The notes: generated by a model from the letters alone, not told the origin. A DNA stretch of 64,000 bases from Candidatus Bathyarchaeia archaeon (GCA_050010755.1 JBEKKK010000002.1:64001-128000), one strand, 5' to 3'; positions 1-64,000 are shown, counted from the stretch's first letter. Made by a program: numbers and translations.

Positions 1-108
1 AAGAGATTTCGAACTTGGAGCATCTCAAGCAACTTAAAGGCAAAAGGATTGGGATTGGTGGACCTTGCTGTGCAGAAACAGAAATCTGGAACAGATAGCA
101 AACCCAAA

Positions 109-273
109 CTAACCATCAGCAAGTTCTTCAAGCAACTTTAAGTCTTCTCGTAACCCTTCAATATGTCTGGTTGCCCGAAATTTCAGGACCTTGATGAGGT
201 TCGTTGATTCCCTATTTTTCAAAAACCGCTTAATTTCCTCTCGTTCTTTCTTAGTTAAGATATATAGCCGCAT
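109..273 (-). CDS. small basic hypothetical protein (54 aa, MRLYILTKKEREEIKRFL...), possible mobile-element regulator
   Basis: Manual translation: ATG at 273, TAG at 109-111; below the ORF track cutoff; charged helical composition. Confidence 0.45.
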   Translation of the reverse strand: MRLYILTKKEREEIKRFLKNRESTNLIKVLKFRATRHIEGLREDLKLLEELADG

Positions 274-440
274 AACAATCTCTTATCTGGTTACAACTAC
301 AGTAATAAATAAATACTTCGATTACCACTACAGTAACCGAGGAAATCAAGAATGAACTACGACAATTATCCTGTAGGGGTTCGTAGGCATCAGCCTTTGA
401 GCAACAATTCTTATGCTGATGATAGCCAAAGCGTTGCGAG

Positions 441-463
441 GGGTTCAAATCCCACCCCCCGCA
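441..463 (+). other. 3' remnant of a tRNA-Leu-like gene (att-like scar)
   Basis: GGGTTCAAATCCCACCCCCCGCA = T-loop plus 3' acceptor strand complementary to GCGGGGG plus discriminator A; no 5' half upstream. Confidence 0.6.
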
Positions 464-624
464 CTGTTGCTCACTTCTGGGTTTAAACTGTCAACTTTCA
501 GAAAGCCGCGAGAATCTTACGCTTCATCAGATTGTACGATCGCATCGCTCGATATATCGAGCAAAGCCTGGAGTTACTAATCATACAGCAACCAAGCTCG
601 CTAGACAATTCATCAAAGTAGACT

Positions 625-2319
625 TTACACAAAAACGTTTTCTCTTATTTTTCTGCGGACAAATTTCTCGATGCTTTCATTACTGGTATGGAACCCTTCT
701 AGCTCTTGTCCGCTCAGCATGAGGAACGAATAAGGTTTGGAAGTGTGACGAAGCATCTCGTCTCGAGAATCCCGTGAGAATCCCGAAGTTGAAACGATTA
801 TCGCTAGCTTGATCTTTTCACTGTACGAATCAACTACTGCGACAAAGCTCCTGACCGCTGAAGCGCTCATAGGTCCTTCCAAGTTCTTGCATTCCACTAA
901 GCAATAAGGCGAGTAACTTCTTAGCGCGCCTTTTTCAATCTCAGCTATTAGATCAATTTCGGCGGTCCTCGTTCTTTTTCTGGTTTCTGTAACTTTGACG
1001 CCTTTTATGGAGTTTAAGAAGACTCTGAAATAATTCTCGAGGGCAATGCCTCTCTCGTTTGGGGTGGTTTGCCTTCTCTTTACGCCGTTTCTCCAAAGCT
1101 GAAGCAGTTGAATTTTCAAGGGTAAATCCTTCATTCCTAGATCTTTAATAGTTTCGTTTGAAGGAAGATTGGATAGCTTGTTTAGGTACTGAGCCAGCAT
1201 AGATTTCTTGAAGCTGGTTTTGACATCTTCTTCGCCCAATCTGTCATAAACCACATTTAGAAGGATATTGGCATCTTCCAGAACCGTTCTTCCTTTGACG
1301 AGCTCTTTTTCCACATTAGTGTAAACTTCATTCAAGTGATCTTTTGAAATGACGACATTGCTGGTTTTGGATTTGACGGCCTTAACTATGGTATTAGCGA
1401 AACCAGCATCAACACTTATCGGAGAGAGTGACTGAGACACGGTATTGACTTGCTGACGTAGAGTTTCGTCCGAAAAACCGATAGTTTCCAATTCCTGAAG
1501 GATCAATCTTATTCGGTCTCTAATCGGAGGGTGAGTCGCTTGGATACTATCATGAACAAGATAGTCAGGTGAATTGAGAAACAAACAAAGATATGGGGGG
1601 CCAAGATAGCGCGCCGATATTATGTCCGGAACGATTTCGCTCGTCCATTCGTAAGCCAATCTGACGGAAGATTCGTCTAATTGTCTGTGCGCCATTGAGT
1701 TAAATATATCAGAGGATATTTTTAGGTGCTCGTCGACAATGTGAGCTGCCTCATGTATAAGTGCTGGCAACTTTTTCCAATTGTCAATGTCTATCAGTGG
1801 AACTGAAACAAAATACGGTAGTTTCATTAATTTCTGGATTAAGTTGGCATCCAAAACATTCGAAAATCCAGCTACCTCCTTGCCTGGGAAATAGACGCTA
1901 AACTCTGATCCTACTGTAAAGAACAGAGCATTCTTTATCTCGAACCTGTCAAGAAAATCATACATAAACGCATTCAATTCTAGGAAGGTATTTGAGGAAC
2001 CTAGACTGAACTGATGCAAGAAATAAGCTATCCTTTTCAACAAATGATCATAGAATTCGAGGTAGCCCAGAATTGCTTCCATATTTTTGCTTCCGACGCC
2101 TGCTTCCACGTCCCGCAAAATTCCGATCTTGTACTCAATGCTTCCTTTCAACCATTCCAGCGCTTCTTCAAAAGTCGATATGTTGAATAGGTTTGGCGAT
2201 ACAGCTTCATTTTTCTTGATGTTTTTTAAGTAGTTCTGGACATCCCTGTGTCTTTCCCTCAATAGTTCGACGTATTTTTTCGAAAGGTATATCAATGAAG
2301 CTTCTCGGGACATCTCCAT
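625..2319 (-). CDS. HEXXH metallopeptidase-like domain fused to C-terminal Mrr-like (PD-D/ExK) restriction endonuclease
   Basis: LIHEAAH...WTSEIVPD...THPPIRDRI (M48-like pattern); C-terminal RGIALE...EIDLIA...VECKN...STSGFS (Mrr_cat-like); start moved to ATG 2319 behind a GGAG site. Confidence 0.7.
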   Translation of the reverse strand: MEMSREASLIYLSKKYVELLRERHRDVQNYLKNIKKNEAVSPNLFNISTFEEALEWLKGSIEYKIGILRDVEAGVGSKNMEAILGYLEFYDHLLKRIAYFLHQFSLGSSNTFLELNAFMYDFLDRFEIKNALFFTVGSEFSVYFPGKEVAGFSNVLDANLIQKLMKLPYFVSVPLIDIDNWKKLPALIHEAAHIVDEHLKISSDIFNSMAHRQLDESSVRLAYEWTSEIVPDIISARYLGPPYLCLFLNSPDYLVHDSIQATHPPIRDRIRLILQELETIGFSDETLRQQVNTVSQSLSPISVDAGFANTIVKAVKSKTSNVVISKDHLNEVYTNVEKELVKGRTVLEDANILLNVVYDRLGEEDVKTSFKKSMLAQYLNKLSNLPSNETIKDLGMKDLPLKIQLLQLWRNGVKRRQTTPNERGIALENYFRVFLNSIKGVKVTETRKRTRTAEIDLIAEIEKGALRSYSPYCLVECKNLEGPMSASAVRSFVAVVDSYSEKIKLAIIVSTSGFSRDSRDEMLRHTSKPYSFLMLSGQELEGFHTSNESIEKFVRRKIRENVFV

Positions 2320-2455
2320 CGTGTCAGCTCCAGTAAAACCGTTTGTGTAAATAGGCAACTGCAGTCTACACACAAGATAATTTCAACATAAATTCTTTTG
2401 TATGTTCTGAGCACGTTTTGAGCAGAACATTCGGCAATGTCCAAAAGAACTCTAC

Positions 2456-4666
2456 TCAAACGAACAGATTTTCGCGGATTACCTCTTTTTCGTATTCAGA
2501 AAGTCCCGAACCCTCTAGGAAATCCTTGTTACCTATTTTTTCCAATAATTCGCTTTCACCAAGACCCAGCGGCACTGCACGCTCCAACTTTCTAATTGCT
2601 GAATTAGGGATTCCATATTCCACCAGAATTGAAAGATCATCCCTAACAAAATCGTTTTCAATCTGCTTTGCGAAGAATGAGTAATCTCCAGCGGACAATC
2701 CACATTTTTCGCAGACGAATTTCTGCAGGCTGTTAACTACGCTGAGCCATTTGGGAACTTTGTAGTGGAACCAATGTCTTAGTATGTCAAATGCTTCTCT
2801 AATTGAGTCGTCAATAAGTGCTTGCTCCGATTGGTTCTTTTTGTTTGCTTTGAAGTACCGGTATGTGCTTGCCGCTAGCTGCGAAATATCCTGGCTCCTT
2901 TTATAGTCATTTGTGACCTTGACTAGTCGTTTGAGAGTCATTGGTCTCGTTGTTTCGGTTTTCTTAAGCAAGTTTTTCCAACCTAATGTCAAGACGTATT
3001 CAAGTTGTCGATAGTTTGGAAGACCACTCCAGTAAAGAAGTTCACGTTTCTCTAGAATCTCTTTCTTAAGACAATCAAGAATCGCTGCTTGACCTTTTAC
3101 TAGGACACCATTTTTCCTGAATAGGTCCCTTTCTTCTTTGGGGATTTTCTGAAGATCATTGTATTGCTCTGTTTGTTTGTTTCTGACGTCTTCTTCATCT
3201 AGCTGAATCAATACTTCATCAGAGATTTTCTCGGTTTGTTCAAAAAAAGGTATGTCCACTATAATTCTTTCCTTTTCAGGTGGTCTATTAAAATTAAAAA
3301 TCCTTCCGACATAATGAATCATCATCCTCCCAGATCTACCCTTAATGTTGTTGTAATCGAAGTAATCTATCGCTTTTCTGTATCCCTTGTACTTGTCAAA
3401 AAATACTACATTCTTGGCACTCGTATTTACTCCTTCAATTATCGTTGTTGTGCAGAACAGATAGTTTAGTTTGGGCGCATTAAAGTAACGAATCATCGAA
3501 GAGGTTAAATGCCTCTGTAAAGCCCCATCATGTATTCCAATTCCGTGATTTAAGCACTCAATCAATCCCCATCTTTCGTTGACATTTTCCTTAATCCAAT
3601 CAACAAGATTTAGTTCTTTACTAGCAACATCAGTATTTTTGTCTTTTAGATAGTTGCAGAATTCTCTCGAGAGATATCGCACCTTGTGTGGTGACGAACA
3701 ATAGATTATCGTTTGCTCGTTTCGTAGACTATAGAGAAGATCGAACAAAGCCTTTTCTTTCGCTGTCTTCTTTTTCCCTCGTTCACCAAAATCCTCTGAG
3801 CATTTATCGATCACTCGATTGTCAACCAAAGTGTACGTAGTTGGGAAAAACGTCGCGTTGTATTTTTCAGCAAAACCTGCCGAAATACCGTCGATATTGG
3901 GCCCGAGCAAATAGAACTTGCTTTTATGTTTACTAAGCAACAAATTAAAAGCATTATTCAAGACGTCAGATCTTTCTTCATCTCTGTTCGCGCTCAACTT
4001 ATAGAATTCGTCTACAACGGCGAAGTCTATTTGCGGGAGTTGAGGATATTCCATCACTCTCTCAGCAGTGAACAGAAATATGTTTCCTTTCTCTCTTGAG
4101 AAATCTTGAGAAGTTCGCACAATTACCTTGTAATAGTCGCCATATCTCTGCAATTTCTTTCTCGTTTCATCTATTAATGCGAGCGTGGGTTGAATAATAA
4201 CTATGTTTTTGTACTTTTTGCTCGCCACAACTTCTTGTATTAAAAGGCTTTTTCCAAAGCTTGTTGGAGCACTTGCTATCACATTTCTTCCTTTTTTCAG
4301 TAAGTCAGAGAGAAATCTCTGCTCTTCGTGAAAGTAGCACTCATGGAGATAATCTGAGCCATAAGTTCCCTTTCTAATTTCACCAGCCGTGTTCTTGAAG
4401 ACTAAATTTACCTTTTCTTTTTCAAGATATGGATAGAAGCCTGCAGACTCAATTAAATCCGTCCACATTTCACGGGTCGAAGTATCGATCTTGGTCCAAT
4501 TATCAAGAACATTTATAATTATTCGTCTTCCCATCTCTTCGGTTTCTGCTTTTCCTAATAATTCTGAACATGTTTTCGCGATATCGAAACTTTTGCTCAT
4601 ATCTACGAGATTTGTAGCCACCAGCTCATCGATTATTTTTTCAACTGAATTCTCCAACATCATCAC
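2456..4666 (-). CDS. hamB: Hachiman HamB-like SF2 (Ski2-like DEAD/H) helicase
   Basis: APTSFGKS Walker A, VVDEFYK motif II, TTTIIEGVN, KGRSGR motif VI; abuts the hamA-like gene. Confidence 0.85.
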   Translation of the reverse strand: MMMLENSVEKIIDELVATNLVDMSKSFDIAKTCSELLGKAETEEMGRRIIINVLDNWTKIDTSTREMWTDLIESAGFYPYLEKEKVNLVFKNTAGEIRKGTYGSDYLHECYFHEEQRFLSDLLKKGRNVIASAPTSFGKSLLIQEVVASKKYKNIVIIQPTLALIDETRKKLQRYGDYYKVIVRTSQDFSREKGNIFLFTAERVMEYPQLPQIDFAVVDEFYKLSANRDEERSDVLNNAFNLLLSKHKSKFYLLGPNIDGISAGFAEKYNATFFPTTYTLVDNRVIDKCSEDFGERGKKKTAKEKALFDLLYSLRNEQTIIYCSSPHKVRYLSREFCNYLKDKNTDVASKELNLVDWIKENVNERWGLIECLNHGIGIHDGALQRHLTSSMIRYFNAPKLNYLFCTTTIIEGVNTSAKNVVFFDKYKGYRKAIDYFDYNNIKGRSGRMMIHYVGRIFNFNRPPEKERIIVDIPFFEQTEKISDEVLIQLDEEDVRNKQTEQYNDLQKIPKEERDLFRKNGVLVKGQAAILDCLKKEILEKRELLYWSGLPNYRQLEYVLTLGWKNLLKKTETTRPMTLKRLVKVTNDYKRSQDISQLAASTYRYFKANKKNQSEQALIDDSIREAFDILRHWFHYKVPKWLSVVNSLQKFVCEKCGLSAGDYSFFAKQIENDFVRDDLSILVEYGIPNSAIRKLERAVPLGLGESELLEKIGNKDFLEGSGLSEYEKEVIRENLFV

Positions 4667-5599
4667 CTAAATATTCTGAAGCATCCATAATTTCTCGTGC
4701 ATTTTCCTCACCAGGTCATCCTTGCATTTTACTGGAAAAAGCATTAGGATTATGTTCAAGTTTGTCTTAAGTGGGTGGTCATTATGCTTGTCAAAATAAT
4801 CCCTTAATTCATTCACCTCTTGTTGATAGTCTGTAATGAACTGAGGCAGAGCTTCATCATTATACTTGACGAAATTCTGGCTTGAATATGTCAGCAGTAG
4901 CGGAATGGTTACAGAGTGAAGAACGTCGAGTAGTTTCTTGCTTCTGTGCATTAGATCAAGCCAATATTCTTTATGCGGTATTTCTTTGTAGAGTTTTATT
5001 CTCTTTGAGATAATCGCAAATTCGTCTTGAAGATAATCTCGCTTGAAGTGATCTTTCACGTCCTTTAGCAAGGCGCTAATTCCTTTTCTCCCGTTTGTAT
5101 ACAGCTTGGATTCCCCGAGCCACAGGCTTTTTTCTGGAGGATAAATATGCACAGCATCAAAGCCATGTGGAGGCAATCCATAAGAATCCTTGAAGTAAAT
5201 CTTTGACAACAAAGGAACGGTGTTGTTGAAATCTCTCAAGATGAGATGAAGTACTAATTCGCCAAATTCTCCTCTTTCAAGGTATTCCTTCTCTGCGCTT
5301 TCGTCAGAAATGCATCCTCCTTGTTGGTAGATTTCCCACAAATCTCGGAATTCCTTTATTTTGTATATGGATTTTGCAGCTTCACGCAGCTTTTCCACCA
5401 TGTTAATCGAAGTGATTTTCTCGTCACAATAATATTCAAAAGCAAATTCGGGGATCACATTCGTCAGAAGAGTTATCAATTCATCCAATCGGTAATATTT
5501 TTTACCATCATTGTTTGAGTCAAATCCCACAAAATAAGTCTTAAAATGAGCGTCTGATATCTTTTCAGTTATAACTTTCGCTGCTCCAAACGACTGCAT
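4667..5599 (-). CDS. hamA: Hachiman HamA-like nuclease (DUF1837)
   Basis: RGEFGELVLH, GFDAVH, LWLGESKLY motifs typical of DUF1837; directly upstream of the helicase. Confidence 0.85.
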   Translation of the reverse strand: MQSFGAAKVITEKISDAHFKTYFVGFDSNNDGKKYYRLDELITLLTNVIPEFAFEYYCDEKITSINMVEKLREAAKSIYKIKEFRDLWEIYQQGGCISDESAEKEYLERGEFGELVLHLILRDFNNTVPLLSKIYFKDSYGLPPHGFDAVHIYPPEKSLWLGESKLYTNGRKGISALLKDVKDHFKRDYLQDEFAIISKRIKLYKEIPHKEYWLDLMHRSKKLLDVLHSVTIPLLLTYSSQNFVKYNDEALPQFITDYQQEVNELRDYFDKHNDHPLKTNLNIILMLFPVKCKDDLVRKMHEKLWMLQNI

Positions 5600-5792
5600 G
5601 TCCAGTCATTAAGGTTGATCGCTTTTTAACTTTTGGCATGGAAACATGGGCTAGGTTTGTCCAAAATAAAGGAAACATGAGGGAGCCGCCCTATTTCGAG
5701 AGCCTTTTAAGCCTAATAAATGTCATAGTTAGCCTGTAACGGCTTGAAATATGACCGAAATTGAAAATAATCCTGAAACAATATCCGATGGC

Positions 5793-5821
5793 CGACGAGA
5801 GTTCGAATCTCTCCGAGGCTA
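5793..5821 (+). other. 3' remnant of a tRNA-Gln-like gene (att-like scar)
   Basis: CGAC-GAGAG-TTCGAAT-CTCTC-CGAGGCT-A: variable loop, perfect T arm, acceptor strand implying a 5' AGCCTCG start; no D or anticodon arm upstream. Confidence 0.6.
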
Positions 5822-6145
5822 ACGCACCTTCAACCCCTCTAAACAATGCAAATCGACCGCCTTTTCGGTATAAAAGCCATAGAAATTGTTGTTTAATCGC
5901 GGACAGATAGAACAATTTTCTAGAAGGTTCAAATTCTCGGCTTGATATGAACCCCCAACTTTTACTTGATGGTTATAATTGCTGCGTCCAACTGAACAAT
6001 AGAATAGCGAACGTTGTGAGATACGATGTTTCAAGAACCCGCAGACTTCTTTTGATGCGATCTGGAGGCATCATTCGAAAGTCAAGTTGTTGAAACACAG
6101 GTGAAAGAAGTGAGTGAGCGAAACTGTACTTAATCTAAAATCCGC

Positions 6146-7729
6146 TTAGAAGGTTAAGCCCAAACTGTCCATCAATTTGGAGCCTTGTTTTGGTTCTCCT
6201 TTAATCCTAGGTCCAGAACACTGGACATTGATTCCGAAAATGTCGGCACCGAACCCATCGAATATCAGTGTCGAAATGTTGGGCGGATTGACGTCAACTA
6301 TTTTTCCAGAATCTACCTCTTCACAATCTGGAACCGTATTTGTTATGCTCACGATTATTTCATCTAATTCACCTATCGGACAAGCAAGTCCATTCGCAAA
6401 GAATTCTTGATCGTCTTGCAATAGCCTAATTCTTCTGCGAAAAGGTCCATCAATAGGGGTTTCAGGCGTATTCCACGATTCTTGAATCGTGTACTTGGTA
6501 GAAGACAACGACTTGCCTGTGACGATCACTCCTTCATACGTGCCAATTTCTCTTTCCCTGCGCGATAATTCAAAAACTTCTCGATTTATCCCTCCCAGTA
6601 TCTCAAGTTTCATTCTCTTTTTGGTTTTTGAAGCCCAAGAGCAATATCTGAGAGGTTCCATAGTGAAATGTTCTATCCTCACTCGACTTCCTTCGAGGCG
6701 ACTGAAATGTTCAAAAGACTTGTAAATATCCTCAAACCCGCTCCAACTCGTAGGAATGCAACTCAAATAGAAGTCTACACCAATATCTAGAACCCAATCT
6801 CCCTTCCTATATGCGTAGAGCACCAGAAAGCAGGTTCGATCATAATGTTCGCCGTAACATCCTTGCATTATTCCGCCTACTGCAGCTCTACTATGTTTTC
6901 TCAACTCCGTAATCAGATTTTTTGCACCGCAACCATAAGTATACTTGTGGTCTTCGGAAATCGTCCAATTGAGTGATCCATATGTCGAAAGCAAGTAAGA
7001 GGCAAACTTCCATTTTTGCTCAACTTCTTGAGCAAATTTTCCAAACTCTTCGATTTCACCATCGCATGGCGGTCTAGAACTGGCGTACACACAAGCTCGA
7101 GTTCCCCCGATCTGAGGAGGAGGAACCCATGTGAAATGAGGAATGAATACTGGAATCATCGCAAGCGCCGATAGTATTCCCCTTTTTTCAGTTGTTCGCG
7201 AAATTGCAGGTTTCGTTCCAATTATGACGATACTATTATTTCCATTCATGGAAAATCTTTCGCCCAGCCTAATTACTTCGACGGCCCTCCCTAACCCTTC
7301 CTTAGTGAGTTTTAGCAAAGCGCAACCCAATTTTTCCCAGTCTTTCTCGCAGGGCACCCTTTCTCCGATTAAGCTGTGATAAATCTCACTGACCTTTCTG
7401 TATTTTAGTTGCACTTTTCGGTGTTCACCGTGCTCACGTGCATGAATGAAATGGTGCCTCAATTCACTTATGGATAATCTCATTGAATCTACCCATGGAT
7501 CACTTGGAAGCCGCTTCCCATCAGCAGAAGACTCGATTATGAACTTGTACAACTTCTCTACGAGCTTATGGAAGTCATCTTCTGATCGGCAAAGAAACGA
7601 CGACAGTTCAATTACTAGACGTTCATTTTCCAGTACTGTACTGAATATTGGGTCTTTCCCTTGAAATCTAGCTGCCTCATTACACCTTATTCTTGAAGAA
7701 ACAATGTCAGTAACGATCTCGTTAGTCAT
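6146..7729 (-). CDS. hypothetical protein with N-terminal HEPN-like Rx4H motif
   Basis: 527-aa ORF; ELRHHFIH in a helical N-terminal region; defence-island context. Confidence 0.55.
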   Translation of the reverse strand: MTNEIVTDIVSSRIRCNEAARFQGKDPIFSTVLENERLVIELSSFLCRSEDDFHKLVEKLYKFIIESSADGKRLPSDPWVDSMRLSISELRHHFIHAREHGEHRKVQLKYRKVSEIYHSLIGERVPCEKDWEKLGCALLKLTKEGLGRAVEVIRLGERFSMNGNNSIVIIGTKPAISRTTEKRGILSALAMIPVFIPHFTWVPPPQIGGTRACVYASSRPPCDGEIEEFGKFAQEVEQKWKFASYLLSTYGSLNWTISEDHKYTYGCGAKNLITELRKHSRAAVGGIMQGCYGEHYDRTCFLVLYAYRKGDWVLDIGVDFYLSCIPTSWSGFEDIYKSFEHFSRLEGSRVRIEHFTMEPLRYCSWASKTKKRMKLEILGGINREVFELSRREREIGTYEGVIVTGKSLSSTKYTIQESWNTPETPIDGPFRRRIRLLQDDQEFFANGLACPIGELDEIIVSITNTVPDCEEVDSGKIVDVNPPNISTLIFDGFGADIFGINVQCSGPRIKGEPKQGSKLMDSLGLTF

Positions 7730-8051
7730 GGAGACACCTCATCGATATTACCTCTCCCTTATGTGATATTAAAAAGAGTGTTCCTTAGTGTGCGCTATTT
7801 ACAGTTGCGCTTCTTCAAAAATCAAGAAAGTCTTTAGAGACTTGAATGGTACGTGCGCGCCTTTAACAACGATTAGAAATGTGTGCAGATTGAAGTGGAA
7901 TTCGAGACCAATTGGGTTCCGAAAGACGAGGAAGAAGTCAAAAAAATTCATTCAACTTGGGTATGATAACAAGTTCAACGAAAAATAGTGAAAAATGTCA
8001 AAGAAAAACTGCAAGGTAGGCAACCAAGAATAGGCTGAGACTAACGCGCCG

Positions 8052-10100
8052 CTAAAGCTTTGGATGTTTCATAACTGCAGCACGGTTTTGAATGTCGAAC
8101 GCACATTCTAGGATGGAATTGATTGTTTGGGCAAGTGCAAGTGGGTTCTTGATCATCAGCGCATGAACGAACTCATGCATGAATATTGGTTTCCCAACTT
8201 TGCCTCCACGCCTGCTGACAGAATCTGCCACCTTTTTGTAAAGTTTTGGATCCAGATTCCCCATGAATTTCTCTACATCTTCCTTGAAAAAGAAGACTCT
8301 ATGCTTACATGCATCGTCGGACACTTCCGACTCTATGATCCTGTAGTCTCCATTGCCGCTGTATGAAAAGGCACGCCCTCTGAGGTCAGACTCATCTTGG
8401 TTGTCCCCGTCTGCCACCACGGTGTAGGGCACACAAAAATAATTAAGCAGTTTGTGATACTTCGGAAGCCCGCACTTCCCTCCAGCATCCACAATAACGT
8501 CCTCGTATGTGTCTGGTTCCATATTGCAAGCGTCCGAAACGGCCTCCAGGAACCCCCGATCTGTCTCCCCTTCAACCAACAGAACATGACGCGCGAAAAA
8601 TATTCGAGTATCTATCTGGTAGGACAGCCTGTACCTTTCCGTGCTGGACCAAACATTCTTTGTGTCTAACACGGTCGCCACGCTCTCTTTGACAGGTCTG
8701 CGAACATGGATGATCGATGCATCTCTCTCAAAAAGAAGATAACGCAACAGTGTGGGCGAATGCGTGATGACTACAAGCTGGTTCGACGGCTGTTTGGCCA
8801 TCTTAAAGAGGGCTTTCATCTGAGCTGGGTGTAGATTGACGGCGGGCTCGTCGAGTAACACTAAAGAATCTTTCAACCCGATGAGGGCGGTCAATATGAA
8901 CAGGGATTCGGATATTCCGGCACCCACCTTGTCCATAAAGAACTGTTTTGAGTTTCTTGCGTCTTTGACAACGACGTGGGGATAACGAAAATCATTGTTG
9001 GAACCTGGCGCCACCTGTTGAGAAGCCCGGTGCATGCTCAACGGGAGGATCACAACATCAAGGGTGAGATTGGCAAAGAGCGTGCCGAACATATCTTGAA
9101 TGAGACCAAATCTCTCACGTTCTTCTGGCAGATAAGAATTCTTAAGGCCATACAGATACTCTGCAAGATTCCAACCGTCTGGCTCCAAGATAGCTGGAAG
9201 TCTTGTCGAATCAATTATCTCCTGAGCAACCGTTTTTTGTGTGCCTGTGCTCTCTTCGAACTGAAGGGCCTTTCGAAAGAAGATTGTTCCTCCACTGGAA
9301 AGGAAAAATGCGTGCTTGAAAATTGCAGCTACCATCTGAGAGAATGAAATACTGTAACCATAGTTTGGACCGAAACTCAGTCCAGCAAACCTGAAAAGCC
9401 TATCCAGAACCATCCAGTCAGCTGTAGGATTTGCTAGGTTACTACCGGAAACTGGCGGAACAGGGAAATACCAGCCTTTCGATCCTGCAAGTTGTGACGC
9501 ATTGGCCGTTTCTGGGTTTTCTGTAGCGAGGCTTTCGATAAACTGGGGAAGTCTATCATGAGGGGTCGAACCTTGTGGAAACGGAAATTCGGGCGCAACA
9601 AACGCTGTCGCTTGCGGTGCTTGACTGTAAATCTTCAGACCAAGGCCATCAATGTAGAAGATGCAGATTGGCGATAGCGCTGCATTATTTGAAGGTTGCC
9701 AGATCACCTCTATGCGCAAGGTTTTCAATAAGTCTGCAACCTTCATCCGATTCTTGAACGAATGAACAAAGGTTTGCTCAATATTGCCTTGGGTTTTTAA
9801 TTGATACACACTGAAGAAATCGAGTAGGGTTTCCGCCTCTTCGTCGGAAAACCGAATACAGACCTCCAGTCGCGGGTCGGAAAGACGAGAGAAGATGTCT
9901 GCATCGCTGAGCGCAGAACTGATGGTTAAGGTGTCAACAAGCAGCTTGAGTGCACGAAAGATGTTAGATTTGCCCGAGTCGTTCGGACCCACAATCACAC
10001 TCACTTCGGAGAAAGAAATCGTATCGTGGTCCGAGTTGGCCGCACTGATATCGCCATACGAATACAGGTTTGAGATTCTGAGTCGGTCAATGTGCACCAT
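8052..10100 (-). CDS. OLD-family ATP-dependent nuclease (ABC ATPase + TOPRIM)
   Basis: GPNDSGKS Walker A, LLDEP Walker B, ITHSP H-loop, VLLVEGETD and DGD TOPRIM motifs. Confidence 0.85.
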   Translation of the reverse strand: MVHIDRLRISNLYSYGDISAANSDHDTISFSEVSVIVGPNDSGKSNIFRALKLLVDTLTISSALSDADIFSRLSDPRLEVCIRFSDEEAETLLDFFSVYQLKTQGNIEQTFVHSFKNRMKVADLLKTLRIEVIWQPSNNAALSPICIFYIDGLGLKIYSQAPQATAFVAPEFPFPQGSTPHDRLPQFIESLATENPETANASQLAGSKGWYFPVPPVSGSNLANPTADWMVLDRLFRFAGLSFGPNYGYSISFSQMVAAIFKHAFFLSSGGTIFFRKALQFEESTGTQKTVAQEIIDSTRLPAILEPDGWNLAEYLYGLKNSYLPEERERFGLIQDMFGTLFANLTLDVVILPLSMHRASQQVAPGSNNDFRYPHVVVKDARNSKQFFMDKVGAGISESLFILTALIGLKDSLVLLDEPAVNLHPAQMKALFKMAKQPSNQLVVITHSPTLLRYLLFERDASIIHVRRPVKESVATVLDTKNVWSSTERYRLSYQIDTRIFFARHVLLVEGETDRGFLEAVSDACNMEPDTYEDVIVDAGGKCGLPKYHKLLNYFCVPYTVVADGDNQDESDLRGRAFSYSGNGDYRIIESEVSDDACKHRVFFFKEDVEKFMGNLDPKLYKKVADSVSRRGGKVGKPIFMHEFVHALMIKNPLALAQTINSILECAFDIQNRAAVMKHPKL

Positions 10101-10293
10101 GAATACAAAAGATGATGTAACTCCTAATGAAGATTATGGGCGGTCGATAATCATGTATTGTCAAGTTGGTATAGAGCGCGCGCTAAGATTCATATTCCTT
10201 ACATGAACAATTTAACACTTATCAGGTGCTAGGTGACGAGGAGGCTAGGAAATGAAGAATGCAGCGCGTGCTCGGGGCGGTCTCTGGCTTGAA

Positions 10294-11640
10294 TTAGGCA
10301 CCCAAAATGTCCTCGATGTCTTGTTCTTTGATTACCCCAGTTATAGCGAAGAGCATCTCCAAGTCTTCCTTTGTTATATCTGGGTCCATAAAGTATCGTT
10401 TAAGAACGGATAGGAGCAGTTCAGCCCTCATCATGATTATGCTGCTAGCGCCAGAAGACACGCTTATCTTTCTGAGTTGCTTTTCCGAGACATCAAAGTC
10501 GCTTGAGATTATCATGAAGTAGATTTTTTCTATTCCCTCTTTCTTCAACTTTTTCTTGTTTTCATCTATATACTCGATTAAGGTTCTATCATCCACTGCA
10601 TGGAGCGAGAATTTATCCATCCTGCATTTGCAATCATAGATAATTGCATAGTGGTTTTCCTTATCTTTGGCTATCCCGTCAGGACCTCTTTTACCTCTCC
10701 CTAATTTCTCAACTTCAAACTTCATAAGTCTGAAAAGAAGGTAGACTTTATCTTCAAAAACGTCCTCAAGCTCCTTCCCAACATATCTTTTTTGGATTGT
10801 ATCGTCGTTTCTGGCTATCAAGGGCAAATCTGATATTACCGGTGGCAAGAAATCATCCGAAACAACAAGAGGGCCTTTCATTCCTTGCGGTTGTAAGACG
10901 ACTTTAGTTTTCAGTCTAACCTCAGCATTATAATAGTTCCATACGATGTGTTCGACGTCCCAAAAATTAGTCTTCCTGTTCAGGTTTTGTGCAAAAAGGT
11001 CTTTCAAACAGTTGTTCAGTTCAAAAAAAGATTCATAGTATAAATCCAATTGCTCGGTCTCTGTCAGAAAACCGAGATTCTTAAATGATATTTCCAATGA
11101 ATTGTAGAATATCGGAAACTTTTCTGGGTCTTGAATCTGCCAGAAGTAACTCAGGAAAAACAATGATGACTTAGTTTTCGGCGCCTTCCTTTTAGCCATG
11201 CCTTTGGACATCATCGAATGGTTGATATTCCCTACAAATCCGACAAATCTCGCTAGTTTTTCTTTAGCTTCTTTCAAATCCCTCGGAGCTTTCAAACAGT
11301 CTAGAAGTGTTTGGTGCAAACTCTGAAGAAGCCCGACTTCCTGTGAGCTGTTGTAGAGCATGTTGAAGAACATCATTCCATTCATGCCCTTGAATCCCCA
11401 TAACCTATTCCTTTTGTTTATGCTATCAATTTCCAGTTTGAACTTCTCAAGAGTGATCTTTTGATCAAAGAAGCTATTGAGAAGTGGCGCAATTCTGCCG
11501 ATAACCGTCAACCTCTTTTCGTCTAACTCTTTGCACGGAACTTGCACATCCAAGCTCGGTTCAAGACACCTCTCTCCATTCTTGGTGTAGCTTTCAAGCA
11601 GATTCAGTGCAACTTCACGTTCTCGAGAATTAAGGTTCAT
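10294..11640 (-). CDS. putative restriction endonuclease with C-terminal PD-(D/E)xK (FokI-cleavage/Mrr-like) domain
   Basis: FEDKV...PDGIAKD...IIYDCK catalytic pattern; helical N-terminal putative recognition domain (FLSYFWQIQDPEKFPIFY). Confidence 0.65.
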   Translation of the reverse strand: MNLNSREREVALNLLESYTKNGERCLEPSLDVQVPCKELDEKRLTVIGRIAPLLNSFFDQKITLEKFKLEIDSINKRNRLWGFKGMNGMMFFNMLYNSSQEVGLLQSLHQTLLDCLKAPRDLKEAKEKLARFVGFVGNINHSMMSKGMAKRKAPKTKSSLFFLSYFWQIQDPEKFPIFYNSLEISFKNLGFLTETEQLDLYYESFFELNNCLKDLFAQNLNRKTNFWDVEHIVWNYYNAEVRLKTKVVLQPQGMKGPLVVSDDFLPPVISDLPLIARNDDTIQKRYVGKELEDVFEDKVYLLFRLMKFEVEKLGRGKRGPDGIAKDKENHYAIIYDCKCRMDKFSLHAVDDRTLIEYIDENKKKLKKEGIEKIYFMIISSDFDVSEKQLRKISVSSGASSIIMMRAELLLSVLKRYFMDPDITKEDLEMLFAITGVIKEQDIEDILGA

Positions 11641-11827
11641 ACAATATAGGTATCTTGGAATCCTTAAAAGTCTTCATCGCATGAATACTAATGGAACATC
11701 AGCGCGCCATGAATGACAGTAAGGATCCTTCTAGTGTAAATTGAATGGACAAAACTGCCACTGATTCTTTAAAAGAGCTTACCTATTTCCACTTGCTACT
11801 GGATCCGCCTTGCAAAGAGACTGTTTA

Positions 11828-12721
11828 TCAAGGAGAAGTGTGGGTGTGAGTTAGGCTTTTGCTTATTTTTTCTACTTGAAAGCCTAGGCTTCGTAGGAGT
11901 GCATTCGAGGATGCGTTTTGTTCGGAGGTTCCTAGTATGACATGGTCCATTCCTTTTTTGTACAGGAAATTCATGGCTCTGGCCGTTAGGGCTGATGCGA
12001 GGTGTCTGTTGCGATATTCGGGAAGGGTCGCTGCTGGGCCTAGATAGCCTCTGTTGAGATGCAGATGTTTCATCGCGTCTGTGTCTGGTTTTGCCACGAC
12101 GGCTGACACGATTCTGCCGTTGATCTCGGCGATCTGCACCCACTCCTCATTAAACGGTGGATCTTCAACCATCCAGTTTTCCAGATCTCCGAGTTGCAGC
12201 CTTTTCCATCCAAAACCCCTGTTCATGGCCTCAACGAACTCTTCTTCCTCGTCGGCTCTCAGGCTTCGAAGCGTGGTGTCTTCGTCAACCTTGGGGACGG
12301 GTCTTAACCCGTCGAGTTTTGCCTTCATTCGCTGAAAGCCCGGCTGCAACGTGTACCCGCGTTTGATCCAATCGGCTATTCTAGGGCTTCCCTCATCAAT
12401 CATAATCATGACAGCGCCGGCTTTAGCACTCTTTTCAACAGCGTTCACGAGCATGTCCTCAACGATTCTCCGATTCTGCCCCTTGCCCGCAGCCATCCAA
12501 GTAACGTGCTCCGAATCCTCATGAGAGTGAGTCGCTATGAGGCCCAGCACCCTGCCATCCTCTTCCGCCACGAGAATCCTGAGACGGCGACTACGAATTT
12601 CGGAACAAACCCTCTCCTCATCGAACAGAATAAACTCAGAGTCATCCCTGTACTCATCATTCAACAAACTGACAACGGCGCGCAAATGCCTCTCAGCGAA
12701 TTCTACAATCTGGACGGTCAT
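11828..12721 (-). CDS. tandem GNAT family acetyltransferase
   Basis: ATLPEYRNRHLASAL acetyl-CoA binding motif, NASSNALLRSLGF. Confidence 0.85.
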   Translation of the reverse strand: MTVQIVEFAERHLRAVVSLLNDEYRDDSEFILFDEERVCSEIRSRRLRILVAEEDGRVLGLIATHSHEDSEHVTWMAAGKGQNRRIVEDMLVNAVEKSAKAGAVMIMIDEGSPRIADWIKRGYTLQPGFQRMKAKLDGLRPVPKVDEDTTLRSLRADEEEEFVEAMNRGFGWKRLQLGDLENWMVEDPPFNEEWVQIAEINGRIVSAVVAKPDTDAMKHLHLNRGYLGPAATLPEYRNRHLASALTARAMNFLYKKGMDHVILGTSEQNASSNALLRSLGFQVEKISKSLTHTHTSP

Positions 12722-13237
12722 ATTCCCTTCAGCAGAAGCAGAAACCGTCTATAAACTTTTTGTGAAGCGCACACTCTTGCTCTCCTATTCGCCCACATTC
12801 GACGCCGCTCTAACAGCAAACAGCGCGCGCAACACGGATTAATCAAAACTCGTTTTTATTCGTTTTATTCGTTTTTGTTTTTTTGTTTTCGGAGCGAACA
12901 TTCATTCGGATAATCGGAAGCATGGTTCGCGAGAAGTCGCGGATTCTGTCGTTGTTGGTGTAGTGTTGAGAACGAACGAAAGAAAAAGGGACTTTGAGCG
13001 CGTTAATCAAAACGCGTCTGTTCGTCGTCTTGTATGTCAAGTCGCATAGTCGGAAGTTCAAGTCCTTTAAGCGCGCGCTAGACACGAGACAAACAAGACG
13101 GAAGTGAAATCGTCAAAAACGGATGAACCCCGCAAGCGCGCAGTTGCATCTTGCGCGAGAAAAGCAGCCTATTGTCCTATGACTTTAGATGAATCTAATT
13201 AAGGTGTTACACAATAGTGCATATAGAAGGTTTAAGA

Positions 13238-13966
13238 ATGAGTGGCCCACAAACAAGCGGAAACAAACCAAATAAAATGGTTAGCAGGAAAGTCGTGTAC
13301 TCGTTAGGTTTAGCCTGCATAGTCTTGACTGCTCTCGTAGCCTATTTCGCGGTGACTAGCATTTCGCAAGACAGTTACACTAATCTTCAGAACCAAAACA
13401 AACAACTGCAAACGTGGCTATCGGGCAATGAAACCTTACTCAATCTGACACAAGCTGACAACGCAAACCTCGCAGAGCAGATAGCGAACCAAAACAACAC
13501 GATTTCCCAGTTAGAATCTAACATTGCCAGCCTAGAAAACCAAATTGCCAATGACAATGCAACCATCACAAGTCTGGAAAACAGCATTACCCCAAGCGTA
13601 TGGATCGCCTCGGTATCGAAATTCGAGGTTTGGTCGAGCACTTATCTTTATTTCGATTTCACAGTTAACGTAACAAACAACGGAACAGACACTGTGAACA
13701 ATATAACCGTAGTGATTGTACCTCACCCTCCTCCGAATGCCAGTTCTCCTTTAAACATCACCTTGGACTTTGGAACAATCGTTGCTGAGGCCAATGAAAC
13801 CAAACACACAGGAGAATTCGTAGACGACGTTGTGGGTGGCGCAGCTCTCATAAACTCTGCAGTTTTGACTCTCTATGTTGCAAACATTCCCATCAATCAA
13901 CAAACTCTGCAGGGTTTTATCGAACCGCAATATACTGAGAACAGACAAACCTGGGTCTTTTCATAA
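13238..13966 (+). CDS. membrane-anchored coiled-coil protein with C-terminal Ig/CARDB-like domain
   Basis: N-terminal hydrophobic helix, N/Q-rich heptads, FTVNVTNNG beta-sandwich motif, many NxS/T sequons. Confidence 0.7.
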   Translation: MSGPQTSGNKPNKMVSRKVVYSLGLACIVLTALVAYFAVTSISQDSYTNLQNQNKQLQTWLSGNETLLNLTQADNANLAEQIANQNNTISQLESNIASLENQIANDNATITSLENSITPSVWIASVSKFEVWSSTYLYFDFTVNVTNNGTDTVNNITVVIVPHPPPNASSPLNITLDFGTIVAEANETKHTGEFVDDVVGGAALINSAVLTLYVANIPINQQTLQGFIEPQYTENRQTWVFS

Positions 13967-13975
13967 TAGCGCGCT

Positions 13976-15074
13976 GGCTTGTCCCTAAATTGAGTTAATG
14001 TTTAATTTGGGAAGTGGGGTCTCGTATTTTGTGTTACGTCCAAGCACAGGAGGTGAATCCTTTAGCTGGACAAGATGAACACGAGACCCTAGAAACCCTC
14101 TTCAAAAACATAGACTTAAGCTTTGCTAGGAATGTCTTGCGCGGATGCTTTCACGCTTCCGGTGCGGGCAGGCCTCCTAGGAACCCATTGGGGCTCTTCA
14201 GAACCTTCATCGTCATGCGAATGAAAGGCGTTCGCAGTCTAAGAGAAATGACCCGCCTACTCGACACGGACCTGCGGCTCAGAAGACTGTGCCTCATCAA
14301 ACCAGGCGAAGCAGGCTATCCCAGAAGCGTTCTGAGCAGGTTCATTCGCAAAGTCGGAGAAGACAACCTCACCAAGATAATCGAGGAGAAAGTAGTCAAA
14401 CTCTTGAAACGGAACAACGCAAAAGACGTTGACGCCGTGTTTGACGCTTCCTTCATCAAGGCCTGGAGCACACGCCACCCACTGGACAACCAGAGAGGCC
14501 TTTCTGATGGTGATGCAAGGGTTGGAAGAGCAGGCAGAACCTTCGGACTCGGTTACAAGCTGCACCTTTCCATCGACTCCAAGAGCATGCTTCCTCTAAC
14601 GAACGTTTTTGCCTCGGCAAACCAGAACGAGAAGAAACACTCGCTGAACATACTGGAGAAGACGAAGACTATTCTAAAGCGGTCTGCAGCCAAATTGAGA
14701 AGCGTGATAGCTGACAGCCAATACAGCGACGGCAAACTCAGAAACGCCGTCGACGCGACAGTGATTCCTTACCCGGCAAACCAGAAACGCGGCGTAAGAG
14801 ACATACTCAGGGTGGACAAGAAGTTTCGAACCTACGGGCCTGAAGACCAGAAGAATGAGTATCATAAGAGGCCTCATATAGAGGCGGTCTACAGCTTCCT
14901 GAAGAACCAGTACAGCCTATCCATAAACAAAGTCAGAGGAGTAAGAAACGTGGCTTCCTACGCGCTCTACAGCCTACTGTGCCTGGTTCTGAACAGAGAA
15001 GCAGCAGAAAACACAGGAAGACCAGACAAAGCAGTCTCACCAACATACTTCAACACATAATAAAGGGACAAGGC
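13976..15074 (+). mobile_element. insertion sequence (IS4/IS5-superfamily DDE), about 1.1 kb
   Basis: IRL GGCTTGTCCCTAAATT 13976-13991, IRR AATAAAGGGACAAGGC 15059-15074 (13/16 match); flanks AGCGCGCT and AGCGCGCG resemble an 8-bp target duplication. Confidence 0.85.
14014..15060 (+). CDS. DDE transposase (DUF772 + DDE_Tnp_1-like)
   Basis: GRPP N-terminus, FDASFI (D), GYKLHL, IADSQY (D), YHKRPHIEAVYSFLK (YREK/E). Confidence 0.9.
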   Translation: MGSRILCYVQAQEVNPLAGQDEHETLETLFKNIDLSFARNVLRGCFHASGAGRPPRNPLGLFRTFIVMRMKGVRSLREMTRLLDTDLRLRRLCLIKPGEAGYPRSVLSRFIRKVGEDNLTKIIEEKVVKLLKRNNAKDVDAVFDASFIKAWSTRHPLDNQRGLSDGDARVGRAGRTFGLGYKLHLSIDSKSMLPLTNVFASANQNEKKHSLNILEKTKTILKRSAAKLRSVIADSQYSDGKLRNAVDATVIPYPANQKRGVRDILRVDKKFRTYGPEDQKNEYHKRPHIEAVYSFLKNQYSLSINKVRGVRNVASYALYSLLCLVLNREAAENTGRPDKAVSPTYFNT

Positions 15075-15126
15075 AGCGCGCGATTTATAAGTGCGCTCTG
15101 ATTCTGTTCGGGAGCCTTGAGGGGAA

Positions 15127-15843
15127 TTGGAATTGACGGATCAGAAGTCACGCGGGATTTATCGCAATATCAGCGCGACAAGAATGGTAGCCTCAACACT
15201 CGGTGTTTTCGGCGGACTCATGAGTATGGAACACGGTTTTTTTGAAACACTTCAGGGTAATCACTCACCAAACAGCATAATCATAGACGCTATCGGTAAC
15301 CAAGCAAACAGCGCCTTTCAGGGCAGTGAACCTGCCTTAACGATCATACCCAACTTCTTAGTAACTGGCATACTTGCGATGATTGTCAGCCCTATAGTCA
15401 TAGTATGGGCGGCCAAGTTTATCCAAAGGAAGAACGGCGTATTCTTCCTGATTCTTCTCTCAACCATCCTTTTTCTGTTTGGAGGAGGACTTGCACCTCT
15501 ATTAATTCTTGTTATCGCAAGTGCAGTCGCCACCAGGATAAACAAGCCGTTAACGTTTTGGCGCGTGCATCTCTCAGGCAACGCAGGTCGCTTCTTGGCA
15601 AAGTTGTGGCCTTATCCATTCATCGTCGTGTTCTTGCCGTCTTTAATCAACGTTCAAAATGCAATTTTTGGGAATTTCTTCGGTTTGAACATTCCGAATT
15701 TTTCAGCAATTCTTTTTCTCTTCATTTTTGGGCTACTTCTGCTAAGTGTTGTCAGTGGATTTGCGTATGATATCCAAAAAAAGACCGATTCACATCAGAC
15801 ACCTTCAAAGACCCAGCAAACAAGCCGCACGCGCCCTAATTAA
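15127..15843 (+). CDS. multi-pass membrane protein of unknown function (passenger between IS ends)
   Basis: About 6 hydrophobic helices; MEHGFFETLQGN and EPALTIIPNFL segments. Confidence 0.75.
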   Translation: MELTDQKSRGIYRNISATRMVASTLGVFGGLMSMEHGFFETLQGNHSPNSIIIDAIGNQANSAFQGSEPALTIIPNFLVTGILAMIVSPIVIVWAAKFIQRKNGVFFLILLSTILFLFGGGLAPLLILVIASAVATRINKPLTFWRVHLSGNAGRFLAKLWPYPFIVVFLPSLINVQNAIFGNFFGLNIPNFSAILFLFIFGLLLLSVVSGFAYDIQKKTDSHQTPSKTQQTSRTRPN

Positions 15844-15857
15844 TTTAGGGACAAGCC
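15842..15857 (-). mobile_element. solo inverted copy of the IS left terminal repeat
   Basis: AATTTAGGGACAAGCC is the exact reverse complement of 13976-13991 and is followed by AGCGCGCT. Confidence 0.85.
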
Positions 15858-15863
15858 AGCGCG

Positions 15864-16217
15864 CTATTGCATAAGGCTGCTCACCCAAGCCCAAGCTATG
15901 AGACTCAGGAGGATACCCCAAATAATCCCAAAAATAAGCAAGTTTTTAGCCATATCCTTGTCTCTGTCTTTCGTTCCGACATATCCAATCAGCCCCCCAA
16001 TAATTCCGAAAAAGAACGGTACCAGATACCATAATGACGACGGCGCGTCAACACCGTAGTATTCCTCAGTTTCTTGAAGTTCTGAAGGATTATAAGTGCG
16101 CGCGTTAACATTTATTCTGCGAGCTCCGCAATATGGACATGCTACCCATGTTGACTCGATCACTTTCTTGCATTGAAGGCAAACTGTGGTAGGAGTTGTC
16201 CCTTCCCTCTCTGACAT
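15864..16217 (-). CDS. zinc-ribbon domain membrane protein
   Basis: CLQC...CPYCG followed by two TM helices; start moved to ATG 16217. Confidence 0.8.
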   Translation of the reverse strand: MSEREGTTPTTVCLQCKKVIESTWVACPYCGARRINVNARTYNPSELQETEEYYGVDAPSSLWYLVPFFFGIIGGLIGYVGTKDRDKDMAKNLLIFGIIWGILLSLIAWAWVSSLMQ

Positions 16218-16420
16218 CTCTATTCCATGATCATTACTGAAGTAGCACCTTAAAAAGACTAATCCTACGAGCACTCTCCATGCGCGCGCGAACCAAACAC
16301 CTCCAAAAACACAATAGTCTGAGATCCAATTAGCGCGTGCGCTAAGGGCAACCCACGAATATCCTCTTGGGCGAAATCATTAATTAGTCGGCAAGCAAAT
16401 CATGGAGTTGTGAGTCACGA

Positions 16421-16813
16421 TTGTCGATTAGTAAGAATGGAATCATGCAGGTGCAAAGTGGGCATTCTTTTGCAGAAACATTCGAACGACTAAAGTCCAT
16501 TGCAGTGTCCCACGGACTCACAATTTTCGCCACAATAGATTTCAGCGAAGACGCCGAACGAGCAGGTTTGAAAATGAATCCCACACGACTGCTTATCTTC
16601 GGCAACCCAAAAGCAGGCACTCCACTGATGATCTCCTCACCAACCGTTGCCATCGATTTTCCGCTAAAAGCCCTCGTCTCCGAAGATGAAAACCGGAAAG
16701 TTACAATATCCTACAACTCGCCGCAGTACCTAGAGGCGCGCCACAACATTCCAGATGAACTATTAAAAAACATCTCAGGCATAGTGTCAATCGTAGAATC
16801 TGCAGCTAAATAG
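16421..16813 (+). CDS. DUF302 family protein
   Basis: IFATID...LLIFGNPKAGTPLM...AIDFPLK signature. Confidence 0.85.
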   Translation: MSISKNGIMQVQSGHSFAETFERLKSIAVSHGLTIFATIDFSEDAERAGLKMNPTRLLIFGNPKAGTPLMISSPTVAIDFPLKALVSEDENRKVTISYNSPQYLEARHNIPDELLKNISGIVSIVESAAK

Positions 16814-16871
16814 CATAAACATTTTGCTTAGACAGAGCTTAGTTTGGTTCTGAGACCGCGCGCCCTTTTTG

Positions 16872-17570
16872 TCAGGGGTCGCGGAGAATGTGCTTAACCT
16901 TGATTTGGTAATTTTTTAGGAACAGTTCCATCGGGAATGGCTTGCCGTGCCCGGGGTAGACAGTAGTTACTTTTAGATATCTCAGTTTTTCGATGCTGGC
17001 CTCAAATCCTGCCTTATCGAAAATACCAAAACCAGGAGCTGGTTTCCCCCCGTTCCTCAGCAGGTCGCCGCAGAACAAATCGCCGCTGGCGGTCAGGATG
17101 CCTATGGAACCGTTGGAGTGCCCCGGTATATGAAGGACTCGGGCGTCGAAACCGTACTCCTGCAGATCATTTCCATCCTCAAGAAATACATCTGGCCTGA
17201 ACCTATCGGATTTCTTGAGCTTGTAGAAACGTAGTAGCGTTCTGACCATGATTCCTTTGAAGTTACGCCCGATTTTCTTGTTAAGAACCGGGTTTCCACT
17301 TTCAACCGCATCCAATTCGCCGCGGTTCATGGCTATGCTAGTGCCATACTTCTCTCGGAGATACGCGCAATTGCCCACATGGTCAGAATCTCCATGAGTC
17401 ACGAAGATGAGCTTCAAATTTCCAGGCTTGCAGCCCGCGCTTTCAAGTTCTTTTTCAATTTCGAAGCGATTCTTTGAAAATCCAGTGTCAATCAGGATAA
17501 ATCCGCTGTTAACTCTAACAAGATAACAATTTACGCCGCTGAAACTGATGGATCTTATTTCTTGAATCAC
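16872..17570 (-). CDS. metallo-beta-lactamase fold hydrolase
   Basis: THGDSDHVG, PGHSNGS, FCGDL, PGHG motifs. Confidence 0.9.
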   Translation of the reverse strand: MIQEIRSISFSGVNCYLVRVNSGFILIDTGFSKNRFEIEKELESAGCKPGNLKLIFVTHGDSDHVGNCAYLREKYGTSIAMNRGELDAVESGNPVLNKKIGRNFKGIMVRTLLRFYKLKKSDRFRPDVFLEDGNDLQEYGFDARVLHIPGHSNGSIGILTASGDLFCGDLLRNGGKPAPGFGIFDKAGFEASIEKLRYLKVTTVYPGHGKPFPMELFLKNYQIKVKHILRDP

Positions 17571-17618
17571 GGTTTTCCTCTTTCACTGTGTATTTTGTAC
17601 GGTATTAGTCTCTCCGAA

Positions 17619-18326
17619 CTAAAGCCTCGCGCGCGCTAGCGCGTAAGGCCGATCGTGCATTTTGGCTTCGGCATTGTTTTCTTTTGCCTCCTTGTTCCAG
17701 CCTCGACCGCCGAATAGACGCGTCATACTCTTCGCCAGAAAAAGCGGGAGGAAGAGGGCGGAAGCCAGGTCTTCAGCTTCTTCTGACATGGGCTGGCCTT
17801 CTGAAAGGTTGACGGAAGCTAACGAAAGACCTCTCGTGAGTTTCCTGGTCATTCCCTTCTTCTCATCCAACGGTTCGCTATTTAGGGCCATACCCGAGCC
17901 GACGCGGATTCCGCCTCCCCATTCAAGATTTGACTCTTGAGCAAAGTTGCGGATGATTTTGAGGGCGATGTCCATGTGTTCCTTTTCTGGGAAGCCGCTG
18001 TTCATGACGGCAACTAACATCTGCGTTTTCGTTGGAGACACAGCCTTTCGATGTTCATGAATCAGTTCCAAGACTCTGATAGTTGAAGAGGGCAAGCTGT
18101 CAACGTACAGTGGAGTGGCAAGGATTATCACGTCAGCGTTATCAACGGAACCCAACAGTTTCTCAGTGCCTTCACACGTTTTCACTAAGCGAGTGGCAAA
18201 CGCCTCTTCAACTACTAGACTCTTTTCCTCCAGTTTGTCTGCCAGAAATTTTCCGATTACATGAGAGTTGCTTCTTTCGCATCTCGGGCTTGCCGTCAGA
18301 AGCAGGACGTTTCTAGGCTGGCTCAT
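17619..18326 (-). CDS. flavodoxin-like NAD(P)H-dependent oxidoreductase
   Basis: ASPRCERSNS, ATPLYVDSLP, NSGFPE motifs. Confidence 0.8.
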   Translation of the reverse strand: MSQPRNVLLLTASPRCERSNSHVIGKFLADKLEEKSLVVEEAFATRLVKTCEGTEKLLGSVDNADVIILATPLYVDSLPSSTIRVLELIHEHRKAVSPTKTQMLVAVMNSGFPEKEHMDIALKIIRNFAQESNLEWGGGIRVGSGMALNSEPLDEKKGMTRKLTRGLSLASVNLSEGQPMSEEAEDLASALFLPLFLAKSMTRLFGGRGWNKEAKENNAEAKMHDRPYALARARL

Positions 18327-18895
18327 GATATTACCTCCACCTTCTTCAGTTGTTCCTCAACGAAGGCGGGTATCTTTTCCGCATTTTCACCACGCTGAAA
18401 CACGCTCGCAGAATAGGCAGGAGGCCGAAAATTGAGCCTGTTCCGTTCGACTAGCGCTACAAACGTTTCTTCATAATCCATGCCCGATTCTTGCACTCCG
18501 ATGACTAGGAGTCTCGGATATTTCTTGTAGCGCATCTTGTGATGAATTTGCCCGTGATATGTTTGGAAATATGGCAACAAGATCGGTATGATGCGATCAA
18601 GTGCCTTCTTCAGTTCAGAGGAGTATCCGCCGAAGGTAACTGGGGTCAGCCACACCATCAGATCGCTCTGGATGGCTTTTCCAGTCGTTTCCCTCCCATA
18701 GTCATCGATCACGCAGGTTCCCGGAGTCTTGACCCAACAGCCGAAACAGCCTACGCAAGGAGCGATCTGCATGTTGCGCAGTTCGATGGGCTCAACGTTC
18801 CAGCCCTCTTCGATCAACTGATCGGCAATGTTTTTTTCTATTGCGTTAATTGTCAGATCGCCTTCTTTGGCTCCGTTAAAGATTACGGCTTTCAT
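18323..18895 (-). CDS. flavodoxin / iron-sulfur flavoprotein family protein
   Basis: CVGCFGCWVKTPGTC Cys cluster, TPVTFGGYSSELKKALDR. Confidence 0.85.
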   Translation of the reverse strand: MKAVIFNGAKEGDLTINAIEKNIADQLIEEGWNVEPIELRNMQIAPCVGCFGCWVKTPGTCVIDDYGRETTGKAIQSDLMVWLTPVTFGGYSSELKKALDRIIPILLPYFQTYHGQIHHKMRYKKYPRLLVIGVQESGMDYEETFVALVERNRLNFRPPAYSASVFQRGENAEKIPAFVEEQLKKVEVIS

Positions 18896-19563
18896 TTTTT
18901 TGGCCCTCCTATCTTGGTTTGAGTGTTCTCTAGCGAACGGCGCAACGCTTGCAGCGTGAACTTCATTGTGGCGTCTTTGTCTACACCTGCCTGTCTCAGA
19001 AGCATCTCGAAAGCTGGTGGAAGCAGTATCATGGCTCTGGTCGACTGAGCGAGGAAAATCGATGTCTGTATCGAATTCACGTCGGGTTTTATGGAGCCGT
19101 CCTTTATGCCCTTGATCACGGCGTTTAGTAATATTTCGAGGTTTTCGTAGTTTACTTTCATCAATTCCGCTGCGTTTGGGTCGTCGCTGGTTGCAACGGG
19201 CAGGCTTTCTGCTTCTTCAAACATGCGAAAATAGTGCGGTTGGCGCTTGTAGAACTCATAATAGGCTTCGCCTATTGCAAAGGCTTTTTCCAATCCGCTC
19301 CGGCTTCGGCCTGCTGCGTCCTTAAACATCGCGTTCATTGTGTGAACCCCTCTTAGAGCGACGGCTGAGTACAAGGCTTCTTTGCTCTTGAAGTACAGGT
19401 ATACTGTGCCCTTCGCAAGCTGGGACTTCTTCGCAATTTCCTCAATGGTTATTTCGTCATAACGTTTAGAGAAGAAAAGCGTCTGGGCAGCATCTACAAT
19501 GAGCTTGCGGCGTTGCTCTTTCTCCCTTTCTTTCCTTTTGCGGGTTGACATTGTGACCGACAT
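18892..19563 (-). CDS. TetR/AcrR family transcriptional regulator
   Basis: TIEEIAKKSQLAKGTVYLYFKSKEAL helix-turn-helix. Confidence 0.92.
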   Translation of the reverse strand: MSVTMSTRKRKEREKEQRRKLIVDAAQTLFFSKRYDEITIEEIAKKSQLAKGTVYLYFKSKEALYSAVALRGVHTMNAMFKDAAGRSRSGLEKAFAIGEAYYEFYKRQPHYFRMFEEAESLPVATSDDPNAAELMKVNYENLEILLNAVIKGIKDGSIKPDVNSIQTSIFLAQSTRAMILLPPAFEMLLRQAGVDKDATMKFTLQALRRSLENTQTKIGGPKK

Positions 19564-19567
19564 CCAT

Positions 19568-19602
19568 TAATTGACTAACAGTCAATTACTGACCAACAGT
19601 CA
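19568..19602. promoter_or_regulatory. two tandem TGAC-N5-GTCA palindromic operators (probable TetR autoregulation)
   Basis: TAATTGACT-AAC-AGTCAATTA (9-bp arms, 19568-19588) and TGAC-CAACA-GTCA (19590-19602) between a TATA-like box (about 19611-19618) and the tetR ATG. Confidence 0.7.
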
Positions 19603-20218
19603 CAAAGTCCTATAAAAACCTATCCATCCAGAACAATGATTCAACTCGAAACACTCGCACTTCCGTGCGCACCATCATTGAACACTCTGCTGTCAATGAA
19701 ATTGACCAGCGCGGCTAGTCAACGCTAAAACTGCAGAAGATTCAAGCAGGAACAATTGAATGGTTTTGAAAAGGATCCGAAAAAACTACAGGAAAATTTA
19801 GCGAACATTCAAGGATGGATAAGGGAAATTGAAGCCTTGTTGAATGCGTTTACACTTTAGCGCGCGCGGAATCTCCTTTCTATATACGGAAACATGTCCT
19901 CAATAGATTATTTGCAGATTACAGATTAGTCGGTTTGATACTTTCTAGGATTAGCGAACGCTTGAGGATGAGAAGAATGAAGGGGAAGACGAAGAAGAGG
20001 AAAACAAAAGGCGTGGAAGTTGTCTCCGATACTATCAATTGCTTATTAGCGTTTGAACTTGATGGCGATTCTCGCTGTGCCGGAGATGCCTGCCTTAGTG
20101 GCTGTTAAAACAGTGGGGTCTCACTTTCAAAAGAGTATCCTCGCCATCGGATAGAGCTGATTCAGCTCGCCCTATGACGCTCAAATGAAAGCTTCCGCCC
20201 GCGCTCATCTTGTCTCGT

Positions 20219-20929
20219 TTATATCTGTTCGGCAGAGCTGGAAGCGAGTACTGATGAATTGAATCCTTTGATTATCAGCCATACCGCAAGAACCATTTCT
20301 TGCACGGCTATTGGAAGAGCCAAAACGACCTGGCCCGTCGACAAAGGCCCTATGACGCTGAACATGACCAATAGGCCTGCTATCATTGTCAACGTGGCTC
20401 CGACAAGACCCCAAACTGATAACCATCGAGGGACAAGTCTCGTTTGATAGAATATGACATAATACATCAGAGCACCCAAGCAAAAAGCCAGCAGCGACCC
20501 CACATTGCCCACCCAGTGATATCCTGCTAGCAGCAATGCGCCCAAGGTTTGATAATACGATGAACTCGGAGCTCCAGCGCTTACGAATTCTTTGCTCAAT
20601 GTTATCAGTAATAGCAGGCCCATCACGCCTACGATATAGAACACTCCTTCAATAAGCCTGAAACCGACAGCTCCAAGAGCCAGACCTTCATTGTATTTTT
20701 TCAGTATTGGATACAGCGAAATTGCAATACTGGCCGATGCAGCAGCAGCGATAAACGCAAGAAGGGCTCCTGCTGTTACTTGGTTTCCATTTGTAGAAAC
20801 ACTAACAAGATAATTCGAAGCATTGATAGGTTCCAAAAACGGCAAGCTCAGTATACTCGCAACCGTCGCAATTATGAACAATACTCCTGCAATTACCGCT
20901 ATCTTCTTGGCCGTATTCATTTCGTCCAC
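20219..20929 (-). CDS. DUF4386 family membrane protein
   Basis: AGVLFIIAT, LYPILKK, RLIEG, LVPRWLSVWG, EMVLAVWLIIKGF pattern. Confidence 0.8.
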   Translation of the reverse strand: MDEMNTAKKIAVIAGVLFIIATVASILSLPFLEPINASNYLVSVSTNGNQVTAGALLAFIAAAASASIAISLYPILKKYNEGLALGAVGFRLIEGVFYIVGVMGLLLLITLSKEFVSAGAPSSSYYQTLGALLLAGYHWVGNVGSLLAFCLGALMYYVIFYQTRLVPRWLSVWGLVGATLTMIAGLLVMFSVIGPLSTGQVVLALPIAVQEMVLAVWLIIKGFNSSVLASSSAEQI

Positions 20930-21247
20930 TCTTTTCGGTTAATAGCATACTATTCACTTAAAACCTTCCGTCGGCCCGATCTCATTTCCCGCAGTTGCTC
21001 CTGCAAGTGCGTTCGTGAATCATTGATTTACGACTTCAGAAAAGCGTTCAGTGGGAGCGAGTTTCTCTGCTCGCTTTGCAGAAAGAACAACGTCACTCTC
21101 CTTCACAGCGGCGAGCGCGCCATAAACTTTTTGTAAAACGAACCATTTTACTCTCCTATCCGTCCACAACCCTGACTCCGCACGCGTACCGGTTTTGGGG
21201 AAAAGTTATAGCTGAACCGAAAGTAATTGGCTTGAAGGGTGTTCTGA

Positions 21248-21775
21248 TTGCTTGAGGGTAAACTTGTGAATCTGAGGGTTGTGGAGAAAGAAGACTTGCC
21301 GTTATTAGCTGAGTGGCGCAACGATCTTGAGTTTTTCGGTGAATTCGAGCGGTTTCCACAGCTTTCTCGAGCGGAGTTGGAAAGGAGGTACGACGCTCTC
21401 ACCTCTGACGATAAGTGGTTCTTCATAGAGAAAAAAGACGGCACGAAAATTGGGATTGCCACCCACGGTTTGACAGGAAACCTCCTCGAAATAGGATATA
21501 TCCTCGTTCCGAATGAGAGAGGAAAGGGCCACTGCACGGAAGCCGTGAAAATAATGGTTGATTACCTGTTTCTCAGCAAAGACACAGTGCGCATCCAAGC
21601 CGCAACTGTCACAGGAAATGTAGCCTCTCAGAAGGTCCTGAAGAAAGCTGGCTTCAAGAAAGAAGGAACACTTCGGAAAAGCTACTTCCTGAGAGGCGAA
21701 TGGACAGACAGCCTAATCTACAGCATCCTCAGAGAAGAATGGAAAGAACCAAAAATACTGACAAAAACCGCTTAA
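21248..21775 (+). CDS. RimJ/RimL-type GNAT acetyltransferase
   Basis: EIGY...ERGKGHCTEAV, NVASQKVLKKAGFKKEG, YSILREEW. Confidence 0.9.
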   Translation: MLEGKLVNLRVVEKEDLPLLAEWRNDLEFFGEFERFPQLSRAELERRYDALTSDDKWFFIEKKDGTKIGIATHGLTGNLLEIGYILVPNERGKGHCTEAVKIMVDYLFLSKDTVRIQAATVTGNVASQKVLKKAGFKKEGTLRKSYFLRGEWTDSLIYSILREEWKEPKILTKTA

Positions 21776-22014
21776 AGAAAGCTAATTTGATAAAAACCTG
21801 GCTTGCGCCCACGCGATGTATCGGTTGTTTTGGCAGTTTTGATTTTAACTTTTTCCATGATTCGCTTTTCATATCCTCTCGCGCCCCACATTACGGACGT
21901 GACGGAGACTCAAACGAGGTAAGACCTGCCGTACCAACAGTTGGAACGGTGCAGTACTAATGCCTAGGATTAACTAGGAGACTCTAATCTAGAACTAGCA
22001 TGGAGTGAGATTGA

Positions 22015-23142
22015 ATGAACATGACAAAAATCAAATTTTCGGTTTTGGCAATCGTTTTGCTGATAAGCTTCGCATCCTTGATATGTTTCAGCTCATTATC
22101 CCTGGCTCAGACAGGTTCTTACAATAGCGTGCAGGTGTTCATCCAGACGGCCAGCAGCCTTCCAGACTACTTCACCCTCTCCGCCTTCAACACGACCGGC
22201 TACATGGTTTCTTCATGCCAAACTCAATATCCAGCAGCCTCGTTCGAGCTTCCCAACGGGCAATACATATTCACCGTCACGGCTGATCAATCCGGCAATA
22301 ACATCTACTACTCACCCGCGCCCATGGTAGGCACAAATATCGCACAGGGCGTCCCATCATTACAAATCTACGAAGCGCCAGTCGTAGAGTATGGCTACTG
22401 GGTTCAGCAGATATCCGGCCCCACAACATTCACAATCTCAACGCAGAACGTCACATCATATCCAACGACCACGCTCACGATACAGGTTTCTTACGCCAAC
22501 GGAACAGCAGCTCAAGGCGCATCCGTGACCGCATCCATCCTCGGATCCGACTACTACTGGGGCTACGAAAGCAACACCGTCATGTGGAACACCACCCAAG
22601 CCGACGGCTCGGCCACCCTCGTGACGCCATTGGCACCCGTCCAAATCGACGCTTGGAACTGGATACCCGTATCGCTACCCCAAAATGAGACAACCATCAC
22701 CGTCACAGTCGCAGGCGAACAGGTCAATGTAACCGTCTACTGGCAGCCAACCTACGTCGGACTAGCGGCTTCAACGCTAATTCTTCCCCCCCAGAACAGT
22801 GCCCAACTCGTCCTGCACGTCCAACAGCCCAGCTACTGGGCAGTGCCGCTCGGAATCCAATCAACCCCGACGCTCGGAGGACAAGCAACAGCCTCATCAA
22901 GCCCCACATCAATCCCCGCCACCGTATACCAGCAACAACAAGGAAACCCCATCCTGAAAAACTACCAAGCCCCCTCAACCACGTCCTCGACAACAACACC
23001 GACTCAAGCACCAGCATCAGACCCCGATCCAGGCAACGGCCCGCTGTTGATAATCATAGCTGGAGCAAGCATAGCCATAGCAGCAGTGAGCCTGGCAGTC
23101 GCAGTTAGAACCAGAACCCGAGAACAAAAAAGCAAAACCTAA
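22015..23142 (+). CDS. cell-surface protein (signal peptide, S/T/P-rich linker, C-terminal TM anchor)
   Basis: Hydrophobic N-terminus, beta-rich T/S/N composition, TM helix with basic tail. Confidence 0.75.
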   Translation: MNMTKIKFSVLAIVLLISFASLICFSSLSLAQTGSYNSVQVFIQTASSLPDYFTLSAFNTTGYMVSSCQTQYPAASFELPNGQYIFTVTADQSGNNIYYSPAPMVGTNIAQGVPSLQIYEAPVVEYGYWVQQISGPTTFTISTQNVTSYPTTTLTIQVSYANGTAAQGASVTASILGSDYYWGYESNTVMWNTTQADGSATLVTPLAPVQIDAWNWIPVSLPQNETTITVTVAGEQVNVTVYWQPTYVGLAASTLILPPQNSAQLVLHVQQPSYWAVPLGIQSTPTLGGQATASSSPTSIPATVYQQQQGNPILKNYQAPSTTSSTTTPTQAPASDPDPGNGPLLIIIAGASIAIAAVSLAVAVRTRTREQKSKT

Positions 23143-23154
23143 ATTTCGCGCATG

Positions 23155-23658
23155 CTACTCTGCCAGTTTCTTTTTCAAGAATTCCCTTCTCTCTTTTCTT
23201 TCCAGTTTCTCGATTTCCGCTCTGTATTTCTGGCTAATCAGATTCAGCTTACAGTTCGTGTACAGCGCATCGTAAACAGGGCTTGCCTTGGCAATGGTTT
23301 CATAATCGTCTCTTGAAACAATGCCGAAACCGGTCATGACGGCTTCCAACCCGGCTGCTTCAGGAGCCATTTCCAACTTGTCCGTGTCGGCGGCTTGCAC
23401 AATTCTCGCTAAATCCAAGACCGCCTGATCCTTAATATCGTATTTCTCAACTATTGCGTTGAAACTGCATTTATCGCCATGATGGCCAAGCTCGACGCCC
23501 GGTGCGTCATACGGTATTGCCTTCTCTTTTTTGACGGTTTCACCGATCTTCTCTGCTGGAACGAAGAGGAATTCAGCTTTCGGATCGATAAATCGTTTTA
23601 TTAACCATGGACACGCGGTTCTGTCCACGTGCACGAACTGCCTCGTTACCCACTTCAT
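23155..23658 (-). CDS. chromate resistance protein ChrB C-terminal domain protein
   Basis: MKWVTR..VDRTACPWLIKRFIDPKAEF, HHGDKCSF, EAAGLEA, YDALY; start moved to ATG 23658. Confidence 0.85.
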   Translation of the reverse strand: MKWVTRQFVHVDRTACPWLIKRFIDPKAEFLFVPAEKIGETVKKEKAIPYDAPGVELGHHGDKCSFNAIVEKYDIKDQAVLDLARIVQAADTDKLEMAPEAAGLEAVMTGFGIVSRDDYETIAKASPVYDALYTNCKLNLISQKYRAEIEKLERKERREFLKKKLAE

Positions 23659-23848
23659 GCTTTTGAGCCTCCACACATCCTTTTCACACATACGCAGATT
23701 AACTACTTTACGCAAAAGAAAACGACAAGAACGAAATCCACACGGAGCCCGAATCGATGGCATCCGACGGCAAGTCTGAGAAAAGAGACGTAAAAGACAG
23801 CAAAATGTAGGAGAACCGCGTCAAAATGATTTCAAGCTGGTTCAGAGC

Positions 23849-25081
23849 ATGAATCTGACGTCTGACAAAATGGGAAAAACTGTCTTTTGGACACTCTGCA
23901 TAATGGGAGTATTCGCAATCCTGAGCTCGACGATGTCCAAGACTCTGCTCAACCCCTTTGCTGCTGCGCTGGGCACGCCCACTGTTTGGTCAGGCTTTGT
24001 GGGTGCGGCTTCAACCATACCGGGCATTCTAGTCAGTCTCCCCGCCTCTTCACTATCCGACATCTACGGCAGAAAAAAGTTTCTGCTGGTTTCCGGCTTC
24101 GTGTTTGCGAGCGCACCTTTCCTTTACCTTTTCATATCAACATGGTGGCAACTCATACTCGTCAGATTCTACCACGGGTTCGCAACTGCCATCTTCATTC
24201 CCGTGGCCGAAGCCTCAATGGCCGAGATGTATCCGTCACAGCGAGGAGAACGCATCTCACTCTTCACCTCTGCAACGTACGTCGGCAGAAGCATAGCACC
24301 TTTCCTCGGCGGCTATATACTGTTCAGCACCGCAAGCACTTCCGACCCCCTGTACAACTATCACGTCATGTACCTCGCGGTCGCAGCGGCCGGACTGGCT
24401 GCCTTCATCATGGCACTGCTGTTTCTAGCCCAGAGAAAGCCGCCTGTCGCTGCCGCGTCGAGAAACCGAGACAATCTAAGGCGGATGTATGCTGGGTGGG
24501 GCGCCTTGGCCAAGAATCGTGCCGTGTTGGCCGTCAGTTTCGTGCAGGCCAGCTTGTACTACTCCTTCGGTATAGTGGACTATTTTCTCTCAGGATACTT
24601 GAAGGATACACTGCATTTTGACTTCTTCTCAACGGCCGCCGTTTCGGGCAGCATCATCGTGCTTGCCCTCTTCGTCAGGGCTTACATGGGAAGAGTCTCG
24701 GACAGAACGGGAAGACGGACACCGATAATCGTCGGTCTACTAGTGTGTTCCGCCCCGCTAATAATGCTGCCATACACTTCAGACCTTAGGATAATCTTAC
24801 TGCTCTCGCTCACGTATGGATTTGGCTTCGCTACGGCCACAGCATCCACTTGCCCTCTGATGACAGAGCTTGCACCGAGCCAATTCGTTGGCACTTCAAC
24901 AGGTTTTCTGGACACCATGATGGATGTGGGGCAGACGATTGGCCCCATAATCGGCGGGTTCATCCTTGGAACGACCCTTGGATACGTTGGCCTGTTTCTA
25001 TCGCCCACTCTGGTTCTGCTCTCTGCCTGCCTAGTTTTTGCGCTGTCAGGAGCTGCCAACAGAAAAAACCAACTGCGTTGA
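23849..25081 (+). CDS. MFS transporter
   Basis: LSDIYGRKK and GRVSDRTGRR motif A; about 12 TM helices. Confidence 0.9.
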   Translation: MNLTSDKMGKTVFWTLCIMGVFAILSSTMSKTLLNPFAAALGTPTVWSGFVGAASTIPGILVSLPASSLSDIYGRKKFLLVSGFVFASAPFLYLFISTWWQLILVRFYHGFATAIFIPVAEASMAEMYPSQRGERISLFTSATYVGRSIAPFLGGYILFSTASTSDPLYNYHVMYLAVAAAGLAAFIMALLFLAQRKPPVAAASRNRDNLRRMYAGWGALAKNRAVLAVSFVQASLYYSFGIVDYFLSGYLKDTLHFDFFSTAAVSGSIIVLALFVRAYMGRVSDRTGRRTPIIVGLLVCSAPLIMLPYTSDLRIILLLSLTYGFGFATATASTCPLMTELAPSQFVGTSTGFLDTMMDVGQTIGPIIGGFILGTTLGYVGLFLSPTLVLLSACLVFALSGAANRKNQLR

Positions 25082-25525
25082 GGTCTAATGTCTCATCACT
25101 GAGGTTACGTAAGCGCTATCACTTCCGCTGATCGTTCGGAATAAGCTTGAGCGCGCGCTACGAGTTGTGCTCAGCACCGGCAAAAAATTTCAGATTCCCA
25201 CTGCACCGAACATGCCTTTCTTCGCCAGCTTGGCTCGAACGCCTCCTAGAATCCTTTCCGATGCGCCTATTCGCACCAAGAAATGATAGTATTGAAGAAG
25301 CATTCTATAATAGAGCAATTGCAAGCCAAGAAGAGTCAACTGCACTGCCATTCCAACAGCTCAATTGCAGTAGAGATTTGCAACTTATTAAAGATTTAGA
25401 AGGCGCACGCTACTACCCATAAACCCTTTTCCTGATTCATAGAAATCTCTAATCTGCACAGCAACAAAAGCGCGCCCGACTTAGGGCAGTGAACTGTAAG
25501 GATCAGAAGTCTTATATTTACAGCA

Positions 25526-26179
25526 TTGGAACAACCAGTTTGGCGAAAAATCACGTTAAAATCTGAGAATTCACCTCCCATTCCTCCACCACCTCCTACT
25601 CCTCCCCCATCAGGAGTAACGCCCAAGAGTCGCATGAAGCTTATCATTGCTTCCACACTCATAATCGTCGTTGTAATCGCAGCCGTTCTAGGCTACTGGC
25701 TATTGTTCAGATCTGGAGGAGGAAACCAGTCATGGATTTTCAAAGGAGCCTACGCGAACTATCAGGGACAGGAAACGCTAACAGGCTTGAATTACACTAT
25801 AAACATGACGATTCACATGGAAGTCTTGGGCTTCAACAGCACAGACGTGGAGATACTCTCAAACACTACGTCAGAAACGGCATTAGGAACGCCCTTCAGC
25901 TACAATTATACATCGTGGATGCTTCGCACCAGCGCTAACGACTTCAACGTCGAAGGCGGAAATTTGACTAACAGCTATGACACAACCATCACATTGAGCA
26001 ACTTGGGAAAACGCAACTGCATAGCCTATGAATACTCGATCGCAGGAACAAATGAGATCATGACAGTATACGTTGACAAAACAGTAGACTTTCCAGTCGA
26101 GTGGAGCGTGACTTCAACAGGAACCCCCAGCCTCAACTTTGACGTAACCCTAGTCTCAACAAACATACCTGGCCTGTAG
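25526..26179 (+). CDS. membrane-anchored protein with Pro-rich cytoplasmic N-terminus
   Basis: PPIPPPPPTPPP, single TM helix, WIFKGAYANY...LVSTNI extracellular domain. Confidence 0.7.
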   Translation: MEQPVWRKITLKSENSPPIPPPPPTPPPSGVTPKSRMKLIIASTLIIVVVIAAVLGYWLLFRSGGGNQSWIFKGAYANYQGQETLTGLNYTINMTIHMEVLGFNSTDVEILSNTTSETALGTPFSYNYTSWMLRTSANDFNVEGGNLTNSYDTTITLSNLGKRNCIAYEYSIAGTNEIMTVYVDKTVDFPVEWSVTSTGTPSLNFDVTLVSTNIPGL

Positions 26180-26388
26180 TTAACGCAGTGTTATGAGAAT
26201 ATGTCAGAAGCGTTACCATCAGCAAAGCGCCCGCACTCCTGAAAGGGTTTTAAGATATGTCTGACTTTATTTCACCGTTTTCGTACTTCAGGAGTAGCGT
26301 CAAAAAGCCAGCAATAAGCTAAACGATGCTAGCGCGCGCTAGTGTTAAATATAGCGAATCAGAAACGAGCAAGCTGAAGGCGAAGTCT

Positions 26389-26937
26389 TTGAAGGAAATC
26401 GAGTTGAAACTTCTCATTGAGCTTTTGAGGGGAAGTCGGAGAAGCGACAGAGAATTGTCAAAAGTATTGGGGATTTCCCAGCCTACTGTTTCGAGAGTCA
26501 GGTTGAGGCTTGAGAAGGAAGGCATAATCAAGGAATACACTATAATTCCCGATTTTGCAAGTCTCGGTTTCCAATTAATGTCCGTGACCTTTCTCAAGTT
26601 TGCAGGGCCACTTTCTAGCGAAGGGCTCGAAAGCCTGAGAAAAAACAGTCAGAAACTGAAGGAAAACTATCCTTCCGCAACCATACTTGCCCTAAGCGGA
26701 ATGGGCATGGACGGCCAACGTGTAATCCTGACTTACCACAAGGACTACTCAGAATACGTTGCCTTTGTAAAGAATGCAAAGAGTGAGCGCGCTCCAGAAA
26801 TCGTCAGTGAAATCAGAAGCTTCCTCGTAGATTTAAATGACAAGAGCAATTTCATGCCCCTAACATTCTCGTACATGGCCAAGTACCTCCAGAAGACCAA
26901 TGGAAACTCAGAGAAAGCCCACGCGCCTTCCACTTGA
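26389..26937 (+). CDS. Lrp/AsnC family transcriptional regulator
   Basis: SRRSDRELSKVLGISQPTVSRVRLRLEKEGIIKEYTIIPDF; start moved to TTG 26389. Confidence 0.88.
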   Translation: MKEIELKLLIELLRGSRRSDRELSKVLGISQPTVSRVRLRLEKEGIIKEYTIIPDFASLGFQLMSVTFLKFAGPLSSEGLESLRKNSQKLKENYPSATILALSGMGMDGQRVILTYHKDYSEYVAFVKNAKSERAPEIVSEIRSFLVDLNDKSNFMPLTFSYMAKYLQKTNGNSEKAHAPST

Positions 26938-27064
26938 AAACGAATTTGCCGATGATCCGCGTTGCAAGTCCTTGATTAGCGCGCGCCAACCAGACAGACA
27001 AGACTTCGTGCCCACAAATCTATTTCAATACTGAACGGGATATGTTTTGTGCGGATGCGTGCAC

Positions 27065-27412
27065 ATGGAAGCTGAGTTCGGCTGGATAAAAGTGAACGGA
27101 GTCAGATACGAAAAAGACATCATCATACACACCGACGGCACGATAACTAAAAGAGAAAAGAAAAAATCCCGAGATCTAAAGCCCAAGTACGGTCACACTC
27201 CTCTCTCTGAACGCGAGCTCATGTTCCTTGAAAATGAAAAGCCCGAAGTAGTGTACATCGGAACGGGCCATCAAGCAGCGCTGCCCATCACGCCTGAAGC
27301 CCAACAAATCCTGAAAAAATACGAAACCATCATCCTCCCCACACCCCAGGCAATTGAAAGAATAGACCAAGAGCACCGAAAACTAGCCGCACTCATACAC
27401 GTAACATGCTAG
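27065..27412 (+). CDS. Mth938-like domain protein
   Basis: FGWIKVNGVRYEKDIII, VYIGTG, ALIHVTC C-terminus. Confidence 0.85.
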   Translation: MEAEFGWIKVNGVRYEKDIIIHTDGTITKREKKKSRDLKPKYGHTPLSERELMFLENEKPEVVYIGTGHQAALPITPEAQQILKKYETIILPTPQAIERIDQEHRKLAALIHVTC

Positions 27413-27492
27413 TGCCCGCTATTCTCCCAGTTCTCGCCAGCCTTATTACTCTATAAGACAATCATTTAATCGACCAAGGAGTAGGGATTGCC

Positions 27493-27793
27493 ATGAAAGT
27501 TCGGCTTAGTAAGGTAAACGTCTATTATGAGCCATTCGGGAATGGACGACCATTCGTTGGGCTGCACGGTTTTGGGCCTGATCATCGTTTAATGAAGGGT
27601 TGTCTTGCTCCTTGCGGGCCTGCAGGACTCTTCTGTCGGCTATTCCGCTGCCTGGTCTATAATGGACAAGTACCCTCGGATGACGTTCGCCCTACTGGAC
27701 AAAGCTGGCCATGACCTACAAATCGAACAGGAGACACTATTCAAAGCGCTCGTTAACGAGTGGCTCGACCGCGTCGAAGAATCCACACATTAG
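27493..27793 (+). pseudogene. alpha/beta hydrolase pseudogene with large internal deletion
   Basis: N-terminus (GNGRPFVGLHGF) joined out of frame near 27605 to the C-terminus (AGLQD...AGHDLQIEQ); the nucleophile region is missing. Confidence 0.8.
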
Positions 27794-27824
27794 ATGCTTC
27801 AAGCGCGTGCATGCTGAAAGGAGA

Positions 27825-28280
27825 TCATGACGTGGGTTGTTGCTCTATTTGTTTTATTTTCGTCTGTATATACTCTGCAACTTTCTTTTCGGAGTACGCT
27901 TGGTCTTCTTCTTGTTTCTTGAGTTCGTTTCTCACCGTTTGAAGCAAGATTGCCGGGTCCACTGGTTTGACGAGAAAGGCGTCAGCATGCTTGTTGACGG
28001 ACTCTATGGCATTAGCCGTTGAAGGGTATCCCGTGACCATTATCTTAGCCATCTTGGGAACGTTCTCCTTGAACGTGCTCAAAAGCGCCGTTCCATCCAT
28101 ATCTGGAAGTCGATAGTCTAACAAAGCTAAGTTGTAATAATTAGACCGTGCTTTTTCAATCGCTTCTTTCCCCGTTTCAACGACATCAACAATGTATCCT
28201 TCTTCCTCCAGGATAAAGGAAATCGTCGTTCTTATGCTGGAGTCATCGTCCACCACGAGAATTCGCTTGCGACCGTTCAA
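27825..28280 (-). CDS. response regulator receiver protein
   Basis: ILVVDDD, LLDYRLPDMDG, MVTGY, LVKP. Confidence 0.92.
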   Translation of the reverse strand: MNGRKRILVVDDDSSIRTTISFILEEEGYIVDVVETGKEAIEKARSNYYNLALLDYRLPDMDGTALLSTFKENVPKMAKIMVTGYPSTANAIESVNKHADAFLVKPVDPAILLQTVRNELKKQEEDQAYSEKKVAEYIQTKIKQIEQQPTS

Positions 28281-28621
28281 CGTCTTTCACCTCCCTTCTC
28301 AACCTGCGCCTGGGCTTTTTCAAGAGATGAAATAAAAGCCGCTTCAGGATGCTCACCGGGTTCAAAGGTCAAGCCAAGTTTCTCGTACAATATCTTTAGT
28401 ATCTCTGCCTCAAGGAACCCCGCTCCTGATCCAAAGATCCTCTCTATTGCCGGAACAAAAAGATCCGTCCGGCTTGCAATATTTTCCTTTCGCAGATTGT
28501 ACTTGTCCTCAAGATAAGAATAAATTACCTGTTTCGGAGATTCTCCAAGGACTGATAATCCCTTTTCAACCGAATCTGCAAGAATACTCTCAAACTCTAA
28601 GTTAGGTTTCACCTGAAACAC
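28277..28621 (-). CDS. small archaeal signalling-associated protein (DUF3227-like)
   Basis: GLSVLGES..IYSYLE..IERIFGSGA..LEAEILKILY pattern; coupled to the receiver gene. Confidence 0.6.
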   Translation of the reverse strand: MFQVKPNLEFESILADSVEKGLSVLGESPKQVIYSYLEDKYNLRKENIASRTDLFVPAIERIFGSGAGFLEAEILKILYEKLGLTFEPGEHPEAAFISSLEKAQAQVEKGGERR

Positions 28622-28886
28622 CCCGAGGCAGACACAATGAAAATGCGCTTGGGCCTAATATTAGCTGTGAATTCTGAGTATTGAGACTCAATTCGCAAAG
28701 AAAGCACAAGCCGTCGCGCTCTGAGAAGACTAGAGCAATAGAAGCTCCAAGCGCAAATCGCGCGAGTTTGAATCAATACTACACTTTGTAGCTATATATT
28801 GCATGTTCGCAGCATTTAATTACAATCTTTTTTGCATTATATGTTACGTTCGGATTTAAACCTGTCTCAGGAAGTATTCGAGAAAA

Positions 28887-30884
28887 ATGATCGCGGACCA
28901 GTTGTTAGGAGCCTTATTCTGGGCGGTCCCATTGGCCTTCACGTTAGCTCTTTCTGTGTTTCTCATTTATCGGGCGCGCAAGGATAAAGACAAACGCAAG
29001 CAGAACCCACAGAAAAAAGCCTTGGAGGACCTTGAAGCATCCGAAGAGAGATACAGAAACCTCTGTGAAAACGCTCGAGTCGGCATACTTAGAATGGATC
29101 GGAAGGGAACCGTCACCTACGCGAACAGGCTCATAAACGAGTACGGACTGAACAGAGAGGATATCATTGGAAAAAACATGCTCAGATTCATACCCATGAA
29201 AAACCGGCCGAAGATGTTCATGGAACACATTAGCGTTGTCCGCGGAAACAACGCTGAGGGCGAAACAGAAATCATAACGCCCAAGGGGAAACGCATCATA
29301 GAATACGTAAGCAACCCTGTGAGGCATGACGGAAAGATAATCGGCTGCGAAACGGTAATGCAAGACGTCACCGATAAGAAGGAGATGAAAAAGAAGCTTG
29401 AAGAATACGCGGCACGCCTAGAGACGATGGTGGAAGCGAGAACCGTTGAACTGAAAAAAAGCGAGGAAAAGCTCGGCCTCATGGTTGTCCAACAAGCATC
29501 GTTGATGCGAAGTTCAGCGGAAATGATTCGTTCAAGCGATATGCGTCAACGTCTTCAAGCCATTGTGGATGCGATTCAGGGTCTAGGTTGGCGAAGAGTC
29601 ATACTCTCAGTGAGAGATGAGGAACTAGACCTTTCAGAACCTCAGAATCTAGTGACAGCCGGATTAACAGAGAAGGAACAAGAGTTCATTTGGACCAACC
29701 GGCAATCGGGTAAGATTTGGCGAGAACGTTTTGGACCCGAATTTGAGCGTTTCAAACTCGGAGAATTCTACTACCTACCCTACAGCGATCCTATGGTCAG
29801 AGAGAAGTTCCGCAGAGGAGTCGTGTTCAGCCACCTTAACCCCAAAGAGATGGTCGATTGGAACCCTGATGACCTGCTCTACGCACCGCTTCGTCTCGCA
29901 GACGGGCGCATCGTCGCAGTGTTAAGCATTGACGACCCAAACGACGGAAGAAGACCCACCAAGGACACTTTGAAACCATTAGAGCTGTTTCTGCATCAGG
30001 CTGCTGTCGCGATTGAAAATGCTCAGTTGATCAAACAGTTGAATGAGGCTAACGCCCAGATCCAACAATACGCAGGGCAACTTGAGGAAAGAGTGAAAGA
30101 AAGAACGCAGGAATTGGTTGACGCCCAGAAAAAACTGTTGCAATCTGAGAGACTGGCCGCGATTGGTCAAATTGCGGCAATGGTCGGACACGACCTGCGC
30201 AGTCCCTTGGCCGGCATCAGGAACGCGGCTTACATCATCAAAACACGAGCAGGCCCCAAGTTGGATGAAAAAGAGAAACAAATGCTTGAAACAATAGATG
30301 ACAACGTAACCCACTCGAACAACATCACAAACGACCTGCTAGATTTTTCGAGAGAGATCAAACTCGAAAAACAACTGATAAACCTGAAAGCAGTGGTTCA
30401 ACACTCATTGATGGCTGCCGGCATACCTACGAACATTGACGTGAAAGATCTGATACCCGACAGTATCATAATAGAAGCCGCAGCGGACAAAATGGAAAGA
30501 GTTTTCACGAACATCATCAAGAACGCCGCAGAATCAATGCCAAACGGTGGCCTCTTGACGATAGCCTCAAACACTGGCGGGGAAAATTTGTCCGTCAATT
30601 TTACGGACACTGGAGTCGGAATGCCAGATGAAACCTTGCAGAAGCTCTGGACACCCCTCTTCACAACCAAGCCAAGAGGAATTGGACTTGGACTTGTTAT
30701 TTGCAAGAGATTCATCGAAGCCCACGGTGGCACAATAACCGTTACTAGCACATTAGACAAAGGAACAACCTTCACGATAACCCTGCCTAAGATCCAAGAC
30801 GACAAGAAGCAGGAAGCAGTTCAGGTGGCTATTGTGCCCGCCACTGAGACACCACAGGTAGTCAGTGAAATCCGGAGTGCTTGA
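28887..30884 (+). CDS. PAS-GAF sensor histidine kinase
   Basis: N-terminal TM, PAS, GAF (QAAVAIENA), H-box GHDLRSPL, N-box, DTGVG, GIGLGL. Confidence 0.92.
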   Translation: MIADQLLGALFWAVPLAFTLALSVFLIYRARKDKDKRKQNPQKKALEDLEASEERYRNLCENARVGILRMDRKGTVTYANRLINEYGLNREDIIGKNMLRFIPMKNRPKMFMEHISVVRGNNAEGETEIITPKGKRIIEYVSNPVRHDGKIIGCETVMQDVTDKKEMKKKLEEYAARLETMVEARTVELKKSEEKLGLMVVQQASLMRSSAEMIRSSDMRQRLQAIVDAIQGLGWRRVILSVRDEELDLSEPQNLVTAGLTEKEQEFIWTNRQSGKIWRERFGPEFERFKLGEFYYLPYSDPMVREKFRRGVVFSHLNPKEMVDWNPDDLLYAPLRLADGRIVAVLSIDDPNDGRRPTKDTLKPLELFLHQAAVAIENAQLIKQLNEANAQIQQYAGQLEERVKERTQELVDAQKKLLQSERLAAIGQIAAMVGHDLRSPLAGIRNAAYIIKTRAGPKLDEKEKQMLETIDDNVTHSNNITNDLLDFSREIKLEKQLINLKAVVQHSLMAAGIPTNIDVKDLIPDSIIIEAAADKMERVFTNIIKNAAESMPNGGLLTIASNTGGENLSVNFTDTGVGMPDETLQKLWTPLFTTKPRGIGLGLVICKRFIEAHGGTITVTSTLDKGTTFTITLPKIQDDKKQEAVQVAIVPATETPQVVSEIRSA

Positions 30885-30984
30885 CGGGAATGAGAATAGC
30901 CTATGCTCCTTCTTTGGTGCACGGCGCGCTAGAATATTTCGACAGCTTCAGTCAATTATCCATAATGCGTTGGGCGGTGGCATC

Positions 30985-32745
30985 GTGAAGATACGTGCAA
31001 AGACAGCTCTCATCATATCAGCCGTGTGCTTATGCACAATAATTGGCGTGTTTCTGTTGTCGCAGACGGTGCTGACCAGCGGCTTTGTGAGTCTGGAAGA
31101 AACGACAACTAGTCAAGAAATGGAAAAAGTGGTGAGTTCATTCAATGACACCTTCAACAGTCTGATCCTGTTTGCCAGCGACTATGCACAATGGAATGAC
31201 ACTTACGCATTCATAGAAAACAACAACACCGCATACATCCAGGACAACCTAGTAGACTCCACCTTCCAATACTCAAACGTGGACTTCATGATATACATAA
31301 ACCAAACAGGAGGAATTGTGTATGCAAAAGCCTACAACCAATCGGCTGAATGCGATATCCCAATTTCCCAAGAACTGATGCACACGATATCAAACAACGA
31401 GGAACTCTGGCATTTTGACACCTCAACTGAGAATGTTGCAGGGATATTGACTCTGTCGAATACCACAGTGATGATTTCTTCAGAGCCAATATTGACAAGC
31501 GAGGCCAATGGTCCTGTCCGAGGAGCAGTGATCATCGGCAAATACCTGGACCAAGCAAGAATCATCGCCCTGTCCGGAGAGACTCATCTGCCATTAGCTC
31601 TGTACAGAACTGACGATCCGTATCTCCCAGACGACTTCCGAGTGGCCAACTCAACATTATCCATTGAAAACCCTCTCTTTGCAAGAGCTCTGAATGGCAC
31701 AGTAATCGGTGGTTATGCTTTGATAACAGACGTATTCTCGAACCCGGCCATCATTGTCAGGGCCGAGATGCCCAGAACCCTTCTTGCTCAAGGCCAAACA
31801 ACCATCAACTACTTCCTATTGCTGCTCATCGCTGGCCTAGTGATAGTATTCGCCACCATCATGATTCTCCTTGAAAAAGGTGTACTGTACCGCCTGACCA
31901 AGCTGAATGGCGAAATTGGCTCATTAGGCGAGTCCAGCGACCTGTCCAAACGCGTCCAAGTCAAAGGTGATGACGAGATAACATCCCTAGCTCAAAGCCT
32001 GAACGCCATGTTGGAAAGAATCGAAAACACGACTACGAAACTCACGAGAGCAGAGAGATTCTCCACGATAGGAGAACTGGCGACGACGGTTGGAAACGAC
32101 CTTCGCAACCCACTGCAGGGAATCCGTAACGCTACCTATTCTCTGAGAAAAGGCACCCAGCAAGTCGAACAAAGCAGACGCATGCTCGATGAGATTGAAA
32201 AAAGCATAACCTACTCGGATAACATAGTGAGAAACCTAGTCGAATACTCGCAGGAGCTTCGACCAGAACTCACAAAAACCACTCCAAAAACGATTGCCAC
32301 GAAAGCCCTACATTCCATTGAAATCCCAAACAGCATCCACCTAGTCGACAGGACAGAAGATGATGAAACAACAATAATCGCAGACTCAAATCTACTCTCC
32401 AGAGCCTTGGCGAATCTGATTCAAAATGCAGTTGAAGCAATGCCCAAGGGCGGAAACTTGACCGTAGAGAGCACACCTTTGAACGACAAAATGGAATTCA
32501 ACGTCATAGACACGGGCTGCGGATTCCCCGAAGAATTCAAGAACAAAATCGGAAACCCCTTAGTCACAAGAAAAGCAAGAGGCATGGGATTCGGACTAGC
32601 AATCACCAAACGCATACTGGAAGCACACGGCGGCAGTTTACAAGCGGAAAGCACAGCAGGAAAAGGCTCAACCTTCAAAATCGTCCTCCCCTTAACGGAG
32701 GAAAATGCCACAATTACACAAAACAACCACTACCATCTGCACTAA
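30985..32745 (+). CDS. CHASE4-HAMP histidine kinase-like protein lacking the phosphoacceptor His
   Basis: DYAQWNDTY CHASE4, DDEITSLA HAMP, H-box reads GNDLRNPL, HATPase boxes present; start moved to GTG 30985. Confidence 0.85.
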   Translation: MKIRAKTALIISAVCLCTIIGVFLLSQTVLTSGFVSLEETTTSQEMEKVVSSFNDTFNSLILFASDYAQWNDTYAFIENNNTAYIQDNLVDSTFQYSNVDFMIYINQTGGIVYAKAYNQSAECDIPISQELMHTISNNEELWHFDTSTENVAGILTLSNTTVMISSEPILTSEANGPVRGAVIIGKYLDQARIIALSGETHLPLALYRTDDPYLPDDFRVANSTLSIENPLFARALNGTVIGGYALITDVFSNPAIIVRAEMPRTLLAQGQTTINYFLLLLIAGLVIVFATIMILLEKGVLYRLTKLNGEIGSLGESSDLSKRVQVKGDDEITSLAQSLNAMLERIENTTTKLTRAERFSTIGELATTVGNDLRNPLQGIRNATYSLRKGTQQVEQSRRMLDEIEKSITYSDNIVRNLVEYSQELRPELTKTTPKTIATKALHSIEIPNSIHLVDRTEDDETTIIADSNLLSRALANLIQNAVEAMPKGGNLTVESTPLNDKMEFNVIDTGCGFPEEFKNKIGNPLVTRKARGMGFGLAITKRILEAHGGSLQAESTAGKGSTFKIVLPLTEENATITQNNHYHLH

Positions 32746-32903
32746 GTGTAGAAACTCCACAGCAAAAGGCAACCGCGCGCAAAAACGAACGGAGATAATG
32801 CTCCCGCTATTTCAATCAGACAAATTCAATTCATAACGTTGGGAGTTGGCCGAATGCGGGGGTTAAGAATTGAGCACGTGTTTACCGGTAAAACTGCAGG
32901 CAC

Positions 32904-33380
32904 TTAATGGTGCGCTAGAGGATACCCGTGTTGGAGATAGTGATTGATGGCTTCTTTCCAATGTGTCATCATTTCACAATAGTAATCTTCTGAGAAAGAG
33001 TCAAGGTATTGATTTCCTTTCTCCGAAAGAGACGTGACAGTGTAGGTCACGCGAGCCTTGGTGTGACTCGTACCATAAGGTTCACATTTGACTTCAATAA
33101 TGGTGACTTTGAAACCCGGAGTAACCGTGGTATAGGTTAGACTTGGGTTGTTCCGGTCGAATGTTGAAATAACCCAAATTGTTTCCTTTCCGTCCATGCC
33201 TCTGGTCTCAAACACCGTGCCCTGACGAATACCTGACGGAGGGAAAATAATCGAGGGATTCCAATCCTCAGACCACTTCTTCTCACCTATCGGATCAAAC
33301 AGCCCAAAAACATCAACAATTCCACCGTTTAAGGAAAGCACATGACTTCGAGTAACTTGTCGAGCCACAAAATCATTCAT
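32904..33380 (-). CDS. SRPBCC-like hypothetical protein
   Basis: VFGLFDPIGEKKWSEDWNP, VTYTVTSLSEKGN, WKEAINHYL. Confidence 0.7.
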   Translation of the reverse strand: MNDFVARQVTRSHVLSLNGGIVDVFGLFDPIGEKKWSEDWNPSIIFPPSGIRQGTVFETRGMDGKETIWVISTFDRNNPSLTYTTVTPGFKVTIIEVKCEPYGTSHTKARVTYTVTSLSEKGNQYLDSFSEDYYCEMMTHWKEAINHYLQHGYPLAHH

Positions 33381-33745
33381 AAAGAACCCCAATTACGTCT
33401 GATCGCGCACCCCTTAAGTTTTTTCCCGCAGACACCGTAAACTCACTTGTCATGATTCCTTAAAATTTCTAGGACTGTTTTCAGTTTGATTTCCGATCCT
33501 TCCTTGTCCTGGGCTCATGCTACTTCTTCATCGGCTCCACTGCCAAAACTGAACGCTGCCACACCTCATTTCTTCTTTCCCATTCGGTGAAGGTGGACTT
33601 GTTTTTATTAATGTCGAGCCGGACGCGCCAGATTCTGAGCGCGCGTGTGTTTCTCTATCTTCTCTTCTGTTTTTTTCCGCCGCGGGCCCTTCTCGTTTGA
33701 TGCCCTTTCTGTCTGTCGATTGCTTTCCCCATGGGTTTACCTCTC

Positions 33746-34027
33746 TTACTCGTCTCGGTCACCCCCGCCAGCATGGCATACGACCGTTAATTCTGTTCCT
33801 TTCGAATGTTTCTCCATCCAGCCCAGCGCATAGGCTTCTGCCTTCGATGCGGTCGCATATGCTGGTGAGATGGTTTCTCCTTTATCATCAATTCTTACCG
33901 GGGGGAACAGCAGCACAACATAGGTGGAGCTGAACTCTTTCTTTGAGACGACCAGATTCTGCCCTGTGGTCTCATTCAAGAATCCACGCTGCCGATCCAT
34001 TTTTCTCCAGCCCCTCATTATCTTCAA
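33746..34027 (-). CDS. small hypothetical protein
   Basis: 93-aa ORF starting 4 bp after the OB-fold gene on the same strand; true start may be the internal MDRQ. Confidence 0.5.
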   Translation of the reverse strand: MKIMRGWRKMDRQRGFLNETTGQNLVVSKKEFSSTYVVLLFPPVRIDDKGETISPAYATASKAEAYALGWMEKHSKGTELTVVCHAGGGDRDE

Positions 34028-34031
34028 AAGA

Positions 34032-34715
34032 TTATCCCTCCAAAGCTCCTCTCGGTCTGTTCGACTCTGAGACGATGATGGCTTTCTCTTCGCAGCTTGG
34101 CTCAGTGATGTTGCTTATATTGCTGACCGAGCCGGTTCTTCCAATATTTAATTGTCTTTGGCCTTTGAACGTGGAAGTCCGTGCATTCTGTATCTGAATG
34201 TCGTCTCCGACGGAAATACAGCGTATCTGCTCGTTCCACAGGCACAGTTTGATTGTTCCGGTCTCATCTGCTATCAAAGCGTTTGCTACGCTCGCGGAGT
34301 TTCCGTACCGCGTGCAAACCACGTTAGTCTTTGAAATCTCCAAAACCCTGGCCTTCAAATGAATTCGTGTCATGCCGCTCTGCAAATCTCCGATTGCAAA
34401 ATCCAATGAGCGTCTAGCCTTCTTGGCCAAGTATCTGCATATGCTGTCAGTCTGCATATAGTCTCTGATAGGGTGGCCCTTCTCCAGCAGGAATTCTTTG
34501 GTTATTGAAAACTGTGCCACGACTTTGGAATTCGCAAGAATCATAAACATGACCGTATCGTGTGTTTCACCCCGACGCTCAATCGAAAGCTCTCCGCAAG
34601 TAGACTTCTTCCTTTCTCCTGCCAGGTTAAACGCGTTGAAGAACTCATCCGGGTCGACCTCGTATTTCGCCGAAAGAAAAGCGAGATACTCGCTAGTTGA
34701 AGTTTTCTTTTTCAA
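34032..34715 (-). CDS. OB-fold nucleic-acid-binding protein (SSB/RPA-like C-terminal domain)
   Basis: VANALIADETGTIKLCLWNEQ..GDDIQIQNA..FKGQRQLNIGRTG. Confidence 0.85.
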   Translation of the reverse strand: MKKKTSTSEYLAFLSAKYEVDPDEFFNAFNLAGERKKSTCGELSIERRGETHDTVMFMILANSKVVAQFSITKEFLLEKGHPIRDYMQTDSICRYLAKKARRSLDFAIGDLQSGMTRIHLKARVLEISKTNVVCTRYGNSASVANALIADETGTIKLCLWNEQIRCISVGDDIQIQNARTSTFKGQRQLNIGRTGSVSNISNITEPSCEEKAIIVSESNRPRGALEG

Positions 34716-34789
34716 ACTTTTTCACCATTTTTTCCAAATTTTACATATTTAGGGAAATGCGAACTAATTTCGAAAGCTTCCTGGGTCAG

Positions 34790-35095
34790 CTACATCGTGA
34801 GGTAACCTTTGAGTCTCAACTGTTCAGTCTGATTCTTTCTGTATCGCCAAAATATATCGCCTCGCGTGTCAGATTGGAAATCCCAGGGTGACACTAACAC
34901 GATATCTCCATCTCGGATCCATACACGCCTCTTCAGTTTGCCTCGGACCCTGCACAATCGATCCTTACCATCCTGGCACTTGACCATGATCCGGTCAAAA
35001 CCAAGCATTTTGACTGCCATTCCAAGAACATCATCCTTGCCCGGATACAGCATGTTTTCCAAGTTTTCTTCGTTTATCACTTTTCTCTTACCCAC
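34790..35095 (-). CDS. eif1a: translation initiation factor aIF-1A
   Basis: RLCRVRGKLKRRVWIRDGDIVLVSPWDFQSDTRGDIFWRY. Confidence 0.95.
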   Translation of the reverse strand: MGKRKVINEENLENMLYPGKDDVLGMAVKMLGFDRIMVKCQDGKDRLCRVRGKLKRRVWIRDGDIVLVSPWDFQSDTRGDIFWRYRKNQTEQLRLKGYLTM

Positions 35096-35366
35096 TCTTG
35101 CACCTCCAAAACCATGATAACATGGCTGATTAATGGTTTTGACTAGTCAGAACGATCAGAGAAAAAGCACACTGCGTTGCTGAACTCTTCCTCTAGAGAA
35201 TCCTAACTATTAAAAGATGTGTAACCAAGTATATAGGTGTATGTGAGTGAAGATTCAGGAACGCGACGTATGACTCAACACCGCGCTCATGCCAAGGACT
35301 GTTTTAAGTCCTCTGGCCTTTATTGCTGACGCGATCAGAATTATTCTTCGCATCAGAGTGTCGCAT

Positions 35367-35606
35367 TTACAGTTTGTAGACGTTCACGGGTTCCTGCTCT
35401 TTTCTTCCCTTCCAATCGTCTCCTCGCCGTGCCCATGCCTGTTTCGTATCGAAACTGAAATCCAAGCTCTTGGTTTCTGATCGATTGAGATTGTGCTTCG
35501 AGAAGCAGGTCCTGCAGTAAACTGGTTTGCCTTGTGTAGGCTTAAACGGTACAGTTGTGGCTTTGCCGCATTCTGTACATACGGTTTCGAACATTTTTCT
35601 TTCCAA
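35367..35606 (-). CDS. CxxC-x17-CxxC zinc-finger protein
   Basis: CTECGKATTVPFKPTQGKPVYCRTCF. Confidence 0.9.
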   Translation of the reverse strand: MERKMFETVCTECGKATTVPFKPTQGKPVYCRTCFSKHNLNRSETKSLDFSFDTKQAWARRGDDWKGRKEQEPVNVYKL

Positions 35607-35687
35607 GGTTCAAATCACCTCTATTGTGTTAATGTATTTTGAAATGAAAGGGATGAAAACGATGCTAAGCAAATTTCTTGATTTAAC

Positions 35688-35828
35688 TTAGAATCCTCTT
35701 CTTGGCGGTCCACGTTTCGAATAGCACTCTCGACAGTAAACAGGTCTGCTTGGGTCAGGTTTGAAAGGTACTTCACAATCTTTTCCACAATCAGCACAGA
35801 CTGCCTTATGCATTTCTTTCTCGTACAA
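35688..35828 (-). CDS. CxxC-x17-CxxC zinc-finger protein (46 aa, not in ORF track)
   Basis: Manual translation MYEKEMHKAVCADCGKDCEVPFKPDPSRPVYCRECYSKRGPPRRGF; GGAG site upstream. Confidence 0.9.
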   Translation of the reverse strand: MYEKEMHKAVCADCGKDCEVPFKPDPSRPVYCRECYSKRGPPRRGF

Positions 35829-36160
35829 TGACTATTTCAACTCCTATAATGCTGCTGTGCAAAAAGTGCGCTCTAATCTCTTCTTACACGCTGCATTAGA
35901 GTTGGCGCCGAGGCTTATAAATAGAGCACTCTCAAACTGAGAAGCAGCACATGTCTAAGAGCAAGATTTCAGCGCCCCACAGTGCATCAGAAGGTTTTTG
36001 CAATGGTGCAAGTTTAGGCCTCAGTCGTCTTGAACTTGTGGGATTTGCTGTCTTACCCTTATAAGGTCCGCTAGCAGTATATACAAAAGGGAAGGCACGC
36101 CTTCGGGTCACTGCAATTCTTTGCTTTTGCCTAGAAATGGCTTGTTTTGCCTAAGAGGTC

Positions 36161-36466
36161 ATGAACATGTCAAGAATCAATAGATTTTCAGATGGGAATC
36201 GTTCCAAATTGGAAATAATGGCGAAGATTTTGAGAGAGGTAAAGAAACCAACTGGAATTACGAGTATTCTGATGAGTTGCAATATGAGCTTTAAACAGTC
36301 TGGATACTACTTGGACCTTATGAAGTCAAGCGATCTCATCCAGATGAATTCAACTGATGGGAGAGCGAGATACCGCACGACGGAAACTGGGCAAGAGTTT
36401 CTGGAGGCTTATGACAAGATGATTCTCATGTTAGAGCCCAGCGTTTTCGAACACGTCCTGATGTGA
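36161..36466 (+). CDS. archaeal winged helix-turn-helix regulator (HTH_45-like)
   Basis: RSKLEIMAKIL, CNMSFKQ, YRTTETGQEFL. Confidence 0.85.
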   Translation: MNMSRINRFSDGNRSKLEIMAKILREVKKPTGITSILMSCNMSFKQSGYYLDLMKSSDLIQMNSTDGRARYRTTETGQEFLEAYDKMILMLEPSVFEHVLM

Positions 36467-36499
36467 CAAGCAGCATATGCAGGAGAAACAAGCCGGAAG

Positions 36500-36745
36500 T
36501 TGGTCATTATGATGGCAGAAAACAAATTCTCCGCAGCAGAGTTTGATGATGCAGACGAGCCAAGGGAGTCCGATTGCATCATACCCGCAGAAAATTGGGA
36601 TACGATGCTCTGGAGAGAAGCATGTTTCGAAGGCAGGAAAAGAAGGCCGCAAGACAGATGGAGAAAGAAACACAGTAGAGGAAAGCGAAAACCTCGAGAA
36701 CTTTTCTTCTTGAAAGGTTCACAAGTAAGAGGTTGCTGCGCATAG
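36500..36745 (+). CDS. small hypothetical protein, acidic N-half and basic C-half
   Basis: ORF downstream of the wHTH gene on the same strand. Confidence 0.5.
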   Translation: MVIMMAENKFSAAEFDDADEPRESDCIIPAENWDTMLWREACFEGRKRRPQDRWRKKHSRGKRKPRELFFLKGSQVRGCCA

Positions 36746-36792
36746 ATTATAATATCTGTTCACCATTGATATGCACAAGAGGATGATTTGGT

Positions 36793-36933
36793 ATGAAAAG
36801 GGCAAACAAGAAGCAGGCAAGAACGAAACGGTTCATTAGAAGAATGAAAAGTCATGCAAAATGGAAGCATGGAAGAAGCAACGCGGAAAAAATCAGAAGG
36901 AAAGAAGCCGTACTCAACCTGAAGACCCAGTAA
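36793..36933 (+). CDS. small very basic protein (46 aa)
   Basis: Manual translation MKRANKKQARTKRFIRRMKSHAKWKHGRSNAEKIRRKEAVLNLKTQ; GAGGATG site upstream. Confidence 0.55.
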   Translation: MKRANKKQARTKRFIRRMKSHAKWKHGRSNAEKIRRKEAVLNLKTQ

Positions 36934-36978
36934 CCCCTGTTTATTTTTCGTAGGCTAGCGCGCGCCACTGCAGCAAGC

Positions 36979-39555
36979 TCATGCCCTTTTAGGTTCTTTT
37001 AGGACGGTTTGTTCCAGTAAGTAGGCATATTTCTTAGTGAACCATTTCTTGACAACTTCAACGAGAAGCAGATAGGCGACGATTAGCCCTGCTAGGGCTG
37101 GATAGAACGTCACAGGCGGCGGCGAGAACTTAAATATGGCGCCGAAGGGCCAGTAGGGCAAGACAAAGGCGACTCCCACAACTATTAAGCTGCTCGCCAA
37201 CAGCCATTTTCCAGGCTTGCTCTTGTAGAAGGGTGTTTTTCTGGTTCTCAGAACAAAAACTACCAGAGTTTGCGTTGACAAGGATTCGATGAACCAGGCT
37301 GCTTGGAAAGATGGAACTGCCGCTTTGAACACTACCAACATCAGGAAAAAGGTTAGGAAATCGAAGATAGAGCTTACCGGTCCGAGTATAAGCATGAACC
37401 TTCTAATGTAGGAGATGTCCAGTTTCTTCGGCTTCTGAATGTACTCTTCGTCCACATTGTCCGTCGGAATCGTGGCTTCTGACAAGTCGTACATGAGGTT
37501 GTTCAAGAGTATCTGAATGGCCGTCATTGGAAGGAAATTAAGGAACAGGGAAGCTCCCGCGACGCTGAACATCGTGCCGAAGTTCGAGCTGACCCCCATC
37601 ATGATATACTTCATCGTGTTCCCGAACGTTTTCCGGCCCTCCAACACGCCCTGATCAAGCACAGTCAAATCAGGCTTTAACAATATCAGATCTGCAGATT
37701 CCTTAGCAACGTCCACCGCGTTCTCCACGGAAATGCTAACGTCCGCCGTCTTCAATGAGGGCGCGTCGTTTATGCCGTCGCCCATGTACCCGACCACGTG
37801 CCCGTTCGTCCTCAAGGCTCTGATAACCCTGTCTTTCTGAGCCGGGTTCACCCTGGCAAAAATGTTGTTGTCCTCAACGACTCTGGCCAGAGCGTCGTCT
37901 TGGAGTTGAGCTATGTCGCTTCCGAGAACTATCCCTTTCACCTGAAAGCCCAGCTGCTCGCAGGTTGTTCTCGTCACCAATTCGTTGTCGCCCGTGATGA
38001 TTTTGAGCGTCACCCCGTCTCGAGCCAACAATCCGATAGATTCCTTTGCACTCTCTTTAGCAGGATCCAGAAAAGACAGGAAGCCCAGAAAAACCATGCC
38101 AGTTTCGTCGCTGATGGTATAGTGCGTTTTGTCGTCTCCGACTTTCTTGTACGAGACAGCCAAAACCCTGTAACCCTGCGCGCTCGAGTCCATATATTTC
38201 TGCTTGAACTTGTTCTGATAATCGCTTGAAAAATCGTTCAACGTCTCATCGGTTTCGCACTGGGAGCATATCTCAAGGATTTCTTCCGGGGCGCCTTTGG
38301 CAATCACGAGTCTCTGCCCCTCATACTCCACGACCACTGAGACGCGTTTTCGGATGAAGTCAAACGGGATCTCGTCGATTTTCACGATGCCCTTCACGTC
38401 GAACTCTTTATACTGCACAATGGCGTCATCCAAGGGACTCTTCAGTCCAGCTTCAAAAACACTGTTAAAGTACGCGTATAGCAACACTTTTTCGCTTTCT
38501 TTTCCCTCCACATCCGCGAACTGCGTAAGCGTGAGCTTGTTCTCTGTAAGCGTGCCCGTCTTATCCGTGCACAGAACATCCATGTTTCCGAAGTTCTGAA
38601 TGGCCGCCAACCGCTTCACGATTACGCCCTTTTTGGACATGGCCACAGCGCCTCTAGACAGGTTGATGGACATTATCATGGGCAGAAGCTCCGGCGTCAA
38701 GCCCACGGCAAGGGCCACGGCGAAAAGCAGCGAATCAAGAATAGGCCGCGAGCCCGAATAGAAATAGGCGTTAACGAAGAAAACGAAAACCACAAGGAAC
38801 AAAGTGACCTCGGTCATCAAAGCCCCAAACCTCCTGAGCCCCTTCTCAAACTCAGTCTCAGGCGCCTTTGCCACAAGCTCCTTCGCGATTTTCCCGTACT
38901 CCGTCAAGTTGCCAGTCTTCACCACGACCGCGGTTCCGGTTCCGCTAACCACCGACGTGCCTTGAAAAACATAGTTGTTCCACGCCGTAAGATCAGAAGT
39001 TTTAACCGCAAGCGGAGCGGCATTCTTTTCAACCGGAAAAGCCTCACCCGTCAACGCCGACTGGTTAAGGTTCAAGTCCTTCGAGCTGATCAGCCTGGAA
39101 TCCGCAGGAACCATGTCCCCTGCGATCAGAAACGTAATATCACCTGGAACGATTTCTGAAAACTCCACATCCTCCTTCACGCCGTCTCTGAGCACCGCCG
39201 CCTTCGAAGTAACCCTCTTCTTCAGCGCTTCTGCGGCGTTCTGAGCCTTAGTTTCCTGATAAACGTCAAGAATAATGCTGAGAAGCACGATAAAAAAAAT
39301 GATAATCGCGTCCGTTACTTCGCCGACAAATCCAGAGACTAGCCCTGCAATCAACAGGATAAGAACAAGCGGGTTTCTCAAATGGTAAAGAATCTCAACA
39401 AGCCCAGTGCGCTTCTGCTTCTTAGCCAACTCGTTAGGACCATAACTTGCGAGGCGGTTCTGAACCTCCTGCGACGAAAGCCCCGACTGAGACGTCTTCA
39501 ACTGGACCAAAACGTCATCAACGGGCAAAGACAGAAAATCCTCATTATCAGCCAT
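36979..39555 (-). CDS. mgtA: Mg2+-translocating P-type ATPase
   Basis: TGEA, AVGLTPELLP, DKTGTLT, GDGINDAP, SSNFG, QILLNNLMYD. Confidence 0.92.
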   Translation of the reverse strand: MADNEDFLSLPVDDVLVQLKTSQSGLSSQEVQNRLASYGPNELAKKQKRTGLVEILYHLRNPLVLILLIAGLVSGFVGEVTDAIIIFFIVLLSIILDVYQETKAQNAAEALKKRVTSKAAVLRDGVKEDVEFSEIVPGDITFLIAGDMVPADSRLISSKDLNLNQSALTGEAFPVEKNAAPLAVKTSDLTAWNNYVFQGTSVVSGTGTAVVVKTGNLTEYGKIAKELVAKAPETEFEKGLRRFGALMTEVTLFLVVFVFFVNAYFYSGSRPILDSLLFAVALAVGLTPELLPMIMSINLSRGAVAMSKKGVIVKRLAAIQNFGNMDVLCTDKTGTLTENKLTLTQFADVEGKESEKVLLYAYFNSVFEAGLKSPLDDAIVQYKEFDVKGIVKIDEIPFDFIRKRVSVVVEYEGQRLVIAKGAPEEILEICSQCETDETLNDFSSDYQNKFKQKYMDSSAQGYRVLAVSYKKVGDDKTHYTISDETGMVFLGFLSFLDPAKESAKESIGLLARDGVTLKIITGDNELVTRTTCEQLGFQVKGIVLGSDIAQLQDDALARVVEDNNIFARVNPAQKDRVIRALRTNGHVVGYMGDGINDAPSLKTADVSISVENAVDVAKESADLILLKPDLTVLDQGVLEGRKTFGNTMKYIMMGVSSNFGTMFSVAGASLFLNFLPMTAIQILLNNLMYDLSEATIPTDNVDEEYIQKPKKLDISYIRRFMLILGPVSSIFDFLTFFLMLVVFKAAVPSFQAAWFIESLSTQTLVVFVLRTRKTPFYKSKPGKWLLASSLIVVGVAFVLPYWPFGAIFKFSPPPVTFYPALAGLIVAYLLLVEVVKKWFTKKYAYLLEQTVLKEPKRA

Positions 39556-39752
39556 CGAGTCGCCGACCCTAACCCGCGTCAAACTGATGAGCACAGCCTA
39601 AGCTTATTAAATTTTAAACAAAGCCCGATTGGCGCGGGTGGCCGCCCATTTGAAAATCCTGATCACCATTGCTAGCGCGCTCGCGCGCCGTCTCAATGAT
39701 TCTAAGGCTCGAAGAATACGTATGAATAGTAGAAGCTCGTACAATTAACGCC

Positions 39753-40445
39753 ATGTCAACCCGCACAAGAAACGATGACAGTTGTTACAATAGCATCCTC
39801 AAACAGCTGAGGTCGATGTCCAACCCTGAAAACGTCAAAGGAATGGCAAGATACGGCATAAGCTCCGAGAACACCCTCGGTGTGTCGATTCCAGCGCTCA
39901 GGAAGATAGCCAAGGAAAGTGGAAAGAATCACGAACTCGCCCAGCAACTATGGAAGTCAGGCATCCACGAAGCGAGACTTCTGGCAGCATTCACAGACGA
40001 ACCCTCAAAAGTCAAAGAAGAACAGATGGACTCATGGGTCAAAGAATTCGACTCATGGGACATCTGCGACCAAGTCTGCTCCAACCTGTTCGACAAGACG
40101 CCCTACGCCTACGCAAAAGCCTCCGAATGGAGCTCCGAAAAAGGCGAGTTCGTCAAAAGAGCAGGCTTCGTGCTGATGGCCGCCCTTGTCGTCCACGACA
40201 AACAGGCGACCGATGAAAAACTGGAAAAATTCCTCCCCACAATAAAGCGAGAAGCAACAGACGAGAGGAACTTTGTGAGGAAGGCCGTCAACTGGGCCCT
40301 CAGACAAATAGGAAAAAAGAACACATACCTGCAGAAAGAAGCCCTGAAAACAGCCAGAGAAATACTCCAGCTTGACTCAAAAAGTGCCCGATGGATAGCA
40401 AACGACGCCATCAGAGAACTAGAAAGCAAACAACTCAAAAAATAG
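39753..40445 (+). CDS. DNA alkylation repair protein (AlkD family)
   Basis: FDSWDICDQVC, DERNFVRKAVNWALRQIGKK. Confidence 0.88.
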   Translation: MSTRTRNDDSCYNSILKQLRSMSNPENVKGMARYGISSENTLGVSIPALRKIAKESGKNHELAQQLWKSGIHEARLLAAFTDEPSKVKEEQMDSWVKEFDSWDICDQVCSNLFDKTPYAYAKASEWSSEKGEFVKRAGFVLMAALVVHDKQATDEKLEKFLPTIKREATDERNFVRKAVNWALRQIGKKNTYLQKEALKTAREILQLDSKSARWIANDAIRELESKQLKK

Positions 40446-40501
40446 CCTCGAACTCCAAAGGCACCAAAGCTCAGGCGACGCCGGCATCATGAACTAGTAG
40501 A

Positions 40502-41104
40502 TCATGCTGCTTCTGCCATTTTCAGAAAGTATTGGTGCACTCGGAGGTCGTCGGCCAATTCTGGATGAAAAGTCAAAGCCAACACGTTTCCCTTCTTTGC
40601 CCCGATAATGGTGTCCTTGTATTCGGCCCAGACCTTAGTGGTGTTCCAGACTTTTTCTATCGTTGGCGCCCTTATGAACACGGCTTTGAACGGTTTGCCT
40701 CCAATCTCAGGAATCTCCACGTAAGCCTCGAAGGAGTCCACTTGCCTGCCGTAAGCGTTCCTCAGAATTTTCGTGTCCAGCAGGCCCAACAGGCTTGTGT
40801 TCGTCTGTTTGACCTGTTCGTCCCCTTCCTTGGCCAACAAGATCGTGCCCGCGCACGTTCCCAGGATTGGCAGTCCTTTCCTCGCAAGTTCAACGATTTT
40901 CTTTTCCATTCCCGTGCTCAGCATGAGTCTGCCAATAGTTGTCGATTCGCCGCCAGGTATCACGAGGCCCGAAACATCGTTGAGATCTCGCAAGCTTCTC
41001 GCATACGCAACGGTGCCGTCGATTTTCGATTTTTTCATCGCTTTTCTTAGAACTTCAACGTGTTCAGAAACAGCGCCCTGTACGGCTAAGACTCCAACCT
41101 TCAA
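40502..41104 (-). CDS. pdxT: pyridoxal 5'-phosphate synthase glutaminase subunit
   Basis: [41 protein letters not shown]. Confidence 0.96.
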
Positions 41105-42039
41105 TTGGTTCCCCGTATTTGCATTTTCTGTTTTTCATCCATTTTCGAAGTGTCGATGCCTTCCATCGGCTCGCCTAAACCTTCAGAAGCCTTTGCCAAA
41201 ATTTTCGGATCATCATAATGCATCGTGGCTTCAACAATCGCCTTAGCATACCCCTTCGGGTTCTTAGACTTGAACACTCCCGAACCGACGAATATGCCGT
41301 CCGCACCGAGCTGCATCATGAGAGCAGCGTCGGAAGGAGTTGAAATACCACCCGCAGCGAAATTGACGACGGGCAATCTGCCTAAATCCCTCGTTTCCGC
41401 AACCAGCTCCAGCGGCACACGATACTCCTCCGCCTTTTCCTTCAATCGCAATTTCGACAAATCTTTCAGTGCAGCTATCTCACGATTAACGAGTTTCATG
41501 TGTCTCACAGCCTCAACGACGTTTCCAGTTCCAGGCTCACCCTTAGTCCTTATCATCGCCGCCCCCTCGTTAATCCTTCTCAGGGCTTCGCCCAAGTTTC
41601 TTGCTCCACAGACGAACGGAATCGTAAACTTTCGCTTGTCAATATGATCTTCCTCATCTGCAGGAGTCAACACTTCACTCTCGTCAGCCATATCCACGCC
41701 CAAGGCTTCGAGCACCTGTGCTTCCGCAAAATGCCCAATCCTGCACTTAGCCATGACAGGAATCGTGACCGCACCTATTATCTCCTTAATCTTCTGCGGG
41801 TCCGCCATCCTTGCCACTCCACCCTTGGCCCTTATGTCCGCGGGAACCGCCTCCAAAGCCATAACGGAAACAGCCCCAGCGGTCTCAGCAGTCTTAGCCT
41901 GCTCTCCGTTCACGACGTCCATTATCACACCGCCCTTGCACATCTTGGCAAACCCTCTCTTCAACCTATCAGTGCCCTTCTCTTCAACAATCTCCTTAGT
42001 AACTCTCACACCATCACCACAAACAGCCGTAACGAACAC
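41101..42039 (-). CDS. pdxS: pyridoxal 5'-phosphate synthase lyase subunit
   Basis: [33 protein letters not shown]; exact start uncertain. Confidence 0.96.
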
Positions 42040-42259
42040 AACGATCAGACAGATTTAAGTTTTCTCTTACCACGCTCCAACACGCTACCTTGTCCCAATA
42101 TCATTTGAAGTACGGTAGAGACGGTGCATTGACATGCGCATGGCTGTTTGGCGCGGGCAGGCGCGCATTTGTCTTGAATGTAGTTACAGTTATATCGGTT
42201 ACACGGACTAATGTAAATCGGTGGTTTTCGTTGGCATTTTCGAAGCAGCTCTCTGGCTA

Positions 42260-42670
42260 GATACTGATTGATTCTTCTGCCAAACGATGTGGGAGCTAAT
42301 CACTGATTTTGAGGATTTTCCCAGTTGGAACCCGTTCATTCGCCGGGCTTCGGGAGAAGTCAGGACTGAAGCAAGACTAGAAGTGTTCATTCAACCTTCT
42401 GGAACCAAAGGCATGACATTCCATCCCAGAGTGCTGAAAGTTGACCCAAACCACGAACTGCGCTGGTTGGGACGTCTCTATCTACCCTAGCTGTTCGATG
42501 GCGAACACGCTCTTATAATTGAACCTTCAGGCGAAAATTCTGTCAAGTTCATCCAGCGCGAGAAGTTCATCGGCCTGCTGGTCCCCTTCACTCGCACCCT
42601 GCTACGTGACACTCAGCGAGGACTCGAAGAAATGAACACGGCATTGAAACAACAAGCAGAACAACGATAA
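42260..42670 (+). pseudogene. SRPBCC domain pseudogene
   Basis: WELITDF..PSWNPFI..ELRWLG, in-frame TAG 42488-42490, then LFDGEH..QREKF..MNTALKQ to TAA 42670; 5' end eroded or frameshifted. Confidence 0.8.
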
Positions 42671-42771
42671 AACGAAAACATGTCCGACAATCCGCCTAGA
42701 GGCTCAACCCACAACTGACAAAACAGCTCTAATGCCTAAGAAACTGTGGAATTCCAAGGACTCTCGGAATG

Positions 42772-44136
42772 CTAAAAAGGTGATGTCGGAGCCGGGGGAT
42801 TCCCGCTCTGGCTATTCGTGTTCGATCTGGAGGATTTCCTTCGCCCTCTGAGCAATAGAACGGCTACCAATATGATTGCTACAGCCACGACGACTATTAT
42901 TGCGATTGTCTCGAGCTCCGGAATTCCGCCGGAAGAAGACTGGGAAATCACCGTGTTTCCAGAAGAATCTGTCTTTACCAGCCAGCCATCGTAAATGCCT
43001 ATGCCGAATGAACTAGTGAAACCAGCCATTGCGAATCCTCCGTCACTCGTCACTATCAGAGAATTGGCTTCGTCATCTCCTGACCCACCGTAAGTATTGT
43101 CCCACTGCATATTTCCCGAAGAGTCGGTTTTAACGAGCCAGAAATCAAAGTCTCCAGCTCCATAAGAGTCCGTGGAGCCTGCGATTGCGTATCCTCCATC
43201 ACTTGTTTGAACCACTGCCGAGCCAAATTCGTCTCCTGAACCCCCGTATGTGTGGGTCCACAACACGGTTCCGTTCACATCGGTCTTGACCAGCCAGAAA
43301 TCGTAGCCGCCGGCACCCGTAGAGTTTGTGAATCCTGCCAATGCGTATCCGCCGTCGTTGGTTTGTATCAGAGAGTATGCTTCGTCATCGCCTGAGCCTC
43401 CGTAAGTCTGGCTCCACTTAAGGTTGCCTGAAGAGTCCGTCTTGACCAGCCAGAAATCGTCCATGCCCGCCCCGAAAGAGGCTGTGTACCCTGCCAATGC
43501 GTATCCGCCGTCGTTGGTTTGTATCAGAGAGTATGCTTCGTCGTCTCCTGTTCCTCCGTACGTCTGATTCCACAGCATGGTCCCGTTTGCGTCGGTTTTG
43601 ATCAGCCAGAAATCAAAGCTGCCCGCCCCGTAGGAATCCGTGTACCCTGCCAGCGCGTATCCTCCGTCGCTGGTCTGAATCACGGCGGTGACTTCGTTCG
43701 TTGCCCTTCCTCCGTACGTCTGATTCCAGACCATATTTCCATCAGCATCAGTCTTGACTAACCAAGCACTGGTCTCGCCAGGGCCGAAAGAATCGGTAGA
43801 ACCTGCCAGCGCGTATCCTCTGTCGCTCGTCTGGATTACTGAAAATGCAGTATCATCTCCTGTTCCTCCGTACGTCTGATTCCACAGCATGGTCCCGTTT
43901 GCGTCGGTTTTGACCAGCCAGAAATCGTAGCCGCCTGCACCTGAGGAGTTTGTGAAGCCGCCCAGTGCATATCCTCCGTCGCTAGTTTGAACAACCGAAT
44001 AGAATTCATTGTCTCCTGATAGTCCGTATGCCTGAGTGAACTCCAACGTGGATGCCGCTGCAGACCGAATACTAAACGTTAATGCGAGAAGACTGAGAAA
44101 AACGATGCCTAGAATGAACCGTGTTTTATTCTTCAT
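42772..44136 (-). CDS. surface-anchored beta-propeller repeat protein
   Basis: Signal peptide, seven 52-aa repeats (QTSDGGYALAG...DFWLVKTD..G...W.QTYGG), C-terminal TM helix. Confidence 0.88.
   Translation of the reverse strand: MKNKTRFILGIVFLSLLALTFSIRSAAASTLEFTQAYGLSGDNEFYSVVQTSDGGYALGGFTNSSGAGGYDFWLVKTDANGTMLWNQTYGGTGDDTAFSVIQTSDRGYALAGSTDSFGPGETSAWLVKTDADGNMVWNQTYGGRATNEVTAVIQTSDGGYALAGYTDSYGAGSFDFWLIKTDANGTMLWNQTYGGTGDDEAYSLIQTNDGGYALAGYTASFGAGMDDFWLVKTDSSGNLKWSQTYGGSGDDEAYSLIQTNDGGYALAGFTNSTGAGGYDFWLVKTDVNGTVLWTHTYGGSGDEFGSAVVQTSDGGYAIAGSTDSYGAGDFDFWLVKTDSSGNMQWDNTYGGSGDDEANSLIVTSDGGFAMAGFTSSFGIGIYDGWLVKTDSSGNTVISQSSSGGIPELETIAIIVVVAVAIILVAVLLLRGRRKSSRSNTNSQSGNPPAPTSPF
43334..43913. 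repeat. 156-bp-period intragenic repeats with identical DNA blocks
   Basis: 43334-43386 = 43490-43542 and 43544-43601 = 43856-43913. Confidence 0.85.
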
Positions 44137-44419
44137 AAGCAGTCCCGAACAATTGAATTAAAGTTGGCCTAATTCACAGACTGCCTATAAAGATTTCGGA
44201 CGAGTTTACGAAGTCAAACGTAGATGAGCGGCACTGATATTTTCAAATTGCGGACAGCGAACTTTAATCTGGGAACGGTCTTGTTTGCGCGTTCAGTCAG
44301 TTGAGGTGAATTGTAGAAATTGTTAAAAATCTTTAAGAGTTGCCCTGTGGTCTCGCACGGTGGAAGGTTGCAGTTTGAGCGGTAACCGGGTTGATTTGAA
44401 AAAGGAGTGTTTGGGTTAG

Positions 44420-47400
44420 TTGTCTAAGTCTAGTTTCGATCCGTTGAACGCTTTCATAAGGAAATGGCACCGCTGGATTATCGTCGCATGGATCATCGTG
44501 GTCATCGCATGTTTGATTGTGGTTCCACTATTCTTTTCATCAGTTTCTTATAATGTAACTGGCGGTTTTGGCGGGCCCTCGAACAGCGAGTCGCAAAAGG
44601 CGGCTAACATTTTGAATGCAGCGTTTCCCAACTCCAACAATGAGAGCATCGACACTGTCCTCGTGGTTCTTCAAGGCCCACAGGTTTACTCCGATACCGT
44701 GAGAGCCGCAGTTCTCGGCTTGAACCAAACCATCGCGATCGACACTAGCGTCGCGAATTTCAGCGGGGAATCGAGTGTCTATTCGGTTGAGTACGGCCTG
44801 CTGTCTTCATCGGTGCCCAGCTTGGTCCCGCAGGTCGCGAGTCTCGAGCCTGAACTTGCATATGCAAATGCCGAGTTACACTCGTTGGAGCAGAACTTGT
44901 CAGCTCTGAGCACGGGCCTGTTTCAATTGGAAGCTGGAATAAACCAGACTGCACAGCTTGTGTACGGTGTTCCCGCGGCTTTTGTTCAGGCCTGGCAGGG
45001 AGTGATATCTCAAGGAGTTTCAGACCCATACGCTGCCAATGCTGAAGCCAACGCCACGGTGTTCAACATAACGGACAGTTTTGGAGGCAGTGCCACCTCA
45101 CTCGGATATTACACTGTGTTCTTTCCTATTTGGAATTCCACTTTTCAAAGTTTACCGAGCTCGACATCAGTGCTCGACCGCGAAGCCTTCGCGATAAATC
45201 AATCCGTTTCGATGTTTCTTAACAGTGATCAGGTCGATTCACAGACGGCACAAATGATAACCACAGTTGCTTCAGGCTTGAACGTCACGGATTGGAATCA
45301 GGCCGGTGCCGTCGGCAACCTGACAGTTTCAGCTATGTCTTCAAACGTACCTGCACAGTTGACAGCTGCTCTGGGCGTCACGCCCACAGGCCTCGTAGGC
45401 CAATTGTACAGTTTGGGCTCTTCGCCCCCTGAAGCTACACTTGCGAATTACACGATTACGCTGTCCGAAAGCAGTTTTGCCCAGATGCTGAATGCCAGCA
45501 GTGGCTCTTCTGCCTATCAGTTTTTGTATGCTGCTTACAACTTGGGTCAATCGCCAAGTTTTTCTCAGGTGTGGGACAACGCTTCGGCGTTTGTGGCGGA
45601 CGGTGCCCAGGCAGTCTTCTCGGGATCACCGCTTTTTTCCGTGAACAACACTTCTCTTGCCAACCTGCTTTCTCTTCTACCGGAGAACGCAACTGTAGCG
45701 GAAGTGAACGAAGCGGTTGCCAATGTTGTGTCAACTCAGCCGTTTCAAGATTACCCCTTCGTGCCGACAAATTCACTTACGAAGAATTTTGTCAGTGCGG
45801 ACAACAGTTCCATGCTTGTTATTCTTGGTTTTTCCTCGTATCCTGACGCAGGAACGATTGCGCACGTGGAGCTGGATGTGCAGGGTTCTAACTTAGGAAA
45901 TTTGGGGACCGTTTACGTGACGGGTGGTTCGGTCGTTACGCATGACGTTGAGGATGCGTTTTCGCCTGCTTTGGCGCTGACTGTTGGCCCCGGCATCGTG
46001 GTTGCAATATTGATTGTTGGCTTGTTGTTCTTGTCACCAGTTGCTGCTTTGCTTCCGGTTCTGATGGGCGGTGTTTCGGTGGAGGTGTCGCTTGCCGCCA
46101 TCTACGTCGCGATTGTGGGTCTCGGCCACGGCAATATCACGTTTTTGACTCCGACCCTTACGATTCTGTTGATGCTGGGCTTGTCCGTGGACTATGCTGT
46201 TTTGCAGCTACGGAGGACTCGGGAAGAGAGATTGCTAGGCAAGTCGGTTGAAGACAGCGTCGGCATTTCCGTGAGATGGGCCGGACAGGCTGTTCTCACC
46301 GCCGGAGTCACAGTCATCGTGGCTTACATCGTTATGGCCCTGGCAAACGTTCCCATTTTCAGCAGCGTCGCAACTTCCATCGCATTAGGTGTTGGGATTC
46401 TGTTGGCCGTATCACTCACCCTCCTTCCTTCGCTCGAAATTGCTTTGGGCGACAAGGCTTTCTGGCCCGTATTGAAACGCTCTGAGAGTCACGGCGACAC
46501 CAAGAAAAGGCTGAGGGGGTTAGCGACTGGTGTTTTAAAGAGGAAAGCGCTGGTCGTTGCTGTCATCAGCTTGTTGGCTTTGAGCGCTTTCTACGTGGAG
46601 TACAGCACTCCCACCGGCTTGGACTTTTTGAAGTTGATTCCCAATTTTAAGAGCAATCAGGGCTTGACCGTTGTCACGAACAGTTTTGGCAGCGGGACCA
46701 TATCTCCTACGCAAGTGGTTGTGACGACTCCCACGATGATTACATACGGAAACAACCAGTTTAACCAGACTCTACTCGATCAGATTGAAACGATTTGTCT
46801 TGCCGTTGCCGGCACCAAAGGGGTCGTGAGCGTTTCGAGTCCGACGAGGCCCTTCGGTTCTCTCTTCAACTACACTGGCATCGACAGCATGGCTGAGCCG
46901 CTGATACTCCAGTACGAGGAGGGCATGTTCTCGATGATCGGCAATGATAACAAGACTGCCTTGATTAACGTGGGCCTTTCGAGCTCTTCTGAGAGTCCCG
47001 ATGCCGTATCGTCGTTGCTGCAGTTGGAGAATAACGTCGGCAAGGTTTCACTGCTTAGCGGTGTGACAATTCATTACGGCGGAAGTACCCAGTCAATCTA
47101 TGACAGTGAGTCTTTCATCGCGGGTTTGCTTCCCGAGGTCGTTGCGATTCTTGCTGCTGCCGTGTACGTGATACTGTTTATCCAGTTGAGATCAGCCTTT
47201 ACTCCTGTCAGGCTGATTTTCACGATTTTGTGCGGATGTGTCTTGTCCCTGGCTCTGCTTTCAGTCGTCTTCTACAGTTGGCTGGGCTTGCCAATCCTCG
47301 ACTTTGCGCCACTTTTCGTAGTGGTAACCATGCTGGGCGTAGGAATCGACTATGACATTTTCTTCGTTACCAGGATTCGCGAAGAAGCTCTGAACGGTAA

Positions 47401-47650
47401 ATCAGATAACGAGGCGATAAAAACGGCAGTCGAGAAGGTCTGGATAACGATTCTCGGCCTAGGAATTGTGCTGGCAACCGTGTTCGCGTCTCTACTTATC
47501 ACCGGAATCGCGATTCTTCAAGAAATCAGCCTCACAGTCACAGCTGCCATTCTCCTAGACGTACTTGTCGTAATTCCCTTCTTCGTCCCCTCGCTCATGG
47601 GACTCGCACAAAAGTTTAACTGGTGGCCCAGCAAAATACACAGAACCTAA
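44420..47650 (+). CDS. MMPL/RND family transporter
   Basis: GLSVDYA..RRTREE and GVGIDYDIFFVTRIREE motifs, two TM bundles, large extracellular loops, NWWPS end. Confidence 0.9.
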   Translation: MSKSSFDPLNAFIRKWHRWIIVAWIIVVIACLIVVPLFFSSVSYNVTGGFGGPSNSESQKAANILNAAFPNSNNESIDTVLVVLQGPQVYSDTVRAAVLGLNQTIAIDTSVANFSGESSVYSVEYGLLSSSVPSLVPQVASLEPELAYANAELHSLEQNLSALSTGLFQLEAGINQTAQLVYGVPAAFVQAWQGVISQGVSDPYAANAEANATVFNITDSFGGSATSLGYYTVFFPIWNSTFQSLPSSTSVLDREAFAINQSVSMFLNSDQVDSQTAQMITTVASGLNVTDWNQAGAVGNLTVSAMSSNVPAQLTAALGVTPTGLVGQLYSLGSSPPEATLANYTITLSESSFAQMLNASSGSSAYQFLYAAYNLGQSPSFSQVWDNASAFVADGAQAVFSGSPLFSVNNTSLANLLSLLPENATVAEVNEAVANVVSTQPFQDYPFVPTNSLTKNFVSADNSSMLVILGFSSYPDAGTIAHVELDVQGSNLGNLGTVYVTGGSVVTHDVEDAFSPALALTVGPGIVVAILIVGLLFLSPVAALLPVLMGGVSVEVSLAAIYVAIVGLGHGNITFLTPTLTILLMLGLSVDYAVLQLRRTREERLLGKSVEDSVGISVRWAGQAVLTAGVTVIVAYIVMALANVPIFSSVATSIALGVGILLAVSLTLLPSLEIALGDKAFWPVLKRSESHGDTKKRLRGLATGVLKRKALVVAVISLLALSAFYVEYSTPTGLDFLKLIPNFKSNQGLTVVTNSFGSGTISPTQVVVTTPTMITYGNNQFNQTLLDQIETICLAVAGTKGVVSVSSPTRPFGSLFNYTGIDSMAEPLILQYEEGMFSMIGNDNKTALINVGLSSSSESPDAVSSLLQLENNVGKVSLLSGVTIHYGGSTQSIYDSESFIAGLLPEVVAILAAAVYVILFIQLRSAFTPVRLIFTILCGCVLSLALLSVVFYSWLGLPILDFAPLFVVVTMLGVGIDYDIFFVTRIREEALNGKSDNEAIKTAVEKVWITILGLGIVLATVFASLLITGIAILQEISLTVTAAILLDVLVVIPFFVPSLMGLAQKFNWWPSKIHRT

Positions 47651-47784
47651 CAGGCTGAAAGCAACACACGACAGAATTCTAATTAAAGAGCACTTTTGAA
47701 AACGCGCACCCTAAGCCTTTCGCAAATCTCGTCTTGTTCGACTACAGGACGTCTACGAGTACAAAATTCTGATTACCTATGCGC

Positions 47785-50355
47785 TCAAATTCCACTTTCG
47801 TATTTCGCCAAGGCAGCCACTTCCACCGGCACCACTTTTCTGTACACACACTCTGGCCTTTTTATCACACCGTCAACCTTCAAGAGATCTTCAACTCCTA
47901 TGCCGAACAACTCCTCGTTTTCTTTCAACAACGGCAGGATCCTTTCCCAGTCTTCATTAGAAATCGTGCCTATTTTACCACCGTTGAGCTGATCCTCACC
48001 GACTGTCTCTCTGGGATCTCTCAAGTATACCGCGCTGGCTGCGGCGAGAGGAAATAGGTTTCCGCCGGGATAGGGAGTTTCTTGCTCCACCATTTTTCCA
48101 TGGTCATCAAAGGCTACACCATTGAGAATCGTAAATCCCCTTGCTGCCATGCAGGATTCGCCCATGTAATCTTTGCACGAACCATTCACTATCGCCGTTG
48201 CGCTTCCAACCGAATTTATCAGCGGCCTGTCGATTAAATCTCCCAAAATGAACGTTACTCCGCCCTTAGCCCCATACTCAAACGCTTTTCCAGCGTCTCC
48301 GAAGACCACTAGCTTTCCTGATCTGAAGCAGTAGGCCACAGAGTCCTGGGCGCTTTCGTGCACATAGAATTCGGGTCCGTCTGCAAAGGCAGCGAGGCAA
48401 TCGCCGACTCTTCCATAAACGTCGATTCTGACTCTGTCTCTGGCGATAAGACCAGCTCCGAAATCTCTCTGCCCCCTGAAATTGTAGGCGATAATGTTCT
48501 TCCAACCCAGTTTGCATGCCCTTTCAAGCAGCTGACACGTGCCTTCTCCTCCCTCGGGAGCGAATGCGGAAACGTCAATGACAAGGGTCTGGTTTGCATG
48601 TACCGGGACTTTCAGCTTGTTTCTATCTTCAAACTTGATTAGACGATATTTTCCGTTTGTGTCCAATTCTCCAGAGCGTGTTGAATCGAAAACATCGAAC
48701 AGTTTTTCCTCAAACAGGGAGACGATGTCGCTTCTTCTTTTTCTGCCGGTGTCGTATCTTCTGTCTATGAGCAGTGTAAGAGTCTCCGCAACGACAGACT
48801 TCTCTTCGTCGCCTTTGTCTGCGTATTTTCTCATTGTTTCTGCAAATGAACACACGTCATCAAAACTCCAGCCTCCAATGTTCTTTGCAACGTATGCGAA
48901 CAGGTCGACGCCTCTCGGTTTATCCTTCAGTTTTTCGTCAATGCATGCAAATTGAGGCGGACTGTGATTTGTTCTCTTCCAATGCTCCTGATGATTCGAT
49001 GCTGCGATAGGTTTCCCAAACTTGTCCGTGCAATGAAGGTTATTCATTTCATCAACAGTGAAAACAAATGCACCGCCGTCAGTGTAGCTGCCTCCTCTGG
49101 CATACCAGTACAGGTCACTCTTTGGATAAAACCTTGAGTCATCCTTCGCCAAGTCCTGTACCATCGCGTCTATCGCCTGCTTCTCGGAACCTATGAAACC
49201 TATCTTGGCCTCTCCTTCTTGGAGGGAGAAGACCTGCGGCCTCAGCATCGAAGTGTCCGTTATGCCGATAAGCTGAAACTCTTTTCTGCGGGGATTGTTT
49301 CTGGCGATGATGAAGAACCAGGGTCCGTCCGGAGAACAATGGATGTGCGTTGCCTGGATTGCCCTGTAGATTTTCTTCTTGTCTTCTGGAAGCATGGCGA
49401 AATCTCTTTCCGTCGTTGGGGCAATCGCTTCAATCGCGTATTCTAGGGGGTATTCATACGTCCGTGTCAAGAGGTCCCAGTACAGGGCGGCGACCTCGGT
49501 GTCCGTCAGGAACAGGGGGGAGATGTCTCTCTGCCTCAGGTATTCGGTTATAGAATGATAATTAGCGAAATCGCCATTGTGGACCAAAGCATCGTGCAGG
49601 CCTATGAACGGGTGCGAACCTCCAGGGTGCCAAATTTTTCCTTTCGTCGGATATCGTTGATGTCCCAACCAAACGTGTGCCTCAAGGTTTTCGAGCTGGT
49701 AGTAGTGCAGAACTTGTTCAGCGTATCCCACAATCTTGAAAACGACGATGTTTTTTCCGTGGGACGCGACGAAGGCTTTCTTGTCGCCCAGAGAGGCATA
49801 ATATTTCTTGTTCAGGGAAAAACTGTTTCTATAAATGAACTCGTCCTCAGTGACTTCTGGTCGGAGCCCGCCGTATCCGTTCTTTTCAATAAACCCGCGA
49901 AGCTTTTCTTCTTTCGCCCTCACGAAGTACCTCCACACCTCTGGAGGTTTGACTTCTAGACCTAGATTTCTGTGGTCCTTCACTTGGATTTTTTCTGCAT
50001 GATCAACATTGAGGTTGGAGTTTACGAATTGAGACTCAACACTCACCCTTACTTTCGGATCGATGTAAGCAACCTGCATTATGTAGTCTTCTTCCAAGAC
50101 TCTCTCTGAAATGCCCAGTTGCTTCGCGGAGAGACCGACAGCCGCGATGCCGCCGCCTTTTCCGTTTCCTCTATTGTGCATCTGTATTAGCGGCCGCAAC
50201 AGGTACTTTCCAGGTATTGGAATAGAACTGGCCGTCCCAAGAACGCCGCATCCGCCTTCCGCCACATTCTCTCGGATCGGGCCGTCAGCGTTGGTGAACA
50301 GGGGCTGCTTGACTGAAACCAGTGGACTGCGAGTGTTCCTATCCATAGTTGTCAC
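47785..50355 (-). CDS. glutamate synthase subunit: class II glutamine amidotransferase (GltB1) fused to GXGXG domain (GltB3)
   Basis: AEGG-CGVLG, HNRGNG, GHQRYPT, HPF, HNGDFANY, TDTE; C-terminal beta-helix Gly repeats. Confidence 0.88.
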   Translation of the reverse strand: MTTMDRNTRSPLVSVKQPLFTNADGPIRENVAEGGCGVLGTASSIPIPGKYLLRPLIQMHNRGNGKGGGIAAVGLSAKQLGISERVLEEDYIMQVAYIDPKVRVSVESQFVNSNLNVDHAEKIQVKDHRNLGLEVKPPEVWRYFVRAKEEKLRGFIEKNGYGGLRPEVTEDEFIYRNSFSLNKKYYASLGDKKAFVASHGKNIVVFKIVGYAEQVLHYYQLENLEAHVWLGHQRYPTKGKIWHPGGSHPFIGLHDALVHNGDFANYHSITEYLRQRDISPLFLTDTEVAALYWDLLTRTYEYPLEYAIEAIAPTTERDFAMLPEDKKKIYRAIQATHIHCSPDGPWFFIIARNNPRRKEFQLIGITDTSMLRPQVFSLQEGEAKIGFIGSEKQAIDAMVQDLAKDDSRFYPKSDLYWYARGGSYTDGGAFVFTVDEMNNLHCTDKFGKPIAASNHQEHWKRTNHSPPQFACIDEKLKDKPRGVDLFAYVAKNIGGWSFDDVCSFAETMRKYADKGDEEKSVVAETLTLLIDRRYDTGRKRRSDIVSLFEEKLFDVFDSTRSGELDTNGKYRLIKFEDRNKLKVPVHANQTLVIDVSAFAPEGGEGTCQLLERACKLGWKNIIAYNFRGQRDFGAGLIARDRVRIDVYGRVGDCLAAFADGPEFYVHESAQDSVAYCFRSGKLVVFGDAGKAFEYGAKGGVTFILGDLIDRPLINSVGSATAIVNGSCKDYMGESCMAARGFTILNGVAFDDHGKMVEQETPYPGGNLFPLAAASAVYLRDPRETVGEDQLNGGKIGTISNEDWERILPLLKENEELFGIGVEDLLKVDGVIKRPECVYRKVVPVEVAALAKYESGI

Positions 50356-51899
50356 TTCAGATGATCTAGATGCGCCATGTGATTGAATCTGCCCTTCCTG
50401 AATTTCACTTCGTCACAGGGTCGAAGCTCTCTGATATTGTCAAGACCGAGTTTTTTCAGGATGTAGACCCATTGTTTCTTCCATGAGCTGTACAAGTTGA
50501 TTATCCTCTGAGAACCCCAGTCAACGTCGACGAAATACTTCAGCGCCGAATCTGTTGTGGCTATTCCAGATGGACAGCCTTTTCCTCTTTCGCAGTTTTC
50601 GCATCGTTTACATCCAATTGCGACCAGTTCTGCTGTTCCAATCACCGCTCCATCTGCTCCTAAGGCTATGGCCTTGGCTACGTCGAATGCGGTTCTCAGT
50701 CCTCCGCTGGCCATAATCGTTATCTGATCTCTGACTCCTTCTCTTACCAGATAATTGTGAACGATTGGTATGGCATATTCAACTGGCATTGCAATGTTCT
50801 TCTTTGCTATGTCAGGAGCTGCCCCCGTTCCTCCATACCCGCCGTCTATTTGTAAGATATGGGTTCCCGCGTAGTAGCTTCCAATCGCCACCATGTCAAC
50901 GTCGATAGGAGTTGAAACCTTCACGGATATCAACGCCTGGGGGTTCACATCTTCCATCAGTTGAACATGCCTATAGTGATCCTCGACAGAATAGACGTTG
51001 TGAAAGGGAAATGGAGAAAACAAGCTTATGTACGGAACCACCTCTCGTATCCTTGCAACGTCGGGAGTGACCTTGTCAGCAAGCAGATGTCCTCCCAAGC
51101 CTGGTTTCGCGCCCTGTGCGTATTTCAAAACTATGATCTTTGATCTCTTGATTGTTTCGGCGTTCACCCCGAAGTGGCCAGTTGCAACCTGTGTTACAAC
51201 GTGATCTTTGTACTGAATCAGCTCGTCAGGGTAGCCTCCTTCACCGGTGCTGGTGAACGTGTTCCAAGCCTCGGCAGCTTTGGCTCTTGCAAGCATGACG
51301 TTCAGGCTAATCGAGCCGTACGACATGTCCGCGCTGTAGACCGGAATGGGGATCCTCGTCTCTGGTCGTCCATCATTTCTCTTGTTCAGAACTATGGAGG
51401 TGTCGCAGTCCTCGGTCTCGGACCGTTCCTCGTCAAAGATGTCTTCGTCGCCTAATTCAAAATCAAATCGTAGCTTGTCAAACCCTCCTCCCGAATCCCC
51501 AACTTTGTACTCGTATTTTCTTGAAACTCTTCCAACTTCAGCCTGCTCCCAAGTTGACATTATTAGGTCAGCGGTCCATCGCACGTCGCCGAGGGCAAGG
51601 TACTGCGAGCTGATTTTAACGGACAAAGCATTGTCGGGGCATTCTCGGACGCATCGTTGACACGATAGACCTGTACAAGAAATCTTAGGGACGGCTATGC
51701 GCAGGTATCCGTTCGGCTTTTGATAGGCTTCATAATCTATAGATGAAGCCCCTATGCAGGTTGGGCAAACTTCCGCGCACTTGCCGCACATTGAACATTT
51801 GGACCTCTCGATAATCACTTCGTACTTTTCTATGGAGGCTGGATACTGGGAAGGAGCGGGTTTTACTTCCGGCTTATGGAATAGTTCGTCATGCATCAT
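50352..51899 (-). CDS. ferredoxin-fused FMN-binding glutamate synthase subunit (GltB2)
   Basis: CSMCGKCAEVCP and CQRCVRECP, MSYGS, TGEGG, QGAKPGLGGHL, DGGYGGTGAAP, C-terminal 3Fe-4S Cys motif. Confidence 0.9.
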   Translation of the reverse strand: MMHDELFHKPEVKPAPSQYPASIEKYEVIIERSKCSMCGKCAEVCPTCIGASSIDYEAYQKPNGYLRIAVPKISCTGLSCQRCVRECPDNALSVKISSQYLALGDVRWTADLIMSTWEQAEVGRVSRKYEYKVGDSGGGFDKLRFDFELGDEDIFDEERSETEDCDTSIVLNKRNDGRPETRIPIPVYSADMSYGSISLNVMLARAKAAEAWNTFTSTGEGGYPDELIQYKDHVVTQVATGHFGVNAETIKRSKIIVLKYAQGAKPGLGGHLLADKVTPDVARIREVVPYISLFSPFPFHNVYSVEDHYRHVQLMEDVNPQALISVKVSTPIDVDMVAIGSYYAGTHILQIDGGYGGTGAAPDIAKKNIAMPVEYAIPIVHNYLVREGVRDQITIMASGGLRTAFDVAKAIALGADGAVIGTAELVAIGCKRCENCERGKGCPSGIATTDSALKYFVDVDWGSQRIINLYSSWKKQWVYILKKLGLDNIRELRPCDEVKFRKGRFNHMAHLDHLK

Positions 51900-53263
51900 T
51901 CTTTGTCACCGAAGATTCTGGCTTCAAGATCCTCGTAGAACATCGCCCTTCCTATTTCACCTGCTTGTCTTCTCACTTCCCGGAGGCCCATTCCGCCGAG
52001 CACTTCCAACAGTTGGTCTCTCCAGGCGCCTATCAGGTTCATGACTCGTTGAGTTGCTAGTTCTGCGTCTCCATCTTCCAGCTTTATAGTACAGCTTTGG
52101 CCAAGCGCGTTTTCGTGGCAAACTCTGCATCCTAGGGCGATCTGATACGCCACTCCGACTGCGACTGCGTTGGCCCCGAGGATTATGGATTTGGGAACGT
52201 GCGCCGCCTCGGCTATTCCGCCGCTGAAGATCACGGTGATCTTGTCTCGATTGTGCTTGTCTACAAGGTTTGTGTGAACAGACAGGATGGCGTTCTTGAT
52301 TGTGTCAGGGTCTCGAGCCACAACGTCGTCATAAACGTGAAAATGAACAATATCGCCCCCCAACTCTGCCAGTGCATTTGCCCTCTCAGGGGCCTTTTCA
52401 TCGTAAATGAACCGGGAAGAGACCAGCGCCGAAGGATTAATCGTTTTAACCTTCGTAAGCTGACCTTCAACGTCGCTATCCTCAAACATGACTTCAACGA
52501 TTTGCGATTTCTTGACCAAACCCTCAAACTTGTCTATCTCTTCGGCGTTGATTCTGGGTATCAGACTCGCCCTGTAACGAGCCATATCAGAAGAATACTC
52601 CCTTGCATTGACTATGGCAAAAGTCTTAAGTCCCGCGGCAGCCCTGGCCAAGGCCAACTGGAGATTGTTGCTCGCTGCGCAATTGAGTGGGGCGTCGAGA
52701 ATCATGGGTATTGGAATCTCTATTGTTTTTGGAATTTTGGAAACTAGGTTTTTGTTCTCGTCAAATTCGAGGGATTGAAGTCTCCTTCCCAAGTCTACCG
52801 AAGTCGAAATGTACTCCCTGCCATGAATCCCATCTCTCGTCGGTCTGACTATCTCCGAAAAATCGAACCAGAAGCTGTCAAAACCAGGTCCCGCAAAGGG
52901 GCCATTATACCCTGCGCCCGAAACAGGAACCTTGCCCGTTTCTGCTTCGAAATAGATTGTTTTTATCCTGTCCGGAGAGAAATAAGAATTTCCGAGTTTT
53001 TCAAATTCCGGGTTGATTCCGATTGAGATGGCGGCTTTTGGGCATTTCAAGACACACATGTAGCAGCCCCTGCAGAACTCTGCATTGGGCTCTGCTATCT
53101 TACCGTCCTCTTTAGTTTCATGCACACTGTATATGCAAGCCTGTGTGCATTCTTGAGCGTCAGTGCAGTTGTTGTAGCGTTTGACTAGAAACTTTGGAGG
53201 CAACTTGACTTTTGGAGGTGCTTCCTTCACTGCAATGTGGTATCTCTCGTAAAAGGTTTTCAT
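51896..53263 (-). CDS. ferredoxin-fused, degenerate GltB2-like subunit
   Basis: CRGCYMCVLKCP, SEIVRPTRDGIHGRE, SGGIAEAAHVPK; lacks QGAKPG and GGTG motifs; start moved to ATG 53263. Confidence 0.8.
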   Translation of the reverse strand: MKTFYERYHIAVKEAPPKVKLPPKFLVKRYNNCTDAQECTQACIYSVHETKEDGKIAEPNAEFCRGCYMCVLKCPKAAISIGINPEFEKLGNSYFSPDRIKTIYFEAETGKVPVSGAGYNGPFAGPGFDSFWFDFSEIVRPTRDGIHGREYISTSVDLGRRLQSLEFDENKNLVSKIPKTIEIPIPMILDAPLNCAASNNLQLALARAAAGLKTFAIVNAREYSSDMARYRASLIPRINAEEIDKFEGLVKKSQIVEVMFEDSDVEGQLTKVKTINPSALVSSRFIYDEKAPERANALAELGGDIVHFHVYDDVVARDPDTIKNAILSVHTNLVDKHNRDKITVIFSGGIAEAAHVPKSIILGANAVAVGVAYQIALGCRVCHENALGQSCTIKLEDGDAELATQRVMNLIGAWRDQLLEVLGGMGLREVRRQAGEIGRAMFYEDLEARIFGDKE

Positions 53264-53354
53264 CAGAAGCACCTTGCATTCGAATTGCAGTTCGGAATCA
53301 TGTATGCTCAACGCTTTCTATGTGGCCATTTCAATGTGCGTTATATTACTCGGG

Positions 53355-54770
53355 TCAGCCGTAATGCAGATACTGTTTCAGTATTGCATCCACTTCGTGT
53401 GGCTTTCCCTCGAGTTCTTTCCATAACTCACGGTCGTCGTAAGCTTTAAGCTTCTCGATCGTCTTGTCCACAAGTATCGTCGGGAAAACGTCATCTGCCT
53501 CATAGAACCGCCTATCAGCCTCAAGGCTGTCTGCAGATTCGTTGCACGAGCACGGCAAAGCTTTGAACCCCTTTTGACAGCTGCTGTTGGCATCTGCACA
53601 CGAATCTTGGGCAACTTTCAACGCGTCTTTCGGATTCTGCACACCATAGTCAGCAGATACCGCTAGTGCAGCAAGGATAAGATACGTGTTTGCGAAGGCA
53701 TCTGGGGCTCTGTATTCGAAAGTTCTTCGGCAATCCTCGTTCTTCTGGCTCTCAATCATGTGGTTCCACCACAAGGGAATTCGTATTAAAGCCAGCCGGT
53801 TTCTAGCGCCCCAGCAAATGCTCATTGGTGATTCTTTGGTTGAAATGAAACGTAGGTAAGAAATAGGAACAGTGTTTCCAAAAGCCGCAAGGCTCGGTGC
53901 AAACCTCAGGATCCCGCCGATCATTTCCAAGGCACAGTCACTGAGGGCTCCATCCTTGCCGACTAGAACATTCTCGTTATCTTTTATTCCGCATATGTGA
54001 ATGTGCATCCCTGAACCCGCATGTGCCATCGCGATCTTCGGCGAGAAAGAGGCCGACACGCCATGTTTTGAGCAGACGTTTCGTACAATCCACTTTGCAA
54101 TGGCCAGCGTTTCGGCCATTTCGGCCATGTTTTTTGGGATCAATTCAATTTCGTGCTGTTCAAGCAGCATTTTATCCTCAGTCCATATTCTCCCAGCTTC
54201 ACTGTGCCCGTATTTCGTTGCAATGCCAACATTAGCCAAGGCGACCGTGATTTCGTTTCTGACGTCTTCAAATCTGGCGAAGGGTGCAGACTCATGATAA
54301 TTCTTGTCCGGCATCCCCTCGAAAAGTATCTGAGTCTCCAGCCTAGACATAATGTAGAATTCCAACTCGCACATAGCTTTCAAATCGAAGCCGGCTGAAG
54401 AGTGCAGCTTCTTCTCAGCGCGTTTCAAGACATTCGCAGGAGCGATGTCCAACGGATTCCCTTTCTCATCTAGATAGTCGCAGAGAATATTCAACGTCGG
54501 AACCGTCGCAAAGGGATTGATGAAAACCCTGCCAGTTTTCGGTTTTATGTATATGTCACTTTGACCAGGCTCGATGAAAGAAAACAGGCTCGAACCGTCT
54601 ACTCTTTCCCCGAAATTCAATATTTCCAACAATTGTTTTTTGTCTGTTGTCGAAAAGCTCAGCGTCTTCAGCCTGCCATCTTCTGGAATGTGACACAAAT
54701 TCGCAATTTTGATGTTATTATCCGACACAAACTTCACAATTTCCTCGTTCTCTGAAAAACAAAATCTCAT
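53355..54770 (-). CDS. glnA: glutamine synthetase type I family
   Basis: DGSS, ELEFY, HSE, QHEIE, GSGMHIH, RNRLALIRIP, FEYRAPD. Confidence 0.88.
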   Translation of the reverse strand: MRFCFSENEEIVKFVSDNNIKIANLCHIPEDGRLKTLSFSTTDKKQLLEILNFGERVDGSSLFSFIEPGQSDIYIKPKTGRVFINPFATVPTLNILCDYLDEKGNPLDIAPANVLKRAEKKLHSSAGFDLKAMCELEFYIMSRLETQILFEGMPDKNYHESAPFARFEDVRNEITVALANVGIATKYGHSEAGRIWTEDKMLLEQHEIELIPKNMAEMAETLAIAKWIVRNVCSKHGVSASFSPKIAMAHAGSGMHIHICGIKDNENVLVGKDGALSDCALEMIGGILRFAPSLAAFGNTVPISYLRFISTKESPMSICWGARNRLALIRIPLWWNHMIESQKNEDCRRTFEYRAPDAFANTYLILAALAVSADYGVQNPKDALKVAQDSCADANSSCQKGFKALPCSCNESADSLEADRRFYEADDVFPTILVDKTIEKLKAYDDRELWKELEGKPHEVDAILKQYLHYG

Positions 54771-55075
54771 GTCCAGACAGGGTCACTCCAGCAACTTAGA
54801 ATTTGCAGCGTTATGGAAATCCGCTATTTTAGTCTTGCGCGCATGTCACGATATTTCCAACAAAAGACGATCTAGGGAACTCCCTAATCCGTAAGAAGCC
54901 CATGAGATGAGTGAAATGGGCCCGTTTTTGTTGCTATGATGTTGGCTGTGGCGCCCTTGTCGGAGCTGATAATGAGAATGTGGCATATGGTTTGATGAAC
55001 CCTCCAGCTGAAGATTTTGGACCATTTTCCAAACAGACGCGCGCGCATGAGGACGGTGATGAATACCGAAGTCTT

Positions 55076-56230
55076 CTACTCAGTAAGTGAATGATGCCAA
55101 GTGATTATATATTCAGGCAGTCTGAGTCCTCTTTCGCCCAGTCTTTCAACCAGTCTCACGGGCAACGGGCTTAAAATATACGCTGCCCTCATGTAAAATC
55201 TCCTAGGCTGCCCAGGCTTAACTTCTTCCTCTAGAGTTATCTGAAGGTCTGATTTTTCCTTCAAGGTTGATTTTTTCGTCCCAGTGATTGACAGAACCGT
55301 TCCGTTCATTTTTTTCAGGATGTCACACCAGGCTATGACGGGTTTGGTTTCCCCAGAGTATGACACTAGGATTTCCAAGTCGCCCGGTCTTGGAGGCGGA
55401 GTGTTCACACCTCTCGTGATGTGCACGTTGTCTCCGAGCGTACTCTTTATGTGAAAGAGTCTTATGGCCGCCATCTTGACTATCTCGTTTGCTGTGCCTT
55501 TCCCCCCTAGAAAAACGTCGGTCCTCCTTTCTAGAATGTCTACGAGCCTTGAGTACGTTTCAGATTCCGCAATAGAGTCAATCAACGGTCCAAGCTTGGC
55601 GAACTCTTCTTCACAGAGCTGAAGCACCTCGGGCGGCTCCAGGTTTCTGAACATGGCCTCGGTCATCATAAAAAGGAGGAGGAGACTTCCCAGCTCGAAG
55701 ATGTCGCCCATTATGCCCGTCTCACTGTAATCAAGCGAGGGTTTCGCTCGGCCTCTCCCCGATAACTCGACAACGTGTCCACATTTGCTAGCAATGTCTG
55801 CCAGCGGCGAATTCAGGTTCGAGGTTATGAGCCCCATGGAGAACTTTGACGACTTCTTGTCGCCTATGTACCTGAAAAGGTCCTGCGCCAGGACCAGCGG
55901 GTCGGCAGACACTCCGCTTCCAGAGTTTATCAAAAAGAAGATCTTGTTGTAACGCCTCTCAAGCTCGGCCGCGGCGTCGTACATGTTCTTTCCGGGAAAA
56001 CCAGGATCGTCAGGAGTCAGCACAACCTTGTTTCTCCAGCCTATGTGACTGATGGCTATTTGACTCATGGCCGCGTTCAACGAATACAGCGATCGTCCAG
56101 ATCCGCCGCACACGACACAGTCCGCTGACTTCAGATCTTCATACAGAGACGCCAACTCTCTCTTCCTGACGCTGAGCAGGTTGTCCCTAATCCTGTTAAT
56201 GTATCCGATGCGGCTGACCTTGCTTCTAAT
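55076..56230 (-). CDS. tandem SIS-domain sugar-phosphate isomerase-like protein (HxlB/PHI-like)
   Basis: GGSGRS, NSGSG, MGDIFE, VSYSGET, SITG; frame open 25 codons upstream of 56155 to an ATT. Confidence 0.78.
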   Translation of the reverse strand: MRSKVSRIGYINRIRDNLLSVRKRELASLYEDLKSADCVVCGGSGRSLYSLNAAMSQIAISHIGWRNKVVLTPDDPGFPGKNMYDAAAELERRYNKIFFLINSGSGVSADPLVLAQDLFRYIGDKKSSKFSMGLITSNLNSPLADIASKCGHVVELSGRGRAKPSLDYSETGIMGDIFELGSLLLLFMMTEAMFRNLEPPEVLQLCEEEFAKLGPLIDSIAESETYSRLVDILERRTDVFLGGKGTANEIVKMAAIRLFHIKSTLGDNVHITRGVNTPPPRPGDLEILVSYSGETKPVIAWCDILKKMNGTVLSITGTKKSTLKEKSDLQITLEEEVKPGQPRRFYMRAAYILSPLPVRLVERLGERGLRLPEYIITWHHSLTE

Positions 56231-56389
56231 CTAAACCACACCCGATGTAATCCAAAACTCGGCAACCATATATTTGTCTTGCGAACCCGCGGTCAATGTC
56301 CTACGTCCCACCGAACCGCGTTTGGTCTCCATAAACCTTTTCTTGTAGCCCCCGTCTTTGGTTTGGCAAAGCGTGTTGATTAAGCGAAA

Positions 56390-57388
56390 GTGACGCTGTT
56401 GGAAAATGCCATAGAAACAAGTGAGCTTACCAAGCGCTTCAGCAGCCTTGTGGCAGTCGACAAGCTCAACATTTCGGTCGAGAAGGGGGAAGTTTTCGGC
56501 CTGCTAGGGCCTAACGGCGCGGGAAAGACGACGACTATTTCGATGCTCTGCACTTTATTGAAGCCAAGTTCCGGCTGGGCAAAGGTTAACGGTTTCGACA
56601 TCGTCAAGCAAGATACGCAAGTGCGAAACTCAATCGGTATTGTTTTTCAGGATCCGAGCATCGACGACAGGCTCACTGGCAGGGAGAACCTTTACATGCA
56701 CGCCAACCTCTACGGAGTGCCCACCAGCGAGCAGAAGCCGCGCATTGACAGGGTTTTGAAACTGGTTGAGCTTGACACAAGGGCTGACGATCTCATGCGA
56801 ACCTACAGCGGCGGGATGAGACGGCGCCTAGAAATTGCCCGAGGACTGATACACTACCCGAAAATCTTGTTCCTAGACGAACCCACTATCGGGCTCGACC
56901 CCCAGACACGAGAGCACATCTGGACGTACATTGAAGATTTGAGGAAGGCTCACGAAGTCACAATGATTTTGACGACGCACTACATGGACGAGGCAGACCG
57001 GCTCTCAGACCGAATAGCCATAATGGACTACGGCAAGATTGTGGCCTCGGACACACCTGCCAAGCTGAAGGACACGCTTGAAGGCGACGTAATAAGCATC
57101 AAGACCAAGGAAGCCGCGAAGCTTTCTTCCCTCATTGCCGGAACGGCAGGCGTTCTGAAAATCAATACGGTGAACGATGGACTTGACCTCACAGTCCGCG
57201 GCGGAAAGGCTCTCCTGCCCAGAATAGTGGAAACAGCAGCGAAAAACGGCATCTTCATTGAATCCGTCTCTCTCCGTGAGCCGAACCTCGCAGATGTTTT
57301 CCTGCACTACACCGGTAGGGGGATCCGAGCTGAAGGCAGCGATGAGCTTCACGGTATGTCCGCCATCCGGAGGAGACAGATCAAATGA
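56390..57388 (+). CDS. ABC-2 exporter ATP-binding subunit (DrrA-like)
   Basis: GPNGAGKT, YSGGMRRR, LFLDEPT, TTHYM. Confidence 0.93.
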   Translation: MTLLENAIETSELTKRFSSLVAVDKLNISVEKGEVFGLLGPNGAGKTTTISMLCTLLKPSSGWAKVNGFDIVKQDTQVRNSIGIVFQDPSIDDRLTGRENLYMHANLYGVPTSEQKPRIDRVLKLVELDTRADDLMRTYSGGMRRRLEIARGLIHYPKILFLDEPTIGLDPQTREHIWTYIEDLRKAHEVTMILTTHYMDEADRLSDRIAIMDYGKIVASDTPAKLKDTLEGDVISIKTKEAAKLSSLIAGTAGVLKINTVNDGLDLTVRGGKALLPRIVETAAKNGIFIESVSLREPNLADVFLHYTGRGIRAEGSDELHGMSAIRRRQIK

Positions 57389-58167
57389 CGGAGATGCGGG
57401 GAATCTACACGCTCTGGCTGCGAGAAGTCAAGCGTTACCTCCGAGACAGGGCCAGAATCGTGAGCAGCTTCGTCCAGCCCCTCCTTTGGCTAGCCATATT
57501 CGGCAAGGGCCTAAGTTCTCTCGCAAGGGGGATTCAGTTGGGCAACCTGACATATCAGCAGTACATTTTCCCAGGCATAGTCGGACAGACGCTTCTGTTC
57601 ACTTCAATGTTCATGGGCATCTCAGTGATATGGGATAGAGAATTTGGTTTTCTGAAGGAGATAATGGTGGCTCCGATTTCACAATTTTCAGTCTTTTTAG
57701 GCAAAATGCTGGGCGATAGCACAGATGCCCTGATTCAAGGAACAATGGTTTTCGTCATGGGCGCCATCTTGGCGTCATTTCTAGGTATTAATCTCAACCT
57801 CACTGTTTTTCTGGAATCTCTGCCAATCATGGTTCTCATCACGTTTGGACTAGTGGGTGTCGGCCTCACGGTGGCCAGCTTAATAGAGAGCCTCGAAAGC
57901 TTCGGCGTAATACAGAGCTTCATAAACCTACCACTATTCTTCCTGAGCGGGGCGATTATCCCTCTCAGCGGTCCTGGAGTTCCTGAATGGCTGCAAATCG
58001 CCTCACGATTCGACCCCTTAACCTACGGCGTGGACGCATTGAGGACGATCATCGATGGCAAAGCTTGGCAACCACTGTACCCGCTATACTTCGACATCGT
58101 GATAATCTGCGCCTTTAACATTGCCATGATCATCATCGGAACTCTGATGTTCAGCAGAAGAAAATAG
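57385..58167 (+). CDS. ABC-2 exporter permease
   Basis: WDREFGFLKEIMVAP, PLFFLSGA, PLTYGVDALR. Confidence 0.92.
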   Translation: MTEMRGIYTLWLREVKRYLRDRARIVSSFVQPLLWLAIFGKGLSSLARGIQLGNLTYQQYIFPGIVGQTLLFTSMFMGISVIWDREFGFLKEIMVAPISQFSVFLGKMLGDSTDALIQGTMVFVMGAILASFLGINLNLTVFLESLPIMVLITFGLVGVGLTVASLIESLESFGVIQSFINLPLFFLSGAIIPLSGPGVPEWLQIASRFDPLTYGVDALRTIIDGKAWQPLYPLYFDIVIICAFNIAMIIIGTLMFSRRK

Positions 58168-58280
58168 CCGACACTCTCGCGATGTTGCAGCATGACTTTT
58201 GGTACAGAGAAAAGATCATGCGGAGCAAAGCAAACCAAAGACAAAGGATTGTCTGGCCGAACCGCGCGGTATGTGAAATA

Positions 58281-59654
58281 CTAGGGCGGGTTTTGCTTGC
58301 TCTTGCCCTTTCCGACGCCCCTGTACGTGAGCCCGGCTCTGACCGCGGCTTCTTCGGTGAAGGCGTTTCTTCCATCTACCAGAATCGGTGTTGCCAGTTT
58401 CCTCTTCAGCTTTCCGAGATCCAATTGCAGGTATTCTTTATGTTTGGTTGCCAGAATCACCGCGTCCGCGCCCGTCACCGCCTTGTCGAGATCATTTGTG
58501 AACGGGAGGTCAAAGTTTCGTACTATCGGGTCGTGAAGCACAGGTTTTGCGCCTCTCTTCTCCAGTTCAGCGTAAAGAGTGGCTGAGGGCGTCTCCCGTG
58601 TGTCATCAGAGTTTTCGATGAAAGCCAAGCCCAGTATCGCCACTTTTGCGCCTTTTATCTTCTTAGAGTGCTCTGCCAGCGCGTCCTGAACCAAGTCGAT
58701 TGTGTGTTTAGGCATCGAGTCGTTGCGTTCGCGGCTGGAAAGGATCACTTTTGGGACAAACTTGTATTCGCCGTACTCGTCTAGACCGTACTTCAACAGC
58801 CATGGATCCTTCGGTAGACAGTGTCCTCCAACACCGGCTCCTGGATAATGCATGTTCCTAACAGGGTTTGACGATGGGTTCTTAGGATCATTGGGCAAAG
58901 TGTTAACCAGCTCCCGCACCTTGTAAGCATCAACTCCGAGACTTTCGCATATGAGTCCCACCTCGTTTGCAAAAGCGACGTTCACGTCTCTGTACGTGTT
59001 TTCCACAACCTTGGCCACTTCGGCAGTGAGTGCATCGGTCGGGATGAGCTTTGCCTTCACAATATGACCGTATAATTCCAGGGCACGTTCAGTGCTCTCT
59101 TTATCAATTCCTCCCACTATCCTTGGAAGGTCCACTAGATTTTTGATCAAGCGTCCGACCATCACCCTTTCGTAACAAAAAGCCAGAGAGAAATCCTTCC
59201 CCGCCTTCATGCCTGAAGACTTCTCCAGGAGAGGCTTCACGACGTTGCTGGTTGTGCCAGGAGCAACGGTCGACTCAATCGCGACGAGTGTCCCGCGGCG
59301 CATGTACTTCCCAACATTCGCACTGACTTCTTCCAAAGACTCGCAGTTGGGAACCTTATTCGCATCGACGGGAGTCTGGACATCTATCAGAATCGCCTCC
59401 GAATCCCTACAGACGGACACGTCTTCCACGACCCTGAAGCTGCCCTTCTTCACTACGCGCGCCAAGAGTTCAGACAGGCCAGGTTCGTCTCCGCCGTTGG
59501 GGTTCCTGCCCTCGTTCAGCCAGTCGATTTTCCAGCCCGAACGCTTAGATCTACGCTGCACACCCACAACGGTGAAGCCCTCAACGTCGGCGAAAAGCGC
59601 GGCCACTGGGATTCCGACATAGCCCATTCCTATGACAACGATTTTCCTGACCAT
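58281..59654 (-). CDS. nucleotide-sugar (UDP-N-acetylhexosamine) dehydrogenase
   Basis: GMGYVG, ESTVAPGTT, KVVENTYRDVNVAFANE, GVGGHCLPKDP; start moved to ATG 59654. Confidence 0.92.
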   Translation of the reverse strand: MVRKIVVIGMGYVGIPVAALFADVEGFTVVGVQRRSKRSGWKIDWLNEGRNPNGGDEPGLSELLARVVKKGSFRVVEDVSVCRDSEAILIDVQTPVDANKVPNCESLEEVSANVGKYMRRGTLVAIESTVAPGTTSNVVKPLLEKSSGMKAGKDFSLAFCYERVMVGRLIKNLVDLPRIVGGIDKESTERALELYGHIVKAKLIPTDALTAEVAKVVENTYRDVNVAFANEVGLICESLGVDAYKVRELVNTLPNDPKNPSSNPVRNMHYPGAGVGGHCLPKDPWLLKYGLDEYGEYKFVPKVILSSRERNDSMPKHTIDLVQDALAEHSKKIKGAKVAILGLAFIENSDDTRETPSATLYAELEKRGAKPVLHDPIVRNFDLPFTNDLDKAVTGADAVILATKHKEYLQLDLGKLKRKLATPILVDGRNAFTEEAAVRAGLTYRGVGKGKSKQNPP

Positions 59655-59724
59655 GAATAATGCCAAATGTAAGTTGGCTATATCTCGTTTTTGCTTCTTT
59701 TCACGGGATCTGACACGAACTCTT

Positions 59725-60222
59725 CTATGTTCCTTCTGCACCCGTCCGAAGTTTGACGCCAACGGTTTTTGCAAGTCTTTGCAGATCTTCATCGCTCATC
59801 CATTCGGTCTTAAGATACTCGCAGATTCTGTCGTCGTTCATTCCTAGTCTTCTTGCCTCCTCAACCGCGTGGCGGTAGGCTTCAATCTCCGTAGGTCTCT
59901 CAATGTAAGCGTAGTCACTGTCAAACAGCTCTTTTCCTTCCATAAACTGTCTAACGTGAACCAACTCGTGGATGATGTCGAGATAGATGTCAACGATGTT
60001 ACCCTCATTCAGATACCGCGCGCCCATTATAAGGTGGCCGTCCAACTCACTTACTCCCATATAACCCCTTATCCCCGCGAACTCGACCATAAGGTTGCTG
60101 AGCACTCTCTCGGTTTCTTCACCGAAAACCTCTCTGACCGCAGCAACCTTTTCAAAACCCTTGAAATACCGCGTGAAGGGATACATTGCAATCTTGACGT
60201 CGCGGGGTATCTTGACGTTCAA
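59725..60222 (-). CDS. hypothetical protein with HEXXH zinc-binding motif
   Basis: IIHELVHVRQ...RPTEIEAY. Confidence 0.75.
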   Translation of the reverse strand: MNVKIPRDVKIAMYPFTRYFKGFEKVAAVREVFGEETERVLSNLMVEFAGIRGYMGVSELDGHLIMGARYLNEGNIVDIYLDIIHELVHVRQFMEGKELFDSDYAYIERPTEIEAYRHAVEEARRLGMNDDRICEYLKTEWMSDEDLQRLAKTVGVKLRTGAEGT

Positions 60223-60347
60223 CTGTGATTCTATCTCTGTCAGTCCTCCTCTTGGAGCCTATTTTGGAAGAACCCGAATTAGTAAAGTTTATGCTCTTGA
60301 AATAGTCTTGACAATGGCGAAAAACCAAGTAGAGGGGTCCGGTTCAC

Positions 60348-61187
60348 TTGTTCCGCATCAAGACTATGTCTCCAGAGGATTTCGATTTTGCAGTTCAAAT
60401 CACAGAAAAAATGAACTGGGGCCTCACAAACGCAGACTTCGAGTTCATGCTCGAACTTGAGCCTGAGGGCTGTTTCGTCCTCCTCGAAGACTCGAAAAAG
60501 ATAGGTCTGGCCACGACCGTCAGCTTCGGAACCTTGGCCTGGTTTGGTAACTTAATCGTCACCGAGAGCCACCGAAAAAAGGGGGCAGGCTCACAACTTG
60601 TAAAACATTCGATCCAATATTTGACTCACAAGCGAGTAAAAACCATCGGCCTCTACGCCTATATGGATAGAATCCCTTTCTATGAGAGGCTCGGATTCAA
60701 ACGCGACTCAGAATTCACAGTTCTGAAAGGAAGAGGCTTATCCTTGCCAGTCAAATCCGATGCGAGGAAGGCAGAGAAACAAGACTTGAAAGAAATCATC
60801 GAATTCGACAAATCATGTTTCGGCGCGTCCAGAAGAAAATTGCTTGAACCTATAATTCTTGATGCAGACAACCTATGTTACACTTCTGTCGAAGGGAAGC
60901 GTATAATCGGTTACGCCGTGGCCAAAGTGTACAGACACATGGGTGAGATAGGACCGCTGGTATGCCGAAAAGGGCGTGAAGACGTAGCCATCAACCTTTT
61001 AAGGTCCGTTCTGAGCAGGTTGGAAGGGTATGAGGTTTCAATGTACGTTCCTAGCGGAGAGAGCACAATCCTCAATTTCCTCAAAACGTTAGGATTTACT
61101 GAAAGTTCTCGTGTGGTTAGAATGTTTTTCGGATTGTCCGTTGCCAAAGATTGCATTTGCATGGCCGAATCATTGGAGAGAGGTTGA
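60348..61187 (+). CDS. GNAT family acetyltransferase (two-domain)
   Basis: LIVTESHRKKGAG, FYERLGF, IGPLV. Confidence 0.88.
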   Translation: MFRIKTMSPEDFDFAVQITEKMNWGLTNADFEFMLELEPEGCFVLLEDSKKIGLATTVSFGTLAWFGNLIVTESHRKKGAGSQLVKHSIQYLTHKRVKTIGLYAYMDRIPFYERLGFKRDSEFTVLKGRGLSLPVKSDARKAEKQDLKEIIEFDKSCFGASRRKLLEPIILDADNLCYTSVEGKRIIGYAVAKVYRHMGEIGPLVCRKGREDVAINLLRSVLSRLEGYEVSMYVPSGESTILNFLKTLGFTESSRVVRMFFGLSVAKDCICMAESLERG

Positions 61188-61192
61188 ACCTA

Positions 61193-62563
61193 ATGTCAGA
61201 GTTGTCAAGAATAATCGTTGAAGATTTTCTAAAGAGTTCATGGTCATGCATCGAAGCTCTGGTTGGAGAGTTGGCTACTTACAAACCGGATCCGGGAAGA
61301 AAGATTCGTTTCTTCCACTTCAAAAATGGGCGAAAGAATGAAGCGACGTTTGACAGTGGCCACTTCTTCTTGAGGGCTTCAGTTGAATATTCAAATCCAC
61401 AGTTAACGGTAGAAGAAGTCCAAGGAATCATAGCTGCCCGTCTTCTCGAAGTCTGCGGAAACCACTTCTACTACTACGGTCTCCACGCTGTCGACGACAA
61501 GGACGTTAATGAGATATGTGAGATGCTCAGTGACCCTTCTCAAGGAGTAATAGTTCCGTTCCTGCTTAACACGGACGAGATTGAACCGGACAGGTATTCG
61601 ATGAACCCGCTGAAGGAGTCCATAGTGAATAGCGGACAGAGTGCGTTTCCGTGCGCCACGGTCAAGACGGAGTCTCTGGAAATTGACCAGAACTTCGCAC
61701 AAAAGTATCAGGGGTCATTAATTTGTAAGGAAGAAATCGAACTCATAAGCCGTCACCTCAAGACCTGTAACAACAGTTACGTAGACATGGTCGACGCGGT
61801 CAAGTATGAACAATTAGAAAAACTCTCCAAAGCCTTCGGAATAAACCTCAGTGTATATTCAATCCGTATGCCCTTGACCGTTCTCGGCGAAGAGAAACCA
61901 GACGGGTTGCTGCATCACATAATCAGACAAACCCACGCGGGTTACGAGTCAATCGAATGCGTCTACAAGTGCATGGGACGAAGCATGAAAAACCTAACAA
62001 CCCTTCTAACCGTCCCGCACTCAAACAAGGGCTATGCCTCCAAACGTGCTGTCAGGGGAAGAATATACTTCGACGGGGCCAAACTCAAAAGCGTGAAAGT
62101 CGACTACAAAACAGCCCTGCTCTACCCGAACGCGATTGACCAGGGTGACGTGAGCATAGCAAAAGCCGACGACACTTTCAACGTTGAAGGAGACAAACTC
62201 GCGAACTACGACTTCAAAGAGACTCCTTCCTCACCTCAATTCTTCTTATACTCCCTAGCTTCACCTGAGAACGCCGTCCTATGGCACGGAATCGGAGCCT
62301 TCGGGGCTTCCGAGCTGCTCAAAAGCTATGCGACCACCCGCGTAGCCTGCGCTAAAGAACTCATACTCAAAGGGCTGAGCGAGAAGTATGGCATTGCTAC
62401 AAAAATACCCCTACAATTCAATCTTGTCCCAAAATACATGTGGTTCCATCCTATACATAGAAACATAGATGCAAGCATCGGCTGCGTCCAAAACATGAAA
62501 GATCTGGCCGACTTAGGGATGAAAATGGAACGCCTCCAAACAGATCAATACATCCGCACCTAA
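61193..62563 (+). CDS. conserved-looking hypothetical protein
   Basis: Long ORF coupled to the GNAT gene, start ATG 61193; no family recognised. Confidence 0.75.
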   Translation: MSELSRIIVEDFLKSSWSCIEALVGELATYKPDPGRKIRFFHFKNGRKNEATFDSGHFFLRASVEYSNPQLTVEEVQGIIAARLLEVCGNHFYYYGLHAVDDKDVNEICEMLSDPSQGVIVPFLLNTDEIEPDRYSMNPLKESIVNSGQSAFPCATVKTESLEIDQNFAQKYQGSLICKEEIELISRHLKTCNNSYVDMVDAVKYEQLEKLSKAFGINLSVYSIRMPLTVLGEEKPDGLLHHIIRQTHAGYESIECVYKCMGRSMKNLTTLLTVPHSNKGYASKRAVRGRIYFDGAKLKSVKVDYKTALLYPNAIDQGDVSIAKADDTFNVEGDKLANYDFKETPSSPQFFLYSLASPENAVLWHGIGAFGASELLKSYATTRVACAKELILKGLSEKYGIATKIPLQFNLVPKYMWFHPIHRNIDASIGCVQNMKDLADLGMKMERLQTDQYIRT

Positions 62564-62673
62564 CAGCTAAAACTCTGACTTGCTAGAAGCAGGACAAGTC
62601 TTGTTCTGGTCGTAGCAAATGGACGCATAACGTTTTTAAGAAACAAGAGAAGAATTCTGACGGTTGACTTTTC

Positions 62674-63285
62674 ATGTTCTTCAAACAGATCAAGTATCGA
62701 GGCGACAACTTTTCATATATCATCGCAGACGCTGCGTCGAAAGAAGCGGCAGTTGTGGATCCCAGCTTCAACGTTGACGCAATAATTCTTGTTCTTAAAG
62801 ACCAAGATTTCAACTTGAAATACATCATTAACACTCACGGCCACCCTGACCACACTGCTGGGAACGAGGAACTCAAATCCGCCTTCGACTCGAAAATTGT
62901 TGCCCACAAACTCTCACACGTAAGGCATGATATCAGCGTAATTGATGGGGACAAGATCCGCCTGGGCGCCATTTCAATCGAAATCATTCACACGCCTGGT
63001 CACACTCCTGACGGCATTTGCCTACTAGTCGAGGGCAAGCTGTTGACTGGCGACACACTCTTTGTGGGCGAGTGTGGACGAACTGACCTGCCTGGCAGCA
63101 ATGTCAAGGACATGTACGTCAGCCTCCTGCAAAGAATAGCAAAACTTAATGACAACGTCGAAGTTTACCCGGGCCATGATTACGGGCCATCCCCAAACTC
63201 GACTATTGGGAGAGAAAAACAAACAAATTACACTCTGCAACCGCGAACGCTCCAAGAATTCATCCAATTTATGCAAACGCCATAA
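62674..63285 (+). CDS. MBL-fold hydrolase (glyoxalase II-like)
   Basis: THGHPDHTAGN, TPGHT, TGDTLF, GRTD, YPGHDY. Confidence 0.92.
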   Translation: MFFKQIKYRGDNFSYIIADAASKEAAVVDPSFNVDAIILVLKDQDFNLKYIINTHGHPDHTAGNEELKSAFDSKIVAHKLSHVRHDISVIDGDKIRLGAISIEIIHTPGHTPDGICLLVEGKLLTGDTLFVGECGRTDLPGSNVKDMYVSLLQRIAKLNDNVEVYPGHDYGPSPNSTIGREKQTNYTLQPRTLQEFIQFMQTP

Positions 63286-63443
63286 AATGAGAAGGCAGAG
63301 AACAGATCAGAATTGAGTCTGATATGGCTCAACGATGAGGGCTCAGAACGGTTGCTTGGATCTCAAACTTTCGAACTGCAACATTAAAGAACAGGGAGAC
63401 CATATGACGAAATAAGTGAAGCATAGGGAATAGCGGGTAAGAC

Positions 63444-64000
63444 ATGTTCGATAACTCCGTTTCTTTCGTTCTCGAAACCGAGGTTCCCAACAATTACATA
63501 GGAAACATGTTGGACTTTATATACCAAAAATACCTTGTGGCCCAGAAACAGCGTTTCACCAACATATCCAGATCCACCGAGAACGGTGAATCTACCCTGA
63601 ACTACGATGTGATTGACAAGCATGCGAAGCGCAGCCTGGCTGTAACTGTCAATGGCAGCAACCCTCTCAGAATCAAAATAACTCCCGTCAGCGAAGGCGT
63701 AACTGAACAAGCTATAGAAGAAGCCAGACAAGACGTCGCCATCGGAGTTGACTATTTTGAGGAGCAAATCCGGCAGAACACCCTTTACTTCGCATGGAGG
63801 GAAGGAGAGGAAATAGTTCCTGAAGTTGTTTCCTCAAAGGAGAAGAAGCCTATCAACCGGCTTTTCCTTGAGACCCAGATCCTTCTCTTTGTTGTCTTCA
63901 CAACCGTCGGCTTGTTCCTGTTCCTATTCCTCTACAGCTTGAGTTACGGCTGGATAGCTCCAATCGCGGTTCTGGCAATTCAGTTAGTCTTCGTTTTCTA
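63444..64000 (+). CDS. membrane protein, 5' part only (possibly HtpX/M48-like peptidase)
   Basis: Manual translation MFDNSVSFVLETEVP...LYFAWREGEEIVPE...then TM helices; open to the window end; catalytic motif not visible. Confidence 0.6.
   Translation, partial: MFDNSVSFVLETEVPNNYIGNMLDFIYQKYLVAQKQRFTNISRSTENGESTLNYDVIDKHAKRSLAVTVNGSNPLRIKITPVSEGVTEQAIEEARQDVAIGVDYFEEQIRQNTLYFAWREGEEIVPEVVSSKEKKPINRLFLETQILLFVVFTTVGLFLFLFLYSLSYGWIAPIAVLAIQLVFVF

What the first reader, a model, noticed from the sequence alone, without database searches (positions are those of the whole stretch)
7854..58270. A TAGCGCGC(GC) motif marks module boundaries across the accessory region: candidate non-integron gene-cassette or insertion-hotspot system
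Seen: about 30 short CG-alternating sites lie in otherwise AT-rich spacers or at gene ends. Examples are AGCGCGCGCTAA 10175, AGCGCGCGCTAG 13070, TTAGCGCGTGCGCTAA 16330, TTAGCGCGCGCGG 19857, AGCGCGCGCTA 25150, the perfect palindrome CTAGCGCGCGCTAG 26329-26342, TTAGCGCGCGCC 26976, GGCGCGCTAG 30923, CTAGCGCGCGCC 36955 and CTAGCGCGCTCGCGCGCC 39672. By eye the exact 8-mer TAGCGCGC occurs about 15 times on both strands, 13 at gene boundaries; a rough random expectation at about 45% GC is near 1. Sites separate functionally unrelated modules (defence genes, GNATs, DUF302, TetR-flavodoxin, Lrp, each kinase, the aIF-1A unit, mgtA, alkD) and are absent from junctions inside operons (pdxST, glt, hamAB, ABC pair). 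Modules face both ways, as a palindromic core would allow. Inference: these are crossover or target scars of a recombinase or transposase that inserts and shuffles gene modules. Alternatives are a HIP1-like iterated palindrome, a Z-DNA-prone or chromatin-protein site, or a methylation target.
Basis: partly seen in the sequence, partly recalled or inferred. Interest (0 to 1): 0.88.

Follow-up and report, generated by a model that had tools for sequence, protein, structure and literature searches.

The report
Iterated GC palindrome marking insertion joints
A short GC palindrome, repeated hundreds of times between the genes of this peat archaeon, sits where inserted or reshuffled DNA begins and ends, which suggests a so far undescribed way that these archaea take up and move genes.

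Summary
TAGCGCGC occurs 15 times in the window against about 1 expected. It is not local to this region. In the whole 2.19-Mb Bathyarchaeia genome, GCGCGCGC is the most over-represented 8-mer (253 sites, about 12x expectation). 78% of sites lie in the 17.5% of DNA that is non-coding. The consensus is tA-GCGCGCGC-Ta with no longer conserved context. The 12-mer form is abundant in all 4 congeners and in several other Bathyarchaeia families, and near zero elsewhere.

Comparison with a congener shows it marks discontinuities. 3 of 88 conserved-adjacency spacers carry it, against 91 of 472 non-conserved junctions (p=7e-5). Homology crosses only 2 of 214 intergenic sites, against 14-17 of 214 same-spacer controls, and it ends at the site twice as often as chance. 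An IS5-type IS in the window, a MITE-like repeat and a copied gene fragment are each bracketed by two copies.

Best reading: an insertion or recombination joint. The enzyme was not found: the transposase, Ku, C5-methylase and a FokI-like nuclease do not track the motif.

The parts
10176..10183 (.). Motif copy aGCGCGCGCt, in the spacer between the OLD-family ATPase gene 8052-10100 and the FokI-domain gene 10294-11640.
12823..12830 (.). Motif copy. It is also present at the homologous place in metagenome relative L114, and homology to L114 ends about 26 nt beyond it.
13071..13078 (.). Motif copy aGCGCGCGCtag, inside a doubtful 80-aa ORF.
13969..15864 (+). IS5-type element. It has perfect 23-nt terminal inverted repeats GCGCGCTGGCTTGTCCCTAAATT (13969-13991, and the reverse complement of 15842-15864), with TA outside both ends. 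The inner, imperfect right end lies at 15060-15082. It carries the transposase ORF 14014-15060 and a passenger ORF 15127-15843.
   Evidence: In peat metagenome contigs the 14003-15336 stretch has raised depth, and loose ends occur at 15081 and 15866.
14014..15060 (+). DDE transposase (Pfam DDE_Tnp_1 plus DUF772).
   Evidence: Homologues were found in 60 of 301 class genomes and do not track the motif.
16282..16290 (.). Motif copy GCGCGCGCG, 7 nt beyond the start codon of the minus-strand zinc-ribbon gene 15864-16274.
16330..16345 (.). Degenerate palindrome TTAGCGCGTGCGCTAA. It could be a decayed copy or a variant with 2 nt inserted.
17628..17636 (.). Motif copy CGCGCGCGCtag, overlapping the last codons of the flavodoxin-like gene 17619-18326.
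19860..19868 (.). Motif copy. Homology to relative L115 begins exactly here. L115 has TAGCGCACGG at this point, joined to a different left neighbour.
25151..25158 (.). Motif copy. Homology to L114 (block 23156-25150) and to congener G002 stops exactly at its first base. The 253-nt segment to its right has a paralogue on contig C4 that is bracketed by two motif copies.
25470..25475 (.). 6-nt copy. The homology edge of a variant strain in run X5 begins at 25472.
26329..26342 (.). Perfect 14-nt palindrome CTAGCGCGCGCTAG. The X5 variant contig's homology begins at 26335, inside it.
26979..27421 (+). One-gene module (DUF498 gene 27047-27412) bracketed by a perfect copy (26979-26986) and a decayed copy TAGTGCCCGCTA (27410-27421, which includes the TAG stop). 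The window, L114 and L115 each join different DNA to each end. L114 has a perfect copy at the right end, followed by a truncated DUF302 gene piece.
36958..36965 (.). Motif copy 13 nt after the stop of the P-type ATPase gene 36979-39594.
39675..39688 (.). Double copy GCGCGCtCGCGCGC, upstream of the same ATPase gene.
55038..55046 (.). Motif copy 29 nt after the stop of gene 55076-56155. G002 has CGCGCGCGCG at a similar distance; G004, G003 and G001 have none. G004 has about 3.8 kb and G002 about 2.7 kb inserted in this spacer.

Best explanation
The motif (t)A-GCGCGCGC-T(a) is a lineage-specific, highly iterated intergenic palindrome that works as an insertion or recombination joint. Pieces of DNA of many kinds lie between two copies of it, as if a break at one copy had taken up the piece and the copy had been duplicated, the way a target-site duplication is. 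These pieces include an IS5-type insertion sequence, a MITE-like 450-nt repeat, copied gene fragments and one- to few-gene modules. Each such event adds a copy. Copies then decay, mostly by C-to-T or G-to-A changes at their CpGs.

Shown: the motif's abundance, its restriction to spacers, its sequence specificity, its patchy distribution among lineages, its strong association with places where gene order and sequence homology between congeners break, and concrete bracketed inserts.

Inferred: that a sequence-specific nuclease, integrase or transposase cuts at the motif with a stagger. No such enzyme was identified. It is also undecided whether the motif is always a pre-existing target or sometimes arrives with the insert.
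For: 1. Sequence specificity.
- GCGCGCGC is the top 8-mer by z-score: 253 sites, 11.8x an order-2 Markov expectation.
- Maximal runs are 147 GCGCGCGC against 22 CGCGCGCG.
- A at -1 is 73% and T at +1 is 67%, with nothing conserved beyond +-2.
- The half-sites AGCGC/GCGCT occur at spacing 0 (69 times) and 2 (14 times), and otherwise at background, 4 or fewer.

2. Location.
- 78% of sites lie outside gene calls, which cover 82.5% of the genome. Seven other 6-nt palindromes (six GC-rich) are 11-21% non-coding.

3. Synteny, using 1.16 Mb of congener G002 against G000 (594 reciprocal best hits, median 85% amino-acid identity).
- Among spacers of 80-500 nt, 3 of 88 conserved-adjacency spacers carry a site, against 91 of 472 non-conserved junctions (Fisher p=7e-5).
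- The same direction holds for tandem (1 of 54), divergent (1 of 26) and convergent (1 of 8) gene pairs.

4. Homology.
- Only 2 of 214 intergenic G002 sites are crossed by a blastn match to G000 with 30 nt or more on each side.
- Random places in the same spacers are crossed in 14-17 of 214 cases, and seven other palindromic 6-mers in spacers in 48 of 206.
- A match edge lies within 5 nt of the site in 24 of 214 cases, against 10-12 of 214 in controls (low-complexity filter off).
- In all 24 edge cases, homology lies on one side only.

5. Independent tests of edge coincidence.
- Flank extension from orthologous genes: 14 against 7.7+-2.5 (P=0.016), and 9 against 2.8+-1.6 (P=0.0015).
- Intragenomic repeat ends: 75 against 25+-7.

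6. Bracketed inserts.
- The IS at window 13969-15864.
- Two copies of the roughly 450-nt repeat family that have a motif copy at both ends; most of the other 7 copies shown have one at the left end.
- A 316-nt gene fragment at G000:C1:790540-790873 lies exactly between two copies, while its full-length paralogue has none at those positions.
- By my reading, 7 distinct segments of 91-460 nt have both ends at sites.
- A 6-kb insertion in G004 is flanked by TA-GCGCGC and GCGCGTGC-TA.

7. Ends of truncated protein-coding remnants fall within 6 nt of a site 12 times, against 4.2+-1.9 (P=0.002).

8. Other relatives and strains.
- Homology-block edges fall on the motif in metagenome relatives L114 and L115.
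- In a variant strain in another sample, edges fall at 25472 and 26335, with loose ends at 15081 and 15866.

9. Patchy distribution, consistent with a transferable determinant.
- 12-mer counts are 3-23 in 4 of 4 congeners, 4-39 in 5 of 5 genomes of family f35, and 3-32 in 8 of 10 of f26.
- Counts are 0-1 in f24 (53 genomes), f34 (44) and f11 (22). The reversed-pattern control is about 0.
Against: - Most junctions have no motif. In 31 clean cases with a lineage-specific segment of 300 nt or more, only 4 of 124 junction points have a run of 7 nt or more within 3 nt, and 15 of 124 have a run of 6 nt or more within 20 nt. Against a spacer-wide background this is only about a 2-3x excess.
- The excess at exact edges is about 2x everywhere it was measured.
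- A 992-nt insertion in G002 replaces the 10-mer exactly, yet has no motif at either of its own ends. This does not fit a simple duplication model.
- In 23 of 24 edge cases the partner genome has no perfect copy at its homology end, so a pre-existing target is often not visible.
- TA on both flanks is not more frequent than independence predicts: 10 against 15.9.
- No enzyme was found. There is no multi-copy transposase and no C5-methyltransferase. The transposase, Ku and the FokI-like protein do not follow the motif's distribution.
- The systematic tests rest on one genome pair, on half of G002, on metagenome-assembled genomes (G000 is 93% complete with 4.4% contamination) and on my own crude gene calls.
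- Conserved-adjacency spacers may simply be under stronger constraint. That would produce part of the depletion without any mechanistic link.
Confidence: 0.55

Rival explanations
1. The motif is the signature of one transposon group. GCGCGC is the outermost part of the terminal inverted repeats of an IS5-type IS and its MITEs. Solitary copies are excision footprints, or remnants left when the element is deleted between its two palindromic ends (which are therefore also direct repeats). Rearrangements come from recombination between dispersed elements.
For: - The window's IS has 23-nt inverted repeats that begin with GCGCGC and are flanked by TA.
- In 4 of the 6 other loci checked, IS copies with 60-78% identical transposases show the same GCGCGC termini (G308, G206, G135 and G166; the last three genomes have no copy of the 12-mer). 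No inverted-repeat pair was detected in the other 2 loci.
- The 450-nt repeat family starts GCGCGCGC-(T/A)GGCG and ends AGCCT-GCGCGCG.
- Other insertion contexts of the IS in metagenome contigs read GCGCGC-TA.
Against: - Only 4 exact IS-type ends, plus 1 with two mismatches, exist in G000. Only 16 of about 921 GCGCGC positions are followed by WGGC, against 4 for the control.
- There is no conserved sequence inside solitary copies.
- TA on both sides occurs 10 times against 15.9 expected.
- The transposase is common where the motif is rare (f24: 30 of 53 genomes) and was not found in family f35 (0 of 5), where the motif is most abundant.
- Simple insert-then-excise scars should sit in collinear DNA. 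Yet only 2 of 214 sites are crossed by homology, and none of the 24 edge cases has homology on both sides.
- The run next to the MITE-like copies varies in length and phase (6-9 nt). That fits target-derived sequence better than part of a fixed terminal repeat.
Confidence: 0.15
2. The motif is the binding site of a host protein that marks the edges of transcription units, such as a roadblock or insulator, a termination aid or a nucleoid organiser. It coincides with breakpoints only because surviving rearrangements keep whole transcription units, and because newly formed junctions select for a new boundary.
For: - A 10-bp palindrome suits a dimeric DNA-binding protein.
- Density is highest 0-40 nt after stop codons (1.1-1.4 per kb, against 0.3-0.6) and lowest 0-60 nt upstream of starts (0.21-0.34 per kb).
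- Density is twice as high in convergent spacers (0.87 per kb) as in tandem (0.46) or divergent (0.41) ones.
- A patchy distribution would follow a lineage-specific protein.
Against: - Only about 8-11% of spacers have a perfect copy: 76 of 1056, 33 of 384 and 41 of 357.
- In the first 400-kb sample, 0 of 6 site-bearing conserved spacers shared the site between G000 and G002.
- Conserved transcription-unit boundaries of 80-500 nt almost never carry it (3 of 88).
- Copies bracket a copied gene fragment and abut truncated gene remnants, which a boundary element does not predict.
- No consistent T-tract follows the sites that lie after stop codons.
Confidence: 0.12
3. The word is enriched by a sequence-biased enzymatic process without insertion. 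This would be a HIP1-like situation, tied to an orphan methyltransferase or restriction-modification system, or to biased short-patch repair, that favours GCGCGCGC.
For: - It is an 8-nt palindrome with hundreds of copies and a patchy phylogenetic distribution, like HIP1.
- N4/N6 methyltransferase genes are present in G000.
- Decayed copies differ mostly by CpG transitions (GCGCGTGC, GCGCACGC, GCACGCGC).
Against: - No C5-methyltransferase was found in G000, which is 93% complete.
- The motif is almost confined to spacers. HIP1, as I recall it and not from a call, is common in coding DNA too. A genome-wide repair bias should also act in genes.
- This does not explain bracketed inserts or the near absence of homology across sites.
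- The CpG observed/expected ratio is 0.98.
Confidence: 0.08
4. It is a structural or mutational by-product: a Z-DNA-prone (CG)n tract or a dinucleotide microsatellite that arises by slippage and is fragile.
For: - The sequence is alternating C/G.
- Run lengths of 6-11 nt occur.
- From my own knowledge and not from a call, Z-DNA-forming tracts promote breaks in other systems.
Against: - There is strong phase preference: 147 G-start against 22 C-start 8-mers.
- The run-length distribution peaks at 8 rather than decaying smoothly.
- Specific A/T flanks are preferred.
- The motif is absent from most related genomes of similar composition.
Confidence: 0.03

Closest known systems
HIP1 (GCGATCGC), the highly iterated palindrome of cyanobacteria
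   Same: Both are 8-nt GC-rich palindromes, many-fold over-represented and lineage-restricted, with no agreed function. From my own recall and not from a call, HIP1 was first noticed at the borders of a deletion.
   Different: - HIP1 is reported as conserved and quasi-periodic within genomes, and is recognised by two methylases (abstracts of PMC5861425, PMC13756078 and PMC4390886, seen in the listing).
- This motif is almost confined to spacers (78% of sites in 17.5% of the DNA) and is not conserved in position between congeners.
- It occurs in an archaeon with no C5-methylase detected.
REP/BIME elements of bacteria, which serve as preferred targets of some IS elements and are mobilised by RAYT transposases
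   Same: Both are intergenic, palindromic and present in hundreds of copies. Both lie after gene ends, are used as landing places by IS elements, and are associated with genome plasticity.
   Different: - REPs are 20-40 nt imperfect hairpins with a conserved head (recalled, not from a call). This motif is 8-12 nt with no conserved context, and no variable-loop hairpin forms exist.
- No search for RAYT or IS200-type transposases was run.
Target-site duplication at DDE transposon insertions, especially target-specific IS elements
   Same: The insert lies between two copies of a short sequence. This is seen for the IS, the MITE-like repeat and a gene fragment.
   Different: - The duplicated sequence is the same palindrome at all sites.
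- Some inserts have no transposon ends at all.
- The one transposase found does not track the motif.
Integron gene cassettes with attC sites
   Same: Arrays of unrelated one- to few-gene modules are separated by a recurring recombination site that often lies just after the stop codon.
   Different: - attC sites are 50-150 nt structured imperfect repeats that act with an IntI integrase and an attI site, and cassettes share one orientation (recalled, not from a call).
- Here the site is 8-12 nt, modules face both ways and have their own upstream regions, and sites are dispersed over the whole genome.
Restriction-enzyme-linked genome rearrangement and restriction-mediated integration
   Same: A palindromic site of 6-8 nt lies at joints between unrelated DNA. 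Fill-in of staggered ends would duplicate most of the site on both sides of a captured fragment.
   Different: Restriction sites are normally avoided in the host genome, not enriched. No cognate nuclease or methylase was identified here.

Membership tests
Integron (attC / IntI cassette array) | attC: a 50-150 nt imperfect inverted repeat with R''-L''...L'-R' structure at each cassette 3' end | tested here: not met
   There is no conserved sequence beyond +-2 nt of the 8-nt core. No half-site pairs occur at spacings of 1-15 nt apart from 0 and 2.
Integron (attC / IntI cassette array) | An IntI-type tyrosine recombinase with attI and Pc at the head of one array | tested here: inconclusive
   Three Phage_integrase-domain genes are present in G000, one of them 4 kb upstream of the window. 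They were not typed as IntI. Sites are dispersed genome-wide rather than in one array.
HIP1-type highly iterated palindrome | A short perfect palindrome, many-fold over-represented genome-wide and lineage-restricted | tested here: met
   11.8x over an order-2 Markov expectation and the top 8-mer. The distribution among lineages is patchy.
HIP1-type highly iterated palindrome | Cognate orphan methyltransferases recognising the core | tested here: inconclusive
   No C5-methylase was found. N4/N6 methyltransferase domains are present, but their specificity is unknown.
HIP1-type highly iterated palindrome | Sites frequent in coding DNA and positionally conserved | tested here: not met
   78% of sites are non-coding. 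Only 2 of 214 intergenic sites lie in sequence alignable across them.
REP/BIME | 20-40 nt imperfect palindromic hairpin units, often clustered in alternating orientation | tested here: not met
   The element is an 8-12 nt perfect palindrome with no extended consensus and no loop variants.
IS5-family insertion sequence (the element in the window) | DDE_Tnp_1 transposase between terminal inverted repeats | tested here: met
   Pfam DDE_Tnp_1 (E=4e-13) plus DUF772. The inverted repeats are 27 nt and 100% complementary.
IS5-family insertion sequence (solitary motif as its footprint) | Solitary copies carry remnants of the element ends and a symmetric target duplication | tested here: not met
   There is no inner consensus. 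TA occurs on both sides 10 times against 15.9 expected. Only 16 sites are followed by WGGC.
DNA uptake sequence (DUS/USS) | Enrichment in the conserved core genome and inside recombined tracts | tested here: not met
   Sites are depleted from conserved-adjacency spacers and from alignable DNA.
Intrinsic transcription terminator | A position after genes together with an oligo-T tract (the archaeal type) | tested here: not met
   Sites are enriched after stop codons. But T reaches only 35-40% at +4 to +10, with no consistent tract, and density in divergent spacers is similar to that in tandem ones.
Z-DNA tract / (CG)n microsatellite | No phase or flank preference and a smooth length distribution | tested here: not met
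   147 G-start against 22 C-start 8-mers. There is a peak at 8 nt and A/T flank preference.

The most novel reading that the evidence does not exclude
Several Bathyarchaeia lineages carry a transferable, sequence-specific DNA-breaking or integrating activity that cuts at AGCGCGCGCT with a stagger. Any DNA at hand can then be captured at the break: gene modules, gene fragments, IS elements or MITEs. The site is duplicated at each capture. This would be a cassette platform with a minimal 8-10 bp site and no attC-like structure. It would multiply its own landing pads and drive the rapid scrambling of gene order seen between congeners.
Probability: 0.3. Interest if true: 0.9.

Novelty: new variant of a known kind. 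Interest (0 to 1): 0.74.

Why it matters
Bathyarchaeia are abundant, uncultured archaea of peat and sediments. How their genomes gain and reorder genes is little known. Here gene order is highly scrambled between congeners: only 306 of 1110 adjacencies are conserved at 85% protein identity.

A short palindrome that is the most over-represented word of the genome gives a concrete, searchable marker for insertion and rearrangement joints. Homology between species almost never crosses it, and it brackets inserted DNA. This makes three things testable:
- which enzyme makes the joints, by phylogenetic profiling against the patchy motif distribution;
- whether archaea have a minimal-site analogue of cassette capture;
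- what highly iterated palindromes are for, a question that the papers I saw still describe as open or only beginning to be answered for HIP1.

My four literature searches listed no description of this motif. Alternating G-C runs are reported as generally suppressed in prokaryotes (PMC4060949), so the enrichment itself is unusual.

Tried and rejected
- Hairpin with a variable loop. Half-sites occur only at spacing 0 (69 times) and 2 (14 times). Rejected.
- Terminator. No consistent T-tract follows the 86 sites that lie after stop codons. Rejected as a general role.
- Part of a longer repeat. The position matrix is flat beyond +-2 nt. Rejected.
- Assembly artefact. Short-read contigs of another sample (X3) cover 15837-20302 with 0 differences, across four sites. 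Rejected.
- BLAST low-complexity masking as the cause of broken matches. Repeating the test with the filter off gave the same result.
- End-joining footprints. Ku (PF02735) was found in 88 of 301 class genomes, but not in G000. It is in only 1 of 10 f26 and 1 of 5 f35 genomes, and is common in the motif-poor f24 (25 of 53) and f34 (26 of 44). Not supported.
- The IS5-type transposase as the determinant. It was found in 60 of 301 genomes: 30 of 53 in f24 and 0 of 5 in f35. Not supported.
- The FokI-domain protein of the window (10294-11640) as the motif nuclease. It was not found with this query in 10 other genomes, including 4 congeners. Both answers were empty, and the tool warns that an empty answer alone shows little.
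- C5-methylation. No PF00145 match in G000.
- Multi-copy transposases. None at 50% identity or more in my all-against-all comparison.
- Rfam. No match in the window at gathering scores. No match at E up to 0.1 for two copies of the 450-nt repeat or for a stretch of the 70-nt repeat array.
- RNA evidence. No RNA holder was listed by the look-up of sequencing runs, so expression and transcript ends could not be examined.
- Strain-level relatives. The metagenome scan returned only one identical record and relatives at 89% identity or less.
- First systematic breakpoint test, on 400 kb of G002. It gave only a modest excess (8 of 176 ends, against 3.4+-1.6), so I enlarged the sample and changed the test.
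- Not used: structure prediction, complex prediction and the protein-homology searches.
- Supplementary files of papers were not opened.

Full report
**What is there.** The window is G000:C2:64001-128000 of a 2.19-Mb, 8-contig, 47.7% G+C genome. The nearest records found with one of its proteins are Bathyarchaeia metagenome-assembled genomes from peat, bog and soil.
- TAGCGCGC occurs 15 times on both strands of the window, against 0.99 +- 1.07 in shuffles. GCGCGCGC occurs 11 times against 0.96.
- I count 40 alternating C/G runs of 6 nt or more in the window. 25 lie outside my crude gene calls.

**It is a genome-wide word with a defined sequence.**
- In the whole genome, GCGCGCGC is the most over-represented 8-mer: 253 sites, 11.8x an order-2 Markov expectation. 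The overlapping words AGCGCGCG and TAGCGCGC follow.
- GCGCGCGCTA is the commonest 10-mer of the genome, at 129 copies.
- Among maximal runs, GCGCGCGC (147) far outnumbers the other phase, CGCGCGCG (22), and the length distribution has a peak at 8.
- The base before the core is A in 73% of copies and the base after it is T in 67%. The next bases out are T (44%) and A (45%). Nothing is conserved further out.
- TA on both sides together is not more frequent than independence predicts: 10 against 15.9.
- The half-sites occur only abutted or 2 nt apart.
- So this is a specific 8-12 bp palindrome. It is not a hairpin family, not part of a longer repeat and not a generic (CG)n tract.

**Where it lies.**
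- 78% of the 253 sites lie outside gene calls, which cover 82.5% of the DNA. Seven other 6-nt palindromes (six GC-rich) are 11-21% non-coding.
- Density per kb of spacer is 0.87 in convergent, 0.46 in tandem and 0.41 in divergent spacers.
- Normalised for available DNA, density is highest 0-40 nt after stop codons (1.1-1.4 per kb) and lowest 0-60 nt upstream of start codons (0.21-0.34 per kb).
- No consistent T-tract follows it.

**Who has it.**
- The 12-mer TAGCGCGCGCTA has a chance expectation of about 0.1 per genome, and the reversed control is about 0.
- It occurs 10 times in G000 and 3, 9, 23 and 16 times in the four congeners.
- It occurs 1 and 3 times in 2 of 14 other genera of the family, and 0 times in 12 genomes of other families of the order.
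- Across 301 genomes of the class it is abundant in family f35 (5 of 5: 39, 36, 14, 4, 23), in f26 (8 of 10: 3-32), and in single genomes G218 (12) and G243 (13).
- It is absent or single in f24 (53 genomes), f34 (44) and f11 (22).
- The distribution is patchy, as expected for a transferable determinant or for repeated loss.

**It marks discontinuities.** I fetched 1.16 Mb of congener G002, which holds 284 sites. I called genes the same way and found 594 reciprocal best hits to G000 (median 85% identity). Only 306 of 1110 adjacencies are conserved.
- Spacers of 80-500 nt carry a site in 3 of 88 conserved-adjacency cases, against 91 of 472 other junctions (Fisher p=7e-5, odds ratio 0.15).
- The direction is the same for tandem (1 of 54), divergent (1 of 26) and convergent (1 of 8) pairs.
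- The highest density, 1.6 per kb, is between two conserved genes that are not neighbours in G000.
- With the low-complexity filter off, a blastn match to the G000 genome crosses (30 nt or more on each side) only 2 of 214 intergenic G002 sites.
- It crosses 14-17 of 214 random places in the same spacers, and 48 of 206 occurrences of seven other palindromic 6-mers in spacers.
- A match edge lies within 5 nt of the site in 24 of 214 cases, against 10-12 in controls.
- In all 24 edge cases the homology is on one side only.

Three further tests agree:
- Extension from orthologous genes into non-conserved flanks ends at a site 14 times against 7.7+-2.5, and 9 times against 2.8+-1.6.
- Ends of intragenomic repeats fall at sites 75 times against 25+-7. 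This count is inflated by one repeat family.
- G002-to-G000 match ends in the first 400 kb fall at sites 8 of 176 times, against 3.4+-1.6.

**Concrete joints in the window.**
- The DUF498 gene module 26979-27421 has a perfect copy at its left end and TAGTGCCCGCTA, overlapping its stop codon, at its right end.
- Relative L115 has TAGCGCACGC and TAGCGCACGG at the same two points. L114 has a perfect copy at the right one.
- Beyond these points the three genomes continue with three unrelated sequences. In L114 that sequence is a truncated DUF302 gene.
- Homology to L114 ends at 25150, the base before the copy at 25151.
- Homology to L115 starts at 19862 and at 26979, on two copies.
- Contigs of a variant strain in another sample have homology edges at 25472 and 26335 and replace 26915-27009. 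Loose ends occur at 15081 and 15866. Other edges in that run (11817, 23691, 26186) are not at sites.

**A five-genome locus.**
- G000 has GTCT-GCGCGCGCGC-AAATT between two convergent genes. G004 has GCGCGGACGC at the same point.
- G002 has a 992-nt insertion that replaces the 10-mer exactly, and its own ends carry no motif.
- Next door, G004 and G002 share 60 nt after a stop codon, then have CGCGCGC and CGCGCG respectively, and then diverge completely.
- A 6-kb insertion in G004 is flanked by TA-GCGCGC, 6 nt in from one joint, and GCGCGTGC-TA, 5 nt in from the other.

**Inserts bracketed by two copies.**
- Window 14014-15060 encodes a DDE_Tnp_1/DUF772 transposase. Its element, 13969-15864, has perfect inverted repeats starting with GCGCGC, TA outside both ends, and an inner imperfect end at 15060-15082.
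- Elements with 60-78% identical transposases in four other genomes also end in GCGCGC; three of those genomes have no copy of the 12-mer. So GCGCGC is either the outermost part of the element or a strictly preferred, duplicated target. A palindrome cannot tell these two apart.
- A non-coding repeat family of about 450 nt, with 9 or more copies, begins directly after a run of 6-9 alternating C/G in most copies. Its complete copies end with another such run.
- By my reading, seven distinct segments of 91-460 nt have both ends at sites.
- The clearest case is G000:C1:790540-790873. A 316-nt copy of codons 107-215 of a 229-codon gene (83% identical to the paralogue at C1:656011-656326) lies exactly between CGCGCGCGCGC and AGCGCGCGCG. 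The full-length paralogue has neither.
- Ends of truncated protein-coding remnants lie within 6 nt of a site 12 times, against 4.2+-1.9 (P=0.002).
- 46 of 407 sites adjoin the end of some intragenomic repeat, and these repeats have many different sequences.

**Limits of the association.**
- In 31 clean cases of a lineage-specific segment of 300 nt or more between alignable flanks, only 4 of 124 junction points have a run of 7 nt or more within 3 nt. 15 of 124 (in 14 of 31 cases) have a run of 6 nt or more within 20 nt.
- Other insertions have different joints, for example a 13-nt direct repeat at one 5.8-kb insertion.
- The excess at exact edges is about twofold.
- Empty sites were seen both with the motif and without it (G002 C4 genes 45-48, where the insert starts TA-GCGCGC).
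- Where a site lies in alignable DNA, the other species shows either one or two CpG transitions or a block of about 8 unrelated bases.

**Mechanism.** The most economical reading is a joint. A break at, or a junction made with, the palindrome takes up DNA and leaves a copy on each side. The number of copies therefore grows with each event, and old copies decay. This explains five things:
- the restriction to spacers, because events inside genes are lost;
- the depletion from conserved adjacencies and from alignable DNA;
- the bracketed IS, MITE-like repeat and gene fragment;
- the truncated gene remnants;

The cut, its stagger and the enzyme are all inferred. None of the candidates I tested follows the motif:
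- the IS5-type transposase (60 of 301 genomes; 30 of 53 in motif-poor f24; 0 of 5 in f35);
- Ku (88 of 301; not in G000);
- C5-methylase (none);
- the window's FokI-domain protein (not found in 10 genomes).

G000 has three tyrosine recombinase genes and several N4/N6 methylase domains that I did not profile.

**Rivals.**
- Footprints of one transposon family. For it: the IS termini. Against it: the rarity of IS-type ends, the lack of symmetric TA flanks, the transposase distribution and the lack of collinear scars.
- A boundary-protein site. For it: the enrichment after stop codons. Against it: the absence from conserved boundaries and the bracketing of gene fragments.
- A methylation-driven or repair-driven word bias cannot be excluded, but it does not explain the joints.
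- Z-DNA or microsatellite origin. Against it: the phase and flank specificity.

**Comparison with what is known.**
- The closest analogue by form is HIP1 of cyanobacteria. By behaviour the closest are REP elements used as IS targets, target-site duplication and integron cassettes. The motif fails the defining features of attC, REP and uptake sequences (see the membership rows).
- Four full-text searches listed no paper describing this motif or a comparable archaeal element.
- In Elhai 2015 (PMC4390886), a term search found no mention of GCGCGC, archaea, intergenic or rearrangement.
- A survey reports alternating G-C runs as generally suppressed in prokaryotes (PMC4060949, passages).
- I read only listings, abstracts and found passages, and no supplements.

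**Verdict.** The scope needs correcting and the enzyme is still missing. I rate it a new variant of a known kind, a highly iterated palindrome or insertion hot spot. There is a fair chance that a new minimal-site capture mechanism lies behind it.

Noticed in passing
G000:C1:1071522-1071984, 898022, 317910, 1414264, 219975, 578433(-), 1361838(-); C7:6234(-); C2:143192 (outside the window): A non-coding repeat family of about 450 nt, with 9 or more copies at 72-88% identity. It starts directly after the motif with GGCGAATTAAATAATTCGGGG (TATA-like, and itself a small palindrome). It ends after a T-run with ..TTATTTAACTAGCCT plus the motif. The ends are imperfect inverted repeats. There is no conserved ORF and no Rfam match. 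It could be a MITE or a small-RNA gene family.
   Followed up: partly
G000, e.g. C1:128021-128400, 195239-196200, 1251791-1252200; 69 hits of an 11-nt core word: A second repeat of about 70 nt (AACATGGAAAACTTACA..GCAACATTACATCTGATGTAAAGAAAAAAAGGGGAGGGGG). It often forms arrays about 170-190 nt apart with partly conserved spacers, some of which hold the motif (..GGCCGACCTTAA-CGCGCGCGC-CATTTT). There is no Rfam match. Related elements occur in G002 insertions.
   Followed up: partly
window 21190-21775 (GNAT acetyltransferase gene 21248-21775): In peat metagenome contigs this stretch has 165-506x depth against about 9x for its neighbours. 'Goes back' joints of about 580 nt, with short variable linkers, suggest tandem arrays of this gene family in abundant community members.
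   Followed up: no
window 625-11640: A defence-type island: an Mrr-like endonuclease (625-2373), a DEAD/ResIII helicase (2456-4666), an OLD-family ATPase-TOPRIM protein (8052-10100) and a FokI-cleavage-domain protein (10294-11640). The last was not found in 4 congeners.
   Followed up: partly
window 36979-39594 (P-type ATPase, MgtA-like): Its closest homologues (79-85% identity) lie in lower-GC Bathyarchaeia records that lack the motif. Motif-rich relatives hold only 62-64% identical copies. This suggests the gene was acquired horizontally. It is bracketed by motif copies.
   Followed up: no
class-wide: Ku (PF02735) is present in 88 of 301 Bathyarchaeia genomes and is concentrated in a few lineages (g29: 22 of 30; f34: 26 of 44; f24: 25 of 53). 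This is a patchy end-joining repertoire in this archaeal class.
   Followed up: no
G000:C1, between my gene calls 1226 and 1229: A 5.8-kb insertion, relative to G002, flanked by a 13-nt direct repeat AACCTATCCGTTT. This joint is att-like and unrelated to the GC motif.
   Followed up: no
G000:C2:55464-55480 (8.5 kb upstream of the window) and C2:59855-60307: A solitary IS-type end (GCGCGCTGGCTTGTCCC) and a tyrosine recombinase gene lie just upstream of the window. The window's left part may belong to a larger integrated island.
   Followed up: no
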